Positions 1 through 64,000 of a stretch of 64,000 nucleotides of DNA are shown in pieces; positions within the stretch are counted from its first letter, which is position 1; each line of letters opens with the position of its first letter. This DNA comes from Acaryochloridaceae cyanobacterium VAR_48_metabat_390. GTDB lineage: Bacteria > Cyanobacteriota > Cyanobacteriia > Thermosynechococcales > Thermosynechococcaceae. The notes below the pieces were generated by a model. That model was given only the letters and a program-made list of their open reading frames with translations. It was not told where the DNA came from and did not search any database. Where the stretch lies: the NCBI GenBank assembly GCA_031422435.1, contig JANPLU010000107.1:50622-114621 (forward strand), in the 5' to 3' direction. The position numbers were made by a program, and so were the translations under genes.

Positions 1-27
1 AATAACCTTCAGTTTGGCGAAGCCGAT

Positions 28-546
28 ATGCCCCGTTCTCAACGCAACGATAACTTTATTGATAAGTCTTTTACAGTCATGGCAGACATGATCTTAAAGG
101 TTCTGCCCGCCACCCATCGCCAAAAAGAAGCCTTTGCCTACTATCGTGATGGCATGTCGGCGCAGGGCGATGGCGAATATGCCGAAGCCCTCGATAACTA
201 CGAAGAAGCCCTCAAGCTAGAGGATGATGATTATGATCGCGGCTATGTTCTCTATAACATGGGGCTAATTTACGCCAGCAATGGAGACCATACCAAGGCG
301 TTAGAACTTTATCATCAGGCACTTGAGCTGAACGGTCGCCTGTGTCAGGCGCTCAATAACGTTGCCGTCATTTATCACTATCAGGGTGAGCAAGCCGCTG
401 AAGAAGGTCGCCCCGATGACGCAGATGAGCTATTTAACCAGGCCGCCGAATACTGGAAACGCGCGATTCGCGTGGCTCCTAATAACTACATCGAAGCCCA
501 AAATTGGCTAAAGACGACCGGACGCTCCACGATGGATCTGTACTAA
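28..546 (+). CDS. ycf3: Photosystem I assembly TPR protein Ycf3
   Basis: N-terminus [23 protein letters not shown] repeats, C-terminal [17 protein letters not shown]. Confidence 0.97.
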
Positions 547-558
547 AAGCACTCTCCC

Positions 559-852
559 ATGATTGATCAAGCCCAAGTTCATAAAGTCGCTCTGCTGGCG
601 CGTCTTGCGTTAACGCCAGAAGAAGAGATACAGTTTACAACCCAACTCGGCGGCATCTTAGACTACTTTGAGCAGCTCAGTGAGCTAGACGTCACCCATG
701 TAGCACCGACCACTCGCGCCATTGACGTTAGCAATATTACCCGCGCGGATGATCTGAAGGTTTGGGGCGATCGCGATGCCATTTTAGACAATGCCCCTGA
801 CCAAGACGGTGACTTTTTTAAGGTTCCTAAAATTATGGAAGACGCAAGCTAG
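559..852 (+). CDS. gatC: Asp-tRNA(Asn)/Glu-tRNA(Gln) amidotransferase subunit C
   Basis: VHKVALLARL...LDYFEQLSELD...FFKVPKI, 97 aa, follows ycf3. Confidence 0.95.
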   Translation: MIDQAQVHKVALLARLALTPEEEIQFTTQLGGILDYFEQLSELDVTHVAPTTRAIDVSNITRADDLKVWGDRDAILDNAPDQDGDFFKVPKIMEDAS

Positions 853-1220
853 ATCTAGCGTCTTCCAATAGGGTACTTTACTGATTTCAGATTGGGGCAC
901 TAACCTTATCTGTAGACAGTCATCTTACTCATTAGTACGGGTAATTGCGGATAGACTATCCGCTCTAGACGTCACAAAATCCGTGAATTTCCCCATGTGA
1001 AAGTAAGATGCACTGCTCATAATAAAGCTATGAGCAAGTTCATTCTCTCCTCAAGATCTACGATAGAAAGGCAAAATTATGTTGTCCTTACTTGAGTCTA
1101 TTGAAATTCAAACGATCTGTATTTGGGCAATTTGTTTTCTGTTTGGTTTTTACTTCTCCCTTAAAGAATCTCATTAAGGCTGTGTCTTAATCCTTTAGGG
1201 CGCTGCTTTCCTGGTTTTTA

Positions 1221-1559
1221 GTGTCTAACACCATGATTAATGCAACAAGCGCTATTCTTGCTTCAAAACAGTTTTTGTTAACGAGAGTTTCTTTGAGAGA
1301 CCTTCTTCAAAGGCTATCTAACCCTGCACTTAATCAAATCAACCTGAATGATCCCCAGACGGCTCGGTTGATTTGTCGCTTAATTCCTAACAATTGCCCT
1401 TTTGAACGCGATGTATTTTTGCTAGGCCGAAAGATAGGCCACATTCCGGCACTATGCAAACTCAACCCTCTCTACGAACAGTTTATAGAGCTGCGGTTTA
1501 AGGCGTTAACATTTTTGGCTGATGAATGCGGTGAGGATGTGACGCCCTACTGTCAATAG
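1221..1559 (+). CDS. 'Mo-dependent nitrogenase C-terminal' domain protein (function unknown)
   Basis: CRLIPNNCPFERD...HIPALCKLNPLYEQ...LRFKALTFLADECGED motif. Confidence 0.85.
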   Translation: MSNTMINATSAILASKQFLLTRVSLRDLLQRLSNPALNQINLNDPQTARLICRLIPNNCPFERDVFLLGRKIGHIPALCKLNPLYEQFIELRFKALTFLADECGEDVTPYCQ

Positions 1560-1590
1560 CCAATCCAGTTTTGCGATCTCTCCTATTGCT

Positions 1591-1626
1591 AATGCTGATG
1601 ATGTTTACACCATCAGCATTTTTTAT
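1591..1626 (+). terminator. Intrinsic terminator between convergent genes
   Basis: aatgctgatg/catcagcatt 10-bp stem followed by a T-run. Confidence 0.7.
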
Positions 1627-1634
1627 GAGTTGTT

Positions 1635-2627
1635 TTATTTATATTCAATGAGAGCGCTGCGATCGCCCCTCAGTCGATTGATATGAAACCATAGCTGACC
1701 CTGAAGCTCTGGAAACTTTGCCAGCGTACAAAACAACCCGTAGTAAAACGCGACAGATCGACCACATTGGCGACGGGTTTGTCGATAGGTTTTAAGCATC
1801 AGCACAGGATACAGAAGCCCGAGTAAACCACTCCAGAAATGCGTCATAGGCAATAGCACAAAGCTTAAGAGCGGCACCCCTGCACCCCAGATCCAAATTC
1901 GACGGCTTTCTCTTTGCCAAAATCTTTCAGCCTCATGCCGATGGAGCCAGGACACTTCAGCATAGGCATGCCCCCCCCGAATAGCACGCCGCCACCACTG
2001 CGAAAAGTACAGCATCTGGGCATCATGCCAGGTCATGTCTTGATCAATTCGCATAATGCGCCATTTCTGCCGCCGCAGTCGCAGACACAGTTCGGGTTCT
2101 TCCCCTGCAATGAGCTGCTCAGTATAGCCTCCTGCTTTTTGAAACGCGGTAACTCGCATTAGCGCATCGCCGCCGCAGGCCAAGGCTTCGCCGATGGGCG
2201 TATTCCATTCAAGGTCACAAAGGGCATTAAACACAGAAACGTTCGGGAATCGCTCTCGTCGTCGTCCGCACACGACGGCAATGCTGGAGTCAGCCTGAAT
2301 CGCGGCTAAAGCGAGATCGAACCACCCTGCCTCTAGCACACAATCTCCATCCACAAACTGGACATAGCCCAGACTGGGATAAAGCTCCAGCAGCCTTGCA
2401 AAGCCGATATTACGGGCACGAGCAGCGGTAAAGGGGATTGATAAATCTAGCTCAATCACCTTAATTCCCAGAGTTTTTGCAGACATTACGCTGCCATCCG
2501 TAGAGCCAGAATCGACGTAGATTAGGTGCGATGACTGGGCGATCGCAGAATTGAGACAGGCCATGAGGCGATCGCCCTCATTCCGTCCAATCACCACAAT
2601 GCCAAGCCCACTAGATTCACTCGTCAT
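1635..2627 (-). CDS. Family 2 glycosyltransferase with C-terminal TM segments
   Basis: VVIGRNEG, YVDSGSTDGS, FVDGD, GEEPELCLR motifs. Confidence 0.9.
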   Translation of the reverse strand: MTSESSGLGIVVIGRNEGDRLMACLNSAIAQSSHLIYVDSGSTDGSVMSAKTLGIKVIELDLSIPFTAARARNIGFARLLELYPSLGYVQFVDGDCVLEAGWFDLALAAIQADSSIAVVCGRRRERFPNVSVFNALCDLEWNTPIGEALACGGDALMRVTAFQKAGGYTEQLIAGEEPELCLRLRRQKWRIMRIDQDMTWHDAQMLYFSQWWRRAIRGGHAYAEVSWLHRHEAERFWQRESRRIWIWGAGVPLLSFVLLPMTHFWSGLLGLLYPVLMLKTYRQTRRQCGRSVAFYYGLFCTLAKFPELQGQLWFHINRLRGDRSALIEYK

Positions 2628-3183
2628 TGCGCGACCATTCCTGCGACTTTAAAATCCGAGCCGGAATACCCACCGCCGTCTGACCTGCACCAATATCAGT
2701 CAACACAACGGCATTAGCGCCAATATTGACATCATCCCCCAGGATAACGCCGCCCAAAATCTTAGCCCCTGCCCCCACATTGACCCGATTGCCCAAGGTT
2801 GGAGCCTCTAGGGGACGATCTAAATAACGATTGCCCAGCGTAACGCCCTGACGCACAATGCAGTCATCTCCAATGCGACAGTGACCGTGAATGACGATCG
2901 CACTCTGATGCTCAATCACAACGCGACGGCCTACCTGCACCGTATAGGGTAAGTCAATGCCGTAGCCATTGCGAACCTTACGATAAATGGCTTTGTACAG
3001 CACACTGAGGGGCGCACGCAGCGCCTTGGGCTGCACCTGCATCCGCCAAACCCCAAACCGATGAGCTGCCACTGCCCGAAATCCTGGCTTTGTCCAGTCT
3101 CGCCCATGAGCCACCCAATCTTCCTGGATTTGCGCCCATAGCCCCAGCCTTGCGTGAGAGGAATCCGTCACGACAGCCCTCAT
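2617..3183 (-). CDS. Serine-acetyltransferase-like hexapeptide acyltransferase (polysaccharide-associated)
   Basis: Hexapeptide repeats (VNVGAGAKILG, IGANAVV), AVGIPARI; overlaps both neighbouring GT genes. Confidence 0.85.
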   Translation of the reverse strand: MRAVVTDSSHARLGLWAQIQEDWVAHGRDWTKPGFRAVAAHRFGVWRMQVQPKALRAPLSVLYKAIYRKVRNGYGIDLPYTVQVGRRVVIEHQSAIVIHGHCRIGDDCIVRQGVTLGNRYLDRPLEAPTLGNRVNVGAGAKILGGVILGDDVNIGANAVVLTDIGAGQTAVGIPARILKSQEWSRNDE

Positions 3184-4214
3184 TTAACCCCAATACTGTT
3201 GCAAAAAAAATCCCATAAAAAGTAGGGCGGATCGGTGTCGGGTTTTCTAAACAGCCAGCGCCGGATCCGCCACAGCGAAAACCCCGTCATCCAAAACAAA
3301 TCAGCAAGGGCAGCATAGAGGGCACCATGAAACTTCAGAAAATAGCGATGACGAGATTTAAACCAGTATTGCGGCATTCTTTGGGGCGATCGCCTGGTAT
3401 CGGTTACGCCCGTACTTTGCCCCACCAAATGCACCACTCGACTTTTGGGCACATACCAACACTCCCAGCCAGCCAGCCGCGCCCGATGGCAAAAATCGAC
3501 TTCTTCAAAGTATAAAAAGTAATTCTCATCAAATAAGCCTGCTGTCGCCAACACCTCACGGCGAATCATTAGGCTGGCACCTGCCAACCAGTCAGAAGGA
3601 CAGGGTTCTGAAGTGATGGGCATTGCCAATTTGCGGTGCGCGATGAGTCGAGACACCGCGCCCAAACGTAGCCCATGATCTAGCTCGCTCCAAATCGACG
3701 GGAACCGGAACGCCGAGGTCTGCGGGGTGCCGTCTGGGTCTTCCAGGCGGCTACCCACTAAGCCTACGGTGGGGTTTTCATTTAAAAACTGAATGAGGGG
3801 GGCGATCGCCCCTTCACGTACCGCAGCATCCGGGTTCAGCAGCAGAACATAGTCAGGGGGATGTTGAGATTTCAACGCCTGTTGCAGCACAACATTATTG
3901 CCGTACGCAAACCCGCCGTTTTTCGGCAGCGGCTCCAACCGAATCCAGGACGGATTCTGGCGCGCTATAAGCCCTTGGCGCAATATCTCTAAAGACCCAT
4001 CTCCTGAGGCATTATCAACAATCACCACCGACATCTGAAGGCCGCGCTGCTGCTCTGCAATCAAAGACGTAATGCAGTCTAGTACCAAAGATGCGGTCTT
4101 GTAGTTCACAACAACAACCCAAAGCGCCGCCGAGGGAAAGCTTTGCAGGTTTAGCCCTTCGGATAGATTGGCTGTCGGCATAACGGTATTGAATGGATTG
4201 TAAAAGACGCCCAA
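3180..4214 (-). CDS. Family 2 glycosyltransferase (start may be further downstream)
   Basis: VVVNYKT, VDNASGDGS, NGGFAYGNN, LLNPD, YFLYFEEVDFC. Confidence 0.9.
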   Translation of the reverse strand: MGVFYNPFNTVMPTANLSEGLNLQSFPSAALWVVVVNYKTASLVLDCITSLIAEQQRGLQMSVVIVDNASGDGSLEILRQGLIARQNPSWIRLEPLPKNGGFAYGNNVVLQQALKSQHPPDYVLLLNPDAAVREGAIAPLIQFLNENPTVGLVGSRLEDPDGTPQTSAFRFPSIWSELDHGLRLGAVSRLIAHRKLAMPITSEPCPSDWLAGASLMIRREVLATAGLFDENYFLYFEEVDFCHRARLAGWECWYVPKSRVVHLVGQSTGVTDTRRSPQRMPQYWFKSRHRYFLKFHGALYAALADLFWMTGFSLWRIRRWLFRKPDTDPPYFLWDFFCNSIGVK

Positions 4215-4500
4215 CGCTCATTCAAGAGACTGAAGACCGCGCCATGATAAGACCATTATGCCCAGCGATAGCACCAAAGAATCCTTGCTTGCGGCTCTTC
4301 TCTAAGGGACTCAAAATCGGTAGTGTCGGCGACAAACATCAAACAAGTTTTTCATTATGCTCACATCATGCCAAGAGTTGTCTACACTCTTAGGGATAGC
4401 CTTTACAAATCTCAGCAAAGTGATGCAGTATTTCTGGTCTGTTCACACGCTTCCTTCGGTAAAGGTGACTGAATTAACTTCCTTTGCTCTGAGCGGAGAA

Positions 4501-4716
4501 ATGACGATGAATCAGCTCAAAACTATAGCGCCTCAAGTTCCTGCTTTTCGAGCAGACGGAAAGTACTGGAGTGAGCTTCGACAGGCTATTTCTAACACAT
4601 CAGGCTTTAAACGATGGGTGCTAGATCGAAAAATCGAGCCTAAAAGCTCGGAAGGGACGCTAGATGCGATGGTTCAGCTCTATCTGCGCCAAACGCTTGA
4701 AACGCTGGCCTATTAG
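4501..4716 (+). CDS. Small conserved cyanobacterial hypothetical protein
   Basis: W..LRQAISNTSGFKRW...YLRQTLETLAY resembles a small cyanobacterial family; start chosen at the ATG after GGAG. Confidence 0.7.
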   Translation: MTMNQLKTIAPQVPAFRADGKYWSELRQAISNTSGFKRWVLDRKIEPKSSEGTLDAMVQLYLRQTLETLAY

Positions 4717-4771
4717 GTTCAATCAGCGCTCAAAATTCCTCTGACCTCGTGCGTTTTTGCTGTACGCCCTT

Positions 4772-4800
4772 AAGCTGCTGTCCTCGGATAGCGGCTTTTT
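4772..4800 (+). terminator. Intrinsic terminator
   Basis: aagctgctgtcc/ggatagcggctt stem with G-U pairs followed by TTT. Confidence 0.65.
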
Positions 4801-4995
4801 ACATTTGGATGTTGTTAGAGCCATCTTGACTAAAGTGCCTCTCACCGCACACAGGAGGCGGTATTATGCCCCCAACCCCTCCTGTAATGTTTTTCATTTA
4901 TGTTCTACTGTCTAAGTCGTAAAATGATGTTCGGGCATTTAAGTAATGTTACTTAGCCGAAAATGCTAATGCATGTTCCTTAAAGAATCAACAAA

Positions 4996-5553
4996 ATGGC
5001 TAAGTTTTATACAGACTTATCGCAGTCTTTAGTCGAATTTATTCAAGCACAGTCTCTCTTTTTTGTGGCAACGTCGCCCCAAGAGGGACGCATTAATTTA
5101 TCTCCTAAGGGCATTAATACCTTTCGATGTTTGGCTGCCAACCAAGTGGCTTACCTAGATTTGACTGGAAGCGGTAATGAAACAAGCGCCCATCTTGAAG
5201 AGAATGGGCGTTTAACCATTATGTTTTGCAGTTTTTCCGATGAGCCGCTGATTCTGAGGCTGTACGGTCAGGGACGTGTGATTCGTCCTTATGCACCTGA
5301 GTGGAATGACTATGCTGCATCGTTTGACCTACTGCCCGGAATGCGCCAAATTATTGTGCTAAATATCGAGCAGGTGCAGACATCCTGTGGCTTTGGGGTA
5401 CCGCTGCTAGACTACCAGGGCGATCGCCAAACCCTTCTAGACTGGGCCAAGGCCAAAGGAGAAGAGGGGATACGGCAATATCAGCATCAGAAAAACCAGC
5501 GCAGTATCGACGGGTTGCCCACTTATCTGCTGGAAGGTTCTGAGCGTCCCTGA
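4996..5553 (+). CDS. Pyridoxamine 5'-phosphate oxidase family (FMN-binding split barrel) protein
   Basis: FFVAT..GRINLSPKG, YLDLTGSGNETSAH, QTSCGFGVP, NQRSIDGLP. Confidence 0.9.
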   Translation: MAKFYTDLSQSLVEFIQAQSLFFVATSPQEGRINLSPKGINTFRCLAANQVAYLDLTGSGNETSAHLEENGRLTIMFCSFSDEPLILRLYGQGRVIRPYAPEWNDYAASFDLLPGMRQIIVLNIEQVQTSCGFGVPLLDYQGDRQTLLDWAKAKGEEGIRQYQHQKNQRSIDGLPTYLLEGSERP

Positions 5554-5628
5554 ACCGCCTAAAATGATGGGGATCTCTGATTGTTCAGAAGTGCTGGTCT
5601 TCCCTTTTTCTTTATTGATAGAGACGTC

Positions 5629-6996
5629 ATGACGCAGCGACCCAAAATTATTGTGCTTGACGACGATCCCACCGGATCCCAGACGGTTCATAGCTGTTTG
5701 CTGCTGACGCGCTGGGATGTGGAAACCCTGCGAATTGGGCTAGCCAACACCGCACCGATTTTTTTTATTCTGACCAACACCCGTGCCCTCGCGCCAGAGG
5801 CAGCCGCGCAGGTGACGCGGGAAGTTTGTGAGAACTTAAAAGTGGCGATCGCTGCGCACCAAGAATCCGCTAACGCATCTACTCCAGATTTTCTGGTGGT
5901 TAGCCGCTCTGACTCAACATTGCGTGGTCACTACCCCCTCGAAACAGACGTCATTGCCGAAGCGCTAGGGCCGTTTGATGGTCACTTTTTGGTTCCTGCC
6001 TTCTTTGAAGGGGGACGCATTACCCGCGACAGCATTCACTATTTGATAGTGGACGGTGTGCCCACACCAGTCCATAAAACCGAGTTTGCCAAAGACTCTG
6101 TGTTTGGATACAGCCATAGCTACTTACCCGACTATGTGGCAGAAAAAACAGCCGGTAAAATTGCCGCTGAGAATGTAGAGCGCTTTGTGCTGGCAGATCT
6201 GCGTGCGGGGAGTTTAGAGCGGCTGCTCAAGCTCTCTCATAATCAGTGCGTTGTCGTGGATGCAGAGCAGCAAAGTGATTTAGACCAATTTGCCCAAGAT
6301 GTTTTAGCGGCGACAGTAAAAGGAAAACGCTTCTTATTTCGCAGTGCGGCTAGCCTTTTGACCGCCCTGGCTCAACTGCCCCCTCAACCCGTTGCTGCCG
6401 CCCAAATGGCTCGGTACGTAAAAGGTCAGCAGCCTGGCGCTTTTATCGTTGGCTCTCACGTCAAAAAAACCACTGAGCAGCTCTCTCACTTGCTGAAGGC
6501 AAACGGCATTACTGGGATTGAAATCCCAGTCAGTCCCCTACGAGATACTGCAGATGCTTATGCGACGCTGCTTCAGGAAACCTTAGTAAGGGTGCGAACT
6601 ATTCATAGACAAGGGCAAACACCCGTCGTGTACACCAGTCGGACAGAACTTCAGTTTGACGACCCTGAAACGCGGCTTCAGTTTGGCGAACGGGTCTCGG
6701 CACTGCTGATGGACGTTGTGAAAGGTTTACCCCCTACCCTCGGCTATTTGGTCAGCAAAGGCGGCATTACGTCTAACGATGTGTTGAGTACCGGACTTAA
6801 CCTCAGAACAGCTTGGCTGCTGGGTCAAGTGATTCCAGGCTGTTCAGTAGTTCAAACCACTTCAGAACATGCGCTATTTCCGAATCTCCCTGTGGTGCTG
6901 TTTCCAGGAAATGTGGGTGATGAAGAGGGTTTGACGACCGTTTATCAGCGCTTTAATGTAGCTCAGCAATTTCCCATGACCACAACGCCTCCCTAA
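5629..6996 (+). CDS. Four-carbon acid sugar kinase family (DUF1537) protein
   Basis: IIVLDDDPTGSQT, SRSDSTLRGH, SKGGITS, FPGNVG. Confidence 0.9.
   Translation: MTQRPKIIVLDDDPTGSQTVHSCLLLTRWDVETLRIGLANTAPIFFILTNTRALAPEAAAQVTREVCENLKVAIAAHQESANASTPDFLVVSRSDSTLRGHYPLETDVIAEALGPFDGHFLVPAFFEGGRITRDSIHYLIVDGVPTPVHKTEFAKDSVFGYSHSYLPDYVAEKTAGKIAAENVERFVLADLRAGSLERLLKLSHNQCVVVDAEQQSDLDQFAQDVLAATVKGKRFLFRSAASLLTALAQLPPQPVAAAQMARYVKGQQPGAFIVGSHVKKTTEQLSHLLKANGITGIEIPVSPLRDTADAYATLLQETLVRVRTIHRQGQTPVVYTSRTELQFDDPETRLQFGERVSALLMDVVKGLPPTLGYLVSKGGITSNDVLSTGLNLRTAWLLGQVIPGCSVVQTTSEHALFPNLPVVLFPGNVGDEEGLTTVYQRFNVAQQFPMTTTPP
5844..5870 (+). repeat. HIP1-inserted 18-nt element, copy 1 (in-frame, AIAAHQESA)
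   Basis: GGCGAT[CGCTGCGCACCAAGAATC]CGC. Confidence 0.8.
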
Positions 6997-7029
6997 TAGA
7001 CGTGGCATAATGAGGCGTCACCTCTCAAA

Positions 7030-8118
7030 ATGCTGCTGTTGGCTATGGCTCCTGTTTCAGACCCACCGTCCATTCTCATTCAGCCCCTTGCGGCAAATCC
7101 CGAAAATTTGGAGCTTCAGCTTCCCGATCCTGAGAATGAAGACTTAACGGATTTTGACTTCTTAGAGCAGGTGGAAACGGTCTGGCAAGTCTGCGATCGC
7201 TTTGACCTACAAACCGAAATCTGGCGCGGGCGAATTTTGAAGGCGGTGCGCGATCGCGAAAAACGCGGCGGGGAAGGCCGAGGGATTGGGTTTCTTAACT
7301 GGCTGCAAAATCATGAGATTAGCAAAACTCAGGCTTATCGCCTGATGGAGCTAGCCAACAGTGCCGATAGCCTTTTGGCGGATGGCAAACTAGAGCCAGA
7401 GTCGATGAACCTTTTTAGCAAATCGGCCTTTTTAGAAACGGCTCAAGCCGAACCAGAAGTGCAGCAGATGATCACCGAAGCCGCCCGAGACGGCAAGCGA
7501 ATTACGCGCCGTGAAGTACGTCAGCTCTCTGACGACTGGACGGCAATGTCTTCTGAATTAATCCCCGCCGAAATCAAAACGAAGGCGGCAAACAATACCA
7601 TCCCTAGTCGCTATCTTGCTCCCCTGGCCCATGAGCTAGAAAAGCTTCCGCCCGAACACCAAACGATACTGCAAGCAGAACTGACAGAAAGTCCTGATAT
7701 AGAGACGCTCAAACAGGTCACGGCTGAAGCTAAATATTTAGCCAAATATCTAGACTCTTCTGCTCATGTTCAGGCACTAGAAGACAGCGGGATTGACCTA
7801 GAACAGGCACTAGAAGAAGCCCTGCGGATCGGCTGTCTCAACACCGCAGCAGATTTAGTGCATCAGGCTGCCCAGCTAGAGCAGTGCATGGCAAAACTTC
7901 ATATGACCTGGAAGCGCCTAGGCAAACTTTCAGAGCGTCTTTATGTTGATAGTGGCACGAGTACGCCTCAACTGCGGCAGCTTTTGCAATCTCTCGAAAA
8001 ACTCACCACCGACACGCTAGAACTAGACTGGGGATCTGGAGAGAATAACCTACATCCTGTTCTGATTCGTTTTAAGGTTTTGACAGAAGACCATGAGCCA
8101 GACGCCGCTACACCCTAA
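7030..8118 (+). CDS. Conserved cyanobacterial hypothetical protein
   Basis: 362-aa ORF with CDRFDLQTEIWRGRIL..VRDREKRGGEGRG motif. Confidence 0.75.
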   Translation: MLLLAMAPVSDPPSILIQPLAANPENLELQLPDPENEDLTDFDFLEQVETVWQVCDRFDLQTEIWRGRILKAVRDREKRGGEGRGIGFLNWLQNHEISKTQAYRLMELANSADSLLADGKLEPESMNLFSKSAFLETAQAEPEVQQMITEAARDGKRITRREVRQLSDDWTAMSSELIPAEIKTKAANNTIPSRYLAPLAHELEKLPPEHQTILQAELTESPDIETLKQVTAEAKYLAKYLDSSAHVQALEDSGIDLEQALEEALRIGCLNTAADLVHQAAQLEQCMAKLHMTWKRLGKLSERLYVDSGTSTPQLRQLLQSLEKLTTDTLELDWGSGENNLHPVLIRFKVLTEDHEPDAATP

Positions 8119-9265
8119 GAACAGCAGACAGTGGAATGTATCTGATCCAGGACTATATCTCCTGCGCTGGGGTACCCTGGATTTCTATCTTCTGAAGGCA
8201 TTGTGTCTGCCGTTTTTGTTTGGTGTCAGTACGTTTTTAGGGATTAGTCTCACCCTAGGTTCCCTGTTTGATTTGCTGCGGCAGGTGAGTGAAAAAGGGT
8301 TGCCTCTCAGTATTGCCCTTCAGGTTTTAGGCTTACAAATCCCGAGCTTTTTGGTTTTGGCGTTGCCGATGGCAATGCTGTTGGCGTGCTTGGTAGTGTA
8401 TAACCGCTTGGCGCGAACCAATGAGATTACGGCATTTCGGAGCTTAGGGATTAGTTCTATTCGGCTTGCAGTCCCTGGCTTACTCTTGGGTTTATGGGTC
8501 ACGGGCTTGACCTTTATGCTGAGTGAGTTTGTGGTGCCTACTGCCAATTTACAGGCGGCGCAATTAATGAGTCAGGCGACTAATGCGCCTAAACCTGCGT
8601 TTAGAGATAAAAATATTTTTTATCGAGAATTTGAGAAAGACTCACTTTCCCGCGTGTTTTATGCCCGTCACTTTGATGGTGATCGGATGCAGGATCTCAC
8701 CATCCTAAGCTTTACCCAAGGAATGCTTGCGCAAATTTTGGTCATAGATACAGCGCGCTGGAACCCCATAACCCAGGTTTGGGATTTAGTAAATGGTACC
8801 GCCTATGCGCTAAGTGCCGATGCTCAAACCTATCAGGCCATTAATACGTTTGCAAAAACAGCCTTCCATTTGTCTCGTGGCCCCTTAGATTTAGCCACCG
8901 AAACGCGCACTGCGGATCAAATGGGTATTACTGATACCTATCAGTACTGGCGTTTAATCAAAGGCACAGGAGAGGTTAAGTATACGCGTCAGCTTGCGGT
9001 GCGGCTTCAGACAAAAGTGGCCTTTCCATTCATTTGTGTGGTGTTTGCATTGATAGGAGCGGCAATAGGGATACAGCAGCGACAACGCTCTAGCTCAAAA
9101 GGTTTTGGTCTCAGCCTAGTCATTATTTTTGGGTACTACACCGTTTCGTTTACCACGCGCTCCCTTGGAGAAGCGGGAGTTGTTTCGATTTTTGTGGCAG
9201 CTTGGGTTCCCCTCATTTCGGGACTATTAATTGGGGGTAAGCTGCTCTATGATGCTAATCGTTAA
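8093..9265 (+). CDS. LptF/LptG family LPS export permease
   Basis: LDFYLLK...PFLFG, LPMAMLLA..EITAFRSLGIS, 3+3 TM layout, AAWVP. Confidence 0.88.
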   Translation: MSQTPLHPKNSRQWNVSDPGLYLLRWGTLDFYLLKALCLPFLFGVSTFLGISLTLGSLFDLLRQVSEKGLPLSIALQVLGLQIPSFLVLALPMAMLLACLVVYNRLARTNEITAFRSLGISSIRLAVPGLLLGLWVTGLTFMLSEFVVPTANLQAAQLMSQATNAPKPAFRDKNIFYREFEKDSLSRVFYARHFDGDRMQDLTILSFTQGMLAQILVIDTARWNPITQVWDLVNGTAYALSADAQTYQAINTFAKTAFHLSRGPLDLATETRTADQMGITDTYQYWRLIKGTGEVKYTRQLAVRLQTKVAFPFICVVFALIGAAIGIQQRQRSSSKGFGLSLVIIFGYYTVSFTTRSLGEAGVVSIFVAAWVPLISGLLIGGKLLYDANR

Positions 9266-9274
9266 AGTTCATTA

Positions 9275-10006
9275 TTACGGTGCGTCGATGGCGGTACTGC
9301 CAAAGCGGTAACCTTTGCCGTAGATAGTGTGGATGAGCGGTGCATCTTGAGGTGCCTCAATTTTGCGGCGCAAGAGGCGAATATGAGCTGCTAATACATT
9401 GCTGGCTGGCTTTTCTTCTGTGGGCCATACCTGCTGATAAATTTCTTCGTGGGTTAAAAGCTGCGGGTGCTGCATTAAAACGGCTAGCAGCCGACATTCT
9501 TTTTCAGAAAGGGCAATCATACGCCCATTGCGGTAGGCCATCTGATCTTCTATATCTAGCTCTAGCCCTTCAGCGCTGATGCGGAGGCTAAGGGTCGCGT
9601 CTTCTTCTGGGGGTTTGGCCCTTAATAGATCGCTCCGACGCAGTAGCGCTCGCACCCGTGCCAACAGTTCGCGTAACTCAAAGGGTTTTACTAAGTAATC
9701 GTCCGCGCCAGCATCTAACCCCTGAATACGGGCATCTAGAGTATCTTTTGCTGTCAAAAATAAAACAGGGGTCGTATCTCCCTGCGATCGCAGCTTTTGA
9801 CATAGCTCAATCCCAGATTGCTTGGGTAACATCCAGTCTAAAATCAGCAGTTCATAGGGTACCCCTACGTTACCCTGGTGGGTCTGGATCATTTGCAGCG
9901 CTGTTTCACCGTCGTAGGCCACCTCTACGGTATAGCCCTCCCGCTTGAGCGCACGGCACAGCGGCGCTGTTAGTTCAACCTCATCATCTACTAAAAGAAT
10001 CGACAT
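9275..10006 (-). CDS. OmpR-family DNA-binding response regulator (RppA-like)
   Basis: ILLVDDE, LDWMLP, LTAKD, GADDYLVKPF, IHTIYGKGYRF. Confidence 0.9.
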   Translation of the reverse strand: MSILLVDDEVELTAPLCRALKREGYTVEVAYDGETALQMIQTHQGNVGVPYELLILDWMLPKQSGIELCQKLRSQGDTTPVLFLTAKDTLDARIQGLDAGADDYLVKPFELRELLARVRALLRRSDLLRAKPPEEDATLSLRISAEGLELDIEDQMAYRNGRMIALSEKECRLLAVLMQHPQLLTHEEIYQQVWPTEEKPASNVLAAHIRLLRRKIEAPQDAPLIHTIYGKGYRFGSTAIDAP

Positions 10007-10137
10007 ACGCTCTTGGCGATCGCCCTCCATCGGTCTAAAGTCTGTCTGAGGTCAGAACGCCTAAATCATAGGATAATTGTACGACAGGCACTTAGAATGG
10101 CTTGTCCTAGGCACAATAGACTTTTCTGAAATCACCC

Positions 10138-10329
10138 ATGCAGACCAGCAGCTACGGCTTTATTGGCAAGTTACTCGTTGTTTCAGCCATCCTGTCAGTC
10201 GGCATTAAAGCAATGGGTCCTCAGCTTGCAATCCCCGCTACGCAGCCTATTATTTTAACTCTAGTGCTGCTGCCTACGATGCTAATGGGATTAGTTTTGG
10301 GCTTGCAGTATCGTTTTAAGCGCCATTAA
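10138..10329 (+). CDS. Small two-TM membrane protein
   Basis: 63 aa, two hydrophobic helices (LSVGIKAMGP..IPAT). Confidence 0.65.
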   Translation: MQTSSYGFIGKLLVVSAILSVGIKAMGPQLAIPATQPIILTLVLLPTMLMGLVLGLQYRFKRH

Positions 10330-11037
10330 GTCAGAAATCTGGAGCACAGCAGCAGCAGAATCTGCCCTCAGATTTGACTTGGGGAACTCAGCGCCATTGC
10401 GGTTTAGCCAAACGCCCTGTAAACCAGCACAGACAGATCCTTCATAATCTTCTGCCCAGCTATCGCCAACATGCCAAGCTTGACCGGGGAGGTACCGATG
10501 TTTGGCGATCGCTGCCTCAAAAATCTCAGCCTCTGGTTTTGCTGCACCCACCTGGGTTGAAATAGTAACGGATTGAAAGTAGTAGCCTAGCTCTAATGCC
10601 TCAAGAACAGCATAGAGACGGCTATCGAAGTTAGAGATAAGGGCAAGCTCAATCTCAAACGTCTTAAGCTGAGCTAGCACTTTCAGCGTCTCTGGGTACA
10701 AAATCCAGGGATCTGCCGTTTCAAAGTAGGCAAACAGGGGCTGAAAAAATGTGTCGAAGTCTGGCAGTTGCTCCAGCGCATCTACTGTTTCAAAGCTTTG
10801 CCAAGCGACAGTTCGCCACCAGTCATACTCTAGGCGCTGTAAATCTTGTGGCGCTGCCTGGGCAAAGGCGGCGCGTGGTGCGGCTCTAAAGCTTTTAATA
10901 AAGGCCATATTAAGCTGCTGGGCATCCAAATTAAGCCCTACCTGCTGCGCAAACTGAGCATAAATTTCGCCGACAGTACCGCGTACCCCAAATAAAGTGC
11001 CGACAGCATCAAAAAAAATAATTTTGGGGAAAGCCAT
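10291..11037 (-). CDS. HAD-IA family hydrolase (REG-2-like)
   Basis: FFDAVGTL, ISNFDSRL, AAKP, HVGDS..ED. Confidence 0.9.
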   Translation of the reverse strand: MAFPKIIFFDAVGTLFGVRGTVGEIYAQFAQQVGLNLDAQQLNMAFIKSFRAAPRAAFAQAAPQDLQRLEYDWWRTVAWQSFETVDALEQLPDFDTFFQPLFAYFETADPWILYPETLKVLAQLKTFEIELALISNFDSRLYAVLEALELGYYFQSVTISTQVGAAKPEAEIFEAAIAKHRYLPGQAWHVGDSWAEDYEGSVCAGLQGVWLNRNGAEFPKSNLRADSAAAVLQISDLMALKTILQAQN

Positions 11038-11198
11038 GAGGTACCACGAAAAAGATAATAGAACATCGACTGTAAGATAGGAAGTTATTGTCAGTCTGAA
11101 TACAGTTTTAGGTTGTACTTCTTAACGCTACATTAAATAACAATTGCTGAAGCAGGAGATCGCTGTTTCTGAAAACACTTCGTACCTAATTTATAAAC

Positions 11199-11405
11199 AT
11201 GCCATTATGCCCCGCCTGCAGACAGCCTCTGCACCGAACGCAGCGTAAGCCCTTTGAGAGATCGCTAAGCTACATCATTCCCGTGATGCGCTATCAGTGC
11301 TTTAATTCTGCTTGCCGCTGGCGGGGTCTTCGCTTCAACCTAAAAGCGCATCCTTTACTGGCCTCAAGAGATAGGGCGAAAAATTCAGATCGCCCCTCTA
11401 CCTAG
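11199..11405 (+). CDS. Putative small zinc-ribbon protein
   Basis: CPAC...RYQCFNSAC.W.G cysteine pattern in an otherwise empty intergenic gap. Confidence 0.5.
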   Translation: MPLCPACRQPLHRTQRKPFERSLSYIIPVMRYQCFNSACRWRGLRFNLKAHPLLASRDRAKNSDRPST

Positions 11406-11512
11406 GATGGTGTCTAAGCGTATGGAAGGGCGGGTTTAGCGGATACTACATTGGAAAACCTTAGATTTATCGGCGAGGCTCACTCCTACAAAGCCAGAGT
11501 GTTGTTTTATTC

Positions 11513-12484
11513 TTAGTCCGAGTCTAGTAAGGCTTTTGCGGCTGCAATACTTTGGCGAATGACAGCCGCAGAGCTGTGAAGTGCAATCTGCTCCGCTTCG
11601 AGCAAGTCTAGCTCTAAGACTTGACCGACTCCGCTGCGCCTCAGACAGGCTGGAACGCCAATAAAAATATCGGAAAGACCATATTCACCGTTTAAGTACA
11701 CCGCAGCGGGCAAAATGCGGGCGCGGTCGTAGAGAATAGACTCCACCATGGCACAGGCCGAAGACGCGGGGGCAAAGTAGGCGCTGCCTGCCTGCATTAG
11801 GCTCACAATTTCGGCTCCGCCATTGCGGGTACGCTCTACCAATCGTTCGATGGTAAGTCCATCCATTAGTTCGGTGATGGGGATGCCGCTGACGGTAGAG
11901 TAGCGGGGCAGCGGCACCATCAGGTCGCCGTGGCCGCCCAGTACCATCGCGTTTACGTCCATAATCGAAACGTTTAGCTCTAGGGCAATAAACGTGCCAA
12001 ACCGAGCAGCATCCAGCACCCCTGCCATACCTAGAACTTGATGGGGCGGAATGTCGGCGGCTTCCCAGGCTAGGTAGGTCATGACATCTAGCGGGTTTGT
12101 GACCATGAGAATGATGGCGTTAGGCGATTGGGCGATCGCCTGTTTCACCACATTCACGACGATATTGGCGTTGGTTTTGAGCAGGTCATCTCGGCTCATG
12201 CCAGGTTTACGGGCAATGCCAGCGGTGATGACAATCAGGTCAGAGTTTTGGGTGTGGGCGTAGTCATCGGTGCCAATGATGGTGCGATCGTGGCGCTCAA
12301 CGCCACGGGCTTCCATAAGATCTAGCGCCAATCCCTTGGGGCGACCAGGCTGGATATCGAGCAACACAACATCAGCTAAGTTTTTTTCGACTAGGCGCTG
12401 ACCCAGTGTGCTGCCTACGTTGCCCGCACCAATAATGGAAACGCGAGCAGACTGTGAACAGTGAGAAACGGCTGCGGTCATCAT
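11513..12484 (-). CDS. mdh: Malate dehydrogenase (LDH-like)
   Basis: GAGNVG, ITAGIARKPGMSRDDL, VTNPLD, LGGHGD, RTRNGGAEIV. Confidence 0.95.
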   Translation of the reverse strand: MMTAAVSHCSQSARVSIIGAGNVGSTLGQRLVEKNLADVVLLDIQPGRPKGLALDLMEARGVERHDRTIIGTDDYAHTQNSDLIVITAGIARKPGMSRDDLLKTNANIVVNVVKQAIAQSPNAIILMVTNPLDVMTYLAWEAADIPPHQVLGMAGVLDAARFGTFIALELNVSIMDVNAMVLGGHGDLMVPLPRYSTVSGIPITELMDGLTIERLVERTRNGGAEIVSLMQAGSAYFAPASSACAMVESILYDRARILPAAVYLNGEYGLSDIFIGVPACLRRSGVGQVLELDLLEAEQIALHSSAAVIRQSIAAAKALLDSD

Positions 12485-12539
12485 TGCAATCACCCCAGAA
12501 CAATGGATTGAATAAACGCAGGGACTGAGATACCTAGCG

Positions 12540-12752
12540 CTATTTCGCAGCCTCAAGCTGCTCTACCGCCAACCAAACGGTGGAGGTGGGAACCAAAAAT
12601 TTAATTTGGGCATAGTTACCGCTCAGCTCCACCACTTCTCCAGTGCCGTCAAAAACGTAGGGCGGAAGACGGCGATCGCTGGCCTGAGCCTCAATGCTGT
12701 TCTCAAACTTTTCGCGCAGGAGGCGAACTAAATCACCTTTTTTGATTGCCAT
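12540..12752 (-). CDS. ndhO: NAD(P)H-quinone oxidoreductase subunit O
   Basis: [32 protein letters not shown]. Confidence 0.92.
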
Positions 12753-12869
12753 AGAGTTTGTTCGGTATTAGGCTGTTTTCTGTCTCTATTGTACTGCTAC
12801 TCGCTCTGCTGCCCTCACAATCTAAGCATTTCGCCTTAGGTCATGGCCTTGTGATGCTTAATCCCTAGG

Positions 12870-13364
12870 CTAGGCCATGCCTGTCCGCGCCGCAATCACA
12901 ATTCGGGCACAGGCTTCAGCGTCAGAGAGTGCCTGGTGATGCACGAGGGGAATGTTGAGGTAGTCGCAAACATGGGGCAGTTTGGTGGGGTGAAGCTTCC
13001 AGGTTTGACGGGCAAGCTGCACGGTGCATAAAAACGGGTGAGATGGTCTGTCAATGCCGTAAGCATCGCAGCAGGCATACAACACGCCTTTGTCAAAGGA
13101 CGCATTATGGGCGGCGATCGCCTCAGCCCCTTCAAAAAGCGTCTGCATTTTAGGCCACAGTTCCCCAAAGGTGGGTTCTGTGGCAACGTCTTGCCAGCAG
13201 ATGCCGTGGATATCGGTAAATTCAAATTCTGGCTGTACAGGCCGAATGAGGTAGTGCGCCTTCTGGACAATCTGATCATTCTCAACGCGAATGATGCCAA
13301 TGGAGCAGGCGCTCGTCCGGCTTCGGTTGGCAGTCTCAAAATCAATAGCAACGAAGGTTTTCAA
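12870..13364 (-). CDS. DEDDh 3'-5' exonuclease (DnaQ-like)
   Basis: AIDFETAN, AHNASFD, HHQALSDAEAC. Confidence 0.9.
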   Translation of the reverse strand: MKTFVAIDFETANRSRTSACSIGIIRVENDQIVQKAHYLIRPVQPEFEFTDIHGICWQDVATEPTFGELWPKMQTLFEGAEAIAAHNASFDKGVLYACCDAYGIDRPSHPFLCTVQLARQTWKLHPTKLPHVCDYLNIPLVHHQALSDAEACARIVIAARTGMA

Positions 13365-13471
13365 AGGGCTTTAGGCAGAAAAACCATAGATTAAGAGCGA
13401 CATTAGAGGAATTGGCGACATTGCCAGACCCTAACGACCTCATCTAAGGTACCACTGAATAACGACCCTGG

Positions 13472-14470
13472 CTAAAACAACTGCCACTCAGGCGTTTGCA
13501 GCATCTTGAGCTGCTGAAGGCGGCTTATAAAAAAGTGTTCATCCAGGCGGCTACAGCTATGAATTTTTGAGGTTTCTAGGGCAATCCGCCAGTTCCAGAG
13601 GTGGGCAGCTTGGGTAAAGGGCTGGAGGGCTTCAAATTCTGCTGGCGTAAGCGCATGAAGCGTTTGGTAGCCCTGAAAAAAGGCATCTCGAACCTTACGG
13701 GCAATGCCTGTACGAATTGAAACCTGCAAAAACTTTGCCATCTCAAACGCCCGCCAGCCGTAGCCGCACTGGTCAAAGTCAAACAGCGTGAGCTGATTGT
13801 CGGCGGTAAAGTGAACGTTACCGCTGTGAGGATCGCCCCAACAAATTGTCCAGTAGGGAGCCTGTCGCGGCAGATTGCACAGGCGGTCTTTAATCTGGTC
13901 AATCAGGTGCTTAAGATAAGCTAAATCTTCAGAGTGAAACCGCAGATAGGGTTCAATTACCCCAAAAGATTCATCTAGCAAATACTCCAGAGACAGAGGC
14001 TGACGATGGGCGGCGCTATGAAAGTCTGAAGCCGTTTGATGGAGGTGCGCCACGGCTTCCCCCAGCTTGTACGCCTGCTTAACGCTCAAATCTCCAATGG
14101 GTACCCGACCCGGCGCGTAGGGAAACAGCGCAGCATAGCGCGAACCTTCTGGGGCGTGAATTTCAACGCAAAGCCCTCCCTCTAAGGTGTGGAGCGGCGC
14201 AGAAACTGAAACACCACAGCGCTTGAGATAGTTCAGCAGCTCTAGCTCAAACTCAGTTTCAGATTTAGTCCGCCAATGGGTGTGAGAAATTCGCAGGACG
14301 TAGCGTGCCGTCAGGGTTTCAATAATATATACGTCGCTCAGGCCACGATTCCAGAAATGACATTGCACCACTGGCCCAATGCCAAACAGCGGCAAAATCT
14401 GACGTTTGAGCGCTTCGCAGGCCAAGGTGGAGTAGGTGACTGGAAAAATAGTCTGGGTTAGTACAGCCAT
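13472..14470 (-). CDS. APH/homoserine-kinase-II family phosphotransferase
   Basis: CWGDPHSGNVH, LFDFDQCGYGWR. Confidence 0.88.
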   Translation of the reverse strand: MAVLTQTIFPVTYSTLACEALKRQILPLFGIGPVVQCHFWNRGLSDVYIIETLTARYVLRISHTHWRTKSETEFELELLNYLKRCGVSVSAPLHTLEGGLCVEIHAPEGSRYAALFPYAPGRVPIGDLSVKQAYKLGEAVAHLHQTASDFHSAAHRQPLSLEYLLDESFGVIEPYLRFHSEDLAYLKHLIDQIKDRLCNLPRQAPYWTICWGDPHSGNVHFTADNQLTLFDFDQCGYGWRAFEMAKFLQVSIRTGIARKVRDAFFQGYQTLHALTPAEFEALQPFTQAAHLWNWRIALETSKIHSCSRLDEHFFISRLQQLKMLQTPEWQLF

Positions 14471-14722
14471 TTACAAACTTCCCTTAAGCCAATGGAAGAA
14501 ACAAAGTTTTATGTTCGCTTTCAGCAATTAGGCAGTAAAGTACCTGAGGTCGCTCAAAAATGCGCTAGGGCACTCACCTTTAACGTGAAGCTCAGTCTAT
14601 CAAGACCCAGCCAATTTCTTTGACCTAATCAATTCTGATCCTTCCTACACAGATATGTCCACACTAACGGCAGACAGACTCTGAAAATGTATCCTATTAG
14701 GCAATTTTGACCGTAGTTTCGA

Positions 14723-15079
14723 CTAAAGGGTGAGGCCGATCGCCTGCTCAAACCGGATGCTCTCGAAACTGCGATCGCCGTACACGCCCTCGATCTGCTC
14801 TCGGCAGCACTCAATGGCAAAGTCATTAAGTTCTTCTGGTTCTATGCCAAACATGCGTGAAAAGGTGTCTGGGCGCACGCAGCAAAAGCTAGGGCGATCG
14901 TCATAGATTTGGCACTCCCGAGCGTTTTGATCAAAATGAACACACCAGCCATCTTCACCGATCAGACTGAGATAAAGCGCAAGTTCTTCTCCCGTCAGGT
15001 ACTCTGGCAGCTCAGGGCGATCGCCTGGGTCAAGCTGGCAGCAGGCACCACAATTTTGCACACATTTCCAGGTTGCCAT
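14723..15079 (-). CDS. YkgJ family cysteine-cluster protein
   Basis: WKCVQNCGACC...WCVHF..RECQIYDDRP.FC. Confidence 0.88.
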   Translation of the reverse strand: MATWKCVQNCGACCQLDPGDRPELPEYLTGEELALYLSLIGEDGWCVHFDQNARECQIYDDRPSFCCVRPDTFSRMFGIEPEELNDFAIECCREQIEGVYGDRSFESIRFEQAIGLTL

Positions 15080-15537
15080 GATTGATTCGGCTCTCGTCGT
15101 GAAATCTGTCTCAAATCTATCTTTGACCAAGCGCATTCAAAAGCTTGAGCATTCCAGCAAGAGGTGCGCTGCTCACTAGAGCTGTAAGAATATCGTGGTC
15201 TAAAAACAGCTTATCGGTAAATTGTAGTTTAAAGCACAAGAAGTACAGGTTATTTTCTTCGGAGAAAGAAAAAACTTCAAGAGAAGTTATGACTCAATTA
15301 CATTAATTTATGTAATAATTCTGTGCAAAGTGTATTTACAGTACACACACGTCCATTAACTAGCATATTGGGAGACTACAGAAAAAAATATTTACGTTTA
15401 TAAAAAATAAAAAGCTTAAGTTTTCAGACCTGTTGCAGCTACTGCTAAAAGTACAGATATTCTGTGGCTATTAGAAATTAATGAGGATCACGAATTAAAT
15501 AACCTAAAAATTGCTCGGTGGCGACGCGCTTTGCATT

Positions 15538-15588
15538 CCCTCATCCCTTCTTCGCTCTAGGAATGGAAGAGGAGCTGGGAGTAAGGGT
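15538..15588 (+). repeat. Degenerate copy of a cyanobacterial REP-like element
   Basis: ends gaagaggagctgggagtaagggt, similar to ggagaggggctgggggtgagggt at 19165-19187. Confidence 0.5.
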
Positions 15589-15705
15589 CAAAGTTGAGGG
15601 TGATTAAATTCATGGTTCTTAGGCAGCTTGAGAATGTCTGATGGCTCATTGAAATACTAAAAATTCAGCACAGTTATCAACCTTTTGCAATGAGAGGATT
15701 ACTCA

Positions 15706-15760
15706 TTTATTAAAGTTAAGGAAGTTCAGCGTCATACTGAACTTCCTTAACTTTAATAAA
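15706..15760. repeat. Perfect 24-bp inverted repeat, 7-nt spacer
   Basis: tttattaaagttaaggaagttcag-cgtcata-ctgaacttccttaactttaataaa. Confidence 0.95.
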
Positions 15761-15967
15761 GTACGTGTCAAACCTTTGCTCCCGAAACAGAGTGCCCACG
15801 AGGCTGTTATCAAACAAAGGCTACAGAATCTTAGGCGTATCGCATAATTGCATGCTCTAACTTGATGATTTCATCCAAGCATTCATCGGTGAGTTGGGTG
15901 ACAAGCTCTGTTGTTAATCCAACAACTTTTGACCTGATTAGAAAACTAGTATTCGGGGAAACAAAAC

Positions 15968-18900
15968 ATGCAAGTCTGTATCCATGAATGGTTTGAAAAA
16001 CAGGTCTGTCAAACGCCCCATGCAACTGCCGTTGTTTTTGAGACTGATAGTCTAAGCTATCAGGAACTCAACCAACGGGCTAATGCTCTGGCTCGTCATC
16101 TCCGGCAGCTCAACGTAGGGGCAGAGACGCTAGTAGGCTTATGTTTAGAGCGATCGCTCAATATGATTGTGGCGCTCTTAGCCATCCTTAAGGCAGGTGG
16201 AGCCTATGTGCCCATTGATTTGTCCTATCCCCCAGAACGAATTGCCTTCATGCTTAAGGATTCTCAAGTTTCTGTATTGCTAACAGCGCAAACCTTGACT
16301 GCGGCACTGCCGACCCATGCCGCCAAAGTGGTTTGTTTAGATACCGAATGGGAGCGCATTGCTCAAGAAGACTCCTGCAATCTTGAACCCCTAGCGGGAG
16401 CAGATAATTTAGCCTATGTAATCTATACATCTGGCTCAACGGGGCATCCTAAGGGTGCGGCGATGCCACATCGTTCTTTAGTTAATTTACTGGACTGGCA
16501 ATTACGAGCCTTTAAGGTACCCGTAGCCCGAACGCTGCAGTTTACGCCCATCAGTTTCGACGTGTCTTTCCAGGAAATTTTTTCGACTTTGGCGGGAGGC
16601 GGAACCTTAGTACTCGTCAGTGATGCAGTTCGACGCAATCCTGAAGCGTTGCTGCAGTACATTAGTCTACAGCGCATTGAGCGTCTCTTTTTGCCCTTCG
16701 TAGCTCTTCAGCATTTAGCCGAGGTGGCGATGGCTCAGACGCCACTTTTAGGCTTTGCTCTACAGGATATTATTACAGCGGGCGAACGGCTCAAAGTTAC
16801 GAACTCCATTGCACGATGGTTCAGTAGCCTCAAGGACTGTACGTTGACCAACCAATATGGACCGTCCGAAACCCATGTGGTGACATCTCATACCTTGAGT
16901 GGGTCGCCCAAGAATTGGCCAATTCTGCCTCCAATCGGACGCCCCATTGCTAATACGCAGGTTTATTTGCTCCAGGTTAACCTTCAGCGGACTCACGATG
17001 ACATTGAGTTGGCCCCTCTTGGTAAACCTGGAGAAATTGCCATTGGTGGGGCTGCGCTTGCCCAAGGCTATCTCAATCAGCCCGAATTGTCCCAACGTCG
17101 GTTTATTGCCAATCCGTTTAGCGACGAGCCGAACGCCAAGCTATACCGAACGGGCGACCTCGCTCGCTACTTGCCTGACGGAACCCTTGAATTTATCGAG
17201 CGCCTTGACAGGCAAGTCAAAATTCGCGGCGTTCGCGTTGAGTTAGGCGAAGTCGAAGCCGTTTTGGGGCAACATGCAGGGGTTAAGCAGGTGGCTGTCA
17301 TTCCTAAGGCGGATTTGACAGACCATAAAGTTTTGGCTGCATTTATTGTTCCGAGTCAAAACCCTACTGCAGAGACCAATCACCGTCAGCTCCTTCTGGA
17401 TCTCCGAGATCATCTGCGCCAAAAGCTTCCCCACTGCATGATTCCGTCAGCCTTTATGTTTCTAGATCAGCTACCTCTGACGCCATCGGGCAAGGTAGAC
17501 AACAGAGCATTGCCGAACCTTGACCAGCCGTGGATGCCCCTCAATCCTGATTTTGTTCCGCCCCGCACGCCTGTAGAGACGCGATTGACGGAAATTTGGG
17601 CGCAGACCTTAGAGATCCGTCAAGTTGGCATTGACGACAACTTCTTTGAAATGGGCGGAGACTCGCTTCGAGCCGTTCAGTTAGTGTTTCAGGTTAGAGA
17701 AGCATTCCAAATTGAATTGCCGATGGTGGCCTTGTTCGATGCGCCGACTATTTCACAATTTGCCAAGGCGGTGAACTCAGCCCTGAGGTCTTATACCGTG
17801 GCGACCTCTGATGACATAACGGTTTCAAATCTACTGGCCGATGCAGCCTTGGATCCGGTAATCGCTCCCCCACAAATCCCCTTTGTCTTTAGATCTCAGA
17901 CAGAGCATATTTTCATCACTGGCGTTACGGGTTTTTTAGGCGCGTTTCTGCTGCACGAACTGCTTGAGCAAACGACCGCTCAAGTTCATTGCTTGGTTCG
18001 CGCTAAAACTGCTGCTGAAGGCGATCGCAAAATTCAGGCTAATCTCAAAAAATACTTACTCTGGTCAGAAAACTATCGCGCTAGGGTTACATCCGTCCCT
18101 GGAGATCTAGCCCAGGCTCGACTGGGACTATCTGTAGAGGCTTTTCAGGCATTGGCTCGCCAAATGGATGTTATTTACCACAATGGAGCCGCGATTAATC
18201 TAATTTATCCCTACTCGGCACTCCGAGCGGCGAATGTGTTAGGCACACAGGAACTTTTGAAACTCGCCGCCGAGCATCACATCAAGCCCGTACACTTTAT
18301 CTCTACTCTAGATGTCTTTCAAACGACCGACTCGTTCAGCCGCAACCGCATTACCGAACAGGATCTGCTCAATCCGAGTGAAGCCATTCGTTTTGACGGA
18401 TATACCAAAAGTAAGTGGGTCTCCGAACGTCTGGTGTTTCAGGCGCGATCAAGAGGTATACCAACGGCTATCTACAGGCCAGCCATGATCTGTGGGCATA
18501 GCCAAACGGGCGCTGCTAATAAAGACGACCTGATGAACCGACTGATTCAGGGGATGGTGCAGCTAGGGAGCGCACCAGATTTTAGCGAGATGATGGTTAA
18601 CATTGCTCCCATTGATTATTTTAGTCAAGGCGCAATTTATTTATCTAGACAGGCCAGCGCCCTTGGCAAATCCTTTAACTTTGTTAACCCCCAACCCATT
18701 ACGATGGGTCAATTTGTTGAGACTATCAATACATTGGGTTATCAGGTTCGTCCGGTGGGTCATCGGGACTGGGAGAACCTGCTTGCCCAACATCGCGAAA
18801 CCCTAGATAGCGTCGTTGCCGTTTTGACATCGAAACCTACTGAAACAAGCTGGAGCTATATAGAGCGAAGTTCTGTTGGGGCATACCATGTGAGCTGCCA

Positions 18901-19039
18901 GAATGTTCTCGAAGGACTTCAGGGAACTTCTATCCGTTGTCCGGCCATCACGCCCAATCTCTTGAAACCCTGGCTTTCATTTTTGGTGAAAAACGGATTT
19001 CTTCCAAGTCCTGAAGCGCTAGAAGCCTTGGTTATCTAG
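15968..19039 (+). CDS. Stand-alone NRPS-like protein: adenylation - thiolation - thioester reductase (A-T-R), no C domain
   Basis: [48 protein letters not shown] domain [19 protein letters not shown]. Confidence 0.93.
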
Positions 19040-19092
19040 ATTTTAAGGCTAATTGTTCTTACCTCTAAACTGAGTTGACTGACAAAATAAAT

Positions 19093-19187
19093 CTCCCTAA
19101 CCCCTTCTCACCCTGTGGAAGAAGGGGTTAGGGAGTGGGTTTCTAGCTCCCCTCTCCCGTTCTGGGAGAGGGGCTGGGGGTGAGGGT
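19093..19187. repeat. REP-like double hairpin element
   Basis: 16-bp IR ctccctaaccccttct/agaaggggttagggag, then cccctctccc-gttct-gggagagggg-ctgggggtgagggt. Confidence 0.8.
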
Positions 19188-19383
19188 CTTAAGCTTTGGT
19201 TCACCAAACAGCCTCTGAGACCACGATTTGTATAGGTACAGATATAGAAAAATGTGTCGGGTCGAAAGTTCGGAATAGTTTTTGTCAATACTAAGGTAGC
19301 TTTAAGGAAAACTTGCAGGCTTCAAGGTTGAGGCAGCGGCAGTTTCTTGAGTCGCTAAAGCAGTCTAAACTTCGGGGAAAGCA

Positions 19384-22110
19384 ATGAAGCGATTCATTTT
19401 GCCCAAAATTCGCTTTTTCCGTATAAAAACAATCGGAGCTAAATTATTTTTAGCCGTGATGGGCGGTGCATTTATCGGCTTAAGTAGCGCTGCTGTTCTA
19501 TATTATCGAGTGCTGGAGTACCAATCAGAAGTTCAGATTCGCAATGCTTTGAGCACAGAGGTCAATACGATTGAGGGTCAACTTACACCTGTTAAGCAGT
19601 CTTTGATTAACTTGGGCGGGATGGTGCAGCACCTCAAAGAGACTGGTGTTCAAGATATAGGTGCTTACCAAGCGATCGCACTGGACTTTTTTCTTAAGCG
19701 TCCACCGTTGGTGATGGGACAGTCTCTACAACAAACTTCTTATGCTATCTTTGCGGATCGCAAGTGGTATGCATCGTACCATTACGCAGATCAAAAAGTT
19801 GCGGGTCAGATTGGCAAGCGTCTCCCGTTCCCCAATGGCTCCGTTCTTGTTTCTGACTTAGTTAAAGAGGATAACGCCCCCAATCAAGCCTACTTCAAGG
19901 ACACCATCGCTGCTAGCCATGACACTTGGTTGGAACCCTACGATTGGTACGGCACTTCTATGACAACCTCCAACCACCTACTCTTAGATCGCCAAGGTCG
20001 ATTGCAGGGGTTTGTGTCGATGGATGTCAACGCGACCCAATTAAGTCAGACTATCTCTCCGACGGTTTTTCGTGACACGGGCTATTTTTTTGTGATGACG
20101 CAGCGGGGGAGACTGGTTTCCTATCCGCCCGATATGAGCAAGGTGCGCCAGAGTTATCGCAGCATCCCAACCCTTGCAACCATTTGGCCGCTGCTGCAAA
20201 AAGATACCGCAGGCTTATTCCAATCTAGTGGTCAATACTGGGCTTACCAGAGAATTCCCAGTACCCAGTGGATTATGCTGGCTGTTGTTCCTGAATCCGT
20301 TGTGTTCTGGCCGGTCTTAGCCATCACTTTGGGCGGGGCAGGCATTGCCGCTATTGTATTAGCGCTGGTGGTAATTGGTTTTGTGCAGTTTCTGAATCGT
20401 CGGTTAAAGCCCGTTCTAGACGAATGCTATCGACTGGAAGCAGAAGATTTTCAGCGATCAATCCGCCTAGGTCAAACCCTTGATGAACAGAGCGCGGCTC
20501 AGCAGAATCGGCTATTCAGTTTCAGCCATTTAGACGAACTGGAGATTTTGCAACAGGTATTCTGGCGGGTTACAGCTCAGTTAAAAGCCTCCTTTGATGA
20601 CTTAGAACTGCGTGTGGCAAAGCGTACAGCTCAGTTAGACGAAGCCAGACAATCTGCTGAAAATGCTAAAGAAGTGGCGATCGCCGCGAATCAATCTAAG
20701 AGCCAGTTTTTAGCCAACATGAGTCATGAGTTGCGTACACCTCTCAACGCCATCCTAGGGTTTGCGCAGCTTATGAATCGTGAAACCCTTTTGAATCAAG
20801 ATCATGGAGAAAATCTACAAATCATCATTCGCAGTGGAGAACGCTTACTTTCATTAATCAATGACATATTAGATATGTCAAAAATTGAAGCAGGTCGAGT
20901 CAGTCTCTACAAAAGCGACTTCAACCTTTTCAAGGTATTAGACTCTGTTAGAGAAATACTCAGCTTGAGAGCAAGCGTTAAAGAACTGAAGTTTATTTTT
21001 AACTACGCAGATAATCTCCCAACCTTCATTAATACAGACGAAAAAAAATTACATCAGGTTTTACTTAATCTTTTGGGTAATGCAGTCAAATTTACAGCGT
21101 CAGGATTTGTTTCCCTCAGTGTAGAGATAGATGACGTCAAGGTGATGCCCCATGATGTCAGCCATTACTTAAGGTTTGTCGTTGAAGACAGTGGCTCTGG
21201 CATCGCTGCTCATGAATTACCTACGCTGTTTGAAACGTTTGTCCAAACTGATTCAGGTCGAAAGGCTGAACAGGGGACAGGTTTAGGTCTTTCCATTAGT
21301 CGTAAATTTGTAGAACTGATGGAGGGGCGCATACAGGTCAGCAGCACGCTGGGACAAGGGTCACGGTTTGAGTTCACCATTCCCGTCAGGCTAAGTACGG
21401 CTGACGCTCAACCGAGACAGGCTCCCGTCCAGAGAGTGGTAGGACTCGTGAAGCCGCACCTGCGCTATCGCATTTTAGTGGTAGACGATCATCCAGAAAA
21501 CCGAAAGCTGTTGGTTAAGCTGCTCCAACCCATCGGCTTTGAGGTAAAAGAGGCAGCAAATGGGCAGGAGGCGATCGCCTGCTGGGAAGTGTGGCACCCC
21601 CATCTAATCTGGATGGACATGCGAATGCCCGTACTGAGCGGTTTTAATGCCACACAACACATCAAAGCTCATCCTCAAGGACAATCTACCGTTGTGATTG
21701 CCCTCACAGCCAGCACCCTGAGTGAAGAGATTCCCAGTTTTAAGTCAGCAGGCTGTAATGACTTTGTGCGTAAGCCTTTTCTGGAATATGAGATTTTTGA
21801 TAAAATTAGTCAACACTTAAATGTAGAGTACACCTTTGAAGCACTGGTTCCCATGCTACAGGAGGCAGTACAGCCGTTGACCTCTGTAGCGCTTAGCATA
21901 ATGCCTTCAAATTGGCTAGAAGAATTAGAAAAAGCGTCCAGCCTACTTGATGAAGAAACTATTCACGCTCTAATAAACAAAATTCCACAAGAACATAGCG
22001 ACTTAAAGAAATCAATTGAAAATAAAGTGAGTAACTTTGATTTTTACCATATTTTTACAACAGTGCAACAGGTAAAACTCTATAAAAATAAATCTAAAAG
22101 CCCTGCTTGA
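19384..22110 (+). CDS. Membrane hybrid sensor histidine kinase (TM-dCache-like-TM-HisKA-HATPase-REC)
   Basis: Two TMs flanking a periplasmic W.EPY...MD domain; SHELRTPLN, NLLGNAVKFT, GTGLGL; REC ILVVDD...WMDMRMP. Confidence 0.9.
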   Translation: MKRFILPKIRFFRIKTIGAKLFLAVMGGAFIGLSSAAVLYYRVLEYQSEVQIRNALSTEVNTIEGQLTPVKQSLINLGGMVQHLKETGVQDIGAYQAIALDFFLKRPPLVMGQSLQQTSYAIFADRKWYASYHYADQKVAGQIGKRLPFPNGSVLVSDLVKEDNAPNQAYFKDTIAASHDTWLEPYDWYGTSMTTSNHLLLDRQGRLQGFVSMDVNATQLSQTISPTVFRDTGYFFVMTQRGRLVSYPPDMSKVRQSYRSIPTLATIWPLLQKDTAGLFQSSGQYWAYQRIPSTQWIMLAVVPESVVFWPVLAITLGGAGIAAIVLALVVIGFVQFLNRRLKPVLDECYRLEAEDFQRSIRLGQTLDEQSAAQQNRLFSFSHLDELEILQQVFWRVTAQLKASFDDLELRVAKRTAQLDEARQSAENAKEVAIAANQSKSQFLANMSHELRTPLNAILGFAQLMNRETLLNQDHGENLQIIIRSGERLLSLINDILDMSKIEAGRVSLYKSDFNLFKVLDSVREILSLRASVKELKFIFNYADNLPTFINTDEKKLHQVLLNLLGNAVKFTASGFVSLSVEIDDVKVMPHDVSHYLRFVVEDSGSGIAAHELPTLFETFVQTDSGRKAEQGTGLGLSISRKFVELMEGRIQVSSTLGQGSRFEFTIPVRLSTADAQPRQAPVQRVVGLVKPHLRYRILVVDDHPENRKLLVKLLQPIGFEVKEAANGQEAIACWEVWHPHLIWMDMRMPVLSGFNATQHIKAHPQGQSTVVIALTASTLSEEIPSFKSAGCNDFVRKPFLEYEIFDKISQHLNVEYTFEALVPMLQEAVQPLTSVALSIMPSNWLEELEKASSLLDEETIHALINKIPQEHSDLKKSIENKVSNFDFYHIFTTVQQVKLYKNKSKSPA

Positions 22111-22149
22111 GATGCAGTCTTGAGGGTTGATAAGCAACCCGATAGCTCA

Positions 22150-22173
22150 TACCTGCTTCAGGAGAAGCAGGTA
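22150..22173. other. 10-bp hairpin downstream of the kinase gene (possible terminator or operator)
   Basis: tacctgcttc-agga-gaagcaggta. Confidence 0.5.
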
Positions 22174-22538
22174 AAGTCGAGTTTCCCTAAAAGTTGGGAA
22201 GACTAGAGTAGGTCTCAAGATATAAGATCAGACAACTGAAGATTCAGCCTACGGCAGTCTTTAGTCACCCCAAAGACGCCTAAATTAACCAAGCTATTTT
22301 TCTATTCTCTTCGACACTCAAAGTTTATCAAGCTATATGCCATCTCACTGTAAGTCACGGTAGCTATATTTATCGCAAAAATTACGCGACCGTACTATAT
22401 TTGAGGTAGGTTAAGCCATCGCTGTTTATAAGTGATTAAAAGTAGCCTAAGCTTTTTCTATTCAATCAATTTCCACCTCATTTAGACAGAATTTTTAAGA
22501 TCATATCTACTCGCTGGCTGCAAATCGCCGTATATGTT

Positions 22539-24443
22539 ATGAAGAGTTTAAAAACGGCTATTGATTCAAAAGGCAAGATTTTACTAGTTGATGATCGCCT
22601 TGAGAATCTTGAATTACTCTCTTCAATTCTGACTAAAGCTGGGTATGAAATAAGGCGAGCAATTAATGGCGCAACTGCATTGATGGGTGTCCGTTCTGCA
22701 CCGCCAGATCTAATTTTACTAGATATCAATATGCCCGATATGAATGGCTATGAGGTCTGTCGGGAGCTGAAGAGAGATATCCAGTATCAAGATATTCCTA
22801 TTATTTTTATTAGCGCACTAGATGATGGCTTAGATAAAGTAAAAGCTTTTTCAGCTGGAGGTGTTGACTACATTTCTAAGCCGTTTGAAATGATGGAAGT
22901 GCTAAGTCGAATTGAAAATCATCTCCAAATTAGAGCAGCAAGAACAAGGTTAAAACAGTTAAATACAGAACTTGAGCAGCGGGTAGCAGAGCGCACTTCC
23001 GAACTTACTATTGCAAAGGAAAGGCTAGAACAAGAAAATCTAGAGCGTCGAAAAGCTCAGGCCATGCTAGAGCGAATGGCGTGGCACGATCCGCTAACGG
23101 ATTTACCTAATCGCTTATGGCTCATGGGGAAGTTACAGGGGTTGATTGAGCATTCTAAACAAAACGCTGCCCATCAATTTGCAGTTCTGTTTCTGGACTG
23201 CGATCGCTTCAAGATCGTCAATGATTCACTCGGTCACATGATTGGAGACAAGCTGCTTGTGGAGATCGCACATCGGCTTTCAAGCTGTTTACCAACTAAA
23301 GCATCTATCGCACGGTTTGGCGGAGATGAATTTATTTTAGTACTGGAGGAAATTAATGATTTGGATGAAGCCAAACATCTGGCCGTACAGCTTCAAGAAG
23401 CTTTAGCTGCTTCCTTCAGCATAGAACCCCATGAAATGTATGTGAGTGCCAGCATTGGCATCGTTTTAGGGAGCCGCAGCGTTGATCATCCAGAAGATTT
23501 AGTGCGAGATGCAGACATTGCCATGTATCGCGCTAAGGCATTGGGTAGGGCTAGGTACTACATTTTTAACACGAACCTCTACAATAATGCCCAAAAACGC
23601 CTGCAGTTAGAAACAGACTTACGTCGAGCCGTGGAGCGGCAAGAATTTTTTCTTCAGTATCAACCCATCGTCTCTCTCAAAAATGGCAAAATTGAGGGGT
23701 TTGAGGCATTGGTGCGCTGGAATCATCCTAAGCAAGGTCTTATTTCCCCCTTAGATTTTATTTCAGTTGCCGAAGAAACAGGGCTAATTGTGCCTCTCGG
23801 GCAATGGGTTTTAGCAGAATCCTGTCGTCAATTTCAGGCTTGGAAAGCTGAATTAAAGGCAACTGCAATAGGCGAATACAGCGCAAAGACTTTTTCGTCG
23901 CTAAAGATCAGCGTTAATCTATCAGCCAAGCAGTTCTCACAACCGGGACTGATTGACGTAATTGATAAAATTTTTGAAGATACAGATTTTGAAAGCAGCA
24001 ATCTAAACTTAGAAATTACAGAAAGCGTACTCATGGACGACCCAGAATCAAACAGTTTGATTTTGGATGCACTGAAAGATCGGCATATTCAGCTTGCGAT
24101 AGATGATTTTGGAACTGGGTATTCTTCGTTGAGCTACTTACACCGTTTCTCAGTAGATATTCTTAAAATAGATCGGTCTTTTGTGAGTCGTCTTGGCTCT
24201 AATCGGGAAGGACTATGCATTATTGAAGCGATGACTTCAATGGCCCAAAGTTTAGACATTACGGTGGTTGCTGAAGGCGTTGAGACAATTGAGCAGGCTG
24301 CTCAACTCCGGCAGTTGGGGTGTGAATACGCCCAAGGCTACTGGTTTGGCAAACCAGTAGATCCAGAATCGGCAATAAAATTGCTATTATCTTGCCCAAA
24401 CTTTAATATTCCAAATTTCTCCAATTCATTGACCGATGCTTAA
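22539..24443 (+). CDS. REC-GGDEF-EAL diguanylate cyclase/phosphodiesterase
   Basis: LLDINMP receiver, HDPLTDLPNR, ARFGGDEF, GFEALVRW, IDDFGTGYSSLSYL. Confidence 0.93.
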   Translation: MKSLKTAIDSKGKILLVDDRLENLELLSSILTKAGYEIRRAINGATALMGVRSAPPDLILLDINMPDMNGYEVCRELKRDIQYQDIPIIFISALDDGLDKVKAFSAGGVDYISKPFEMMEVLSRIENHLQIRAARTRLKQLNTELEQRVAERTSELTIAKERLEQENLERRKAQAMLERMAWHDPLTDLPNRLWLMGKLQGLIEHSKQNAAHQFAVLFLDCDRFKIVNDSLGHMIGDKLLVEIAHRLSSCLPTKASIARFGGDEFILVLEEINDLDEAKHLAVQLQEALAASFSIEPHEMYVSASIGIVLGSRSVDHPEDLVRDADIAMYRAKALGRARYYIFNTNLYNNAQKRLQLETDLRRAVERQEFFLQYQPIVSLKNGKIEGFEALVRWNHPKQGLISPLDFISVAEETGLIVPLGQWVLAESCRQFQAWKAELKATAIGEYSAKTFSSLKISVNLSAKQFSQPGLIDVIDKIFEDTDFESSNLNLEITESVLMDDPESNSLILDALKDRHIQLAIDDFGTGYSSLSYLHRFSVDILKIDRSFVSRLGSNREGLCIIEAMTSMAQSLDITVVAEGVETIEQAAQLRQLGCEYAQGYWFGKPVDPESAIKLLLSCPNFNIPNFSNSLTDA

Positions 24444-24454
24444 TAATAACTCTT

Positions 24455-26791
24455 ATGTGTCAGCAGCCTTTTATTTTGGAGAATCGTATAGAGTATCTAT
24501 TAAAAAGGGACTGCACAATTCATAACCTTATCTTCTTTAAGAAGAGTTTATATCAATTCAAAAGCATGAATCATAAAATAAAGCTCAATAATATTCTACA
24601 TAACAGTTCAGCCAAAGAAAACTTTACAAATCAAAGAAAACGCATTAAAGTATTATGTTTTTCTGAAAATAAGGATTCAAGCAGTCAACGGGTATTTGAT
24701 TTAATTTTTCATCAAGTAAAGGCTGACGTTGAAGTTCACACCACAGACGACAACAAAAAGATACTCGACTATATTAGTCAACATAAAATTGAGCTTGTTT
24801 TAATTTATCAATCTTTATCTTGTGTAGAAAACCTAGATATACTTACAGGCACTATAGGACAGATTGACATCCCCATTATTAGCATTATTGATCAAGAAAA
24901 TGAGGCGATCGCCATGGCGGCGATCAATGCAGGTGCCCAAGACTACGTCACTCTAGAAGAAATTCGAGATACAACAATTCTTCAGCGAACTATTCAGCAC
25001 ACTCTTGTGCGGCACCGTCAAAAAATCCAGCAGAACCCGCAATTTCAGGCTATGCAAACCGATCCAGGTGATCGCAATCAAGCTGAAACACTTTCAAGAG
25101 AAAATGAAGAACGTTTCCGTCTTCTAGGAGAATGCGTTCCGTTTGGAATTTTTCAGACTGATCCCTTAGGACAGCCGATTTATACTAATGCTTATTTACA
25201 AAATTTTTGTCCATCAAAATCTGGAATAAACTTTAGGGAAGGTTGGATTGATAATCTTCATCCCGACGATCAGGCTTATTTGAAAAATATTGGTGCGCTG
25301 GAGTCTAGCAAAAATTTTGGACAGAGCTGGATGGACTCTATCCATCCAGATGATCGATGGGAAATTACACAATCTTTTGAAAACTTTATTCAGGGCATTG
25401 GTTCGTTTCATTGCGAATTTCGTCTAATTCGATCTCAGGACAACATCCGCTGGGTTTTAAGCCACGGGATTCCGCTGATAGAGCAGGACGGAAAACCGAT
25501 AGGCTATGCTGCCACCATTACTGACATTACAGTTCATAAACAAGCTGAAGAAAATCTTAAGCAACTCAACGTAGAGCTTGAAAGTCGAGTTCTCGAAAGA
25601 ACTTCAGATTTGCAAAAAGCTAACCTAGAGCTCAGAATTGGCAATAAGATCCGCGAGTTTCATGAAGCGGAACGACAAGGTGCTGAGCGAGCGCTTTATA
25701 AGGCGAATGAACAGCTTCAGGCAGTCCTTGATGCTGTCCCTGGCTGTGTAGCGTGGGTGAGCGCCGATATGCGCTATCTAGGAGTAAATCGCCTCATGGC
25801 AAAGGTTTTTCAGTTAGAAGCTAAAGATTTTATTGGAAAAGAAGTTAGATCTATTAAATCTAGTACTGAGGCATATATTAAATTCGCCGAACGTTTTTTC
25901 GCAAATTCAGAAGATAGCGTTAGTGGAGAGTTAGACTTCAAGTTTAGCAAAAACAATCATAAACATTACTTACTAATTGGTCAAAAATATGCGCAAGGAA
26001 AAGCTGCTGTTTTCGTAGCCATTGAAATTACAGAACGAAAGCGTGCAGAGATTGAAACTCAACATGCCTTAGAAAAAGTAAAAGAATTAAGTGAGCTTAA
26101 ATCTAGATTTATTTTTATGGTATCTCATGAATTTCGGACTCCTCTAACGTCAATTTTTACAGCAAGCGAATTGCTAGAGCATTATAGGCATAAGTGGCCT
26201 CCAGAGAAAGTTTTACAGTATCTCAAGCAAATTCAAGAATCCGTTGAACGGATGAACAGTTTACTAGAAGATGTTCTCATTATTGGGGCGGGAGAAGTCG
26301 GCAAATTAAAACTTCAGCCCAGCGAATTAGATATTGTTGATTTCTGCAAACACTTAATTGAGGAGGCTCAGCTCTCTAAACAAAATCGCCACATTTTTAA
26401 TTTCACTCATAGTACTCAAACGCAGCGGGTGATCATTGATGCAAAACTTTTACGGCACATTCTGTCAAATTTACTGTCAAATTCTATTAAATACTCTCCA
26501 GAGAAAATGCCCATCAGTCTAAATCTATGGGGGGATAGCACACACATTACGTTTCAAGTGGTCGATTATGGCATCGGCATCCCCCCTGAAGACCAAAAAC
26601 ATCTCTTTGAACTTTTTCATCGAGCCACCAATGTGGGCACAATAGGGGGAACTGGAATTGGTTTATCGATTGTCAAAAAATCGGTAGATGCCTTAGGGGG
26701 TGAGATTTCCTTTGAGAGTAGCGTCAATGCTGGTTCAACATTTACCGTCTTAATTCCAATTAATCAGGTCAAGAGGGAGTATCAGTGGTAG
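24455..26791 (+). CDS. Pseudo-REC/PAS/PAS cytoplasmic histidine kinase (start possibly 24566)
   Basis: AINAGAQDYV, PAS IHPDDR...ITDIT, VSHEFRTPLT, NLLSNSIKYS, GTGIGL. Confidence 0.88.
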   Translation: MCQQPFILENRIEYLLKRDCTIHNLIFFKKSLYQFKSMNHKIKLNNILHNSSAKENFTNQRKRIKVLCFSENKDSSSQRVFDLIFHQVKADVEVHTTDDNKKILDYISQHKIELVLIYQSLSCVENLDILTGTIGQIDIPIISIIDQENEAIAMAAINAGAQDYVTLEEIRDTTILQRTIQHTLVRHRQKIQQNPQFQAMQTDPGDRNQAETLSRENEERFRLLGECVPFGIFQTDPLGQPIYTNAYLQNFCPSKSGINFREGWIDNLHPDDQAYLKNIGALESSKNFGQSWMDSIHPDDRWEITQSFENFIQGIGSFHCEFRLIRSQDNIRWVLSHGIPLIEQDGKPIGYAATITDITVHKQAEENLKQLNVELESRVLERTSDLQKANLELRIGNKIREFHEAERQGAERALYKANEQLQAVLDAVPGCVAWVSADMRYLGVNRLMAKVFQLEAKDFIGKEVRSIKSSTEAYIKFAERFFANSEDSVSGELDFKFSKNNHKHYLLIGQKYAQGKAAVFVAIEITERKRAEIETQHALEKVKELSELKSRFIFMVSHEFRTPLTSIFTASELLEHYRHKWPPEKVLQYLKQIQESVERMNSLLEDVLIIGAGEVGKLKLQPSELDIVDFCKHLIEEAQLSKQNRHIFNFTHSTQTQRVIIDAKLLRHILSNLLSNSIKYSPEKMPISLNLWGDSTHITFQVVDYGIGIPPEDQKHLFELFHRATNVGTIGGTGIGLSIVKKSVDALGGEISFESSVNAGSTFTVLIPINQVKREYQW

Positions 26792-27924
26792 CCAAGATTC
26801 TTGTCATCGAAGATGAACTGAATGTGCGCGAAAATTTAGTTGAGCTTTTAGAAGCTGAAGATTTTGAGGTATTCTCAGCTAAAAATGGCTTTGAAGGCAT
26901 TTCTTTAGCTCAAGAGCATCGACCGGAACTGATTCTATGCGATATAACCATGCCAGAACTGGATGGTTATGATGTTCTTAGTAACCTCCGCCAAAATTCA
27001 GAAATAGCGATAACGCCTTTTATTTTTCTGACGGCAAAGGCAGCTACTGACGAAATAAGACAGGGTATGAATTTAGGGGCTGATGACTACCTTACAAAAC
27101 CTTTCAGCCGCAAAGAACTATTGACTACTATTCAGGCAAGATTATCTAAACAAGATATCTACACAAAAAATACTGATGCTCTATTAAATGATGTAGGAGA
27201 GAGATTAAACAATATAGGGCAGAAGTTTTCGTATTCTATCTCTGAAAAGATTTTTAATCCCTTAGATGAAATTTTGGGGGCTTCAGGAATTTTTGTCCAA
27301 GATTCAGATTCTATTGAGCCTAACGATATCAAGGAGCTGGGGAATGATATCCAAGCTAATGCTCATTTTTTGAAACGGGCTATTTTAAATGTATTTGTAT
27401 ACTTAAACATGGAGCTTTTGTTTCGCAACCCAGAAGCCCTAAAAATTATTCAGAACATTTACACCATGAAGCCTGGTGACTTTGTGTTCATGATTTCTAT
27501 GGAGATGGCAAAAAAATATGAATGTTCTAAAATTTTAACGGTAAAGGCAAGCAACGCTCGCCTTAAGATCGCAACCAATGATTGGAAGAAAATCATTGAA
27601 GCATCGAATAACTTTATTTTTTCTTTGCCCAGAGAAACCTCATCATCAATAAATATTGAGACGAGTATCATAGGCGATGCATTTCAGTATTCTATTTGCT
27701 TTAAGTCTAGTGAGCTACCTTTAAGTCTGGTTCATAAAGCTTCTCAATATGCAGTTCAAAATCAAGAATTTTATGAGGAATTAGATTCTAGCTTAGGTCT
27801 CCTTATTGTTCAGTGTATTGTTAGGCTTTACGGCGGTGATTTTACGATCAAAATTGATCAGAATCCTTGGGAAGAATCTCTTCTTTTGCTTATTTCCTTA
27901 CCCCTTGCTTCCCAAGAGGGATAG
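26785..27924 (+). CDS. Response regulator fused to a degenerate histidine-kinase module
   Basis: ILVIEDE, LCDITMP, GADDYLTKPF; H-box region reads SISEKIFNPL with no His. Confidence 0.8.
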   Translation: MVAKILVIEDELNVRENLVELLEAEDFEVFSAKNGFEGISLAQEHRPELILCDITMPELDGYDVLSNLRQNSEIAITPFIFLTAKAATDEIRQGMNLGADDYLTKPFSRKELLTTIQARLSKQDIYTKNTDALLNDVGERLNNIGQKFSYSISEKIFNPLDEILGASGIFVQDSDSIEPNDIKELGNDIQANAHFLKRAILNVFVYLNMELLFRNPEALKIIQNIYTMKPGDFVFMISMEMAKKYECSKILTVKASNARLKIATNDWKKIIEASNNFIFSLPRETSSSINIETSIIGDAFQYSICFKSSELPLSLVHKASQYAVQNQEFYEELDSSLGLLIVQCIVRLYGGDFTIKIDQNPWEESLLLLISLPLASQEG

Positions 27925-27940
27925 AGTTAAGAAAAAGCAT

Positions 27941-30469
27941 TTAAGTGGTAACGATGATTTGCCACAGGCAAACTCCAATGATCAAAGCCGTAAAATGCTG
28001 CGGCCATAGGTTTTTAAACGGCTGGCGACCAATTTTTTGAGTGAGTGCCCAAGTGAACAAAATGCTCAAAACTAGGGTACTCGTCTGTAAAAATGAAATC
28101 ACCGCCGGATGAGAACTATAAGTAGGTAAAAAAGCGCCTTCATACCCTAGCGTCGCCCAAGTGATGGGCAATACCTGACCTGCTTCTGTTAACCCTAGGC
28201 GTAAATAGTGGGCTAAGGTTGCTCCTAAAACAAGCGGTAAATACCCATAGGCAAGTTCTAGAAAAGGGCGATGTCTACCCGGTCTAAAGATATGCAGCAG
28301 CCCATGACCCATAAGAGGGAAGAGAGCGGCGATCGCCAACACTCCCACAGATACCCCCGCATGAGGCCAAAAATCTCGGAGATGGAAGTCTAACCCCAGA
28401 ACAGTTTCTAGCTGCGGTAAGCGATGGAGAAAAACGCCCCCCAAAAGCAGCAGCAGCAAGGCAACTTCGTGACTGCGGGGCTGATGGGTCGTCCATAGCT
28501 CAATGCCGGGGGGACGCAGGTTAAACTCCACAGACCGATGGGGACAGGCTTTGAGACAGGTCATGCACAGTACGCAGTCTCGGTTGTCTACAAGCTGCGC
28601 TGGGTGAGAATACAGCGGGCACCCATTGGTTTCTTGCCCTTCTCCCTTCACAGGGCCGCCTTTATAGCACTGGTAGGTGGTGCATTCTGCCGAGCAGGTG
28701 CCCTGCTGCGCACGGAGTTCTGTTATAGAAAGTTTGGCAAACAGGCCATTCATGCCACCAATCGGGCACAGATAGCGGCACCAAAATCGTCGCTCAAAAA
28801 TCACCGAAAAAATCATGGCTCCGGCGGTAATCAGCAGCAGCAGACAGCTTGAAAGATAGGCGGTGTTCTCTAAATCCCACAGTTCTTCCCATAGAAAAAT
28901 GAGGGTAAATAGCCCAAACAAAAACCATCCACCCCAGCGATCGGCTTCGTCCCTAGGCCAGTGTTTGAGCTGACGCGGCACCAGCCACAGCGACAGCTTT
29001 TGCACCACTTCGCCGTAAATCATAAAGGGGCAAACGGAACACCACAGCCGACCCACAAACGGAAAGCCCAGCAAAATAAGAGGCCACCACCAAGCCCAAA
29101 ATAGGTTGAGTGCCGCATTGTGCTGACGATCTTGAGGCCCTACAAACAGAACCACTACCACTAGGGCAAAGACGCTGAGGGTGAATCCATAGTTGATGCG
29201 GGTGGGCCACCAGTCGCTTCGCAAAAACTGGCGCAGTTTGGGGTAGGCATTGAGTAAATTGAGGCGAAACCGCTGCTTTTTCCCTTCCGCAGGCCAAAAG
29301 ACTTCATCGGTCAGGTCATCGGTGCCAGGGGACTGGGCGATCGCCCGATCTACCAAACTTTGCAGCTCTGCTAAGTTACCAGGGTAGCTGTAAGCCTGAA
29401 GCCGCCGCAAAGCTTCGGGAGTGATGTCTCGCTTGGGAACACTTTTAGCTTGAGCAATCAGGGACAGGTAATAATCGACCTGGGCTTTAACGTCTGTTTT
29501 TCGTACTCGCAGCGGCGGCACCTTGATGATGTGGGCAATCAGGCGCTCCACCTCGGGAAAGGTTTTCTCTGTCACGATAATAATGCGGGCGCTGCTGGCT
29601 TTGGGCAAGGCAGTGCTGTTAGGGTCGCGCTGGATGGGGGTGTAGGTTGAAGTCTCTAGCAGCACTTTCAGCTTGGGAATTAAATCTGGCGCTAAGTCCT
29701 GAAGGTTGTTAAAGACGAGGGTTCCTTCTCCTAATGCTTCTAAAATCCCAGGCTTTCCGCCCACACGCCCAAACAGATCCGCGCCGCTGGCTTGCAAGAT
29801 GGCGCAGTTGACTTTAATCATGGGTTCGCGCCGCCAGGGGGAGCCAAAGTGAATGAGGGCGGCAGCGTTGTCTTTTTCGAGTCCTGGCTCTCCTAAAATC
29901 AGGGCGGGTTTGCGATCGCGGGCGGCATCTTTGATTTGCTGACGCAGACGAACGGCATAGCGACTGGTGCCCACAATGCCCCGCTTGGCTTTAGGCACCT
30001 GATAGGGGCGTAGGACGGCTTGGCGCTCTTGCTCAAAGGCCAGCTCAGATTTGACCTGCGCTAAGTCAACGGCTAACTTCCGTGAGACGGTTTGGACGAG
30101 TTCTGGGAACTGGTGGGCGATCGCCCCAAACTCTGCCTTGGGCATAAACCAAAACTGACAGTCTGTGAGCGCTACCACGGTTTCTTGGGTAGGCTGCTCT
30201 AGCAATAGTTCGGTGAGGTGCAGTACAGCACCTGGCAGCAAACTACTCGCCCAAGCGGGGCCGCTCGGGTTGGTACGATAGCGCTCTAAGTGCCCTCGCC
30301 CCAGAATGTATAGCCCATCGGGAAGAGTGTCTTCTAAAACCAGTCGTCGGTTAGCGAAAAATTCTTGATACTGAAATTGAGGAAGCATCGCCTCTAAAGC
30401 AGCATCGGGCAGGTTCCCTAAAGCTGAGCGCTCTTTAAGCCAGATTAAGGTGAGCGTGGGAGTAGACAT
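27941..30469 (-). CDS. cNMP-binding / sigma54-interaction-like AAA+ / membrane 4Fe-4S polyferredoxin fusion
   Basis: LILGEPGLEKD, VPPLRVRK, YSYPGNLAEL; WCSVCP, WCRYLCP, CVLCMTCLKACP plus TM helices. Confidence 0.85.
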   Translation of the reverse strand: MSTPTLTLIWLKERSALGNLPDAALEAMLPQFQYQEFFANRRLVLEDTLPDGLYILGRGHLERYRTNPSGPAWASSLLPGAVLHLTELLLEQPTQETVVALTDCQFWFMPKAEFGAIAHQFPELVQTVSRKLAVDLAQVKSELAFEQERQAVLRPYQVPKAKRGIVGTSRYAVRLRQQIKDAARDRKPALILGEPGLEKDNAAALIHFGSPWRREPMIKVNCAILQASGADLFGRVGGKPGILEALGEGTLVFNNLQDLAPDLIPKLKVLLETSTYTPIQRDPNSTALPKASSARIIIVTEKTFPEVERLIAHIIKVPPLRVRKTDVKAQVDYYLSLIAQAKSVPKRDITPEALRRLQAYSYPGNLAELQSLVDRAIAQSPGTDDLTDEVFWPAEGKKQRFRLNLLNAYPKLRQFLRSDWWPTRINYGFTLSVFALVVVVLFVGPQDRQHNAALNLFWAWWWPLILLGFPFVGRLWCSVCPFMIYGEVVQKLSLWLVPRQLKHWPRDEADRWGGWFLFGLFTLIFLWEELWDLENTAYLSSCLLLLITAGAMIFSVIFERRFWCRYLCPIGGMNGLFAKLSITELRAQQGTCSAECTTYQCYKGGPVKGEGQETNGCPLYSHPAQLVDNRDCVLCMTCLKACPHRSVEFNLRPPGIELWTTHQPRSHEVALLLLLLGGVFLHRLPQLETVLGLDFHLRDFWPHAGVSVGVLAIAALFPLMGHGLLHIFRPGRHRPFLELAYGYLPLVLGATLAHYLRLGLTEAGQVLPITWATLGYEGAFLPTYSSHPAVISFLQTSTLVLSILFTWALTQKIGRQPFKNLWPQHFTALIIGVCLWQIIVTT

Positions 30470-30485
30470 ACTGTTCTCCTAAGAT

Positions 30486-32531
30486 TTAGGGTTCATCCCA
30501 CTCAACGCCATCAATTTTTTCTTCCAGCGCTAGAGGTACAGAAATCTCAACCTCCGGCGTTCCCTCTAAATTTACGATCGCCCCATTAAAAAACTGGGCA
30601 AAATCTTTGGTGGCATGGGTTAAGGCATCAAAGGTTTCCCACACAGGTGAAGCTGTTGCTGAAGGCGCTTCGACGGTCGGGGGCTGAGTCGTAACGGCTC
30701 GAGGTGGCGGCGGCTCAGGGGCAGGTCGAGGAGGTGCAACCGAAACAGCTTGCGCGACCGCCTGTCGCGGAGGATTCACTGGCTCTGGAAAATACTGTGA
30801 GGGAGGGGGAGTAGGGGCAGGCACATGATTGACGGGAGCAGCGGCAGGCGGCTCCGCTTCCGTCATGATTTGGATGCTTACCCCGACCTTGCGGTTAAAC
30901 ACCTTCAAGAAAGCAGCCTCAACATCCGGTATCTTGCTGTGCAGCACGCGGGCTAAAGAGCCATTGCGAATCCCAATTTGTGCCTCTCGCCCCCGAAAGG
31001 CAATGAGCTGACCGTGCTGACTCAAGAGCGCCCGAGACGGTCGATGGAGATGCTCTAGTAGCTGATGCCAGAGCTGATCTAAATTGAGTTCGGATGCCTC
31101 TACAGGTGGCGGCGGCGTTGGCGTCGCATAAGCGGCAGGTGTTGAAGCAGCCACTTTTGGGGCAGCCTCCGGTAGTGTGCTAGTCGGCTGTGGTGGTGCA
31201 ATGGGTGCAGGCATTTCAGAAACAGCAATATCACTCGGCCAAAACTCGTCATTATTTGTTGTGGCAGGTGGGGCGGCGATCGCCTCCCTTACAGAACTGA
31301 CACCCACCGCAGCCGTAGGCGGCGCACCATTGACCGGAAATGCTGGCGGCATCACATTTGCTGGGGGCATCTGCGGCAGTATTGCCGCCACAGGCTGAAA
31401 CCCCGATGGAGGTGCAAAGTTTGGTGCTGTAACCTGAGGTGCAGTAAAGGGAATTAGCCCCAGTAAGGTGACTTCTAGCCAAAGGCGTGGCTGAGTGGTG
31501 TTTTTAATCTGAATTTCGCAGGTGCGCAGATGCTGCTGCCCAGCCAAAATTGTGTTGAGGTCAACGGCCTGGGCAAACCGACAGAGTGCATCCCAGGTAG
31601 CTTCTGTGAGCGCTACTAAGTCTCGGCGTTTGGGCGCGGTTTTGGCAATGAGTAAATCTCGATAAAATCCCGTCAGATTTTGCAGAACGGTCAAGGGTTC
31701 TCGACCCCGATCCAGTAGATGCCGCGTCCGGTCAAGGATCGTTTCTGGGTTGGCGGTGGCGATCGCCTCTGCCAGTGCCAACAGATCCTGTTCTGGCACT
31801 GAACCCACCAAGTCCCAAACGCGATCAATGGTAATTTCCCCTGCTAGCAGGCTGAGCTGATCGAGCAGACTTTCGGCATCTCGCAGGCCACCTTGAGAAA
31901 TTTGGGCAACGAGTTCTACGGCGGTGGGGGCGATCGCAATGTTTTCTTGCTGGGCAATGTAGATTAAGTGATCCACCATTGGCTGGAGCGGAATCCGGCG
32001 AAAGTCAAACCGCTGACAGCGCGAAATAATGGTGGGCAGCACCCGCTGTGGGTCGGTGGTCGCCAGAATAAACACCACGCGGTCGGGCGGCTCTTCTAGG
32101 GTTTTGAGCAGCGCATTAAAGGCTGCCGTGCTGAGCATGTGAACTTCATCTAAGCAGTAAATTTTGTAGCGGCACTGGACGGGGGCAAACTGGGCACGCT
32201 CAATCAGCTCCCGAATGTTGTCTACCCCCGTATTGCTGGCGGCGTCAATTTCAATAACGTCTAGGGCGTTGCCCCTAGTGATGGACTGACAAACCTCACA
32301 AACCCCACAGGGTTCTGGCGTAGGGACATCCGTGCTGATGCAGTTAAGAGATTTTGCTAAAATTCGAGCGCTAGACGTTTTACCCGTGCCCCGTGGCCCT
32401 GTAAGGAGGTAGGCAGGCGCAATCCGGCGCAGGCGCATGGCGTTGCTGAGGGTGGTAGTAATGGCATCCTGTCCCACCAAATCTGCAAAGGTTTGGGGAC
32501 GGTACTTATGGTGAAGGGGTTCGTAACTCAC
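30486..32531 (-). CDS. dnaX: DNA polymerase III subunit gamma/tau, no intein
   Basis: YEPLHHKYRPQTF, GPRGTGKT, EIDAASN, AFNALLKTLEEPP, ISRCQRF; GTG start at 32531 inferred. Confidence 0.96.
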   Translation of the reverse strand: MSYEPLHHKYRPQTFADLVGQDAITTTLSNAMRLRRIAPAYLLTGPRGTGKTSSARILAKSLNCISTDVPTPEPCGVCEVCQSITRGNALDVIEIDAASNTGVDNIRELIERAQFAPVQCRYKIYCLDEVHMLSTAAFNALLKTLEEPPDRVVFILATTDPQRVLPTIISRCQRFDFRRIPLQPMVDHLIYIAQQENIAIAPTAVELVAQISQGGLRDAESLLDQLSLLAGEITIDRVWDLVGSVPEQDLLALAEAIATANPETILDRTRHLLDRGREPLTVLQNLTGFYRDLLIAKTAPKRRDLVALTEATWDALCRFAQAVDLNTILAGQQHLRTCEIQIKNTTQPRLWLEVTLLGLIPFTAPQVTAPNFAPPSGFQPVAAILPQMPPANVMPPAFPVNGAPPTAAVGVSSVREAIAAPPATTNNDEFWPSDIAVSEMPAPIAPPQPTSTLPEAAPKVAASTPAAYATPTPPPPVEASELNLDQLWHQLLEHLHRPSRALLSQHGQLIAFRGREAQIGIRNGSLARVLHSKIPDVEAAFLKVFNRKVGVSIQIMTEAEPPAAAPVNHVPAPTPPPSQYFPEPVNPPRQAVAQAVSVAPPRPAPEPPPPRAVTTQPPTVEAPSATASPVWETFDALTHATKDFAQFFNGAIVNLEGTPEVEISVPLALEEKIDGVEWDEP

Positions 32532-32971
32532 CGGCGGGCTGCTCAAAAAGGCGTCTCTAATGTCATCATCGCATCACCGTCTGCTGATGCAGGATTAAAG
32601 ATGATGATAACGTTTTGCTTCGCTTCGCTGAATACCGTAGATAGACTGGCGCAGGATAGCGTCTTGAACCGTTGAGGTTATTGCACCGCAAGCGCTCTTT
32701 CATTAGCAGGATTGAAATTAGTGGGAGGTCAAAATCAGAAAACTTTTGGGCAAAGGCTCAAGAAGTATAAGTTAACTTATGCAAAATATTGCGAAAAACC
32801 AGCAGCTTTAGATTTACTGGGTCTCAATATTGTGCTGTAAAAAGCCAAGCTATCCATAGCAATAAACTTTATTATTTTTTATTCATAGATAAATTTTTCT
32901 GGCACGATATACACTAACAACTGTAATTAACATCATAATATTCAGCACGTCCATCATAATAAACTGAGGGG

Positions 32972-35341
32972 ATGGAAATGACTATCTCAGATGCAGAGAC
33001 GATTGAGGAGATCGCCCACCTTATTACTCGCCACATTGATCGACAGCAGAATAGCCCCAGACAACGCGATCAGCACCCGAAACAGCATGGTTGTGTAAAA
33101 GCCTACTTTTGTATAGAACCCCACCTATGGGAAAAATTGCCCCAAGCCTGCCGCGTTGGGTTATGGCATCAGCCCCAAACCTTTTCTGCCTGGGTTCGGT
33201 TTTCTAACCTTAAAGACACCGATGATTCTAAGGGCGATATCCACGGAATGGCAGTCAAAGTCATGGTGGAAGGCGGCGATCGCAATCAGCAAGAGCCAGA
33301 GAACCAGACAACCACCCAAGACTTTGTTTTCATTGACGTGCCGCGCTTTTTCATGAAAGGAGTGCAGCCCTACCTAGAACTTTTTCAGATTTTAGATTTA
33401 GCAGCAGCCCTCAAAGATCCGTCTGTAACCGAGCCACCCTCTAAAAATAAATGGGTGCTGTTCCTGAAGATTTTAGGTCGGCTACTTGCATTTTTGTTCC
33501 CTAGCTTTTTTCCTAGTCAATGGCGCTTGCGCGAAATTTGGATTCTGGTCAGCGCCAAAATTCAGAAAAAGCGGTCTAAACTCTCTAGCCCTCTCGATCA
33601 GTCTTACTGGAGTACAACCACTTATCGCCTTGGTAATTCCGAGCAGGCCATGAAGTATTTTGTCAGACCCAGCGTGATCAACCAGGCTTCTAAGCCCAAG
33701 CGCCACACGCCCAACTATTTACGAGATGCCTTGGTAGAGCATCTCACCCATCAGCAAAAACCTGCTCGGTTTGATTTTTATATTCAGGTTAAACCAAACC
33801 CTACCCCAGCCGACCTCGATGACCCCACCACAGAATGGAAGGATGCTCCAGAATACAAAGTTGCCACGATTGAAATTCCGCCCCAGCAGTTTTACACAGC
33901 GGCAGAACCAGCCTTTGGCGAAGATTTTTCGTTTACGCCCTGGCTCTGTTTACCAGAGCATGAACCCTTAGGCAGCATTAATACCATTCGCCGTTTGGTT
34001 TATCAGCAGGCGGCTCAGCGCCGTAATAACCTAAACCAGAAAGCAGGTTTGTCTTCACCTAAGCCACCGCAAGAATTGCCTAGGCAATCGCCCATCGGAC
34101 AGTCCCCCCTCACTGCAATTTTCCCCTTGCGTCCCGACACTTTCGATGCACTTAAGCTTGAGCTAGCGCAAGTTGCCGAGCAGATTAAAGATCGTACCAA
34201 CACGTTCTTTATAAAATCGCCCTCCACCCACTTTGCCCGCTGGGTGATTTTGGATGATCCTGAGCAAAATGTTGCGCCCCATCTGCTGTTTGTCAGCAAC
34301 CACGACGGTTCTGCTACAGCGTATCTCCAAGAGCTAGTGGAAACTATGGGCGCTGAGATGGAAGCCATCTGGATGCACTGCGAAGGCTTTAACCCTGGCG
34401 ATGCCCTAGATGCTGAAACCTTTACGCGGTTTGTTTTGAAGTATGCGCTCAACACCCAAGCCTTTTATGTCGGCTGTCGAGACACAACGGCTCAAGAAAT
34501 TTTGGCCGCTAAAACGCTGCGTCAGCGAATTGATCAGCTTGCCCAAGCCCGCGCCGCCGATCTCGAAGCCCCGCTGACAGAACTCTCTGCCCTCACCCCA
34601 GCAAGACCGCCGGACTCGCCCTTTCCTCTAGGGCTGCTTCCCCTTGTGGGGCTGTCTCGCACCCTTTCGCTGGGGCTACAGTCTTGGGTGGGCATTTTCC
34701 CGCAGCGCAATAACCCAGGCGATCGATTTAAGCCCTTGCCCAACCAATTGGCTCGAATGCAGACCTGCGATCAGATTGAAGACCAGTTGGTTGCCAATGG
34801 CATTTTGCCCAATCAGCTCACTACGCTGTCACCTATTAAGTCTGAGTTTCATAAGTTCATGCTTAAGACAACGCTGTGGCTGATCAATCAGGTAGCGAAA
34901 ACCTCACGGGGTACGCTGGTGGGCATTTCTACTATTCACTTTGCGCGATGGGTGATTGTCGATAAAGGCATCCTCAACAATAGCCGCACGTCTTACCTCA
35001 TTTTTGAAAGCAACTATCGGGGCAGTTGGGACAGCTATCTGGATGATTTTGTTTACAAAACCCTCATCCCCATGAATCTGCTGTGGGGGAATTTAGAAGG
35101 CTTTCCGAGTAAGGGCTGTCAAGATATTGAGATGTTTAAGCAGCACCAGCGGCCTCGTCAGTTTCCGGCGCAGGTGTATTACTGCGCCTATCCAGAACTA
35201 ACGGTGCAAAATATTGTGTGCGATCGCAATTTAGCCAAGGCCATCAGAGATCTTAAAGACTACCTCAGCGGTGCCTATAGCCTTCTCTCTACTGCACAAG
35301 ATCCGCTGTTGATGCGTCTAATTAAATTGATGGGTGAGTAA
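32972..35341 (+). CDS. Catalase-like heme domain fused to two tandem uncharacterised 'HFARW' domains
   Basis: RDQHPKQHGC, WVRFSN, GMAVKV, FTPW...HEPLGSIN.IRRLVY; then THFARW..LLFVSNHDG and IHFARW..LIFESNYRGSWDSYL. Confidence 0.8.
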   Translation: MEMTISDAETIEEIAHLITRHIDRQQNSPRQRDQHPKQHGCVKAYFCIEPHLWEKLPQACRVGLWHQPQTFSAWVRFSNLKDTDDSKGDIHGMAVKVMVEGGDRNQQEPENQTTTQDFVFIDVPRFFMKGVQPYLELFQILDLAAALKDPSVTEPPSKNKWVLFLKILGRLLAFLFPSFFPSQWRLREIWILVSAKIQKKRSKLSSPLDQSYWSTTTYRLGNSEQAMKYFVRPSVINQASKPKRHTPNYLRDALVEHLTHQQKPARFDFYIQVKPNPTPADLDDPTTEWKDAPEYKVATIEIPPQQFYTAAEPAFGEDFSFTPWLCLPEHEPLGSINTIRRLVYQQAAQRRNNLNQKAGLSSPKPPQELPRQSPIGQSPLTAIFPLRPDTFDALKLELAQVAEQIKDRTNTFFIKSPSTHFARWVILDDPEQNVAPHLLFVSNHDGSATAYLQELVETMGAEMEAIWMHCEGFNPGDALDAETFTRFVLKYALNTQAFYVGCRDTTAQEILAAKTLRQRIDQLAQARAADLEAPLTELSALTPARPPDSPFPLGLLPLVGLSRTLSLGLQSWVGIFPQRNNPGDRFKPLPNQLARMQTCDQIEDQLVANGILPNQLTTLSPIKSEFHKFMLKTTLWLINQVAKTSRGTLVGISTIHFARWVIVDKGILNNSRTSYLIFESNYRGSWDSYLDDFVYKTLIPMNLLWGNLEGFPSKGCQDIEMFKQHQRPRQFPAQVYYCAYPELTVQNIVCDRNLAKAIRDLKDYLSGAYSLLSTAQDPLLMRLIKLMGE

Positions 35342-35380
35342 GTTCAGTCGTGATTGTGATGCAGTGTAGAGGAGTTTTCC

Positions 35381-36853
35381 ATGCTGAGTGCAGAACCGAG
35401 CGAGGAACCACAGGTCGAGACTTCCCTTGAGCTAAAAGAGATTCAGGGCATTATTGTGAGCGGCTATGGTCACTTGTCTCATTCCAAGTATCTGTTTGTA
35501 CAGATTGAGAATGCAGAGAAGGCCAAAGACTGGCTGCGATCGCTCCTTAAAAACCACCGCATCACCAGCGCTCAGCGGGATGCAAAGCCTCTTGTTGCCG
35601 TGAATTTAGCGCTAACCTATGCAGGGCTGCAAAAGCTGAACGCCTCAGACGATTTACTGCAAAGTTTCCCGAAAGAATTTGTCGAAGGCATGACCACACC
35701 CAAGAAGTCAGAGCAGCTTGGCGATCTGGGTATTAACGCCCCCCAATATTGGGGAAAACCCTATCATCCCAACTCAGAAGCGGTTGATCTTCTGCTCATT
35801 TTGCAGGCAGGTGCAGAAGCCCTAGATGCACTTTACACCGAATATGAGAGGCAGCTAGAACCCAATGGCCTAAAGCTTCTCACGGTTGAGACAGGGTATA
35901 TCCCAGCAGACAGCAAAGAGCATTTTGGCTTCTATGACAGTATTTCTCAGCCAATTATTGAGGGTAGCCCCCAAGAGAGTAAGGCGAAAAACAGTAGCGC
36001 CCAAGACCTCACCAAAGCCGGAGAATTTATCTTGGGCTATCTCAATGAGGATGGCAACTATCCTTCTACCCCAACCGTTCCCACCTCTCAAGATCATACC
36101 CACGTCCTACCGCTGCTGCCCGAAACGGCGCTTAAAGACTTTGGACGCAACGGCAGCTACTTTGTCTTTCGCAAAATCGCCCAAGATGTGGCAGGCTTCC
36201 GGCGATATTTTCAGGAATCATTCAGCACTCCTGAAGAACGCACCCTTATGATGTCTAAGGTGGTGGGGCGGTGGCCTTCCGGTGCCCCGTTGGTGCAGGC
36301 ACCAGAGGCAGATCCTTTGGGCGATCGCCTCCCCAATAACGACTTCTTAGCAAACCATAACGACTTCACTTACCGCACCGAAGACCCCCAAGGCTTCCGC
36401 TGCCCGTTTAGTAGCCACATTCGCCGCACCAATCCACGAGATTCTTTAGGGCAAGATGCCGACGAATCAATCAAAAGTTCACGGCGGCGACGGCTATTGC
36501 GCCGAGGCGCTGTCTATGGCGACCCGCTCCCCCAAGGCATTACAGAAGATGATGGACAGGCTAGAGGACTGCTGTTTTTTTGCATCAATGCCAATATCCG
36601 GCGACAGTTTGAGTTTGTGCAGCAAAGCTGGGTGAACGCCCCCACCTTTAATGGCCTGTACGATGAGCGTGACCCGCTAGTAGGCTATAACCCTGACAAC
36701 TTACCGCGCACAATGGTGATTCCTCAAGTGCCCCTCAGCCGAAGCCTTAGCCTGCCTAACTTTGTCACCCTCAAAGGCGGAGCCTATTTTTTCTTGCCTA
36801 GCCTTTCAGCACTAAACTTTCTGGCGGCAGTATCGGTTCCGGCTCAGCGCTGA
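35381..36853 (+). CDS. Long DyP-type heme peroxidase
   Basis: EIQGII, EHFGFYDSISQP, GEFILGY, NGSYFVFRKIAQDV, SHIRRTNPRD, LLRRG, QFEFVQ, GGAYFFLPS. Confidence 0.9.
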   Translation: MLSAEPSEEPQVETSLELKEIQGIIVSGYGHLSHSKYLFVQIENAEKAKDWLRSLLKNHRITSAQRDAKPLVAVNLALTYAGLQKLNASDDLLQSFPKEFVEGMTTPKKSEQLGDLGINAPQYWGKPYHPNSEAVDLLLILQAGAEALDALYTEYERQLEPNGLKLLTVETGYIPADSKEHFGFYDSISQPIIEGSPQESKAKNSSAQDLTKAGEFILGYLNEDGNYPSTPTVPTSQDHTHVLPLLPETALKDFGRNGSYFVFRKIAQDVAGFRRYFQESFSTPEERTLMMSKVVGRWPSGAPLVQAPEADPLGDRLPNNDFLANHNDFTYRTEDPQGFRCPFSSHIRRTNPRDSLGQDADESIKSSRRRRLLRRGAVYGDPLPQGITEDDGQARGLLFFCINANIRRQFEFVQQSWVNAPTFNGLYDERDPLVGYNPDNLPRTMVIPQVPLSRSLSLPNFVTLKGGAYFFLPSLSALNFLAAVSVPAQR

Positions 36854-39800
36854 AGCCATCCCAGGCGGACTCTTGGTGCGCAGCTATCGCCCCTAACGTC
36901 ACCAAAGAAGACTTTTGCGCGTCTGTCAGCCCCGTTACGCCCTCAATATTCATTTGGTCGTAGGGTCTGTCTTCTTGAAAAGTTTGAACACATTGCCCAG
37001 TGGCAACATTCCAACGCTTAATGGTTCCTTCTTGGGCGGCACTAAACAGTTCTAGCGTCTGCGGATGAAACGCTACCGACCAAACCTCTCGCTCATGACC
37101 TGTAAGGGTTTGGGTGCAGTTGCCATCTGGGATAGACCAAAGCCTAACGATTGCGTCATTACTACCGCTGGCGATCGCATCTCCCTTGGGGCTAAACACC
37201 ACAGACCACACCGAACCCGAATGCCCTTCTAGGGTTTTCAGACAGTCACCAGACGCAACATCCCAAAGCCGAATTGTTTTATCATCGCTGCCGCTCACCA
37301 ATAGGGTTCCGTCTGGGCTAAAGCTGGCGCTAAAAATTAGGCTGGTGTGCCCTGTCAACACACGCAGACAGGTGCTAGAGGCGACATCCCATAGGCTGAC
37401 GAGGCGTTCTCCATGTCCACAGGCGAGGGTTTTGCCATCGGGGCTAAAGGTGACAGTCCACACCCGTCCACCCTGGGGCAAAATGCCGAGGCATTCCCCT
37501 GATTGGACATCCCATAGCCGCACGGTGGTATCGTCGCTGGCACTGGCAAGGGTGCGTCCATCGGGGCTAAAGTCTACTGCAAACACAAGACTGAGGTGGC
37601 CTTGAAGGGTTTTAATCGGTTTCCAGGTAGAGGTTTGCCAAAGTTTAATGGTGTTGTCGTTGCTGCTGCTGGCTAAAAGCTGCTGATTGGGGCTAAACAC
37701 AACGCTCCAAATCCAGCTCGAATGGGCTTCTACCGATCGCAGACATTCGCCAGAGCTTAAAGACCACTGGTTGATTTTTTTGTTATCGCCACTGCTGATG
37801 AGACATTGCCCATCGGGGCTAAAGGCGAGAGATTTAATGCCTGTGCTGTAGCCCTTTAAGGTTCGCAGAGACTGTCCGGTTTGAGGGTTCCAGAGCTTCA
37901 CGGTGCTGTCGTTGCTACCGCTCACCAATAGAGTTCCGCTGGGGTGAAAGGCCACAGACCACACCCCATTGGGGTGGCCTTTGAGGGTTTTGACACATTG
38001 ACCAGAGGTAATATTCCACAGGCGAATGGTGCAGTCTTGGCTCCCTGTTGCTAAAAGGGGTAAAGCCGCTTCGCTAGCGTCTTCATTCGCAAGAGCAGGG
38101 GCAAACGCAACGCAGACGACGGGCTGAAGGTGGCCTTTGAGCGATCGCAGACATTCCCCTGTCTCTACCTGCCAAATATCTACGGTGCAGTCAATGCCAC
38201 CCGTTGCTAAAAATGCGCCGTCAGGGCTAAAGGCAAGGGAACGCACGCGATTAATGCGCCCTTGCAGCAGTTCTATGGCGGTGCCTGTCGCAAGGCTCCA
38301 CAGCCGAATGGTTTTATCGGCGGAGCTGCTGGCAATGGTTTTGCCATCGGGGCTGTAGGCCAAAGACCACACCGTACTTTCGTGGCCTTTGAGGGTAGTG
38401 AGACACTGGCTGCTGGCAATATCCCACACCTTTACCCTATGGTCATCGGCACCGCTCACAAGGGTTGCCCCGTCAGGGCTAAAGGCGATCGCCCACACCC
38501 ACCCCTCATGACCAGAAAGGGTTTTGAGGCACTGCCCTGTTGCCAAATTCCAGAGCTTCACAGTTTTATCAAAACTGCCGCTGGCAAGGGTTTGACCGTC
38601 GGGGCTAAAGGCTACGGCGCAAACCCAGTTGCTGTGCCCTTCACAGGTCAACACCTCTTTATAGCCCTCTACCTGCCAAACGCGCACCTTATCGTCCGCG
38701 CTGCCCATGGCAAAGCGCTTTCCGTCGGGGCTAAAGGCCACAGAAAGCGTCGCGCTTAAGACCGCTGTAAACGAAGACCGAGACAAATCGGCATGGGCAA
38801 AGTTGACGTGGGAGAGATTGGCATCCACCAGGTATGCCTGCCAAATTGCCAGATAAGAGCAGTCTAGACCGCTAAAGTTCGCTCCCAGCTCCCGCAGCAG
38901 ATTAAGGAGATTGCCCCCCACATAGCCCGCTTGCAGCGGCGCATCTGCTCTGGTTTTTGCCAAAAGGTCTTTTAGACACTGCTCAATACGAGGTTTGCTC
39001 TCTAAAACATCTTGCAGCCGCGCCAGCACAGGCCGCAGCACAAACTGAATTTGCGCCTGTCTCACATAGTCTTTGGCCTGTGCCTTAATGAGCGCATAGG
39101 TTTTGAGCAGCGCCTGCTGCTGGCTCAAGATTTCGTCACTCACGCCCATCACTAAGCGATTTGTGACGTACTCCATCACCACTGGCTCTAGAGAAAACAG
39201 CCGACCGTGCTGCACAATTAAGCTGCGATGCCGCAAAGAACGAATCACTTCAGGCATGAGCAGGCTGTCCTGCACAATATCTAACTCTAAATCAGCGATC
39301 AAGACAGGCTCACGACTGACCGCTAACCAATAAATTACCTGCCGCTCTGCTGCCGAAAGTCGATTAAAGTGCCGCGCCAGTAGGTCATTGATATCGTCAA
39401 ACTGAAGCACGCCCCGCCGCATGTATGGAATAGCGTTGGCGACATTGCCATCCAACAGGTCATGCACCGCAGACGCAATAATCTTAAGCGCCAAGGGGTT
39501 GCCTGCATAGTGCTGCAAGATTTCGGTTAAGGCTTCTGGGGCAATATCCACTAAGCCTTTATCGGCAAATAGCGCCTGTGCTTCGATATGGTCAAGACCT
39601 TCAAGGGAGAGCGATCGCACGGGTAATGTCCTACCTTCGCGTTGGGCAAGTCCCTTCGGCTTCTCTCGACTGGTGATGAGGACGCAGCTTTGGTGCTGGC
39701 TTTCGGCAATGCAGCGCAAAAGCTGACCATAGCCTTCGTAGCCCGCACTGTAGGCTCCCGAAGTACCGCTCATTAAAACAGATTCCCAGTTGTCTAGTAC

Positions 39801-40523
39801 CACTAAACACCGATGCTGTCGCAGATAGTGCAGCAGACGCGCCAACTGAGCATCGGGGCTATCGGGCAGCGCAGATTCTTGCTGTAGCGACAAAAAATGA
39901 ATCAGAGAAGCCAGCAGATCTTCAAAGGCTGGCACATTCCGTAGCGATCGCCAAAAGACAAATTCAAACTGCTCCTGAAGCTGTGCCGAGAGCTTCACCG
40001 AGAGCGTCGTTTTACCAATGCCGCCCATGCCTAACAGCGAGACTAGACGACAGCGATCGCCCACAACCCACTGCTCTAGGGTTTGAAGTTCTTCAGTGCG
40101 CCCATAAAACACAGAGCTATCAATGACATCTCCCCAATCAGCTTGGGTGGTAGACGCAGCTTTGCCTAAACCTGAATTCTCAAGCTGTTTTGCGACAGGA
40201 TCGGGTTCTGACTCAGCCCAAAACGTTTTTTCTTTGGTTAAGGTTTTTGGCTCTAAATGTTTTCGACCATAGCGTTCTAGCGCCGCCCTAAAACTGGTTT
40301 TGCTGACCTTTTCCCCCATCACTTGAGACAGCAATTTCCATAGCTTAGGCCCTACGTCTTGACGTAGATACTGAGCCGTATAGTGATGTGCTTCTGCAAT
40401 TTCTTCATAGCCCTGACCCTGCCAGGAACCCCGAAACACCAGAACTTCTGTGTCTCTCAGATGCCTTTGCATACTTTCGTAAACAGCAGCATCAATCAAG
40501 AAAATTAGCTCATCAAAATCCAC
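36798..40523 (-). CDS. STAND NTPase: N-terminal HTH-like, NB-ARC, pentapeptide, about 14 WD40 repeats
   Basis: FYGRTEEL, GMGGIGKTTL, LVVLDNWE, ITSREKP, AGNPLAL; GH..W..AFSPDG repeats. Confidence 0.92.
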   Translation of the reverse strand: MDFDELIFLIDAAVYESMQRHLRDTEVLVFRGSWQGQGYEEIAEAHHYTAQYLRQDVGPKLWKLLSQVMGEKVSKTSFRAALERYGRKHLEPKTLTKEKTFWAESEPDPVAKQLENSGLGKAASTTQADWGDVIDSSVFYGRTEELQTLEQWVVGDRCRLVSLLGMGGIGKTTLSVKLSAQLQEQFEFVFWRSLRNVPAFEDLLASLIHFLSLQQESALPDSPDAQLARLLHYLRQHRCLVVLDNWESVLMSGTSGAYSAGYEGYGQLLRCIAESQHQSCVLITSREKPKGLAQREGRTLPVRSLSLEGLDHIEAQALFADKGLVDIAPEALTEILQHYAGNPLALKIIASAVHDLLDGNVANAIPYMRRGVLQFDDINDLLARHFNRLSAAERQVIYWLAVSREPVLIADLELDIVQDSLLMPEVIRSLRHRSLIVQHGRLFSLEPVVMEYVTNRLVMGVSDEILSQQQALLKTYALIKAQAKDYVRQAQIQFVLRPVLARLQDVLESKPRIEQCLKDLLAKTRADAPLQAGYVGGNLLNLLRELGANFSGLDCSYLAIWQAYLVDANLSHVNFAHADLSRSSFTAVLSATLSVAFSPDGKRFAMGSADDKVRVWQVEGYKEVLTCEGHSNWVCAVAFSPDGQTLASGSFDKTVKLWNLATGQCLKTLSGHEGWVWAIAFSPDGATLVSGADDHRVKVWDIASSQCLTTLKGHESTVWSLAYSPDGKTIASSSADKTIRLWSLATGTAIELLQGRINRVRSLAFSPDGAFLATGGIDCTVDIWQVETGECLRSLKGHLQPVVCVAFAPALANEDASEAALPLLATGSQDCTIRLWNITSGQCVKTLKGHPNGVWSVAFHPSGTLLVSGSNDSTVKLWNPQTGQSLRTLKGYSTGIKSLAFSPDGQCLISSGDNKKINQWSLSSGECLRSVEAHSSWIWSVVFSPNQQLLASSSNDNTIKLWQTSTWKPIKTLQGHLSLVFAVDFSPDGRTLASASDDTTVRLWDVQSGECLGILPQGGRVWTVTFSPDGKTLACGHGERLVSLWDVASSTCLRVLTGHTSLIFSASFSPDGTLLVSGSDDKTIRLWDVASGDCLKTLEGHSGSVWSVVFSPKGDAIASGSNDAIVRLWSIPDGNCTQTLTGHEREVWSVAFHPQTLELFSAAQEGTIKRWNVATGQCVQTFQEDRPYDQMNIEGVTGLTDAQKSSLVTLGAIAAHQESAWDGFSAEPEPILPPESLVLKG
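36865..36891 (-). repeat. HIP1-inserted 18-nt element, copy 2 (in-frame, AIAAHQESA)
   Basis: minus strand GGCGAT[AGCTGCGCACCAAGAGTC]CGC. Confidence 0.85.
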
Positions 40524-40606
40524 AGGCTCATGCTCAGCACCACTTCTTCTCTATAGAATACCGAACAATTTCTTGCCTGTGGTTGACAAACGTAAGTCAA
40601 TCGCCC

Positions 40607-41275
40607 CTATGTTTTTCGTTCAAACACGACAGAAAGGTTATTTGAAGGCATTTCAATAATGTTACTTAAGTGAAGGTTATGCTGTGCCGCAACCGCTACA
40701 ACATCTTCTAAGTGGCGAAGCCCCCAGGCTGGATTGCGCGATCGCAGGCTTGCGTCAAACGCTTCGTTACTAAGCGCGGTCGGCACATCCTTTTGTCTGT
40801 ACGGCCCATACAGATACAGAATCCCCCCAATGGGCAACAGTGCTTCAGCGCCTTGCATTAAGCCCAAAGTGGCAGACCAAGGCGAAATGTGAATCATATT
40901 GATATTGGCGATCGCGGTGATAGATACGTCTTCTAGAGTGTGTGTGGCGGACTCTGGGTGCGCAGCGATCGCCGTCTTTGCCACACCGAGCCAATTGGGT
41001 TGGCTCATATCCAATCTGACGGGAGGTAGCAGCCGCTCGGCGGGGACATACTGTTGCCAAGCCGAAATACTTGCCAAAGCTGCGGTATCAGCATCACTGG
41101 GGAGCCAGTAACGGGGGAAAAGCTGCGGCGCAAGAAATACGGCATGTTCTCCGGTGCCGCTGGCAATTTCTAACACAAGCCCTTCTGGAGGTAGCACCTG
41201 TTGCAGCACCCGAAGAATCGGTTCACGGTTGCGCTGAGTGGCAGGAGCGAACTGTCTGGCATCAACTTGAGGCAT
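40607..41275 (-). CDS. DUF938 SAM-dependent methyltransferase
   Basis: APATQRNREPI, LEIASGTGEH, NINMIHISPW, YGPY, SNEAFDASL, MPSNNL. Confidence 0.92.
   Translation of the reverse strand: MPQVDARQFAPATQRNREPILRVLQQVLPPEGLVLEIASGTGEHAVFLAPQLFPRYWLPSDADTAALASISAWQQYVPAERLLPPVRLDMSQPNWLGVAKTAIAAHPESATHTLEDVSITAIANINMIHISPWSATLGLMQGAEALLPIGGILYLYGPYRQKDVPTALSNEAFDASLRSRNPAWGLRHLEDVVAVAAQHNLHLSNIIEMPSNNLSVVFERKT
40947..40973 (-). repeat. HIP1-inserted 18-nt element, copy 3 (in-frame, AIAAHPESA)
   Basis: minus strand GGCGAT[CGCTGCGCACCCAGAGTC]CGC. Confidence 0.85.
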
Positions 41276-41297
41276 TACTGATACTCATTTATGGCTC

Positions 41298-44200
41298 CTA
41301 TTCATTATTGCTTTGAGCATTAAAATCTTTTTGATGTTCGACACTTACAGGGGCAGGGTTATAAGTCGTATTTACATGCCTGGTTCGTTCACGACCTAAC
41401 GGCCAATTAAACAAATCATGAACAATTATATAAAAACAGGGGATGATAAACAGGGTTAGCATGGTTGCCAGCGATAGCCCGTAAAATACAACCACGCCCA
41501 GGGGCTGCAAAAATTCTCCCCCTTGACCCATACCCAGCGCCAACGGAAACAGCCCTAGTACCGTCGTAACCGTGGTCATCAGAATGGGGCGTAGACGCTG
41601 GGGCGCAGCCTTCATAATGGCAATATAGCGGCTACAGCCTTCCTCTTCTCTGATTTCGTTTGCTAGCTCAATCATAATAATGGCGTTGTTCACGACAATC
41701 CCCACCAGTAAAACCGCCCCCACAATCACCGTTGCCCCGATCGCCGTTTGGGTAATGTAAAGCCCAAACAGTCCCCCCGCCAAAGCCAGCGGAACGGTAA
41801 ACATAATGACCAGTGGATCGATCAGGGAGTTATACTGCACCGCCATCACCACAAAGACCAGAAAAGCTGCCAAACCGCCCAGGATAGGGAGCGTTCCCTG
41901 AAGCTGACGATTGCTGTCTGCAGCAGCGCTGGGGAGCAAGCTAACGCCTTCGGGTAAATTTAAGCTGCTGACGATGTTATTGACTTGAGTGAGTGCATTG
42001 CCTAAGTTTGCGCCTTCATTGAGGTTGCCTGCAATTAAAAACACCTGTCGCTGGTTAATTCGCTGAATTTGACCAGGGGCTTGGCCTGTACTGATAGTCG
42101 CCACTTCTCCTAATCGAACTTGGCGATTGCTTTGTACAAATAGGGGCAAACGCTCTAGCTGAGACGGTCGGGCAATGGAGGCTTCATCCAGTTCTACGCG
42201 CACATCCACCAGGCGATTTCCGCGCTGAAGCTGCGTCGCAACCGTACCTTGAATGGCAGTTTCTAAGGTTTCGCCAATGGTGCGCGTATTTAAGTTGAGT
42301 GCTGCAATGCGTTCGCGGTCTGGACGGATCTGGATTTCTGGCTGTCGAGCATCGGCATCGGGTCTAAAACTCGTCAAGGTTGCCCGTTCTTCTAGCGCCT
42401 GTAAAACGTCTCGCCCCGCTTCTTCTAAGACACCACTGTCAGCACCCTGAAGAATGACATCTACCTCAGCGCCGCGCACAGGGGAATTATTTAAGATGAG
42501 TCCGCGTACCTGACCAGGGCTAATCCGTAGGCGAATATCGACGAGATTGAGCTTCAGAAATGCTTTTTTCATTCTTTCGGCAAATGCTTCGACATTAGTA
42601 CCAGCCTTGAGCGTGATGGTACTAGAGCTACGCAGTGCGTTTTCGCTGGTGCTGTTGCCAAACAACGAGCCGCCAACGGTGGTAAAAACGTACTCCGTTT
42701 CAGGCTGATCCATAAGCAGCTTATTGGTGGCCTCCATCACCTTTCGGCTCGTTGCAAGGGGGGTGCCTGGTGGGAACTGGGCATTTAAGTTGGCCTGACC
42801 TGTACTAATACGCGGCAAAATTTCTTGAGGGATTTGACCCACCATTAAAAAGCTGCTGCCCCCCAAAAACAGTACGGCAACGACTGCGGTTAGAACCCGA
42901 AAGCGTAGGACTTGTCTTAAGGTGCTGGCATAGCTTTGGGTTGCGGCCTCAAACCGTTCGTTAAAGGTTCGTAGAGGCCAAAACTGATCAATCCGGCTCG
43001 ACCACTCTATGGTTAAAAGCCGTGATGACAGCATCGGCACAACCGTCACTGCAACAACCAAGGATGCGGCGACCGCAAAGCAAATGGTCAGAATGAGTTC
43101 GTTAAAAAGAAGAGAGATAAATCCGCCAATTAAGACAAAGGGCAGCACAGAAACAAGGTTTGCCGCTGTTGCTGCCACGAGCGACGACTCTACTTCTCGG
43201 CTACTGTCTTCAACCAGGGTAATTGCGTCTTTCACCACATCTTCACTATGGTCAGGGTTAGCAGCAATGGCTTTGTTGAGCGCAACTTTCTTCGTAATGT
43301 TTTCAAGAATCACGACTGAAGTATCTACGGCCTGCCCTACGCTGATCGCCAGCCCGCCCAAACTAAACACGTTGAGAGAAAAGCCGCACAGCTTCATGGC
43401 GATCGCCGCGGCCAAGGTACATAGTGGAATCGTTAGGGTAATAATTAACGTCTGACGGATGGACCCTAAGAATAAAAGCACCGATAGCGCCGCCAGTGCC
43501 GCTCCCGACAGCGCCGCCTCAATCACACTATTGAGAGATTCTTGAATAAAAATAGATTCATCTAGCGTCGAAATCAGCGTCATATCTTGAGGCAATGTTC
43601 CAGCCTGACGCAGTTCTTCAACCCGTTTTTTGACCGCATTCACCACGGCAATCGTATTGGCATCCTGCTGCTTTTGCACACTCAGTTTGACCGCAGGCTG
43701 TCCATTGAGATCTACAAATACTCGCTGCTGCTGGGTTCCATCAATCACCTGTGCAAAGTCTCTGAGGTAGACCCGTCGGGCAGGCGCGAGAGCGCTGCTA
43801 TTAGTAGATAAAGCGCTCCCGCTTGTTGATGGACTACCCGCTGCCGCAGATGAGCTGCTGCTATTTGCGACTTGAAAAGAGAGATTTTCGATTTCGGCAG
43901 CACTTTGAAAGCGACCGATCGCTCTTGTCAATGGCTCAGAATTTTGTCCGAGAATACGTCCACCAGAGACGTCCTGATTGGTCGCATCAAGTTCATCTAA
44001 AACCGCATTGAGTCCAACGCCCTGCGCCTGGATCCGATCTAAATCAACCAGTACCCGTACCTCTTCATCCACACCACCCGATACGTCTACGGCGGCAACG
44101 CCAGACACAACCCCTAGTTCACGAGCCAGTTCTTCTTCCGCAAACACGCGCAGCGCCGAAATTTGAAGTGAGGGTGAGGTGAGGGCAAACTCATAGACGG

Positions 44201-44636
44201 GCAGTTGGGAGGGGTCTACCTTAAACAGGCGAGGTTCTTCAATGGTGTCGGGGAGCTGCCCTCTAGCACGGTTAAAGGTTGCCGTGGCATCATTGAGGGC
44301 CTGGTCAATATTGCCTCCTGGCACAAAAAACAGATCTAGACTGACCTGTCCTTCCCGCGTTTGGGAGAATACCTGCACGACCCCTTCTGTGGCAGAAAGC
44401 GCTTCTTCTAGGGGCTTTGTCACCTCATCGACTGCCACATCGGGGGAAATACCAGGTGCATTAACCCGTACCCCAATGCGCGGATAGGTGATAGACGGCA
44501 GCAAATCCACCTGAAGCGATGAGATAAAAAAGATCCCAATCACAATCACGCTCAATGTCAGCATGAGCGTCCCAATGTGGCGACGAATGGCAATAGAGCT
44601 GAAGCTGAAGCCTTTCGGTCTAGTGTTTTGCGTCAT
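41298..44636 (-). CDS. RND efflux transporter permease (AcrB family)
   Basis: VDLLPSITYP, TKPLEEAL, VDTSVVILENI, GIVVNNAII, RLRPILMT. Confidence 0.95.
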   Translation of the reverse strand: MTQNTRPKGFSFSSIAIRRHIGTLMLTLSVIVIGIFFISSLQVDLLPSITYPRIGVRVNAPGISPDVAVDEVTKPLEEALSATEGVVQVFSQTREGQVSLDLFFVPGGNIDQALNDATATFNRARGQLPDTIEEPRLFKVDPSQLPVYEFALTSPSLQISALRVFAEEELARELGVVSGVAAVDVSGGVDEEVRVLVDLDRIQAQGVGLNAVLDELDATNQDVSGGRILGQNSEPLTRAIGRFQSAAEIENLSFQVANSSSSSAAAGSPSTSGSALSTNSSALAPARRVYLRDFAQVIDGTQQQRVFVDLNGQPAVKLSVQKQQDANTIAVVNAVKKRVEELRQAGTLPQDMTLISTLDESIFIQESLNSVIEAALSGAALAALSVLLFLGSIRQTLIITLTIPLCTLAAAIAMKLCGFSLNVFSLGGLAISVGQAVDTSVVILENITKKVALNKAIAANPDHSEDVVKDAITLVEDSSREVESSLVAATAANLVSVLPFVLIGGFISLLFNELILTICFAVAASLVVAVTVVPMLSSRLLTIEWSSRIDQFWPLRTFNERFEAATQSYASTLRQVLRFRVLTAVVAVLFLGGSSFLMVGQIPQEILPRISTGQANLNAQFPPGTPLATSRKVMEATNKLLMDQPETEYVFTTVGGSLFGNSTSENALRSSSTITLKAGTNVEAFAERMKKAFLKLNLVDIRLRISPGQVRGLILNNSPVRGAEVDVILQGADSGVLEEAGRDVLQALEERATLTSFRPDADARQPEIQIRPDRERIAALNLNTRTIGETLETAIQGTVATQLQRGNRLVDVRVELDEASIARPSQLERLPLFVQSNRQVRLGEVATISTGQAPGQIQRINQRQVFLIAGNLNEGANLGNALTQVNNIVSSLNLPEGVSLLPSAAADSNRQLQGTLPILGGLAAFLVFVVMAVQYNSLIDPLVIMFTVPLALAGGLFGLYITQTAIGATVIVGAVLLVGIVVNNAIIMIELANEIREEEGCSRYIAIMKAAPQRLRPILMTTVTTVLGLFPLALGMGQGGEFLQPLGVVVFYGLSLATMLTLFIIPCFYIIVHDLFNWPLGRERTRHVNTTYNPAPVSVEHQKDFNAQSNNE

Positions 44637-44659
44637 AAGTCACAGAGTGGGTGGGGGAA

Positions 44660-46030
44660 CTATCGCTTGGTGCGTTGTGCGGGGGTTGAAGGCTCTGACA
44701 AAATGCTGAGTTTAACTGCATCGCCATCTTTAAGAGGTTTACTGCTGCGGATGACAATGCGATCACCTTCACTTAACCCCGCCACCACTGTGACCAGTCC
44801 ATCCTGACGCTGACCCAAGGTTACATTGCGGGCTGTAGCTTTGGCCTGCTGACCAGAACCCTGAATCACATAGAGGGTTCCGGCTTTGCGAGGCTGCTGT
44901 TCACCATTAGGAGCATTGCCGCCGCCCCGCCGCTCACCGCGCTTACGATTGGTCTGAAAGGCTGTTTCCGGCACTCGAATAGCATTAGCGGCCTGCCCTC
45001 CAAAACTAACCCGTGCCAGCAGCCCACTCCCAATACGGGCACCGACATTCGGCATTGTGACCTCAATGGGCACCAGCCTTGCCGTCGCATCGGCAACGGG
45101 TGAAATTCGGCTTACCTGACCGCGAAAGGCTTCCCTTGAAAAGGCATCCAGCTTGACCCCAACGGGTTGCCCCACTCTAATCTTGCTTAACTCCAGTTCT
45201 GAAACCTGAACCGATACTTTCACTTGGCTAAAGTCACCTAGCTTTAAAACCTCACTCCCCGCCTGTGCCAAATTTCCAGGCTCTGAGACGCGTTCTAAAA
45301 CAACGCCCGTTACAGGAGCAGTAAGGGTTGTGTAAGATTGGCGCTCCCGTTCACGGGCACTGACGGCCTGCTGTGCCCCCACGCGGCGCTGGGCTGCACT
45401 CACCGCCTGTTGACGAGTGCGAACGACTTCTTGAGCTGAGCGGAATGCCTGCTGTGCCGTCCCTGCTGCGGTACGCGCCTGCTCTGCCTGCTGTTGGGCG
45501 ATCGCCCCTGCTCGATATAGCTTTTCAAATCGTGCCGCATCCGCCTGCGCCTGTTGAAGCTGGAGCCGCGCAGACTCCACCTGCCGCAGGGCATCACTCA
45601 CCTGAGCGCGCGCCTGAGCCACCTCAGACTCTAACGCTGCAACCTCTGCCGTTGCCTCAATCACTGCTGTGGTCAGCACCTTATCGTCAATTTGCGCCAG
45701 TACCTGCCCCTCGGTGACAGGATCACCGACGTCAGCCCGTAAACTTAAAAGCTGACCTTCTACCTGCGTGCGCAGAGAAATCTGACGGTAGGGCTGGGTG
45801 GTGCCCACATACTCAAGACCGCTTTGTGAAGGAGCAGCACGCGCAACCGCCACATCTACAGAAGCGGGTTGATTGTTCTGATCGCCTTGGCCTCGACGAG
45901 TTTGAGCGTCGGCTTCATCTTTAGGAATAGAGCTGCATCCCATAAGAGACGCAGCAAAAATGCTCAATATAATCAATGGTCTTCCGAGGGCTGCTTTTGC
46001 CAGATCAAGCTTATGAATAAACCGCTGCAT
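44660..46030 (-). CDS. RND efflux periplasmic adaptor (MFP), likely lipoprotein
   Basis: LMGC lipobox-like, ADVGDPV..GQVLA, APVTGVV, ISPVAD.TARL. Confidence 0.93.
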
Positions 46031-46237
46031 GAGAACAACCCTTAGATGAGCGAAATTTTTTGGAATAAAAACACAAAAGTTTACAACGCAATGCTAGTTC
46101 ATCTTCCCTCAGGTCAACTCTTTCTTTTGGTTGATTTGAACAAAATAGTGATTAATCGCGCCGTGACACAAAACCCTAAATAATGAAGTTGTTTCATGGA
46201 GTGTCGGTTTTTTGAACCTTTTTGTTTCCGAGGATGA

Positions 46238-48544
46238 ATGCTGACATCATCTGGGTTGAGCAAATCTGTGGCTGTTCTCTTGTGCTGTGCCTATATTTTA
46301 GGGCTACTTTTTACTGCACTGCCTTGGGGCACGCTGCTGCTGACTGGGTTTGGGCTGGTGGCGGCATGGATGCGATCACCCCAATTCCTTCACCTCTCGC
46401 GGCGGCACCATATCCCCATTCCGCAAGCATGGTGGCGCAGCCCAACGTCTCGCTGGTGGCTCGTCGCCACTGGCATTAGTCTTTTAGCGGCTGGCTATCT
46501 TCAGCTTTCGCTGCCCTACCCCGCACCCAATGATGTGAGCCGTTTAGTGCAGTCTAATCAAACCCGCACCACCGCAGAGGTTTCGGGCATTATTCAAAGT
46601 CGCCCAGCCCTCACCCGACGGGGAACCATGCAGATCTGGCTCACCGCCCAGCAGGCTGCGGTAGAGGGCAGCGCTACCCAGACTGTCTCTGGTAATGTGT
46701 TTGTCACCCTACCTCGCAAAGCAGCCAAAAACCTGCATCCGAGTCAGACGGTCACGATTACCGGATCGCTTTATAAGCCACAGAAAGTCACGCAACCTCA
46801 CGGCTTTGACTTTGCCACCTATTTAGCGCGAGAAGGTTCATTCTCAGGGCTAAAGGGCGTAACGGTTCGAGTCGATCGTGAAGGAAGTACTTGGGGTGGC
46901 TGGGCGATTCGCGCCCGAATTGTGCGATCGCTCCAAAACGGCGCGGATGAACGAACGGGTTCGCTGCTGAGCGCGTTAGTGCTGGGCAAAGACGCGGCGG
47001 ATGTTCCCTACGATCTCAAGGATGCGTTTATTCAGTCAGGGTTAGCCCATGCGCTGGCGGCATCGGGGTTTCAGGTGTCGCTGATTTTGTCGGTGGTGCT
47101 GGGGTTAGGGAGATCGCGGCTTTCTATCTCCGGTCAGGTTCTGCTGGGGTTTAGCGCACTCCTGCTATACGGATTTTTGTGTGGGGCAGAGCCTTCCATT
47201 GTGCGGGCACTTTTAATGGGGTTCGCCAGCTTGACTGCGTTAGGGCTAGAGGGTAAGGTACGAGCTGTCTCTGCCCTGCTGCTGATTGCTGTTTTGATGC
47301 TGATTTTTAAGCCATTATGGATTTGGGACTTGGGGTTTCAGCTTAGCGTTCTGGCAACTCTAGGGCTAATGGTTTCTGCAACACCCATTGCCACAGCCTT
47401 AGACTGGCTGCCGCCCACCCTAGCCTCTCTGCTTGCCGTACCCTTGGCGGCTACCCTATGGACGCTGCCGCTCCAGCTCTATATTTTTGGGGTGCTGCCG
47501 CTCTATGGCCTATTGGCAAACGTCAGCGTTGCGCTGCTGCTGTCAGGGTTAACCATTGGTGGCTTTATCAGCAGTTTGGCTGCGCTAGTTTGGCCTTTAT
47601 TGGGCAGCGGTTTCGCCTGGATGCTGTATTGGCCCACTCAGCTTCTGATGGCAATTGTGCAGGGCATTAGCCAACTGCCAGGGAACTCCCTAGCCCTGGG
47701 CAAAATCTCTTTTCTTCAGGTTTTGGCGCTCTATGGCTGCATTGTGGCGGTTTGGCTGGTGCCGCAATGCCAGAAACATTGGCGCTTTGCCGCAGCCATT
47801 GGTTTTCTGCTGGTCATCGTTCCACTTTGGCAGGTGCAGACCCAGCGGTTTGCCGTTACGGTCTTTGACCAAACCCGCACCCCGATGATGGTGATTCAGC
47901 ACCCTCAAGGGACAGTGGTAGTGAATAGTGGCGATCGCCTTAATGCCACCCAGTCTTTAGTGCCGTTTTTACAGCAGGAAGGCATTAACCGCATCGACTG
48001 GGCAGTGGATACGGGCGCTACGCCAACGGCGCAATCTGGCTGGATATCACTTTTGCAAAGAATGCCCATTCAGGTGCTAACGCGCTGTATCCCTCAGGCA
48101 GTGGCGCAAGAGTCACCGTCACTTAAACCGAAGCAATCTCTTGAGGTCAACGCCCAAGAGCGTCTAGCCTTGGGTGCCATTGAGATGGTGCTTTGGCGTG
48201 CCCAGCCTACAACCTTAACGCTACAGATTGGCACTCAAAAATGGCTGTTGGTAGACGGCAGCACCGAAGCAGACTTTATGGCTTGGCTCACAACCGTTCA
48301 GCTCCCGCCGATTCAGGTACTGTGGTGGCGGGGACAGCCCTCTTCTAAAGTGGTTGAGCAGCTACATCCAGACACCCTGATTTTGTCGGAGAGAAAAGGG
48401 ATTGAAGGGGCGATCGCCACCCTAGAAAAGAATATCCCCAGAGTTTTTTGGACAGAAAGAGACGGTACTGTTCAGTGGACAGCACAACAAAGCTTCAGTA
48501 GAACCATTAACCCTGGCGAAAATAATCTTTCTCCCTTGGGCTAA
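46238..48544 (+). CDS. comEC: Competence protein ComEC/Rec2
   Basis: FDFATYL, GLAHALAASGFQVSL, PSIVRA, DLGFQLS.LAT.GL, WTERDG.VQW. Confidence 0.9.
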   Translation: MLTSSGLSKSVAVLLCCAYILGLLFTALPWGTLLLTGFGLVAAWMRSPQFLHLSRRHHIPIPQAWWRSPTSRWWLVATGISLLAAGYLQLSLPYPAPNDVSRLVQSNQTRTTAEVSGIIQSRPALTRRGTMQIWLTAQQAAVEGSATQTVSGNVFVTLPRKAAKNLHPSQTVTITGSLYKPQKVTQPHGFDFATYLAREGSFSGLKGVTVRVDREGSTWGGWAIRARIVRSLQNGADERTGSLLSALVLGKDAADVPYDLKDAFIQSGLAHALAASGFQVSLILSVVLGLGRSRLSISGQVLLGFSALLLYGFLCGAEPSIVRALLMGFASLTALGLEGKVRAVSALLLIAVLMLIFKPLWIWDLGFQLSVLATLGLMVSATPIATALDWLPPTLASLLAVPLAATLWTLPLQLYIFGVLPLYGLLANVSVALLLSGLTIGGFISSLAALVWPLLGSGFAWMLYWPTQLLMAIVQGISQLPGNSLALGKISFLQVLALYGCIVAVWLVPQCQKHWRFAAAIGFLLVIVPLWQVQTQRFAVTVFDQTRTPMMVIQHPQGTVVVNSGDRLNATQSLVPFLQQEGINRIDWAVDTGATPTAQSGWISLLQRMPIQVLTRCIPQAVAQESPSLKPKQSLEVNAQERLALGAIEMVLWRAQPTTLTLQIGTQKWLLVDGSTEADFMAWLTTVQLPPIQVLWWRGQPSSKVVEQLHPDTLILSERKGIEGAIATLEKNIPRVFWTERDGTVQWTAQQSFSRTINPGENNLSPLG

Positions 48545-48560
48545 CGGTTTAGGTTTACTT

Positions 48561-49244
48561 CTAATGATGGGCGTTGTGCAAATCTAAAGAAGCTGGAATG
48601 CCAATCACAGGGCAGCACACCGAGTCTCTAAGCTGCTCAATCAGGGGATGCTCCGCAGAACAGCATCCCAAAATCATCACGTCAGCCTGCTCTTGTAGGG
48701 CAACTTTGCTCAGCTCTGCAGCTGGAGTGCCAAACCGAAGATGCGTATTAAGAGAACCTCGCCACTCCGTCGCAAACGTCCGTGCATTCCATAGCACCTG
48801 ATCAGCCTCTTCAAAGCACTGAAGCTGGGCGGCTCTCACATCCACACAGTTGACCGTGTGACGACGAGATTTCCGTTCTGAAATCGTTGCCGTCCCGCCT
48901 TCTAAACCGCGTCGAACAGATGCGCCCACCGTTGCAGAAAAGACCTGCTGTTGGGTTTGATAAATGCCTTCAAGAACGTAAACCGTCTGTACGACCACCT
49001 GCTTGCGCGTCGCCAATCGTGTCTGATAGGCAATTAAAAGCGTAAGGTCAAGCGCCACTTGGCTTTTTTGAGAGCCGCTATAGCCCACCACAATGTTGAT
49101 CGTGTCAGATTCCATCGTTTTTGAGGCATCAAAGACCTGAGACGGAGCAATAATCTGAGGGCTAGACAGCAGCAAAAGATCGCGAGCGGCGCGATTGTCC
49201 GCCATCGTATTCCCCAGCCGCGCTAGGGTCGCCTTAATATTCAT
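48561..49244 (-). CDS. Universal stress protein family
   Basis: IVVGYSGSQKSQVALD, HLRFG.PAAEL..VA..QADVMILG, CPVIGIP. Confidence 0.85.
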   Translation of the reverse strand: MNIKATLARLGNTMADNRAARDLLLLSSPQIIAPSQVFDASKTMESDTINIVVGYSGSQKSQVALDLTLLIAYQTRLATRKQVVVQTVYVLEGIYQTQQQVFSATVGASVRRGLEGGTATISERKSRRHTVNCVDVRAAQLQCFEEADQVLWNARTFATEWRGSLNTHLRFGTPAAELSKVALQEQADVMILGCCSAEHPLIEQLRDSVCCPVIGIPASLDLHNAHH

Positions 49245-49339
49245 AGGTCATCTCCAGTGGTTGTAAGCGGGTACCGAAATGTAGAGCAGTACGTGCTAAG
49301 AAAACCAAAGAGGTCAAAAAGTGCTTTGACGTCCTAGTC

Positions 49340-49508
49340 TTCTCCCAATGCCGACGAGGTTAGCTGACGGGCTAGGACTGAGAGATGTCCTTCTTAATCG
49401 CAGTAGATGCGAGTAAAGATAAGCCCCAGAAATTGGTTCCCCCGTTCTTAACTGAGCTGCGCCAAAATTAAGGTCTACAGATGTCTCTTCGTTAAGATTA
49501 AGCTGACT
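49340..49508 (-). promoter_or_regulatory. c-di-AMP (ydaO/yuaA) riboswitch
   Basis: minus strand cagcttaatct...agaacgggggaacc..tggggcttatc...cctagcccgtcagctaacctcgtcggc matches the ydaO consensus; lies upstream of the USP gene; boundaries approximate. Confidence 0.88.
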
Positions 49509-49650
49509 GACTCTTGTCATTCGTGCCCAATCTAACACTTCTTTGCTAGACCCGCAAATTAAGGTTTGTCAAAGGTTTCAACGGTATAAAGCTACACAAT
49601 TCAGACGATTGACAAGTTCAGATTAACAAGATTAAGTTAACAAGCTCACC

Positions 49651-51216
49651 ATGGCGATAATCGCTGACTGGCTTTCGACTATACCGGGTAATCCGCTGCC
49701 GCAGTTCCAAGCGGTAGATCGGCGCTGGCATCATTGGCGAACGGATAAGTTTGGGCGATCGCACCCTCAACCCTCTCAAGTTGTCTTCCAAAATTCTTCC
49801 CTGTTAGGGGCAACGGACTGGGATATTGCCATCTGTGGCGGTACCCTAGGTATTCTGCTCGGTACAGCCTTGGTTCAAAAGGGTTGGCGCGTGGCAATTC
49901 TAGAGCGCGGCGAACTGCGGGGGAGATCGCAGGAATGGAATACCTCCCGTCATGAGCTTCAGGTTTTGGTGGAGCTGGAGCTATTGACGGAAGCGGAATT
50001 GGAAGGGGCGATCGCTAGTGAATTCAACCCCAACCGTATCGCCTTCCACGGCGGCTCAGAATTTTGGGTCAAGGATGTATTAAATGTAGGGGTCGCTCCA
50101 GCTTATTTGCTGGAGTGCCTAAAGCAGCGATTTTTGCAGCAGGGCGGCACACTGTATGAACATACGGCCTTTGAAACAGTGACGGTTCACCCTGATGGGG
50201 TTTGCATTCAGGCAGGCCAGACCCTTACGGCAAAACTAATGGTAGATGCGATGGGTCATTTTTCGCCCATCGTGGCTCAAGCACGCGCAGGTCAGCAGCC
50301 CGATGCAGTTTGTTTGGTGGTAGGAACTTGCGCCAAGGGCATCCCAGCCGGAACCACGGGCGACCTCATGGTGTCTTTAGCACCCATTGAGCAAGGCCAT
50401 CAATGCTTCTGGGAAGCCTTTCCTGCGCGGGACGGGCGCACCACTTACCTATTTACCTACGCAGATTTTGCACCAGAACAGCCCAGCCTAGAACAGCTTT
50501 TTGAAGAATATCTCAACGCGTTACCCAACTACCAGGGCGTTGATATTGCCGAGCTAAATGTTCAAAGAGCCATGTTTGGCCTATTCCCCAGCTATCGACA
50601 AAGCCCGTTGGTACTGCCTTGGGCGCGGCTGCTGGCGGTAGGTGACAGCAGTGGATGCCAATCACCCCTAAGCTTTGGTGGGTTTGGCGCAATGCTGCGG
50701 CATCTGCGGCGCTTAAGCGAAGGGATGGAAGACACCCTTAAAAGCGATGCGCTTTCTGTGAATGATTTGGCCTTACTACAGCCTTACCAGCCCAATTTAT
50801 CCGTCACTTGGCTATTTCAACGTGCGATGAGCGTGAGAGCAAATCAAACTCTTGCCCCAAATCAGATTAATGATTTGCTCTCCGTAGTCTTTCAATCTAT
50901 GGAAACCCTAGGGGAACCTGTGTTGCGACCTTTTTTACAAGACGTGGTGCAGTTTAGTCCTCTTTATCGCACGTTGCTCCAGGTGTCGCTCCAGACTCCA
51001 AGTATGATTCCCAAGATTTTGCAGCAGGTTGGCCCTGGTGCTTTGCTGGACTGGATGGGTCATTTTGCGGCATTGGGTGCCTACAGTGGACTACATCAAA
51101 TGCAGCCCCTCATACAAGATTGGAGTGAGAAACTGCCATGGCGATCACGGTTTCAATGGCAGCGACGGCTAGACGCATGGGCTTATGGATCTGGTGCAGA
51201 CTATAAGTCACATTAA
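49651..51216 (+). CDS. cruP: CruP-type lycopene cyclase paralogue (FAD oxidoreductase)
   Basis: ICGGTLG, LRGRSQEWN, FWEAFPARDGRTTYLF, QSPLSFGGFG, YGSGADY; about 520 aa. Confidence 0.8.
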   Translation: MAIIADWLSTIPGNPLPQFQAVDRRWHHWRTDKFGRSHPQPSQVVFQNSSLLGATDWDIAICGGTLGILLGTALVQKGWRVAILERGELRGRSQEWNTSRHELQVLVELELLTEAELEGAIASEFNPNRIAFHGGSEFWVKDVLNVGVAPAYLLECLKQRFLQQGGTLYEHTAFETVTVHPDGVCIQAGQTLTAKLMVDAMGHFSPIVAQARAGQQPDAVCLVVGTCAKGIPAGTTGDLMVSLAPIEQGHQCFWEAFPARDGRTTYLFTYADFAPEQPSLEQLFEEYLNALPNYQGVDIAELNVQRAMFGLFPSYRQSPLVLPWARLLAVGDSSGCQSPLSFGGFGAMLRHLRRLSEGMEDTLKSDALSVNDLALLQPYQPNLSVTWLFQRAMSVRANQTLAPNQINDLLSVVFQSMETLGEPVLRPFLQDVVQFSPLYRTLLQVSLQTPSMIPKILQQVGPGALLDWMGHFAALGAYSGLHQMQPLIQDWSEKLPWRSRFQWQRRLDAWAYGSGADYKSH

Positions 51217-51232
51217 GTTAAGAAGCATCGTT

Positions 51233-51380
51233 ATAAACGAGACATTTACCTATGACTATGTTGAAAGCAACGGCAATGTTTTTACTGATTGGATCTTGAG
51301 GACGCGGATGAACGCTTGACTCGCGCTCAGCTTGGCTATTCGGTGCGGCAAATTTTGAAGCTGCTAACTATAGTTGGCTA
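51233..51380 (+). pseudogene. Remnant of an XRE/HTH antitoxin-like gene (frameshifted, truncated)
   Basis: YVESNGNVFTD / frameshift / DLEDADERLTRAQLGYSVRQILK resembles the 'SSGNVFADLGLEDA' N-terminus. Confidence 0.65.
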
Positions 51381-51789
51381 GCATTAATTTGGTGGCCTCT
51401 GGAGGCAAAGCTTCGCTACCAAATCTCTGCAATCTGAAAGGCAAGCGATCGCCTCCCTCATGCCAGATCCCCTTGATCGCCGCGATCGCTGCCCTCATTC
51501 CGACTCCCCCACGATCTGCTGCTCCACCTAATGCCCCGTCAAATGTTTACTATCGCCTATCATTTTGTCGAAAGTTCGCCTTTAGCAGCGGTTCGCAAAG
51601 CCTTTTCCAACATAGGGACTATTTCAATACTTCCGACAAATAGTTCATTTTGTTGAATTTTTATAATGGAAAATCATCAGAATCACTGTCTCTAATATCG
51701 GATCAAATTCCAGTAATCTATTCTTATACAGTTATCATTGATAGGACAGCCACCTTCTCACACCATGAAAAGTTTGAAATTGTAAAACT

Positions 51790-52677
51790 ATGAAAAATAA
51801 TAGCGAGATAATTAAAACTTATTCAGTAGCATTGACGAAAGGAATAATTAGTCAGGTTCCCATCGTTGGGCCATTAGCTGTTGAAATAATGAATGTAAGC
51901 ATTCCCAATCACCGTCAGGAAAGGATTGAAAAACTACTCAATATCCTAGCATCCAAAGTTTTTGATATTACTCCTGAAGAGTTAGAACAAAAATTTAAAT
52001 CAACTGAATTCATAGATATGTTTGAAGACGTTTTATTTCAAAGTATTCGAGCTACAAGCCAAGAAAGACTCGAATATTTAGCTTGTGTGTTAAAAAATGG
52101 ATTAAATGACAATGAATTTGAATCATTGCGAACAAAAAGAATTTTAGAGATTTTATCAAAAATAAATGATATAGAAATAGTTATTCTTCGTTTTTGTGGT
52201 TTGAACGGCTCAAGAAGACTCATAGAGTCAAACGATAAAATAGAATCAAATGACAAGCAAAACGAATTCAAGCAAAAAAATATAAATCTATTTGAAGATT
52301 TTCAAAGTGATGATTCGAGTCAAAAAGCGATGTTTAGAAATTATCAGAGCAATTTAATTAATCTAGGCCTTCTAGGCCCAAATCAACTGAGCAATTCTGT
52401 AAACGCATTCTATAAAATCTATCCAGCTAGTGAACTATACAATCTCTCACCAACTAATTTAGGATACATACTTCTTGAATTGATCGGAATTATACAAGAA
52501 AAGAAACTCATAGGGACTCCGATAGACTCTTTAGATGTATCCCATCAATTGTTGACGGCACAGAACGAGATTAAAAAAAATATTGAAAAAACAAAAGAAG
52601 ATGCAATCAAAGAAATGAATAAACAATCTAAAAATGCTTCTGAAGAGTTGGCAAGACAAATTCGGAGGATTAGGTAA
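51790..52677 (+). CDS. AT-rich hypothetical protein with C-terminal coiled coil; possible defence gene
   Basis: 295-aa ORF, visibly more AT-rich than flanking genes, no HIP1 seen. Confidence 0.75.
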   Translation: MKNNSEIIKTYSVALTKGIISQVPIVGPLAVEIMNVSIPNHRQERIEKLLNILASKVFDITPEELEQKFKSTEFIDMFEDVLFQSIRATSQERLEYLACVLKNGLNDNEFESLRTKRILEILSKINDIEIVILRFCGLNGSRRLIESNDKIESNDKQNEFKQKNINLFEDFQSDDSSQKAMFRNYQSNLINLGLLGPNQLSNSVNAFYKIYPASELYNLSPTNLGYILLELIGIIQEKKLIGTPIDSLDVSHQLLTAQNEIKKNIEKTKEDAIKEMNKQSKNASEELARQIRRIR

Positions 52678-52819
52678 TGCTTGCTTTATTCATTAATCGT
52701 CATGAGCCTCTCGTGGGCGAGTCTTATAATCTGTACAGCACGCTGTGAGTGATGGCCTTTGTGTAAACCTTCAACAAAAGAGTTCCATTTGTCGAAGATT
52801 TAGACTCAAGGGATCCGTA

Positions 52820-52882
52820 TCACCTAACAAAGGCGATCGCCGCAAGGTTATTAATAGGCGATGTATCGCTAACAATAATCAA
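52820..52882 (-). pseudogene. N-terminal stub of a DUF3368 (PIN-like) gene, ending at a HIP1 site
   Basis: TTG-IIVSDTSPINNLAAIA then stop; overlaps the restored UPF0175 stop (TTGA); HIP1 at 52833-52840. Confidence 0.75.
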
Positions 52883-53125
52883 GGTCTACCCAGCGCTTGC
52901 AGGTTTTTAAGATCTTGTTCTAAGATCTTCTACACCATAGTGAATTGGCATGTGACGGCTGGCGAGGAGATGTTGAAACGCAACGCGATGCATTTGAGCA
53001 AAACGACTGGCTTGGGCTAGAGTCAATTTTTCCTTTTGAAAGAGCATAATAGCGATTTCTTGTTTGATTTCGCCTTCGGTCATACGAATGTTGGCTAGCA
53101 CGTCGTCTGAAATGATGATGCTCAT
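52879..53125 (-). pseudogene. UPF0175 family antitoxin with a +1 frameshift near the C-terminus
   Basis: EIAIMLFQKEKLTLAQASRFA; removing one base near 52921-52923 restores EQDLKNLQALGRP-stop (81 aa). Confidence 0.8.
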
Positions 53126-53187
53126 CGCTGGCTCCGTCATCTGATGCTGTTATTTTAGGCTCTAAAGCTTGCTCATCATCAATCTTG

Positions 53188-53229
53188 GCGATCGCCATTG
53201 GGTTACATCACGGCTGATGCTGCGATCGC
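53188..53229 (+). repeat. HIP1-bounded direct repeat, copy A
   Basis: gcgatcgc-cattgggttacatcacggctgatgct-gcgatcgc; 53193-53229 identical to 53980-54016. Confidence 0.9.
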
Positions 53230-53273
53230 TTACCACGCACATGTCATCTATATTTCTAGAACCCTCTATTCCT

Positions 53274-53588
53274 CTAAGCGCGCATTGGCTGAGGCTCTTG
53301 CGGCAACAAACGACATTTGATTGTTTTTTGAATTTCTGCTCCAGCCTGCTGCTCAGCCAAACGCAGCTCATAAGCTTTTTGCAAATTCAGCCATAGCTCA
53401 GGGCCAGTACCAAACCACTGCCCCAGCCGTAGAGCAGTATCCGCCGTGATGCCGCGTTGCCCCTTCAGAATCTGGGTAACGCGATTGGTAGGCACATGAA
53501 GCGTCCGAGCCAGCGCCGCCGCACTCATATCGAGTTCATCAAGCTCATCCGCTAAAATTTCGCCAGGGTGAATTGCTGGACGTGTCAT
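53274..53588 (-). CDS. higA: HigA (VapI-type) antitoxin
   Basis: IHPGEIL, VPTNRVTQI..GQRGITADTALRL..FGT.PELWLNLQ. Confidence 0.93.
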   Translation of the reverse strand: MTRPAIHPGEILADELDELDMSAAALARTLHVPTNRVTQILKGQRGITADTALRLGQWFGTGPELWLNLQKAYELRLAEQQAGAEIQKTIKCRLLPQEPQPMRA

Positions 53589-53602
53589 AAAACATTCCTC
53601 CT

Positions 53603-53893
53603 TCAGTGATAATCCACAATCTCAATATTGAACAGGGACTCCTCTTCCTCAGGCCATTCAAAACAAATACGCCATTGGTTATTGATGCGGATGCTGAACT
53701 GACCGTTACGGTCGCCGCCCAATGCTTCAAAGCGATTGCTGGGCAACATCATGAGGGCATCTTTGTTGGGTGCAGCTTCCAAAATCTCTAGACGCTTGTA
53801 TGCTTGCCTTTCAAACGCCTGAAATTCTTTAACTCGCCCTCCCTCCGCAAAGTGCTTTGTCCGCTTGTCTTTGTACTTTTGGCACATGTACAA
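53603..53893 (-). CDS. higB: HigB (RelE/ParE superfamily) toxin
   Basis: LPSNRFEALGGDRNGQFSIRINNQWRICF...EIVDYH; toxin upstream of antitoxin. Confidence 0.92.
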   Translation of the reverse strand: MYMCQKYKDKRTKHFAEGGRVKEFQAFERQAYKRLEILEAAPNKDALMMLPSNRFEALGGDRNGQFSIRINNQWRICFEWPEEEESLFNIEIVDYH

Positions 53894-53956
53894 TTATTCT
53901 AGCCATTATGGGTTACGTCAACCATAACATTTGTCTTCTTATCTCCCCGCGTCTGT

Positions 53957-54016
53957 GCGGACTCTTGGTGCAGAGAGAGCGCCATTGGGTTACATCACGG
54001 CTGATGCTGCGATCGC
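53957..54016 (+). repeat. HIP1-bounded direct repeat, copy B, with the 18-nt element (copy 4) in its left HIP1
   Basis: gcg[gactcttggtgcagagag]agcgc-cattgggttacatcacggctgatgct-gcgatcgc. Confidence 0.85.
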
Positions 54017-54080
54017 CCGTTACAAAAAGCAGCCTCTAATCCTCCAGCACTGCCGAAGCTAGCTTGAGTAGAGAGATCGC

Positions 54081-54374
54081 CTAAGAAAACAAAAAGCCTT
54101 CAATATCCCTTGCACCTTGCAAAACTCGAACAATATCAATGCCGTCCTCAATCGGAAAATAGAAAATCAGGTAGTTCCCCACTGAAAAACTACGCAGATT
54201 GGGCTTCAGTTCATCTTGGGATACTCCCATCTGTGGAAACTCAGCCAGTACCAAGCATTTATCATGGATGCGATCTAAAAATTGATCGGCATTTTGGGGG
54301 CTGTCCTGGGCGATGTACCACCAGATATCGTCAAGGTCAGCTTCAGCTTGTGGACGTTTTAATAAACGCGGCAT
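54081..54374 (-). CDS. parE: ParE-family toxin
   Basis: PQAEADLDDIWWYIAQDSP, LAEFPQMG, YLIFY, IVRVLQGARDI. Confidence 0.9.
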   Translation of the reverse strand: MPRLLKRPQAEADLDDIWWYIAQDSPQNADQFLDRIHDKCLVLAEFPQMGVSQDELKPNLRSFSVGNYLIFYFPIEDGIDIVRVLQGARDIEGFLFS

Positions 54375-54380
54375 CTTAAC

Positions 54381-54638
54381 TTATGCCTCTTGCTGGGCTA
54401 CCAAACGCTTACGACCGCGCGCCTTTATGCCTTCAATGTCTAGTGGTGTTGCACAACCGCTATCAATCCCTTTCTGGATCTCGCTTCGTAATGCTTTAAG
54501 CCGCATTTCACGCAGTTGGTCGCGCTCTTGCAACAGACGCAATGCCTCACGCATCACCTCACTTGCTGAATTGTAGAGACCACTCTCAACCTTTGCCCTT
54601 ACAAGGTCTTCTAAATGAGAGGTAAGCGAAATATTCAT
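54381..54638 (-). CDS. parD: ParD (CC2985-type RHH) antitoxin
   Basis: MNISLT..LE..V..KVESGLYNSASEVMREALRLL. Confidence 0.92.
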   Translation of the reverse strand: MNISLTSHLEDLVRAKVESGLYNSASEVMREALRLLQERDQLREMRLKALRSEIQKGIDSGCATPLDIEGIKARGRKRLVAQQEA

Positions 54639-54824
54639 AGGTTTTATGTTGCCACTTCAGTTAATAACAAAGAATAGCAAGCATTGCTATTCATAGCCTA
54701 ACCCACTTTTTAACGCATTAGAAAAGGCAGTCCCTGACAATGGCAGTCAAGACACCTCGGTCTCAACCTTGAAAAAAATCGGCAAATGGTAGAATAAAAC
54801 CTAAGTTCTATCAAGGTATCATTC

Positions 54825-55088
54825 ATGGGAATGAATATTAAAAACGCTGAAGTTCACGCGATGGCTCAAGAACTTGCGCAATTGACGGGGCAGAATTTAA
54901 CCAATGCCGTCAAGATGGCCGTTGAGCAGGCATTAGCGCAGGTCAAATCCAGTCGCGCTCTACCCAGGTCTAGACCCCTGGGACAGCGGTTAAATGAAAT
55001 TGCACTGCGTTGCGCAAGCTTGCCCGACAACGATCTCCGCAGTCCAGACGAGATCCTGAGATACGATGAGTCTGGTTTACCCGCCTAA
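54825..55088 (+). CDS. vapB: VapB antitoxin (Rv0623-like)
   Basis: MNIKNAEVH..AQELA..TG..LT.AV, DEIL.YDESGLP; TAATG overlap with vapC. Confidence 0.88.
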   Translation: MGMNIKNAEVHAMAQELAQLTGQNLTNAVKMAVEQALAQVKSSRALPRSRPLGQRLNEIALRCASLPDNDLRSPDEILRYDESGLPA

Positions 55089-55473
55089 TGGTTATTGATA
55101 CATCGGCGATCGCCGCAATTCTATTTGATGAGCCGGAGCGAGCGGCTTTATTGAAAAAATTGAGGCTGCTCAAACTCGACTCATTAGCGCTTCTACATTA
55201 CTGGAATGTATGCTGGTGGTAGAGTCTCGCAAGGGGACACTGGGACGCGCTGAACTAGAGCTTTTTGTTTATGAAGCCGACCTAAACATCGTTGCCTTTG
55301 ATCAGGCGCAGATGGATCTTGCTGCACAAGCATGGCGGCATTATGGCAAGGGGCGACATGCTGCTGGGCTAAATTATGGCGATTGCTTTGCCTATGCGCT
55401 GGCAAAGTTCAGCGGCGAGCCACTGCTGTTCAAGGGAATGGATTTCCCTCAAACAGATATTGAGCAATGCTGA
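55088..55473 (+). pseudogene. vapC: VapC PIN toxin with a -1 frameshift
   Basis: MVIDTSAIAAIL..EPE, frameshift at the T-run 55147-55149, then ...GKGRHAAGLNYGDCFAYALA...LLFKG.DF.QTD; one added T gives 128 aa. Confidence 0.85.
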
Positions 55474-55569
55474 TTCGTATGCTCGGTGCGGACTGAGCGC
55501 CTTACCCATTCAACCCAGAACTCAAGGGTGATCGCCGTTTACAAAAAAGCAGCAATTGAACTGTCACAG

Positions 55570-56922
55570 TTAACCCTGTTTCGCCAGATTAAAGAACTTC
55601 GTTTGCCCAGGCTGAAACAAAAGCTTCACCGTTCCCACCGGCCCATTCCGGTGTTTGGCTAAAATCAATTCGCAAACGCCCTTCTCTGGCGTATCGGGGT
55701 TGTAATAATCATCGCGGTACAGCAGCACAATTAAATCAGCATCCTGCTCGATCGCCCCAGATTCCCGAAGGTCTGACATCAGCGGACGCTTATTGGTACG
55801 CGCCTCCACGCCTCGACTGAGCTGAGACAGCGCAATAATGGGCACATGCAGCTCACGAGCTAGCCCCTTCAGCGATCGCGTAATTTTTGACAGCTCTTGC
55901 ACCCGACCTTCTGTCCCATCGCCACCACCCATGAGCTGAAGGTAGTCCAGCATAATCAGACCCAACCCTTCAGGGCGCTCAGCCTGAAGCCGACGGGCGC
56001 TAGAGCGAATTTCATTCACGCTGGGGTTGGGGGAATCATCAATGTAGATGGGGAGCTGAGAGAGCGTCCCGATAGCGCGGCTGAGGGGTTCCCACTGGGT
56101 TTCGTGGATGCGGCCTGCCCGTAAATAGTTGCTATCAATGCCCGACTCGCTCGCCAGCAGTCGCTGCACCAACTGCTCTTTCGACATTTCTAAGCTAAAC
56201 AACGCCACACCCGTCCGGTGAATTTCTGAAATTTGGCGTGCAATCTGCACAGAGAGCGCCGTCTTACCCATCGAGGGTCGCCCCGCCACAATAATTAAGT
56301 CAGAGCGCTGAAAGCCTTGGGTCATAGCATCTAGGTCGTAGAACCCACAGGATAGACCCGGCAATACTTCACCCAGCGATCGCTGTTCTAATTCCGCAAA
56401 GGTGCTGGCCAAAATTTCTTCCGTCGCCGTCAACCCCTGCCGGACGCGATCTTGCGTGACTGAGAAAATTTTCTGCTCAGCTTGGTCTAGCACCACCTCT
56501 AGCTTTTTGGAGGTGTCATAAGCGCCATGCACCACCTCGTTGGCAGCTTTAATGAGCTGACGACGCAAAAACTTGTCTTTAATCAGCGCCGCATACTGAT
56601 CGACGTTCACCGCGCTGACGGTGCGGTCTACTAATTGCGTGAGCTTGCCCTGACCACCCACCTTGTCTAATAAACTTTGATCCTGAAGCCATGCCGTAAT
56701 GCACATCAAGTCTGTCGGGCTACCCTGGGCATGAAGCGCCAGCGCCGCCCGATAAATCTCCTGATGGGCGCTTAGGTAAAAGGCATCGGGCTTAAGCAAA
56801 TCTGCAACCCGACCAATGGCTTCCGCATCCAGCAAAATACCCCCCAGAATCAGCTCTTCAGCCTCAACATTTTGGGGGGGGAGATGCTCAACTTCGGGCT
56901 GAAAACTTAGCTCATACACCAT
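55570..56922 (-). CDS. dnaB: Replicative DNA helicase, no intein
   Basis: LPPQNVEAE, AGRPSMGKT, FSLEMS, DYLQL, LSQLSR, DLRESG.IEQDAD, KHRNGP. Confidence 0.97.
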   Translation of the reverse strand: MVYELSFQPEVEHLPPQNVEAEELILGGILLDAEAIGRVADLLKPDAFYLSAHQEIYRAALALHAQGSPTDLMCITAWLQDQSLLDKVGGQGKLTQLVDRTVSAVNVDQYAALIKDKFLRRQLIKAANEVVHGAYDTSKKLEVVLDQAEQKIFSVTQDRVRQGLTATEEILASTFAELEQRSLGEVLPGLSCGFYDLDAMTQGFQRSDLIIVAGRPSMGKTALSVQIARQISEIHRTGVALFSLEMSKEQLVQRLLASESGIDSNYLRAGRIHETQWEPLSRAIGTLSQLPIYIDDSPNPSVNEIRSSARRLQAERPEGLGLIMLDYLQLMGGGDGTEGRVQELSKITRSLKGLARELHVPIIALSQLSRGVEARTNKRPLMSDLRESGAIEQDADLIVLLYRDDYYNPDTPEKGVCELILAKHRNGPVGTVKLLFQPGQTKFFNLAKQG

Positions 56923-56997
56923 GAACCGATGACCCTCTTATATTTTCAGCCCTATTTAAGGAATTCAAGATGTGCTGTACTAGCAGATGGCTTTCAG

Positions 56998-57456
56998 TTA
57001 GTCAGCCACCACTTCTACCACCACTTCTACCACCACTTCTGGGTGTAGTTTTAGCTCAGCCGTAAAGGTGCCTAGCTTACGAATTTCGGGTGCCGTTAGG
57101 TGACGACGATCCACTTCAATACCGCTGGCTTCCTGAAGCGCTGCTGCAATATCTGCGGCTGTAACGCTGCCAAACAGCATGTCTTCTTCACCCGCTTTTT
57201 GAGCAATGGTGAGTGTCCCTACCTTAAGTAAGGTTTCTTTTTGCGCCTCGGCTTCTTTTTTAAGCTCAGCCAGTCGCTTGATTTCTTCAGCGCGACGGCG
57301 CTCCATTTGCTTCATGACCCCTGGCGTTGCCTTAAACGCCTTACCTTGGGGCACTAAATAGTTGCGGGCATAGCCTGGAGCAACTTCTACTAAGTCCCCT
57401 AAGTGTCCCAATTTAGGAACTTCTTGATTTAATACTAGCTGAACGCGCTTTGCCAT
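56998..57456 (-). CDS. rplI: 50S ribosomal protein L9
   Basis: [30 protein letters not shown]. Confidence 0.97.
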
Positions 57457-57536
57457 AACTTCTCTCTACGTCAATCCGTACCGCTGGAACCTCAAACACT
57501 TCATCATACCGAAGGACTGCTGCAATGGCAATGAGT

Positions 57537-57995
57537 TCAACATTCCTCATCTAAAGTCTGCTCGATGGTGAAAGGGCAGCGTTCAGGAAAAGTGCTGAGC
57601 GGCAAACCGGTTTCTTTAACTGCACCCCGTCGAGCAGCTGTATAGGCTTTGTCCAAAACCGCTGCCGGATAAGACCTGAGGCTGGGGCTATCTTCTACAA
57701 TCTGCTCAATTTCTTGGCGGTTATTCCAAATCGTGATGTCCCAAGAGCGGGTTTGTCTATCGGGTTGGTATTTCCGCTTCAGTCTGTGTATTAGAAGAAC
57801 CGTGAGCCGACTTAAGATTTCACGCTGATCCCGTTTGCTCATGCTCTCCAGTTCATCAATCAGATTCTCGATGTCCAGCTCATCAAAGCGCTGAGATTTG
57901 AGCAGATCAACAGTCTGCTTAATCCAAAGATTGAAGTCTTGATCATATTGAACAGAAGCGTGTGCCAGGGTCATATCAAAAGTGGGGTCGCTCAT
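57537..57995 (-). CDS. DUF29 family protein
   Basis: YDQDFNLW, LDIENLIDELESM, DSPSL, ETGL...FP..CPF. Confidence 0.9.
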   Translation of the reverse strand: MSDPTFDMTLAHASVQYDQDFNLWIKQTVDLLKSQRFDELDIENLIDELESMSKRDQREILSRLTVLLIHRLKRKYQPDRQTRSWDITIWNNRQEIEQIVEDSPSLRSYPAAVLDKAYTAARRGAVKETGLPLSTFPERCPFTIEQTLDEEC

Positions 57996-58073
57996 AGTCC
58001 CCACAAAACGTTCAATATTCCTTTTGTATTATAAACGGGCTTCACTACCCCCTCAGTCATGTATTAAGCACAC

Positions 58074-58967
58074 TTAGATTAAAACCGTGCCGTGGTCAAA
58101 CGCTTGCCCGTCGGTTCCAATTCCCTGAATTTCAATGCGGTCCGTATAAACCTCTAGCGCAGAGAATCCATAGCGAGATTCCGCATAAGCTGTCCAGTCA
58201 GACTTGCCGACAGGACGTAAGCTAGCCCCACCAATTCCGGTAATAAGGTAGGTCGTGCCGTTAATTGCAGTGGTGCGCTCATAGTGATGTTCGTGCCCAT
58301 TGATGTAGATCTGCACGCGATATCGCTTAAATAAAGGTGTTAATCGCGCCACCATATCTTTATCGGTGCCATATATCCCAGATGCATAGATAGGATGGTG
58401 CCCGTAGACAATCTTCCAGGGTGCATTACTTTGGCGTAAGGTTTTCTCTAGCCATGCTAACTGAGCATTCCAATCCGCATTAACATTAGTATCCAGCACA
58501 AAAAACTGCACGGATTCTTTGCGATAGGTGTAGTATCGCCCCGTCATATTGAAAAGCGGATATTTGACCTGAAGGTCGCCATTTTGAGTGCGAATGTCGT
58601 GGTTGCCGAGACAGGCGCGAAACTCAACGCCCTGCTTGAGCAGATCGGCATAGGGATGCTCAAAGACAGAGGTGATTTTTTCAAATTCACCGTTGGTATA
58701 AATATTGTCTCCCCCTAAGACTGCTAGTTGATAGGGGTGATTGCGGTAATAGCCTTTCATCGCCTGCACAACGTCATACTGGTTCTGGTCGCCTGAACCA
58801 GTATCTGCGATCGCGACAAACCGTAAAGTTGAGCTTGATTTAGCAGTGGAAGGGACTTTTGTCGCTCCCGTCACAGACTTACTCAAAACTGCAAGTCCAA
58901 GTCCACTCAGTCCTCCTAGGGCCAGGCAGTGCCGACGATTCATTCGCATAAACCTGTTTAACCCCAA
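58074..58967 (-). CDS. Metallophosphoesterase (purple acid phosphatase-like), probable Tat signal
   Basis: MNRR N-terminus; ADTG, GDNIY, LGNHD, GHHP, NGHEHHYER. Confidence 0.9.
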   Translation of the reverse strand: MGLNRFMRMNRRHCLALGGLSGLGLAVLSKSVTGATKVPSTAKSSSTLRFVAIADTGSGDQNQYDVVQAMKGYYRNHPYQLAVLGGDNIYTNGEFEKITSVFEHPYADLLKQGVEFRACLGNHDIRTQNGDLQVKYPLFNMTGRYYTYRKESVQFFVLDTNVNADWNAQLAWLEKTLRQSNAPWKIVYGHHPIYASGIYGTDKDMVARLTPLFKRYRVQIYINGHEHHYERTTAINGTTYLITGIGGASLRPVGKSDWTAYAESRYGFSALEVYTDRIEIQGIGTDGQAFDHGTVLI

Positions 58968-59298
58968 CCTAAGATTTTGTCAGTATACCCTGGGCCACTG
59001 TTTGAGACATCAGCTTAGACCATAAAGAAGGATTGAATGACAGGAGCGGATCAGCTAGACCAGTCGTTTCAAAAAATTTAGCGACGACAAATATTTTGTC
59101 ACCAGAGTAATATCGGTCATTGACCTGGGGCATCTTAAAAACACAGCAAAAATTACGCTGCGGGTCATCAATCTGCCCTTCGCTATGTCTCTTAGGGCAA
59201 ATCCGTCTCCGTAGTCCTACACAGAACGCTTTTCAGCATTTTAGCCTCTTATTGATCCTCACTCCATCCATCCTCAGCATCCTGAATCGAGAGAAATT

Positions 59299-60603
59299 AT
59301 GCACCCTCAGCTTTGGCATCACTGGTTAAATTTTGTTGTCCCTCAATCCTTCATTTCTCTCGGCACGATTGCAGCACTCTGCACGGGCACTGGCCTCATA
59401 CCCGTTTATGCCCAGTCTTTGAGCAGCACTAGCGGCGTGAATGCCACTGCTGCAAATCTTCCTGCTGCAAAAGCTCAGCTATTCGTTAACCCCAACTTGG
59501 GCAAAGACGATGTGAGTGCTGGACGAGATGCGTCCACGCCCTTTAAAACCATCTCTTTTGCGTTTGGGCAAGCACAGTCTGGAATGGTTATTCAGCTTGC
59601 ACCTGGAAACTACACCCCAGAGTCCGGAGAGGTTTTCCCGCTGACTGTACCCCAGGGCGTTACCCTTCAGGGAAACGAATTTAATCAGGGTGGCAACACC
59701 ACCATTACGGGCGGCGGGTTTTCCTCTAGCTCTTGGTGGGGTTCTCAAAATGCAGCCCTTTGGGCAAAGGCTAACAGCCAAATTATCGGCGTTTCTGTCA
59801 CCAACCCTAACTCTCGCGGTACGGGCATTTGGATTGAGTCTGCCAATGTCGCAGTTCGGGGCTGCACGTTCAGTAAAAGTGCAAGAGAAGGCGTTTTTGT
59901 TGCGGGGAAGGCCAGCGCCACCGTTGAAAACAATCTGTTTTTTGAAAATAGCGCTAATGGCATTGCCCTGACAGGGATGTCTACAGGCATGGTGCGGAAT
60001 AACACGTTTCAAAGAACGGGATTTGGCATTGCGGTGAGCGAAAAAGCCTCACCGCAACTGGTCAATAATCGCGTACAGGACAATGTAGATGGTATTGTAG
60101 TGAGCCACTCAGCAACACCCCAACTGCGCGGCAACGTGGTAGAAGGCAGTAAGAGAGACGGCTTGGTCGCTATTTCTGAGGCAAAGCCCGATTTGGGTAG
60201 TGCCGCTACACCAGGTCGTAATATCTTCCGTAATAATGGTCGGTTTGCAATTTACAATGCCACGCTCAAAAATGCCCTTATGGCTGAGGGTAATGATGTA
60301 GCAGGCACCATGCAGCTAGCAGCTAATGGCCCGACGGGCGTAGATCAAAATACGCCTCCATCATTAGAGTTAGAGGCTTATAAAGCAAAACTTCCAGTCA
60401 TTGCACCTAATGCAGTGGCAATCCCTGGATCCATGGCGGCAAACCAAGAGTCCACGCCCATGAAGGCCGTTCCTGTGGCAAAGGTCGCCCCTGCTAGCAA
60501 AACGGTTGCAAGCACCATTAAACCTAAGCAGAGTTTGAGTAAAGCTCCAACCGTGAAATATAAGGGGAAAACCTACGTTTTGCTTGAAAGTGTCACTCGT
60601 TAG
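59299..60603 (+). CDS. DUF1565 parallel beta-helix exported protein
   Basis: LFVNP..G.D...PFKTI..A, IQLAPG.Y....GE.FPL, PDLG....PGRNIFRNN. Confidence 0.85.
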   Translation: MHPQLWHHWLNFVVPQSFISLGTIAALCTGTGLIPVYAQSLSSTSGVNATAANLPAAKAQLFVNPNLGKDDVSAGRDASTPFKTISFAFGQAQSGMVIQLAPGNYTPESGEVFPLTVPQGVTLQGNEFNQGGNTTITGGGFSSSSWWGSQNAALWAKANSQIIGVSVTNPNSRGTGIWIESANVAVRGCTFSKSAREGVFVAGKASATVENNLFFENSANGIALTGMSTGMVRNNTFQRTGFGIAVSEKASPQLVNNRVQDNVDGIVVSHSATPQLRGNVVEGSKRDGLVAISEAKPDLGSAATPGRNIFRNNGRFAIYNATLKNALMAEGNDVAGTMQLAANGPTGVDQNTPPSLELEAYKAKLPVIAPNAVAIPGSMAANQESTPMKAVPVAKVAPASKTVASTIKPKQSLSKAPTVKYKGKTYVLLESVTR

Positions 60604-60679
60604 CGCAATAAGCGACCTTAAGCATTGCAGCCTCGCGACCGATACAGTAAATTTCTGCAATGTGGATGCTTGGAGCCTA

Positions 60680-60713
60680 GCGATCGCCTCTCCATAAACG
60701 GAAAGGCGATCGC
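60680..60713. terminator. Hairpin built from two HIP1 sites between convergent genes
   Basis: gcgatcgcctctcc-ataaac-ggaaaggcgatcgc. Confidence 0.45.
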
Positions 60714-60736
60714 CGTTGAATTGCGCTAACCCACCG

Positions 60737-61396
60737 CTAGGTACCCTGCATGGCAATACTTCTCGCCATAATCATGTACTGAAAAATAAATTCCATTACC
60801 TCAACTCGATTTCTGGCTTCCTCCGGAGAGAGACCCCAGACCGTCACGCCGTGGTCACGAATCAAACACGCCGAAACTTGCGGTGGCTTCTGCCCAAATC
60901 GCTCCAGTATCTCTGCACCAATGTGAGGTACTTTGAAATGATTCTCAAGCAGCGACAGATAAACCGTAGGGTTTTCCTGCCAAATACCCAGTCCCTTGAT
61001 CATTTCAATAGCAGGAAGCTGAATATGATTAAGGGTAGTGAGGCGAGAGACTAGGTTAGCAGACACTGAATGAACGTGGTAGCAGGCCATTGCATCAGGA
61101 AAAAGCCGATAAACGGCCTGGTGAATGCTGGTTTCAGCAGAAGGTTTTGCAGTGGGGATAGGCTGGGTCAGCAGTTGACCATCTAAAGACATTTGCACAA
61201 ACTGGTCTAAGGTCAGTTCCCCCTTGGAGCCGCCGCTGGCGGTAATCCAAAAGCTGCCGTCTGGACCTCGCGTAGATAAATTGCCAGCAGTGCCCCACAT
61301 CCAGCCGCGCTCATAAAAGGAGCGGGCGTGGGCTATGAGTGTAGATCTAGGATCGTGCGGGGTGGACTCTTGGTGCGCAGCTATCGCCTCTGCCAT
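60737..61396 (-). CDS. mtnB: Methylthioribulose-1-phosphate dehydratase
   Basis: FYERGWM.GTAGNLS, FWITASG..KG.L, KPSAETSIH, HVHS, EMIKGLG, DHGVTVWG. Confidence 0.92.
   Translation of the reverse strand: MAEAIAAHQESTPHDPRSTLIAHARSFYERGWMWGTAGNLSTRGPDGSFWITASGGSKGELTLDQFVQMSLDGQLLTQPIPTAKPSAETSIHQAVYRLFPDAMACYHVHSVSANLVSRLTTLNHIQLPAIEMIKGLGIWQENPTVYLSLLENHFKVPHIGAEILERFGQKPPQVSACLIRDHGVTVWGLSPEEARNRVEVMEFIFQYMIMARSIAMQGT
61362..61388 (-). repeat. HIP1-inserted 18-nt element, copy 5 (in-frame, AIAAHQEST)
   Basis: 61364-61388 identical over 25 nt to 36867-36891. Confidence 0.85.
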
Positions 61397-61570
61397 TTCT
61401 TTATCCGTAAAGATTATGATCTCGTTATGACTCAGGTAGATATTAATTTTGGTTTATTTCGCCCAACATGCCCACTATAAGGGGCAAGTTGGCTAATGTT
61501 GCGATTGGATTTGATATCGAAATGGAGAGAGAAGTCATTCACAGCGTGCGGTTAACGGAAGGACGGCAGC

Positions 61571-62149
61571 ATGGGAATTGATGTGGAGTCCATCCTTGAT
61601 GGCTACCGCCAGGGCTACTTTTTGATGGCGGAAGATGATGAGTCAGATTTAGCCTGGTATACCAGCCAAGAACGCACGCTAATTCCACTGGATGAGCGCT
61701 TTCATGTACCGCGATCGCTCCGTCGGGCAATCAATCAAAACCAATTTGAGGTTGCCATTAATCAAGACTTTTGGGGGGTAGTAGAAGGATGCGCCAACCG
61801 CAAAAGCACCTGGATCTCTCAGGAACTCAGGGAGATCTATGGGGCGCTACACCAAGCGGGTTGGGCGCACAGTTTTGAAGCTTGGCAGGGCAACCAACTC
61901 GCAGGGGGCATTTTGGGCCTTAGCATTGGTGGCATGTTTATTGGCGAGTCCATGTTTTACACTGTACCGGAGGGTTCTAAGGTAGCAATGGTGAAGCTGG
62001 TAGCGCATCTGCGATCGCGGGGCTACCTGATGTTTGATGCCCAGCTCATGAATCCTCATCTGGCTCGGTTTGGCGCCTATACGCTGGGGGGTAGAGCATA
62101 CCAAAAGCGATTGATTCAGGCGCTTCGCCAACCCTGCATGTTTCCGTAA
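61571..62149 (+). CDS. aat: Leucyl/phenylalanyl-tRNA--protein transferase
   Basis: GY.QGYFLMA, TWIS, AHSFEAW, FIGESMF, SKVAM, FDAQL.NPHL.RFGA. Confidence 0.93.
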
Positions 62150-62173
62150 GGATTGGAGCGGCGATCGCCGTCC

Positions 62174-63028
62174 CTAAAACAAGCCAAGCTGAGTCGGCTC
62201 AGCCGGAATTTGATCCCACGGGAGTGGCGGAACAGGTGAATGACGGTCTTCTAACAGCTGCTGAAAATACCGAGCATTTTGAGGAGAATGTTCCTCTATA
62301 GGGCAATGGACAATGAAATAAATGTTGGTTCCTTGCGCCATCCAGTTTTGAAGATGCGTGACCCAATCATTCATAAAGTCGTGATTAAAGCCTTGATTGG
62401 GATGGCTAATGTAGCGAATCAAGGTAAAAGGAGCCGTAACCACAGGCTGAAGGGGCAGTTTGGGTTTACGGCGCTCGGACATAAGCTGCGGGTTGTCTTC
62501 GCATTCATAAATTGGACGCGTATCTAGCAACACCCGACCAATGGATAGGCTTTGCAGCAGCGCATTAAGCTGTGCAGACTCAGCGGACTGGAACCACTGA
62601 GGATGCCGAACTTCTAAGGCAACGTCTGTTCCACAGACACTTAGCCCTGTCAGAAATGCTTCTAAATCTTGGAAAAATTGAGGGCCATAGTTGGGCGGAA
62701 GCTGAGCAAAAATAGGGCCAAGGCGATTTCCTAATCCCTGCATCAGTTCAACAAACTTTAGTGCCGCATCAATTTTGGGCTGTAGTGCGCCTTCATGGGT
62801 GATGCTGCGGGGTAACTTTGGGCAAAACTTAAACCCTTCCGGCGTTTCCAGCGCCCATCGCGTCACGGTATCGGGACTGGGGACAGCGTAAAACGTGGCG
62901 TTGCACTCAACGGTCATAAACCGATGGCTGTAAAGCGGCAAAAATTTTGAAGGCGCACTTCCGGTCGGAAATAAATCACCCAGCCAGCCTTTATACGCCC
63001 AAATGGCGCAACCCAATCTAAAGTTCAT
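62174..63028 (-). CDS. DUF72 family protein
   Basis: GCAIWAYKGW, VECNATFYAVP, FKFCPKLP..ITH, QLPP, EVRH..W. Confidence 0.92.
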   Translation of the reverse strand: MNFRLGCAIWAYKGWLGDLFPTGSAPSKFLPLYSHRFMTVECNATFYAVPSPDTVTRWALETPEGFKFCPKLPRSITHEGALQPKIDAALKFVELMQGLGNRLGPIFAQLPPNYGPQFFQDLEAFLTGLSVCGTDVALEVRHPQWFQSAESAQLNALLQSLSIGRVLLDTRPIYECEDNPQLMSERRKPKLPLQPVVTAPFTLIRYISHPNQGFNHDFMNDWVTHLQNWMAQGTNIYFIVHCPIEEHSPQNARYFQQLLEDRHSPVPPLPWDQIPAEPTQLGLF

Positions 63029-63587
63029 CGCTGTCTAAGATCCACCGCAATTTGCCTAATCCTAGACGAATGCGCGTTTTAATCGTGCCCAATGCCAAAC
63101 CTGTCTGAGATGAAATTTCAGACTGCGATAGCCCGCTATAATAGGCCAACTCCAATACAAGACGCTGCTCTGGCGGGATTTTTGCCAACGCAGCTAACAC
63201 GCGATCGCGGCGGTCTTGAATCAGCAGGTTTTCTTCTGGCGCATTTCCAGCACTAATAGACTGTACTTGGGCTGCATCTGTGAAAGCATAGACCACTTTT
63301 TCTCGGCGCTGTCTGGCTCGTAGCCGATCTAGGGTACGGCTGCGCGTCATCATAAATAGCCAGCCGTCTACTCGTCCCCGCTCAGAGCGATAGGCATTGG
63401 CAGTATTCCAGACCTGAGCAAATACGTCCAACACCACTTCTTCGGCCTCTTCCACAGAGCCTAGTATCTGGAGCGCAACGGCATACATAATGCGAGCATA
63501 GCGAGCATAAAGCTGTGACAGAGCAGTCTGATTGCGTTGAGTAATTTGCTGAATCAGCGAGAGATCGTCGAAGCCGTTTGGAATCAT
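63018..63587 (-). CDS. ECF sigma-70 factor (SigK-like)
   Basis: AEEVVLDVF.QVW, GWL..TRSR.LD.LR, LAYYSGLSQSEI....LGTIKTRIR. Confidence 0.9.
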   Translation of the reverse strand: MIPNGFDDLSLIQQITQRNQTALSQLYARYARIMYAVALQILGSVEEAEEVVLDVFAQVWNTANAYRSERGRVDGWLFMMTRSRTLDRLRARQRREKVVYAFTDAAQVQSISAGNAPEENLLIQDRRDRVLAALAKIPPEQRLVLELAYYSGLSQSEISSQTGLALGTIKTRIRLGLGKLRWILDSDEL

Positions 63588-63695
63588 GCGAAAGGCTGGA
63601 GGTCAGCTTTAGGAACAAGAAGGCTGCTTTTAGAGAGGTCACATTTTTACACTTTTATAGCCAAGCTTCATTATCTGGGGACAGTGAAGTCTACG

Positions 63696-63741
63696 CAATA
63701 AAATGCCCCACAGATATCTTTTGAGACATCTATGGGGCATT
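63696..63741 (-). terminator. Intrinsic terminator of psbD
   Basis: minus strand aatgccccatagatgtct-caaa-agatatctgtggggcatt-ttatt; mismatches are G-U pairs only on the minus strand. Confidence 0.8.
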
Positions 63742-63774
63742 GTGTAAAAAGCTTAGATTTAGCCTCGACAGACT

Positions 63775-64000
63775 CTACAGTGCGTTACCGCGAGGTAGAA
63801 CTTCCTCAGGGAATACAAAATGTTCGTGGGGCTGATCTTGAGGAGCCATCCAGGCTCTTAGACCTTCGTTGAGCAGAATGTTCTTCGTGTAGAACGTCTC
63901 AAACTCAGGGTCTTCTGCTGCCCGAATCTCTTGACTGATGAAGTCATAAGACCGCAGGTTCAGCGCAATCCCAATAATGCCGATAGAAGCCATCCACAAT
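63775..64000 (-). CDS. psbD: Photosystem II D2 protein, 3' part (stand-alone copy)
   Basis: [46 protein letters not shown]; truncated by the window edge. Confidence 0.97.

Follow-up and report, generated by a model that had tools for sequence, protein, structure and literature searches.

The window, as we call the whole 64,000-nucleotide stretch of DNA analysed here, contains a dispersed 18-nt element lodged in sites of HIP1, an 8-base palindrome common in cyanobacteria and present here 68 times against 1.04 expected. Four copies lie in genes. On the plus strand, the filled HIP1 site at 5844..5870 holds an in-frame insert (5850-5867) within an SBD_N/NBD_C (DUF1537-type) kinase gene (5581-6996(+)). 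The other three are on the minus strand, namely a perfect-consensus copy at 36865..36891 (insert 36868-36885) near the C-terminus of a WD40 protein (gene 36798-40523(-)), an in-frame copy at 40947..40973 (insert 40950-40967) in a DUF938 gene (40607-41275(-)), and one at 61362..61388 (insert 61365-61382) at the N-terminus of an Aldolase_II (mtnB-like) protein (gene 60737-61396(-)). A decayed intergenic copy at 53957..53983(-), with its insert at 53960-53977, lies directly against the right-hand member of a 37-bp direct repeat that flanks a higBA-like pair. A sixth copy, also decayed and intergenic (60662..60688(-), 27.9 bits), is without an alignable empty orthologue.

An earlier note on the window had missed this sixth copy; the five HIP1-split copies that it reported are present with matching flanks, including the CAC at 61362, and the two copies that it saw to be identical over 25 nt are those at 36865 and 61362. 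Its claim that excision of the 18 nt regenerates HIP1 fails for the 53957 copy, whose degenerate GCGAT half leaves a one-mismatch HIP1. Its gene labels (DUF1537 kinase, STAND, DUF938, mtnB) stood in part: the Pfam matches are SBD_N with NBD_C, WD40 repeats, DUF938 and, where the note wrote ‘mtnB’, Aldolase_II, while STAND is absent from the best 25 of 60 families. Allowing up to one mismatch, the motif GCACCMAGARTC is matched at exactly five places in the window, each of them perfectly (5856-5867(+), 36868-36879(-), 40950-40961(-), 53960-53971(-) and 61365-61376(-)); shuffled controls average 1.06, and five was reached by 0 of 100. The density of five per 64 kb noted previously is correct within the window, which is richer than the genome average of ~1.3 per 64 kb, and the genome-wide scan then proposed returns 77 copies per 3.70 Mb, with 0-4 in shuffle controls.

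Empty sites, spread and nesting

The clean 18-nt, six-residue gaps predicted for orthologues are exact at three of the coding sites, with an empty site at the fourth. The 5844 site is empty in eight of nine congeners and filled in G002; at 36865 an exact 18-nt gap is found in G007, G003, G009 and G002 (G006 is too diverged there); and the 40947 site has an 18-nt gap in six congeners and a 36-nt nested form in G003. The 61362 site is filled in G007, G003 and G001, the G001 copy itself holding a nested 18-mer of a second kind (type B, the element of the window being type A), and reads GCGATCGC, with no insert, in G009 and G008. More broadly, an empty partner shorter by exactly 18 nt exists for 34 of 213 site clusters, the best one being HIP1 in 21 cases, one mismatch from it in eight, and two or more in five. 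The net gain is 18 nt, and the insertion bond is GCGAT^CGC on one strand, which equals GCG^ATCGC on the other. A 3-nt target duplication is ruled out, as the freshest copies have AGC on the left and CGC on the right. This is a mobile, HIP1-inserting, non-coding element, its 18 nt being far too short for coding capacity.

The element is present in eight of nine congeners, with copy numbers including 0 in G006 and 4 in G004, and G001 and G003 have 22-27 copies of exact consensus sequence, at loci that are unrelated. In all, 26 site clusters are common to more than one genome. Named carriers are Altericista sp. and MAGs labelled Acaryochloridaceae/Thermosynechococcaceae, a non-heterocystous lineage. 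At the two-mismatch level, 13 of the 15 genomes from other genera of the family have zero copies, and the sequence has 0 matches in the 16 other families sampled. Neither the viral contigs nor the cyanobacterial plasmids match it; a looser viral scan gave 120 stretches, mostly chance, one of them with at least two HIP1 nearby. Metagenome contigs hold eight stretches resembling the element. Both inserts are present in run X2 (99% identical) and missing from contigs ~93-94% identical, and the 36865 insert is missing from contigs in runs X3 and X4. Copies also lie inside IS110, RT and toxin-antitoxin genes.

At least four copies have landed in a hairpin of the element itself. The guest most often seen nested is type B, a different 18-mer, which inserts into type A's GCGNAGC hairpin loop. 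Where type B is nested in type A, the loop base is unlike that of the orthologue at three of four comparable sites, which favours donor-derived junctions, and the mtnB case is compatible with retention of the loop base. The base to the right of type B gives 26/28, a count inflated by the search pattern and by orthologous duplicates.

The terminal hairpin, the junctions and the reading-frame filter

The terminal GCGNAGC is a DNA mini-hairpin with a free loop base. In the 36865 copy it occupies 36878..36884(+), opposite the gene, as a GC stem with a GNA loop whose N is free, preceded by a second arm, ACT-CTT-GGT (36869..36877(+)), with a 3-bp stem including a T.G wobble and a 3-nt loop. Across 245 copies the loop base is A in 69, C in 39, G in 83 and T in 54, with adjacent positions 95-99% fixed, and of 38 orthologous pairs of filled sites, 32 share it; such four-way variety between fixed neighbours points to many donors. 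According to a review, of 64 triloops only GNA gives the GC mini-hairpin, with any of the four bases as N (Tm 70-76 C), the structure is 3' exonuclease-resistant, and the related GAAA hairpin has an RNA equivalent with a melting point of 39 C (PMC13037366). The left junction of a new insertion, GCGATAGC or GCGAAAGC, is in either form a mini-hairpin catalogued in that review (71 and 76.5 C; PMC13037366). The strings ‘cyanobacter’ and ‘transpos’ are both absent from the PMC13037366 text, and a role for the mini-hairpin in a mobile element is our own suggestion. Within type A the second arm has nearly no compensatory change and its stem needs the T.G pair; the three-way fold is absent from the ViennaRNA prediction, in which the left GCG pairs with GCGC inside the element, though current folding parameters do not describe mini-hairpins, according to the same review (PMC13037366).

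At the left junction, A replaces T at five of 34 sites, T being found in all empties, against a baseline T>A at that HIP1 base of 1/232. This A is associated with a purine at the right junction (6/20 vs 4/151, p=2e-4, in counts that include related and duplicated loci). Because of this substitution and its linkage to the right purine, the junction bases appear to be donor-derived and seem to travel with the element, such that 19 nt replace one. A G precedes GCGAT in 32 of 37 copies as against 57% of HIP1. With respect to terminal inverted repeats, the left AGC is unlike the right CGC in 173 of 245 copies. A left-junction A could also be a post-insertion mutation to the more stable GCGAAAGC hairpin, which would speak against donor-derived junctions.

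Genes contain 62% of the copies in G000. All four coding copies in the window translate to AIAAH[Q/P]ES, as first read; that the element adds the same six codons holds for this one frame, with DSCAPRVR, RTLGAQLS and ADSWCAAIA read in other frames. Sense copies exceed antisense ones, 60 to 33. Of the two causes offered earlier for such an orientation bias, strand bias or selection, it is selection on the peptide that the frames favour over a strand-biased mechanism, because the antisense RTLGAQLS frame equals the sense frames in frequency per HIP1 site, and the GLLVRSYR frame is open yet has zero copies. An apparent replication-strand pattern in G009, the sole complete genome, vanished once halves were set by dnaA (position 461; oriC itself was not located), giving 11+/14- vs 9+/9-. 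The element is a steady source of six-residue protein insertions, filtered by reading frame.

Models of copying into HIP1

The longer parent element or RNA that had been envisaged did not emerge: among 178 GCGATAGC sites in G000, none continues into another repeated long sequence (repeats other than the element and its nested forms), and the 350 ORFs neighbouring copies include no recurrent mobiliser. A flanking RAYT-like transposase was rejected, as the inverted pairs 450-950 bp apart enclose ordinary ORFs, which from their sequence we take to be DUF29-like, thermonuclease-like and others, and the distribution of Y1 genes does not track the element. Matches to the Y1 transposase domain PF01797 are missing from G000 and G004 and number five in the copy-free G006. 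In the five genomes searched for each, RT genes occur in all, and IS110 in G003 and G009, sub-threshold in G000, not in G004, and twice in G006; RT and IS110 were therefore also rejected as mobilisers, both being present in copy-free G006. With G000 lacking Y1, and Y1, RT and IS110 all in G006, there is no link to these enzymes. In G009 the IS110 gene beside a copy is not a parent but was itself hit by the insertion: its G003 homologue has an empty HIP1, and there are no element-like ends at the limits of homology between the two.

We tentatively favour, as plausible rather than probable, a model in which this SDR5-type element copies between HIP1 sites via a folded ssDNA intermediate handled by host enzymes, with no transposase of its own. 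The GCG^...^ATCGC strand of a filled site, from any intact copy as donor, would form a pair of tiny hairpins, ACT-CTT-GGT and GCGNAGC (the latter resistant to exonuclease), bringing both HIP1 halves together. Through its GCG arm and its (A)TCGCC arm the folded strand could then pair with an empty HIP1 that has been opened or nicked, and copying of the intervening bases would give a net gain of 18 nt, no target duplication and junction bases from the donor. Inserted copies would decay, with A>C at the left junction restoring HIP1, and might be hit again; those in genes would persist only where the protein can accommodate six extra residues.

With lengths of 3 and 5-6 nt, the arms are very short to anneal unaided. 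One type-A-in-A case retains the target's loop base (G000 C30 vs L110), and, like the ViennaRNA fold and the sparse compensatory change in the second arm, runs against an ssDNA route. The patchy distribution fits a dedicated, unevenly distributed enzyme equally well.

Such an enzyme might be a trans-acting HUH/Y1-like transposase of the peel-and-paste kind, which would recognise the mini-hairpin, excise an 18-19-nt ssDNA circle and insert it 3' of GCG. This would suit the absence of target duplication, the position of the target GCG, which on the hairpin strand is 5' to the cut in HIP1 and self-nesting alike, and the patchy distribution; precise loss would also account for the homoplasy at the DUF1537-type site, where the gene tree requires two changes in all 200 bootstrap trees. 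Yet PF01797 is distributed contrary to the element in G000, G004 and G006, no transposase recurs beside copies, the GTAG/CGTC tag is missing, and known IS200/IS605 ends are longer, so we deem it unlikely. A HIP1 site-specific recombinase (tyrosine or IS110/bridge-RNA type), joining a folded single-strand donor to the target, could yield the junction-base swap by exchange around one central base, and HIP1 has been tied to site-specific recombination (PMC4390886), with IS110-family genes at hand in G003 and G009. This is quite unlikely given the IS110 record in G000, G004 and G006 and the victim status of the G009 gene, and one enzyme would also have to accept GCGNAGC and CCCCCT..AAGGGGG targets.

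The RT genes in all five genomes searched and the sense excess would fit an RNA intermediate, with a filled-site transcript reverse-transcribed at a nicked HIP1. But copy-free G006 also has RTs, the sense excess is frame-specific, the conserved fold is the GNA triloop favoured in DNA (PMC13037366), and fresh copies carry four loop variants, which leaves no single master template; we regard this route as very unlikely. Highly improbable, too, is that all insertions are old and that whole alleles are redistributed by natural transformation and homologous recombination in the absence of current mobility. The shared site clusters, the DUF1537 homoplasy (as allele exchange) and the two inserts of run X2 speak for this, whereas the unrelated loci at which G001 and G003 have exact-consensus copies, the ~93-94% identical contigs missing the inserts, and the copies inside IS110, RT and toxin-antitoxin genes speak against it, and the origin of the copies would be left unexplained.

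The 18-nt family yields specific predictions: the active strand, the seven bases that matter, the free base and the carry-over of junction bases. In a broader form of the folded-ssDNA model, which we consider somewhat doubtful, cyanobacteria across the class would harbour a set of 18-27-nt mini-hairpin DNA parasites that target short palindromes without encoding any protein, a folded GCGNAGC-ended single strand being written in by host enzymes with its own 19 nt replacing one base, and type B being a hyperparasite that lands in the other's hairpin loop. If true, no smaller self-propagating DNA would have a defined mechanism, and HIP1 would offer a natural route for site-specific oligo insertion.

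Relationship to SDR5 and other small repeats

SDR5 is the nearest known relative, as had been thought: it shares the HIP1 bond and is tiny, dispersed and a multiple of three. It reportedly occurs only in HIP1 and is said to have a conserved secondary structure with compensatory changes. SDR5 (Elhai et al. 2008, Genome Res 18:1484) is compared here by description, not consensus, via three papers, in which it is 21 nt long (PMC13756078), inserts between nt 3 and 4 of HIP1 (PMC4390886), as does the 18-nt element, and no SDR-like repeat was found outside Nostocaceae (PMC5861425). Relative to the SDR5 so described, the element is without the 2-nt linker and has one base fewer at the far end; it also inhabits a non-heterocystous lineage, in contrast to the Nostocaceae/heterocystous hosts of SDR5, inserts into copies of its own hairpin and is itself host to a second 18-mer. 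That it forms a distinct family, as first proposed, is not supported, given the insertion bond, AGCTNCGC end and recognisable second arm that it has in common with 21-nt HIP1 inserts of another family. This terminal 8 nt AGCTNCGC, with N free, recurs in 21-27-nt HIP1 inserts of other families, whose second stems show compensatory 3-bp changes (GCC/GGC, CAC/GTG, AAC/GTT, TAC/GTA, GCT/AGC, ACC/GGT). The 21-nt insert, found in family f32 and on Nostocales plasmids (of Anabaena, Nostoc and Dolichospermum), has a 3-bp/3-nt second hairpin besides the AGCTNCGC end, and fits the published SDR5 description. Its second arm, ACC-AAG-GGT, aligns with ACC-AAG-AGT of the element, to which it is probably homologous in position. 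The 18-nt element is best described as a shortened SDR5-type variant outside Nostocaceae, as judged from its sequence and with SDR5 known by description only. The literature searched (including PMC4476775) has no description of the 18-nt sequence; the supplements of Elhai et al. 2008 may list related sequences.

The element's conserved end, with N free, is exactly the GCGNAGC of the GCGNAGC/GCGNNAGC mini-hairpin DNA of the G4 phage origin and N4 promoter (PMC13037366). Its copies-in-copies and nested arrays are also seen in SDR1/SDR4. Those repeats are reportedly self-nesting, whereas the element's main target is HIP1 and its commonest guest is type B. REP/REPIN with RAYT and non-autonomous IS200/IS605-derived elements are likewise short hairpin DNAs with no target duplication and a probable ssDNA step; unlike them, the element does not form inverted dimers as a rule, has one fixed target, occurs in a genome (G000) with no Y1 gene, and lacks from its consensus the GTAG or CGTC tag beside a palindrome that defines REP/RAYT (PMC3733652). 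MITEs, put at 70-300 bp in the same paper (PMC3733652), differ in that size and in their terminal inverted repeats and target duplication. This is not a new kind of system, as HIP1-targeted micro-insertion has already been published; how SDR5-type repeats move has been an open question since 2008 and the role of HIP1 is still debated. To these the 18-nt family brings the shortest member seen here and an extension of the SDR5 type beyond Nostocaceae.

Occupancy of HIP1 sites

The 18-nt element that splits HIP1 palindromes, here type A, is a real and recently mobile element. The five copies which the earlier note placed in the window, namely those at 5844 (DUF1537-type kinase gene), 36865 (WD40), 40947 (DUF938), 61362 (mtnB-like) and 53957 (intergenic), are all recovered, against a mean of 1.06 matches in shuffled sequence and five or more in 0/100 shuffles; AIAAH[Q/P]ES is likewise read by all four host proteins of the coding copies, with domain labels assigned via Pfam. 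The window also contains a sixth, decayed copy at 60662-60688. Across the whole source genome, which has 3,855 HIP1 sites (68 in the window), an iterated position weight matrix finds 77 copies at >=20 bits, whereas the two controls made by block shuffling yield 0 and 4; the consensus of the 77 with the HIP1 halves is GGCGAT-MGCTNCGCACCMAGAGTC-CGC. The k-mer list of this genome is headed by other abundant short repeats, which rank above type A: the TCTCCCTAGGGAG type, the CCCCTAACCCC type and a 13-mer series present in 14 copies.

In orthologue alignments with nine congeners, exactly 18 nt are absent from four at 36865 and 18 nt from six at 40947, where one further congener bears a nested 36-nt form. 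The insert at 5844 is absent from eight of the nine; that at 61362 is common to three close congeners, and two have plain GCGATCGC. Alignments of the orthologous proteins show the anticipated 6-residue gap, its placement shifted by a few residues by the aligner. Among the 4 of 16 listed sequencing runs that were compared, X3 and X4 have contigs ~93-94% identical without the 18 nt at 36865; X4 also has an 18-gap record spanning 40947, and X2 is gap-free. When all available loci are pooled, the 245 distinct copies at filled sites form 213 site clusters, an imperfect clustering that yields 187 under another rule and in which most clusters are without an available orthologue. An exact -18 partner exists for 34 of the 213, and other gap sizes occur in 16 partner contexts, five of them a further +18. 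The best empty sites of these 34 comprise 21 perfect HIP1, 8 that are a single mismatch away and 5 that differ from it at two or more positions; they thus resemble ordinary HIP1 sites, since these are themselves conserved between the genomes at 29/47 to 55/68.

At <=2 mismatches, the type A pattern is present in eight of the nine congeners (4-60 copies each; none in G006), in 2/15 genomes from other genera of the same family (1-2 copies) and in 0/16 genomes of other families. A scan of named records gave at least 114 exactly matching stretches; the 80 listed come from Altericista sp. and from MAGs that carry the label Acaryochloridaceae, Thermosynechococcaceae or Thermosynechococcus, plus single matches in Kovacikia, Aphanocapsa and Microcoleus MAGs, three strays that hold 1-4 copies. 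No copy was found in a scan of viral contigs.

By a simple purpose-made gene caller that overlooked the start of mtnB, 29/77 copies in the source genome lie outside called genes versus 309/3,855 HIP1 sites. Among 180 site clusters, 87 are intergenic and the remainder read AIAAHQES (42), ADSWCAAIA (22), DSCAPRVR (18) or RTLGAQLS (11); the GLLVRSYR and stop-containing frames have none. Given a HIP1 frame usage of 1802:1128:616 in the source genome, antisense RTLGAQLS occurs, per HIP1 site, at roughly the frequency of the sense frames; one open antisense frame is empty. Of the strand bias or selection earlier offered for the shared orientation of the coding copies, this pattern points to selection on the peptide and not to a strand rule. 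No replichore bias of the copies was found in G009, the one complete genome.

Anatomy, junctions and nested guests

The hairpin loop base of type A, position 11, is free (A69, C39, G83, T54 of 245 copies) amid neighbours that are 95-99% fixed, yet it is identical in 32/38 orthologous filled pairs; it follows that the variation travels with the mobile population and that many copies serve as donors. The segment around it reads GCGNAGC on the opposite strand. According to PMC13037366, GNA is the sole triloop of 64 to form this DNA mini-hairpin, does so whichever base N is (70-76 C), and makes a structure resistant to 3' exonuclease; for the related GAAA hairpin, the RNA version has a melting temperature of 39 C. 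The left junction of type A, GCGATAGC, is another mini-hairpin on the list of that paper (71 C). Copies with the HIP1-restoring C at position 7 have more right-part mismatches than those with A (2.58 vs 1.28, n=31 and 29, p=0.0013); being more decayed, they mark A as the fresh state. The base before GCGAT is G in 32/37 copies, as against 57% of all HIP1 sites.

In a subtype, the left end is GCGAAAGC. A filled A stands against an empty T at the left junction of 5/34 paired sites, the baseline for T>A at the same HIP1 base being 1/232 ordinary comparisons, and three further such sites were recognized by eye. This A is linked to a right-junction purine (6/20 vs 4/151, p=2e-4, or 1e-3 minus one duplicated locus) in counts whose independence is impaired by the inclusion of kin. 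On the simplest reading, one base of the target gives way to 19 from the donor. These changes may instead be mutations acquired after insertion rather than carried over from the donor, and one A-in-A nesting, contrary to donor replacement, keeps the host loop base. Type B, another 18-mer, which bears its own hairpin, GCTCT-GAA-AGAGC, on the same strand, has 64 matches in five congeners; its exact 16-mer otherwise occurs in only 2/296 genomes outside the genus, once each. The best 30 of the 64 matches were retrieved, and the 34 contexts read are the type A hairpin loop (27) and a CCCCCT..AAGGGGG palindrome family (7). Where type B is nested in type A, the host loop base is lost on both sides at 3/4 sites with an un-nested orthologue.

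A longer type B form, combining the GCTCT-GAA-AGAGC hairpin with a GCGTAGC mini-hairpin (L361, L364, L365, L368 and L371 of congeners G002 and G009), occupies the centre of the CCCCCT..AAGGGGG palindromes, whose central T is present in the empty form and missing when filled, in a comparison of paralogues, not orthologues. A third 18-nt guest is nested close to the loop of the hairpin in a copy of the GCGAAAGC type (C27 of the source genome versus congener locus L402).

Candidate routes of movement

We tentatively favour a mechanism in which a folded single-stranded donor would be copied into HIP1 by host enzymes. An HUH transposase appears an unlikely mover, and a family search of the source genome returned no Y1 transposase; a recombinase, for which that genome offers one sub-threshold IS110 match, is less probable again, and an RNA step, with one weak RT match, is improbable. 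All three families are present in the copy-free G006. Among 350 neighbouring ORFs no recurrent mobiliser was found beside the copies, the largest cluster covering 7 sites, and where copies lie within IS110, RT and higB genes, these genes are the targets of the insertion. The longer parent element envisaged earlier was looked for in the source genome and none was found. Just as improbable is a mere redistribution of old alleles. The DUF1537 site is filled only in the source genome and the distant G002, a distribution for which the gene tree requires two changes, whether the insert was gained repeatedly, lost precisely or passed on by exchange of alleles.

At locus L418 of G009 (694-2004), an IS110-family gene with a GCGAAAGC-type copy is broken into two frames; its intact G003 homologue (L419, 433 aa) has an empty HIP1. 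A higB homologue of G002 (L555) has an in-frame type A insert; the corresponding site is unfilled both in G009 and in the window (53670-53690). An exact direct repeat of 37 bp that terminates in HIP1 (53193-53229 and 53980-54016), found only here in the source genome, encloses a pair (53274-53588, 53603-53893) that we take to be higA/higB-like; 53274-55473 presumably holds three successive toxin-antitoxin-like pairs, higBA-, parDE- and vapBC-like. The G001 copy of the higA/higB-like cassette, 97% identical, starts exactly at the HIP1 of 53222, which suggests HIP1-bounded cassette integration. Two places in G009 match 52900-53233 at 89%, possibly a mobile-element end or a duplicated gene.

Relation to SDR5

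Matches to a looser pattern occur in 34/301 genomes of the class, most of them single and probably due to chance. Several genomes of two cyanobacterial families, f32 and f15, have repeated 21-nt inserts in which AGCTNCGC is followed by 2 nt, then by a hairpin with a stem of 3 bp and a loop of 3 nt, and by another 2 nt. In f32, 19/41 genomes have matches, with inserts of 21 to 27 nt and stems GCC/GGC, CAC/GTG, AAC/GTT, TAC/GTA, GCT/AGC and ACC-AAG-GGT; the stem is perfect in 7/10 13-nt arms taken from loci. The 21-nt form matches plasmids of Anabaena, Nostoc, Dolichospermum, Sphaerospermopsis and Calothrix, and Nostocales supply 8/9 records covering >=80% of the query. As SDR5, the HIP1-targeting small dispersed repeat of Nostocaceae, is described in PMC13756078 as 21 nt long and found in heterocystous cyanobacteria, the 21-nt form fits it, in a comparison by description, not sequence.

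Type A, which is AGCTNCGC + ACC-AAG-AGT + C, has the same design, three bases shorter. It also opens the same bond, GCGAT^CGC being the reverse-strand reading of the GCG^ATCGC given for SDR5 in PMC4390886. With this bond and the AGCTNCGC start shared with the 21-27-nt HIP1 inserts, the claim of a distinct family is not supported. Type A works like SDR5 yet departs from it in length and host range, PMC5861425 stating that no SDR-like repeat was found outside Nostocaceae, and on these two grounds it is not classed here as SDR5 proper. We conclude that type A represents an SDR5-type variant, 18 nt long, from a new lineage.

Follow-up and report, generated by a model that had tools for sequence, protein, structure and literature searches.

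The window analysed is a stretch of 64,000 nucleotides from contig JANPLU010000107.1 of Acaryochloridaceae cyanobacterium VAR_48_metabat_390, whose plus strand carries five ORFs between positions 15968 and 27924 (genes 1 to 5, Table 1). The five co-directional genes described in the first-pass annotation are all present, and their domain content was checked against Pfam and NCBIfam. Judging from the domains of its neighbours (signalling genes, an APH-family kinase and a CxxCxxCC protein), the locus is also free of adjoining tailoring, transport or other NRPS genes, as that annotation had noted. Rfam gave zero matches at the locus, and scans for promoters and for terminators were no better than chance (19 vs. 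22.9 and 13 vs. 12.0, respectively). Contigs of a second run were letter-for-letter identical over the pieces listed, none of them spanning the whole stretch. The palindromic repeat lying between genes 1 and 2 was counted against reading these two genes as a pair.

Table 1. Features of the A-T-R/dCache locus and of the three-gene module behind it (positions within the window)
Feature	Position	Strand	Remarks and basis
Perfect 24-bp inverted repeat	15706..15760		Some 210 bp 5' of the gene 1 start; occurs once in the genome
Gene 1, stand-alone A-T-R (adenylation, carrier, reductase), proposed signal synthase	15968..19039	+	1023 aa; Pfam and NCBIfam domains
Dispersed palindromic repeat	19093..19190		Between A-T-R and kinase; 46 genomic blastn hits, counting self-hits
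Gene 2, membrane hybrid histidine kinase TM-dCache_1-TM-HisKA-HATPase-REC, proposed receptor	19384..22110	+	908 aa; domain, TM and motif reading
Periplasmic dCache_1 domain of gene 2, aa 40-316	19501..20331	+	Model pLDDT 93.7; fold search; pocket columns
Gene 3, REC-GGDEF-EAL protein, first gene of the resident module	22539..24443	+	Domains and motifs
Gene 4, soluble pseudo-REC-PAS histidine kinase, resident module	24455..26791	+	Domains and relatives
Gene 5, REC plus degenerate kinase-like domain, resident module	26785..27924	+	Domains; overlaps the gene 4 stop

Gene 1 combines AMP-binding, PP-binding and NAD_binding_4 domains in one chain, and no condensation domain was detected in it by Pfam or NCBIfam, which bears out its description as a lone A-T-R enzyme. 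Carrier Ser566, GxxGxxG at residues 652-658 and Tyr812/Lys816 are all preserved, and the domain order, carrier Ser and reductase motifs of gene 1 are those of a minimal NRPS reductase of the ATRed type. The genome encodes one PPTase, a Sfp-like PF01648 protein of 269 aa. Concerning the substrate, the specificity code read from an alignment is DVQFIAQVVK, which is of the proline type, and the pocket region finds its closest PDB counterparts in TycB (9bfd_B) and GrsB (8p5o), both of which we take to be proline-specific. Two of the ten code positions differ from TycB1/GrsB1, one of them by a His to Gln change, so that a proline analogue might be used. With regard to pipecolate, no lysine or ornithine cyclodeaminase was found above cut-off in the genome, and a literature search for the code strings returned no paper. 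L-proline, or a cyclic imino acid close to it, is the predicted substrate. The R domain of gene 1 comes closest to that of MxaA (E 1.6e-84), with that of AusA far off (8e-13); it thus lies nearer to those of MxaA and MxcG, which yield alcohols, than to that of AusA. The product is most likely prolinol, possibly prolinal, the oxidation state being predicted from this R-domain comparison.

Gene 2 has TM helices at residues 21-39 and 319-337, predicted phosphorylation sites at HisKA His448 and REC Asp745, and a HATPase domain. The dCache_1 match of its sensor part (E 1.8e-7, 31 bits) lies under the Pfam cut-off of 45, and the fold was confirmed by a structure model and a fold search (Z 24.9, rmsd 3.1, 253 aligned): a long helix and two PAS-like modules stand between the two TM helices, so that the membrane kinase with a periplasmic Cache-like domain proposed earlier holds. 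Amine receptors head the fold search, among them those for choline, betaine, histamine and putrescine (Z 22.2-24.9); the first amino-acid-bound entry ranks lower (Z 20.7). The nearest folds are those of dCache_1AM receptors.

The pocket of this sensor contains a platform Asp214, Tyr186-x-Trp188 and Gln168, the last where amino-acid sensors have an Arg (PctA R126, by alignment to PctC) that binds the amino-acid carboxylates (PMC10589655; this and the other papers cited by identifier were available as partial text). The carboxylate-binding Arg is absent from all 26 paired sensors of the gene 2 clade, while the platform Asp (PctA D173) is retained in 54 of 54 sensors of that clade. The full dCache_1AM motif of PctD consists of R103, D133, W155, F188/Y189, M215, S217 and D235, for which the candidate equivalents in gene 2 are Arg106, Tyr170/Phe171, Met193, Thr195 and Asp214. 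CqsR, a dCache receptor that binds 2-amino alcohols via the platform Asp, has a pocket made of Tyr169, Asp171, Thr196 and Asp198 (PMC12410723); by position only, these sites correspond to Tyr186, Trp188, Ser212 and Asp214, the second Asp of the CqsR/amine-receptor pocket thus being matched by Trp188. No CqsR entry stood among the fold and structure matches listed for the gene 2 sensor, and a likeness may exist nonetheless.

Across cyanobacteria, the conserved unit consists of the first two genes, i.e. the proline-type A-T-R and the dCache hybrid kinase. The sensor lies directly 3' of the enzyme in 12 of the 12 other loci with the same code, which comprise 11 stand-alone enzymes with DVQF(I/V)AQVVK and one split copy (L032). 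Within 2.5 kb, a dCache sensor was found at 27 of 41 stand-alone A-T-R loci vs. 1 of 131 reductase-less NRPS loci (A domain, no R domain), with sensor profiles that were built from the paired sensors themselves and control loci lying mostly within larger clusters. The synteny of A-T-R and Cache-kinase homologues, on which the first-pass annotation had staked its idea, is present at both these levels. Among 400 genomes of the class, the four best sensor matches adjoin the four best enzyme matches, and three of the six dCache_1 matches of the genome studied here adjoin its only two NRPS-type genes. The sole sensor-bearing locus among the 131 reductase-less ones is the split copy.

The predicted products were divided into three classes (proline or N-methylated Gly/Ala; unmethylated Gly/Ala; basic residues), the residue assignments of codes other than the proline code being our own assumption. 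The sensor clade agrees with the predicted class in 48 of 48 pairs (26, 10 and 12), a count that leaves out four non-fitting loci: L253 and L254, whose C-A-T-R enzymes have a basic code and yet lie beside primary-amine-clade sensors, and L113 and L021, which also fall outside the rule. The same alanine code goes with different sensor clades depending on the presence of a methyltransferase: DLFNNALTY enzymes with an embedded methyltransferase have a sensor of the gene 2 clade in 6 of 6 cases, and those without it (six, plus one one-letter variant) have another clade in 7 of 7 pairs. A stricter rule, by which the gene 2 clade would occur only beside proline-code enzymes, failed in both cases (L224 and L233), after which the secondary-amine rule was adopted. 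When 13 new small-residue A-MT-T-R loci were picked by their enzyme to test this rule prospectively, ten had a sensor of the gene 2 clade, one a permease-like sensor, two no sensor and none a sensor of the primary-amine clade. The enzymes paired with the primary-amine clade do not form one A-domain clade (p-AU 2.8e-6). As for independent contrasts, three were counted on well-supported branches (five on all branches), all in the same direction (p 0.25). As far as sequences tell, the sensor type follows the predicted product chemistry across cyanobacteria, as a signal and its receptor would; adjacency is conserved and varies in a matching way, as in a synthase-plus-sensor-kinase cassette.

On these grounds, we consider it probable that the A-T-R and the dCache hybrid kinase constitute a matched signal-synthase/receptor pair with prolinol as the probable product. 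The synthase-plus-receptor part of the initial proposal is supported by the synteny and by the match between sensor clade and predicted product; its five-gene circuit and its pyrazine-type product find no support in the form given. The Sfp-like PPTase would prime the carrier of the A-T-R, which would activate L-proline or a close cyclic imino acid, load it on Ser566, reduce it with NAD(P)H and release a small secondary amine. This product would reach the periplasm or the medium; no exporter adjoins the pair, which was counted against the present reading. It would bind the membrane-distal dCache pocket via Asp214, with Trp188 and other aromatic residues presumably surrounding its N-alkyl part, and shift the kinase activity at His448. 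The resident REC-GGDEF-EAL protein would probably take the phosphate, by a putative phosphotransfer route, and change the c-di-GMP level, other outputs being attached to the pair in other cyanobacteria. The response may depend on cell density.

Alternatively, prolinal could be released and dimerise to a tricyclic dihydropyrazine or piperazine, the sensor reading the dimer, and the linkage evidence would fit this equally well; of the readings considered, it comes nearest to the chemistry of the first-pass annotation. Such a dimer is unlikely to be the signal, since the R domain lies nearer to the alcohol-forming ones of MxaA and MxcG than to that of AusA, and aromatisation to a neutral pyrazine should be impossible for proline and N-methyl residues. 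The pyrazine product considered initially is likewise unlikely, because the pocket is of the proline type and a secondary amine should give no neutral aromatic pyrazine. Dimerisation of a released amino aldehyde to a pyrazine is described for the Xenorhabdus ATRed (PMC7586950), and R domains are able to stop at the aldehyde stage (PMC10510592); against this, the sensors of the primary-amine clade keep a Tyr-x-Asp...Asp pattern, like the 2-amino-alcohol pattern of CqsR (PMC12410723).

The kinase might also be an ordinary regulator that senses the substrate or an environmental amine and controls the neighbouring enzyme, whose product would have a defence, osmotic or metabolic role. Regulators often adjoin biosynthetic genes, and several enzymes are without a sensor: 14 of the 41 stand-alone A-T-R loci have none within 2.5 kb (three of these ending at a contig edge), including six of the eight loci with the canonical proline code DVQFIAHVVK. 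Conversely, a reductase gene within 2.5 kb is missing for 35 of the 54 fetched sensors of the gene 2 clade, yet most of these 35 keep the pocket, so that this clade may read common environmental amines. Some of them are chemoreceptors, for which no total can be given because the chemoreceptor-domain marker is insensitive (7 flagged, 16 other or cut). Nevertheless, we regard an ordinary regulator as decidedly unlikely: the sensor clade shifts with the methyltransferase at constant code, which would be needless for a substrate sensor, the carboxylate-binding Arg is missing from the sensor, and the domain search detected no DNA-binding regulator in the locus.

Concerning the three genes behind the pair, gene 3 is the expected REC-GGDEF-EAL protein, with REC Asp62, an intact GGDEF and intact EAL and DDFGTG motifs. 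Gene 4 proved to be a PAS kinase as announced (PAS, HisKA His558, HATPase), with an additional degenerate REC bearing a Tyr at the Asp site; translation probably begins some 40 codons further in, as its relatives align from residue 42-51. For the presumed REC-pseudokinase encoded by gene 5, the REC part stands (Asp53) and the pseudokinase part is plausible, if tentative: a LvrA hybrid-kinase model (3-352) covers the C-terminal part, which is devoid of the H-box His, and a direct BLAST to one REC-kinase aligned the REC alone. Pfam detected no Hpt domain.

The full reading of the first annotation, in which all five genes are inherited together as a dedicated circuit that always acts through c-di-GMP, is very improbable. 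The genes are co-directional, genes 4 and 5 overlap, and in G005 a gene-4-type kinase (54%) is fused directly to a dCache front end; GGDEF/EAL genes also lie near several related pairs (L017, L019, L020, L181, L186 and L022), and PilZ-like inserts or an EAL fusion occur in some family members. However, two genomes of the same genus, G009 and G002, carry genes 3 to 5 as a group at this site with no A-T-R/dCache pair there (gene 3 orthologues at 78 and 75%, respectively), a Ser/Thr-kinase-AAA-GAF hybrid kinase taking the place of the pair upstream of them in G009. Moreover, the enzyme and sensor front has a GC content of 0.48-0.50 and the DNA following it one of 0.37-0.43, and SpoIIE, REC-kinase or nucleotide-cyclase outputs go with other relatives of the pair. 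The lack of the pair at this site in G009 and G002 and these other outputs speak against a single conserved five-gene circuit. By the same gene comparisons, genes 3 to 5 appear as a swappable output, c-di-GMP being a frequent, not a fixed, output of such pairs; gene 3 is likely the c-di-GMP output in this genome. The kinase cores are shuffled as well, with 13 changes vs. 2 on the sensor tree.

Finally, a cassette of functionally unlinked enzyme and sensor travelling in signalling-gene-rich regions, which the few independent contrasts and the gene order common to related genomes would suit, is scarcely credible, as such enzymes have partners from three dCache clades distant from one another and also a permease-like sensor (some pairs being convergent or divergent), the sensor domain is kept while the kinase core is replaced (82% vs. 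31% at L016), and such sensors are missing from reductase-less NRPS loci.

More tentatively, with a chance that we put somewhat below even, the matched pair may belong to a class-wide cyanobacterial signal family, in which one-module NRPS reductases would set an amino-alcohol code, combinatorial in the amino acid chosen and in its N-methylation or lack of it, for matched dCache clades to read. Chemoreceptors and synthase-less kinases with the same domains would let other cells listen to or approach the producers. The A-T-R/dCache family names a candidate enzyme, a ligand class and a receptor together, and the predicted ligands are simple compounds (prolinol, alaninol, ethanolamine and N-methyl forms). 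If true, many orphan one-gene NRPS loci would gain a function, and a rule for ligand assignment would make the ligands of dozens of orphan dCache receptors predictable from the neighbouring enzyme; a way of influencing mats, biofilms and motility might follow.

To our knowledge, cyanobacteria have no well-established synthase-receptor pair; the literature search returned no description of such an A-T-R/dCache pair, and the string "cyanobacteri" is absent from the text of a 2026 quorum-sensing review. A synthase likewise accompanies a membrane sensor kinase in Rpf/DSF of Xanthomonas (RpfF, RpfC, RpfG) and CqsA/CqsS of Vibrio, where the two genes are adjacent. Unlike these systems, the present locus combines a minimal NRPS reductase as proposed synthase with a periplasmic dCache_1 as proposed receptor; its predicted signal is an amino-acid-derived amine, and its output is exchangeable. 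Among small NRPSs, PvfC of Pseudomonas is an A-T-R enzyme. This is also implied by the available text of PMC7586950, and the Pvf (PvfC) and Ham (HamD, valdiazen, Burkholderia) systems make amino-acid-derived autoinducing signals (PMC10194917). Their clusters include an N-oxygenase and accessory genes, both absent beside the A-T-R here, and the available text of PMC10194917 describes the receptor of Pvf as unknown, whereas the candidate receptor here is the next gene. The ATRed of Xenorhabdus indica has the same single-gene A-T-R architecture, uses Phe and yields a pyrazine, its function not being addressed in the accessible part of PMC7586950; by comparison, the pocket of the enzyme described here is of the proline type, and its partner sensor is conserved. 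A further likeness to Rpf/DSF is the REC-linked c-di-GMP enzyme, comparable with the RpfG phosphodiesterase (PMC13220807). CqsR of Vibrio cholerae and the dCache_1AM receptors (PctD, PacA, McpX, MkcA and M. mazei kinases) share with gene 2 the dCache fold, the platform Asp and the lack of the carboxylate-binding Arg, but the ligands described for them are ethanolamine, choline or betaines rather than something made by a neighbouring NRPS. The cycad-root preprint (10.1101/121160) describes, in its available part, other clusters, and CF-8 (Calteau et al. 2014), considered as a one-gene NRPS linked to sensors, turned out to be an olefin PKS (PMC4247773, PMC8472315).

As a whole, the conserved unit of the locus consists of two genes, the A-T-R enzyme (gene 1) and the dCache kinase (gene 2). 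The five co-directional genes of the first-pass annotation were all found, and its interpretation as a signal-synthase/receptor circuit was borne out in part and sharpened: the enzyme-sensor pair is conserved, whereas genes 3-5 were found without it in two genomes. Among named proteins, gene 1 has its nearest match (85%) in an Acaryochloridaceae cyanobacterium, and the genome carries only two NRPS-type genes and a single PF01648 PPTase (269 aa). The dCache_1 domain of gene 2 has a Pfam score under the cut-off; its AlphaFold model (pLDDT 93.7) matched structures of dCache domains with Z-scores reaching 24.9. For gene 5, REC alone aligned in one direct comparison. The inverted repeat is possibly an operator or an RNA hairpin. 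The 789-aa protein gave no match in Pfam and NCBIfam, and is catalase-like by eye.

Features of the locus and of related loci (L, fetched loci; P, proteins; G000, own genome)
Feature	Location	Organisation
Genes 1-5	window 15968-27924	co-directional
Gene 1		A-T-R, no condensation domain (Pfam and NCBIfam domains); catalytic motifs intact
Gene 2		hybrid kinase, two TM, periplasmic dCache_1 domain
Gene 3		REC-GGDEF-EAL, both catalytic motifs present
Gene 4		PAS kinase, receiver degenerate
Gene 5		REC and kinase-like part without His
Inverted repeat	window 15706-15760	perfect, 24 bp, single copy, upstream of A-T-R
789-aa protein, then DyP-type peroxidase	window 32972-36853	
Second comparable system, own genome	G000:C30:148772-159917 (L022:8773-19918), outside the window	REC-GGDEF-EAL, A-MT-T-R (basic-type code), NNMT-family methyltransferase, two dCache-HAMP kinases
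Two-module NRPS	L113:9971-17617	module 1 with the window's code; module 2 Gly-type with methyltransferase and reductase; dCache kinase 1.3 kb away, opposite strand
PilZ-like domains inside A domain	P0026, P0097, L253:2-5794, L254:1199-6034	A-T-R and C-A-T-R enzymes; L253 also with N-terminal EAL
Permease-like fusions	L179:14319-17648, L214:6341-9403, L266:2582-6775	multi-TM amino-acid-permease-like domain fused to kinase or GGDEF-EAL output; directly downstream of Gly/Ala-type reductase enzymes
Alanine racemase	L214:9539-13717, L233:4721-5950	fused to or adjoining enzymes with codes D(L/M)PQLGMVW

Synteny of the A-T-R enzyme and the Cache kinase, proposed as a check in that annotation, was evident in loci gathered by enzyme, whose neighbouring ORFs were then read. 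A dCache sensor lay within 2.5 kb in 27 of 41 stand-alone A-T-R loci vs. 1 of 131 reductase-less A-domain loci, the latter mostly within larger clusters and the single case being the split A-T-R copy L032, while longer A...R genes gave 4 of 35, two of these having been fetched by sensor; the loci include a few near-duplicates (e.g. L119/L184), and the sensor-detecting profiles were derived from the paired sensors themselves. Independently of these profiles, Pfam found dCache_1 or MCP-like_PDC_1 in all paired sensors that were scanned with it. As for the 14 stand-alone loci without a sensor, three are cut short by the edge of their contig, and in L021 sensors lie 4.1 kb off. With the window's specificity code, the sensor adjoins the enzyme in all 11 other stand-alone loci and in L032; with the canonical His code, in only 2 of 8 enzymes. 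When each part was searched separately in 400 genomes of the class, the top four sensor matches (47-57%) lay directly downstream of the top four enzyme matches (50-59%), and in the own genome three of six dCache_1 matches flank its two NRPS genes. The cassette, otherwise cyanobacterial, is also present at 59-64% identity in a record titled as a Rhizobium MAG (L023), most simply explained by mis-binning of the contig.

Concerning known systems, the layout works like Rpf/DSF or CqsA/CqsS (PMC13220807), with neither the synthase nor the receptor family in common. Gene 1 belongs to the minimal A-T-R class (PMC7586950). The locus is not a Pvf/Ham cluster; the Pvf receptor is stated as unknown (PMC10194917). 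A full-text literature search, covering few subscription papers, turned up no account of A-T-R/dCache pairing in cyanobacteria.

The ten-residue specificity code of gene 1 is DVQFIAQVVK. In the PDB, its pocket region is matched best by tyrocidine synthetase 2 and gramicidin S synthetase 2 (E about 1e-19; following entry 1e-13), whose first modules we take to be proline-specific. Because of the His-to-Gln change in the code, the substrate could possibly be a proline analogue. R domains release aldehydes or alcohols (PMC10510592). That of gene 1 is closest to MxaA R (E 1.6e-84), AusA R being far more distant (8e-13); in NCBIfam, MxcG matches best. Both MxaA and MxcG yield alcohols. Given the proline-type pocket and an R domain near these alcohol-forming enzymes, prolinol would be a first guess for the product, and prolinal or its dimer a second. 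The candidate ligand is likely a secondary amine in monomeric form, prolinol for instance.

The top fold matches of the gene 2 sensor include receptors of choline, histamine, betaine, proline betaine and putrescine (Z 22.2-24.9) vs. Z 20.7 for the first amino-acid-bound structure, rows within 1 Z being tied and domain length possibly accounting for part of the gap. In an alignment to PctC, Gln168 occupies the position of the carboxylate-binding Arg, a change described as what chiefly distinguishes amine sensors from amino-acid sensors (PMC10589655). The platform Asp214 is present in 54/54 sensors of the window's clade and Trp188 in 51/54; CqsR is described as a dCache that binds 2-amino alcohols through a platform Asp (PMC12410723). 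Tyr-x-Trp of the window's clade (Trp in 26/26 paired sensors) corresponds to Tyr-x-Asp in the second clade (Asp 10/10), a difference that would suit a ligand having one fewer N-H. Domains of the window's dCache clade are likewise carried by chemoreceptor-type proteins of apparent taxis operons, with mostly identical pocket residues (L227, L232, L236, L297 and similar).

For the first 28 pairs, the sensor tree formed three clades (13, 9 and 6) with membership identical to the A-domain clades across host families, while the reductase and kinase trees were mixed; co-inheritance alone could explain this match. A search from the sensor side, over 20 further loci with a sensor of the window's clade, gave an enzyme in two, both with non-proline codes and an embedded methyltransferase. 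The strict prediction of a proline code for this clade was refuted by these two enzymes. Since its sensors adjoined non-proline enzymes with an embedded methyltransferase, the sequences suggested that the clade reads secondary amines (proline or N-methyl-Gly/Ala), the amino-acid names for non-proline codes being presumed. Gly and Ala side chains carry no O or S, and one methyltransferase insert of the small-residue enzymes is closest to that of TioS.

This secondary-amine rule was then tested on new loci picked by enzyme, not by sensor. Thirteen small-residue A-MT-T-R loci had a sensor of the window's clade in ten cases, a permease-like one in one and none in two (one at a contig end); the second clade, that of unmethylated Gly/Ala, was found in 0. 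Enzymes with code DLFNNALTY were accompanied by the window's clade when carrying the methyltransferase (6/6) and by the second clade when paired and lacking it (7/7, including a one-letter variant). L243, a new locus picked by its second-clade sensor, has a Gly-code enzyme without methyltransferase. In the combined set, predicted product class and sensor clade agree in 26 + 10 + 12 = 48/48 pairs. Not counted among these are the exceptions L253 and L254 (C-A-T-R enzymes of basic code beside second-clade sensors), the two-module L113, L021 (whose sensors lie 4.1 kb off and which does not fit), the fragment L288, the split genes of L032 and L119, and the permease-like sensors of L179, L214 and L266. 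The sensor tree requires 2 changes of sensor type, the A and R trees 6 each and the kinase-core tree 13, vs. about 19 for shuffled labels, and a single A clade for enzymes paired with the second clade was rejected (p-AU 2.8e-6). Counting against the rule, independent contrasts number only three on well-supported branches and five overall, all in agreement (p 0.25). Of the 54 sensors fetched for the window's clade, a non-random sample, 35 lack a reductase gene within 2.5 kb, and in 17 of 19 second-clade loci of lower rank the fetched stretch contains no NRPS; such synthase-less sensors may eavesdrop or respond to amines in general.

Close orthologues of gene 3 were found in two of nine same-genus genomes, both having genes 3-5 together with the same 842-aa neighbour and the pair absent; in one, the complete genome G009, a different hybrid kinase lies upstream. 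The GC content is 0.50 for the enzyme, 0.48 for the sensor front, 0.43 for the kinase back and 0.37-0.43 for genes 3-5 (genome mean 0.49), and in genome G005 this sensor front (82%) forms one protein with a gene-4-type kinase. We infer that a resident phosphorelay became linked to the enzyme and the front of the sensor, with no order of events implied. Pfam found no Hpt domain at the locus. The output of the pair is modular: relatives carry REC-GGDEF(-EAL), REC-SpoIIE, REC-kinase or nucleotide cyclase beside it. The c-di-GMP wiring initially put forward is likely in this genome but not general.

Among the enzyme variants, the PilZ-like inserts keep DxSxxG but not the full RxxxR, by eye, and could possibly exert c-di-GMP feedback on synthesis. 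The permease-like fusions are candidates for a fourth, unrelated receptor type. Finally, the alanine racemase at L214 and L233 suggests a D-alanine-derived product.
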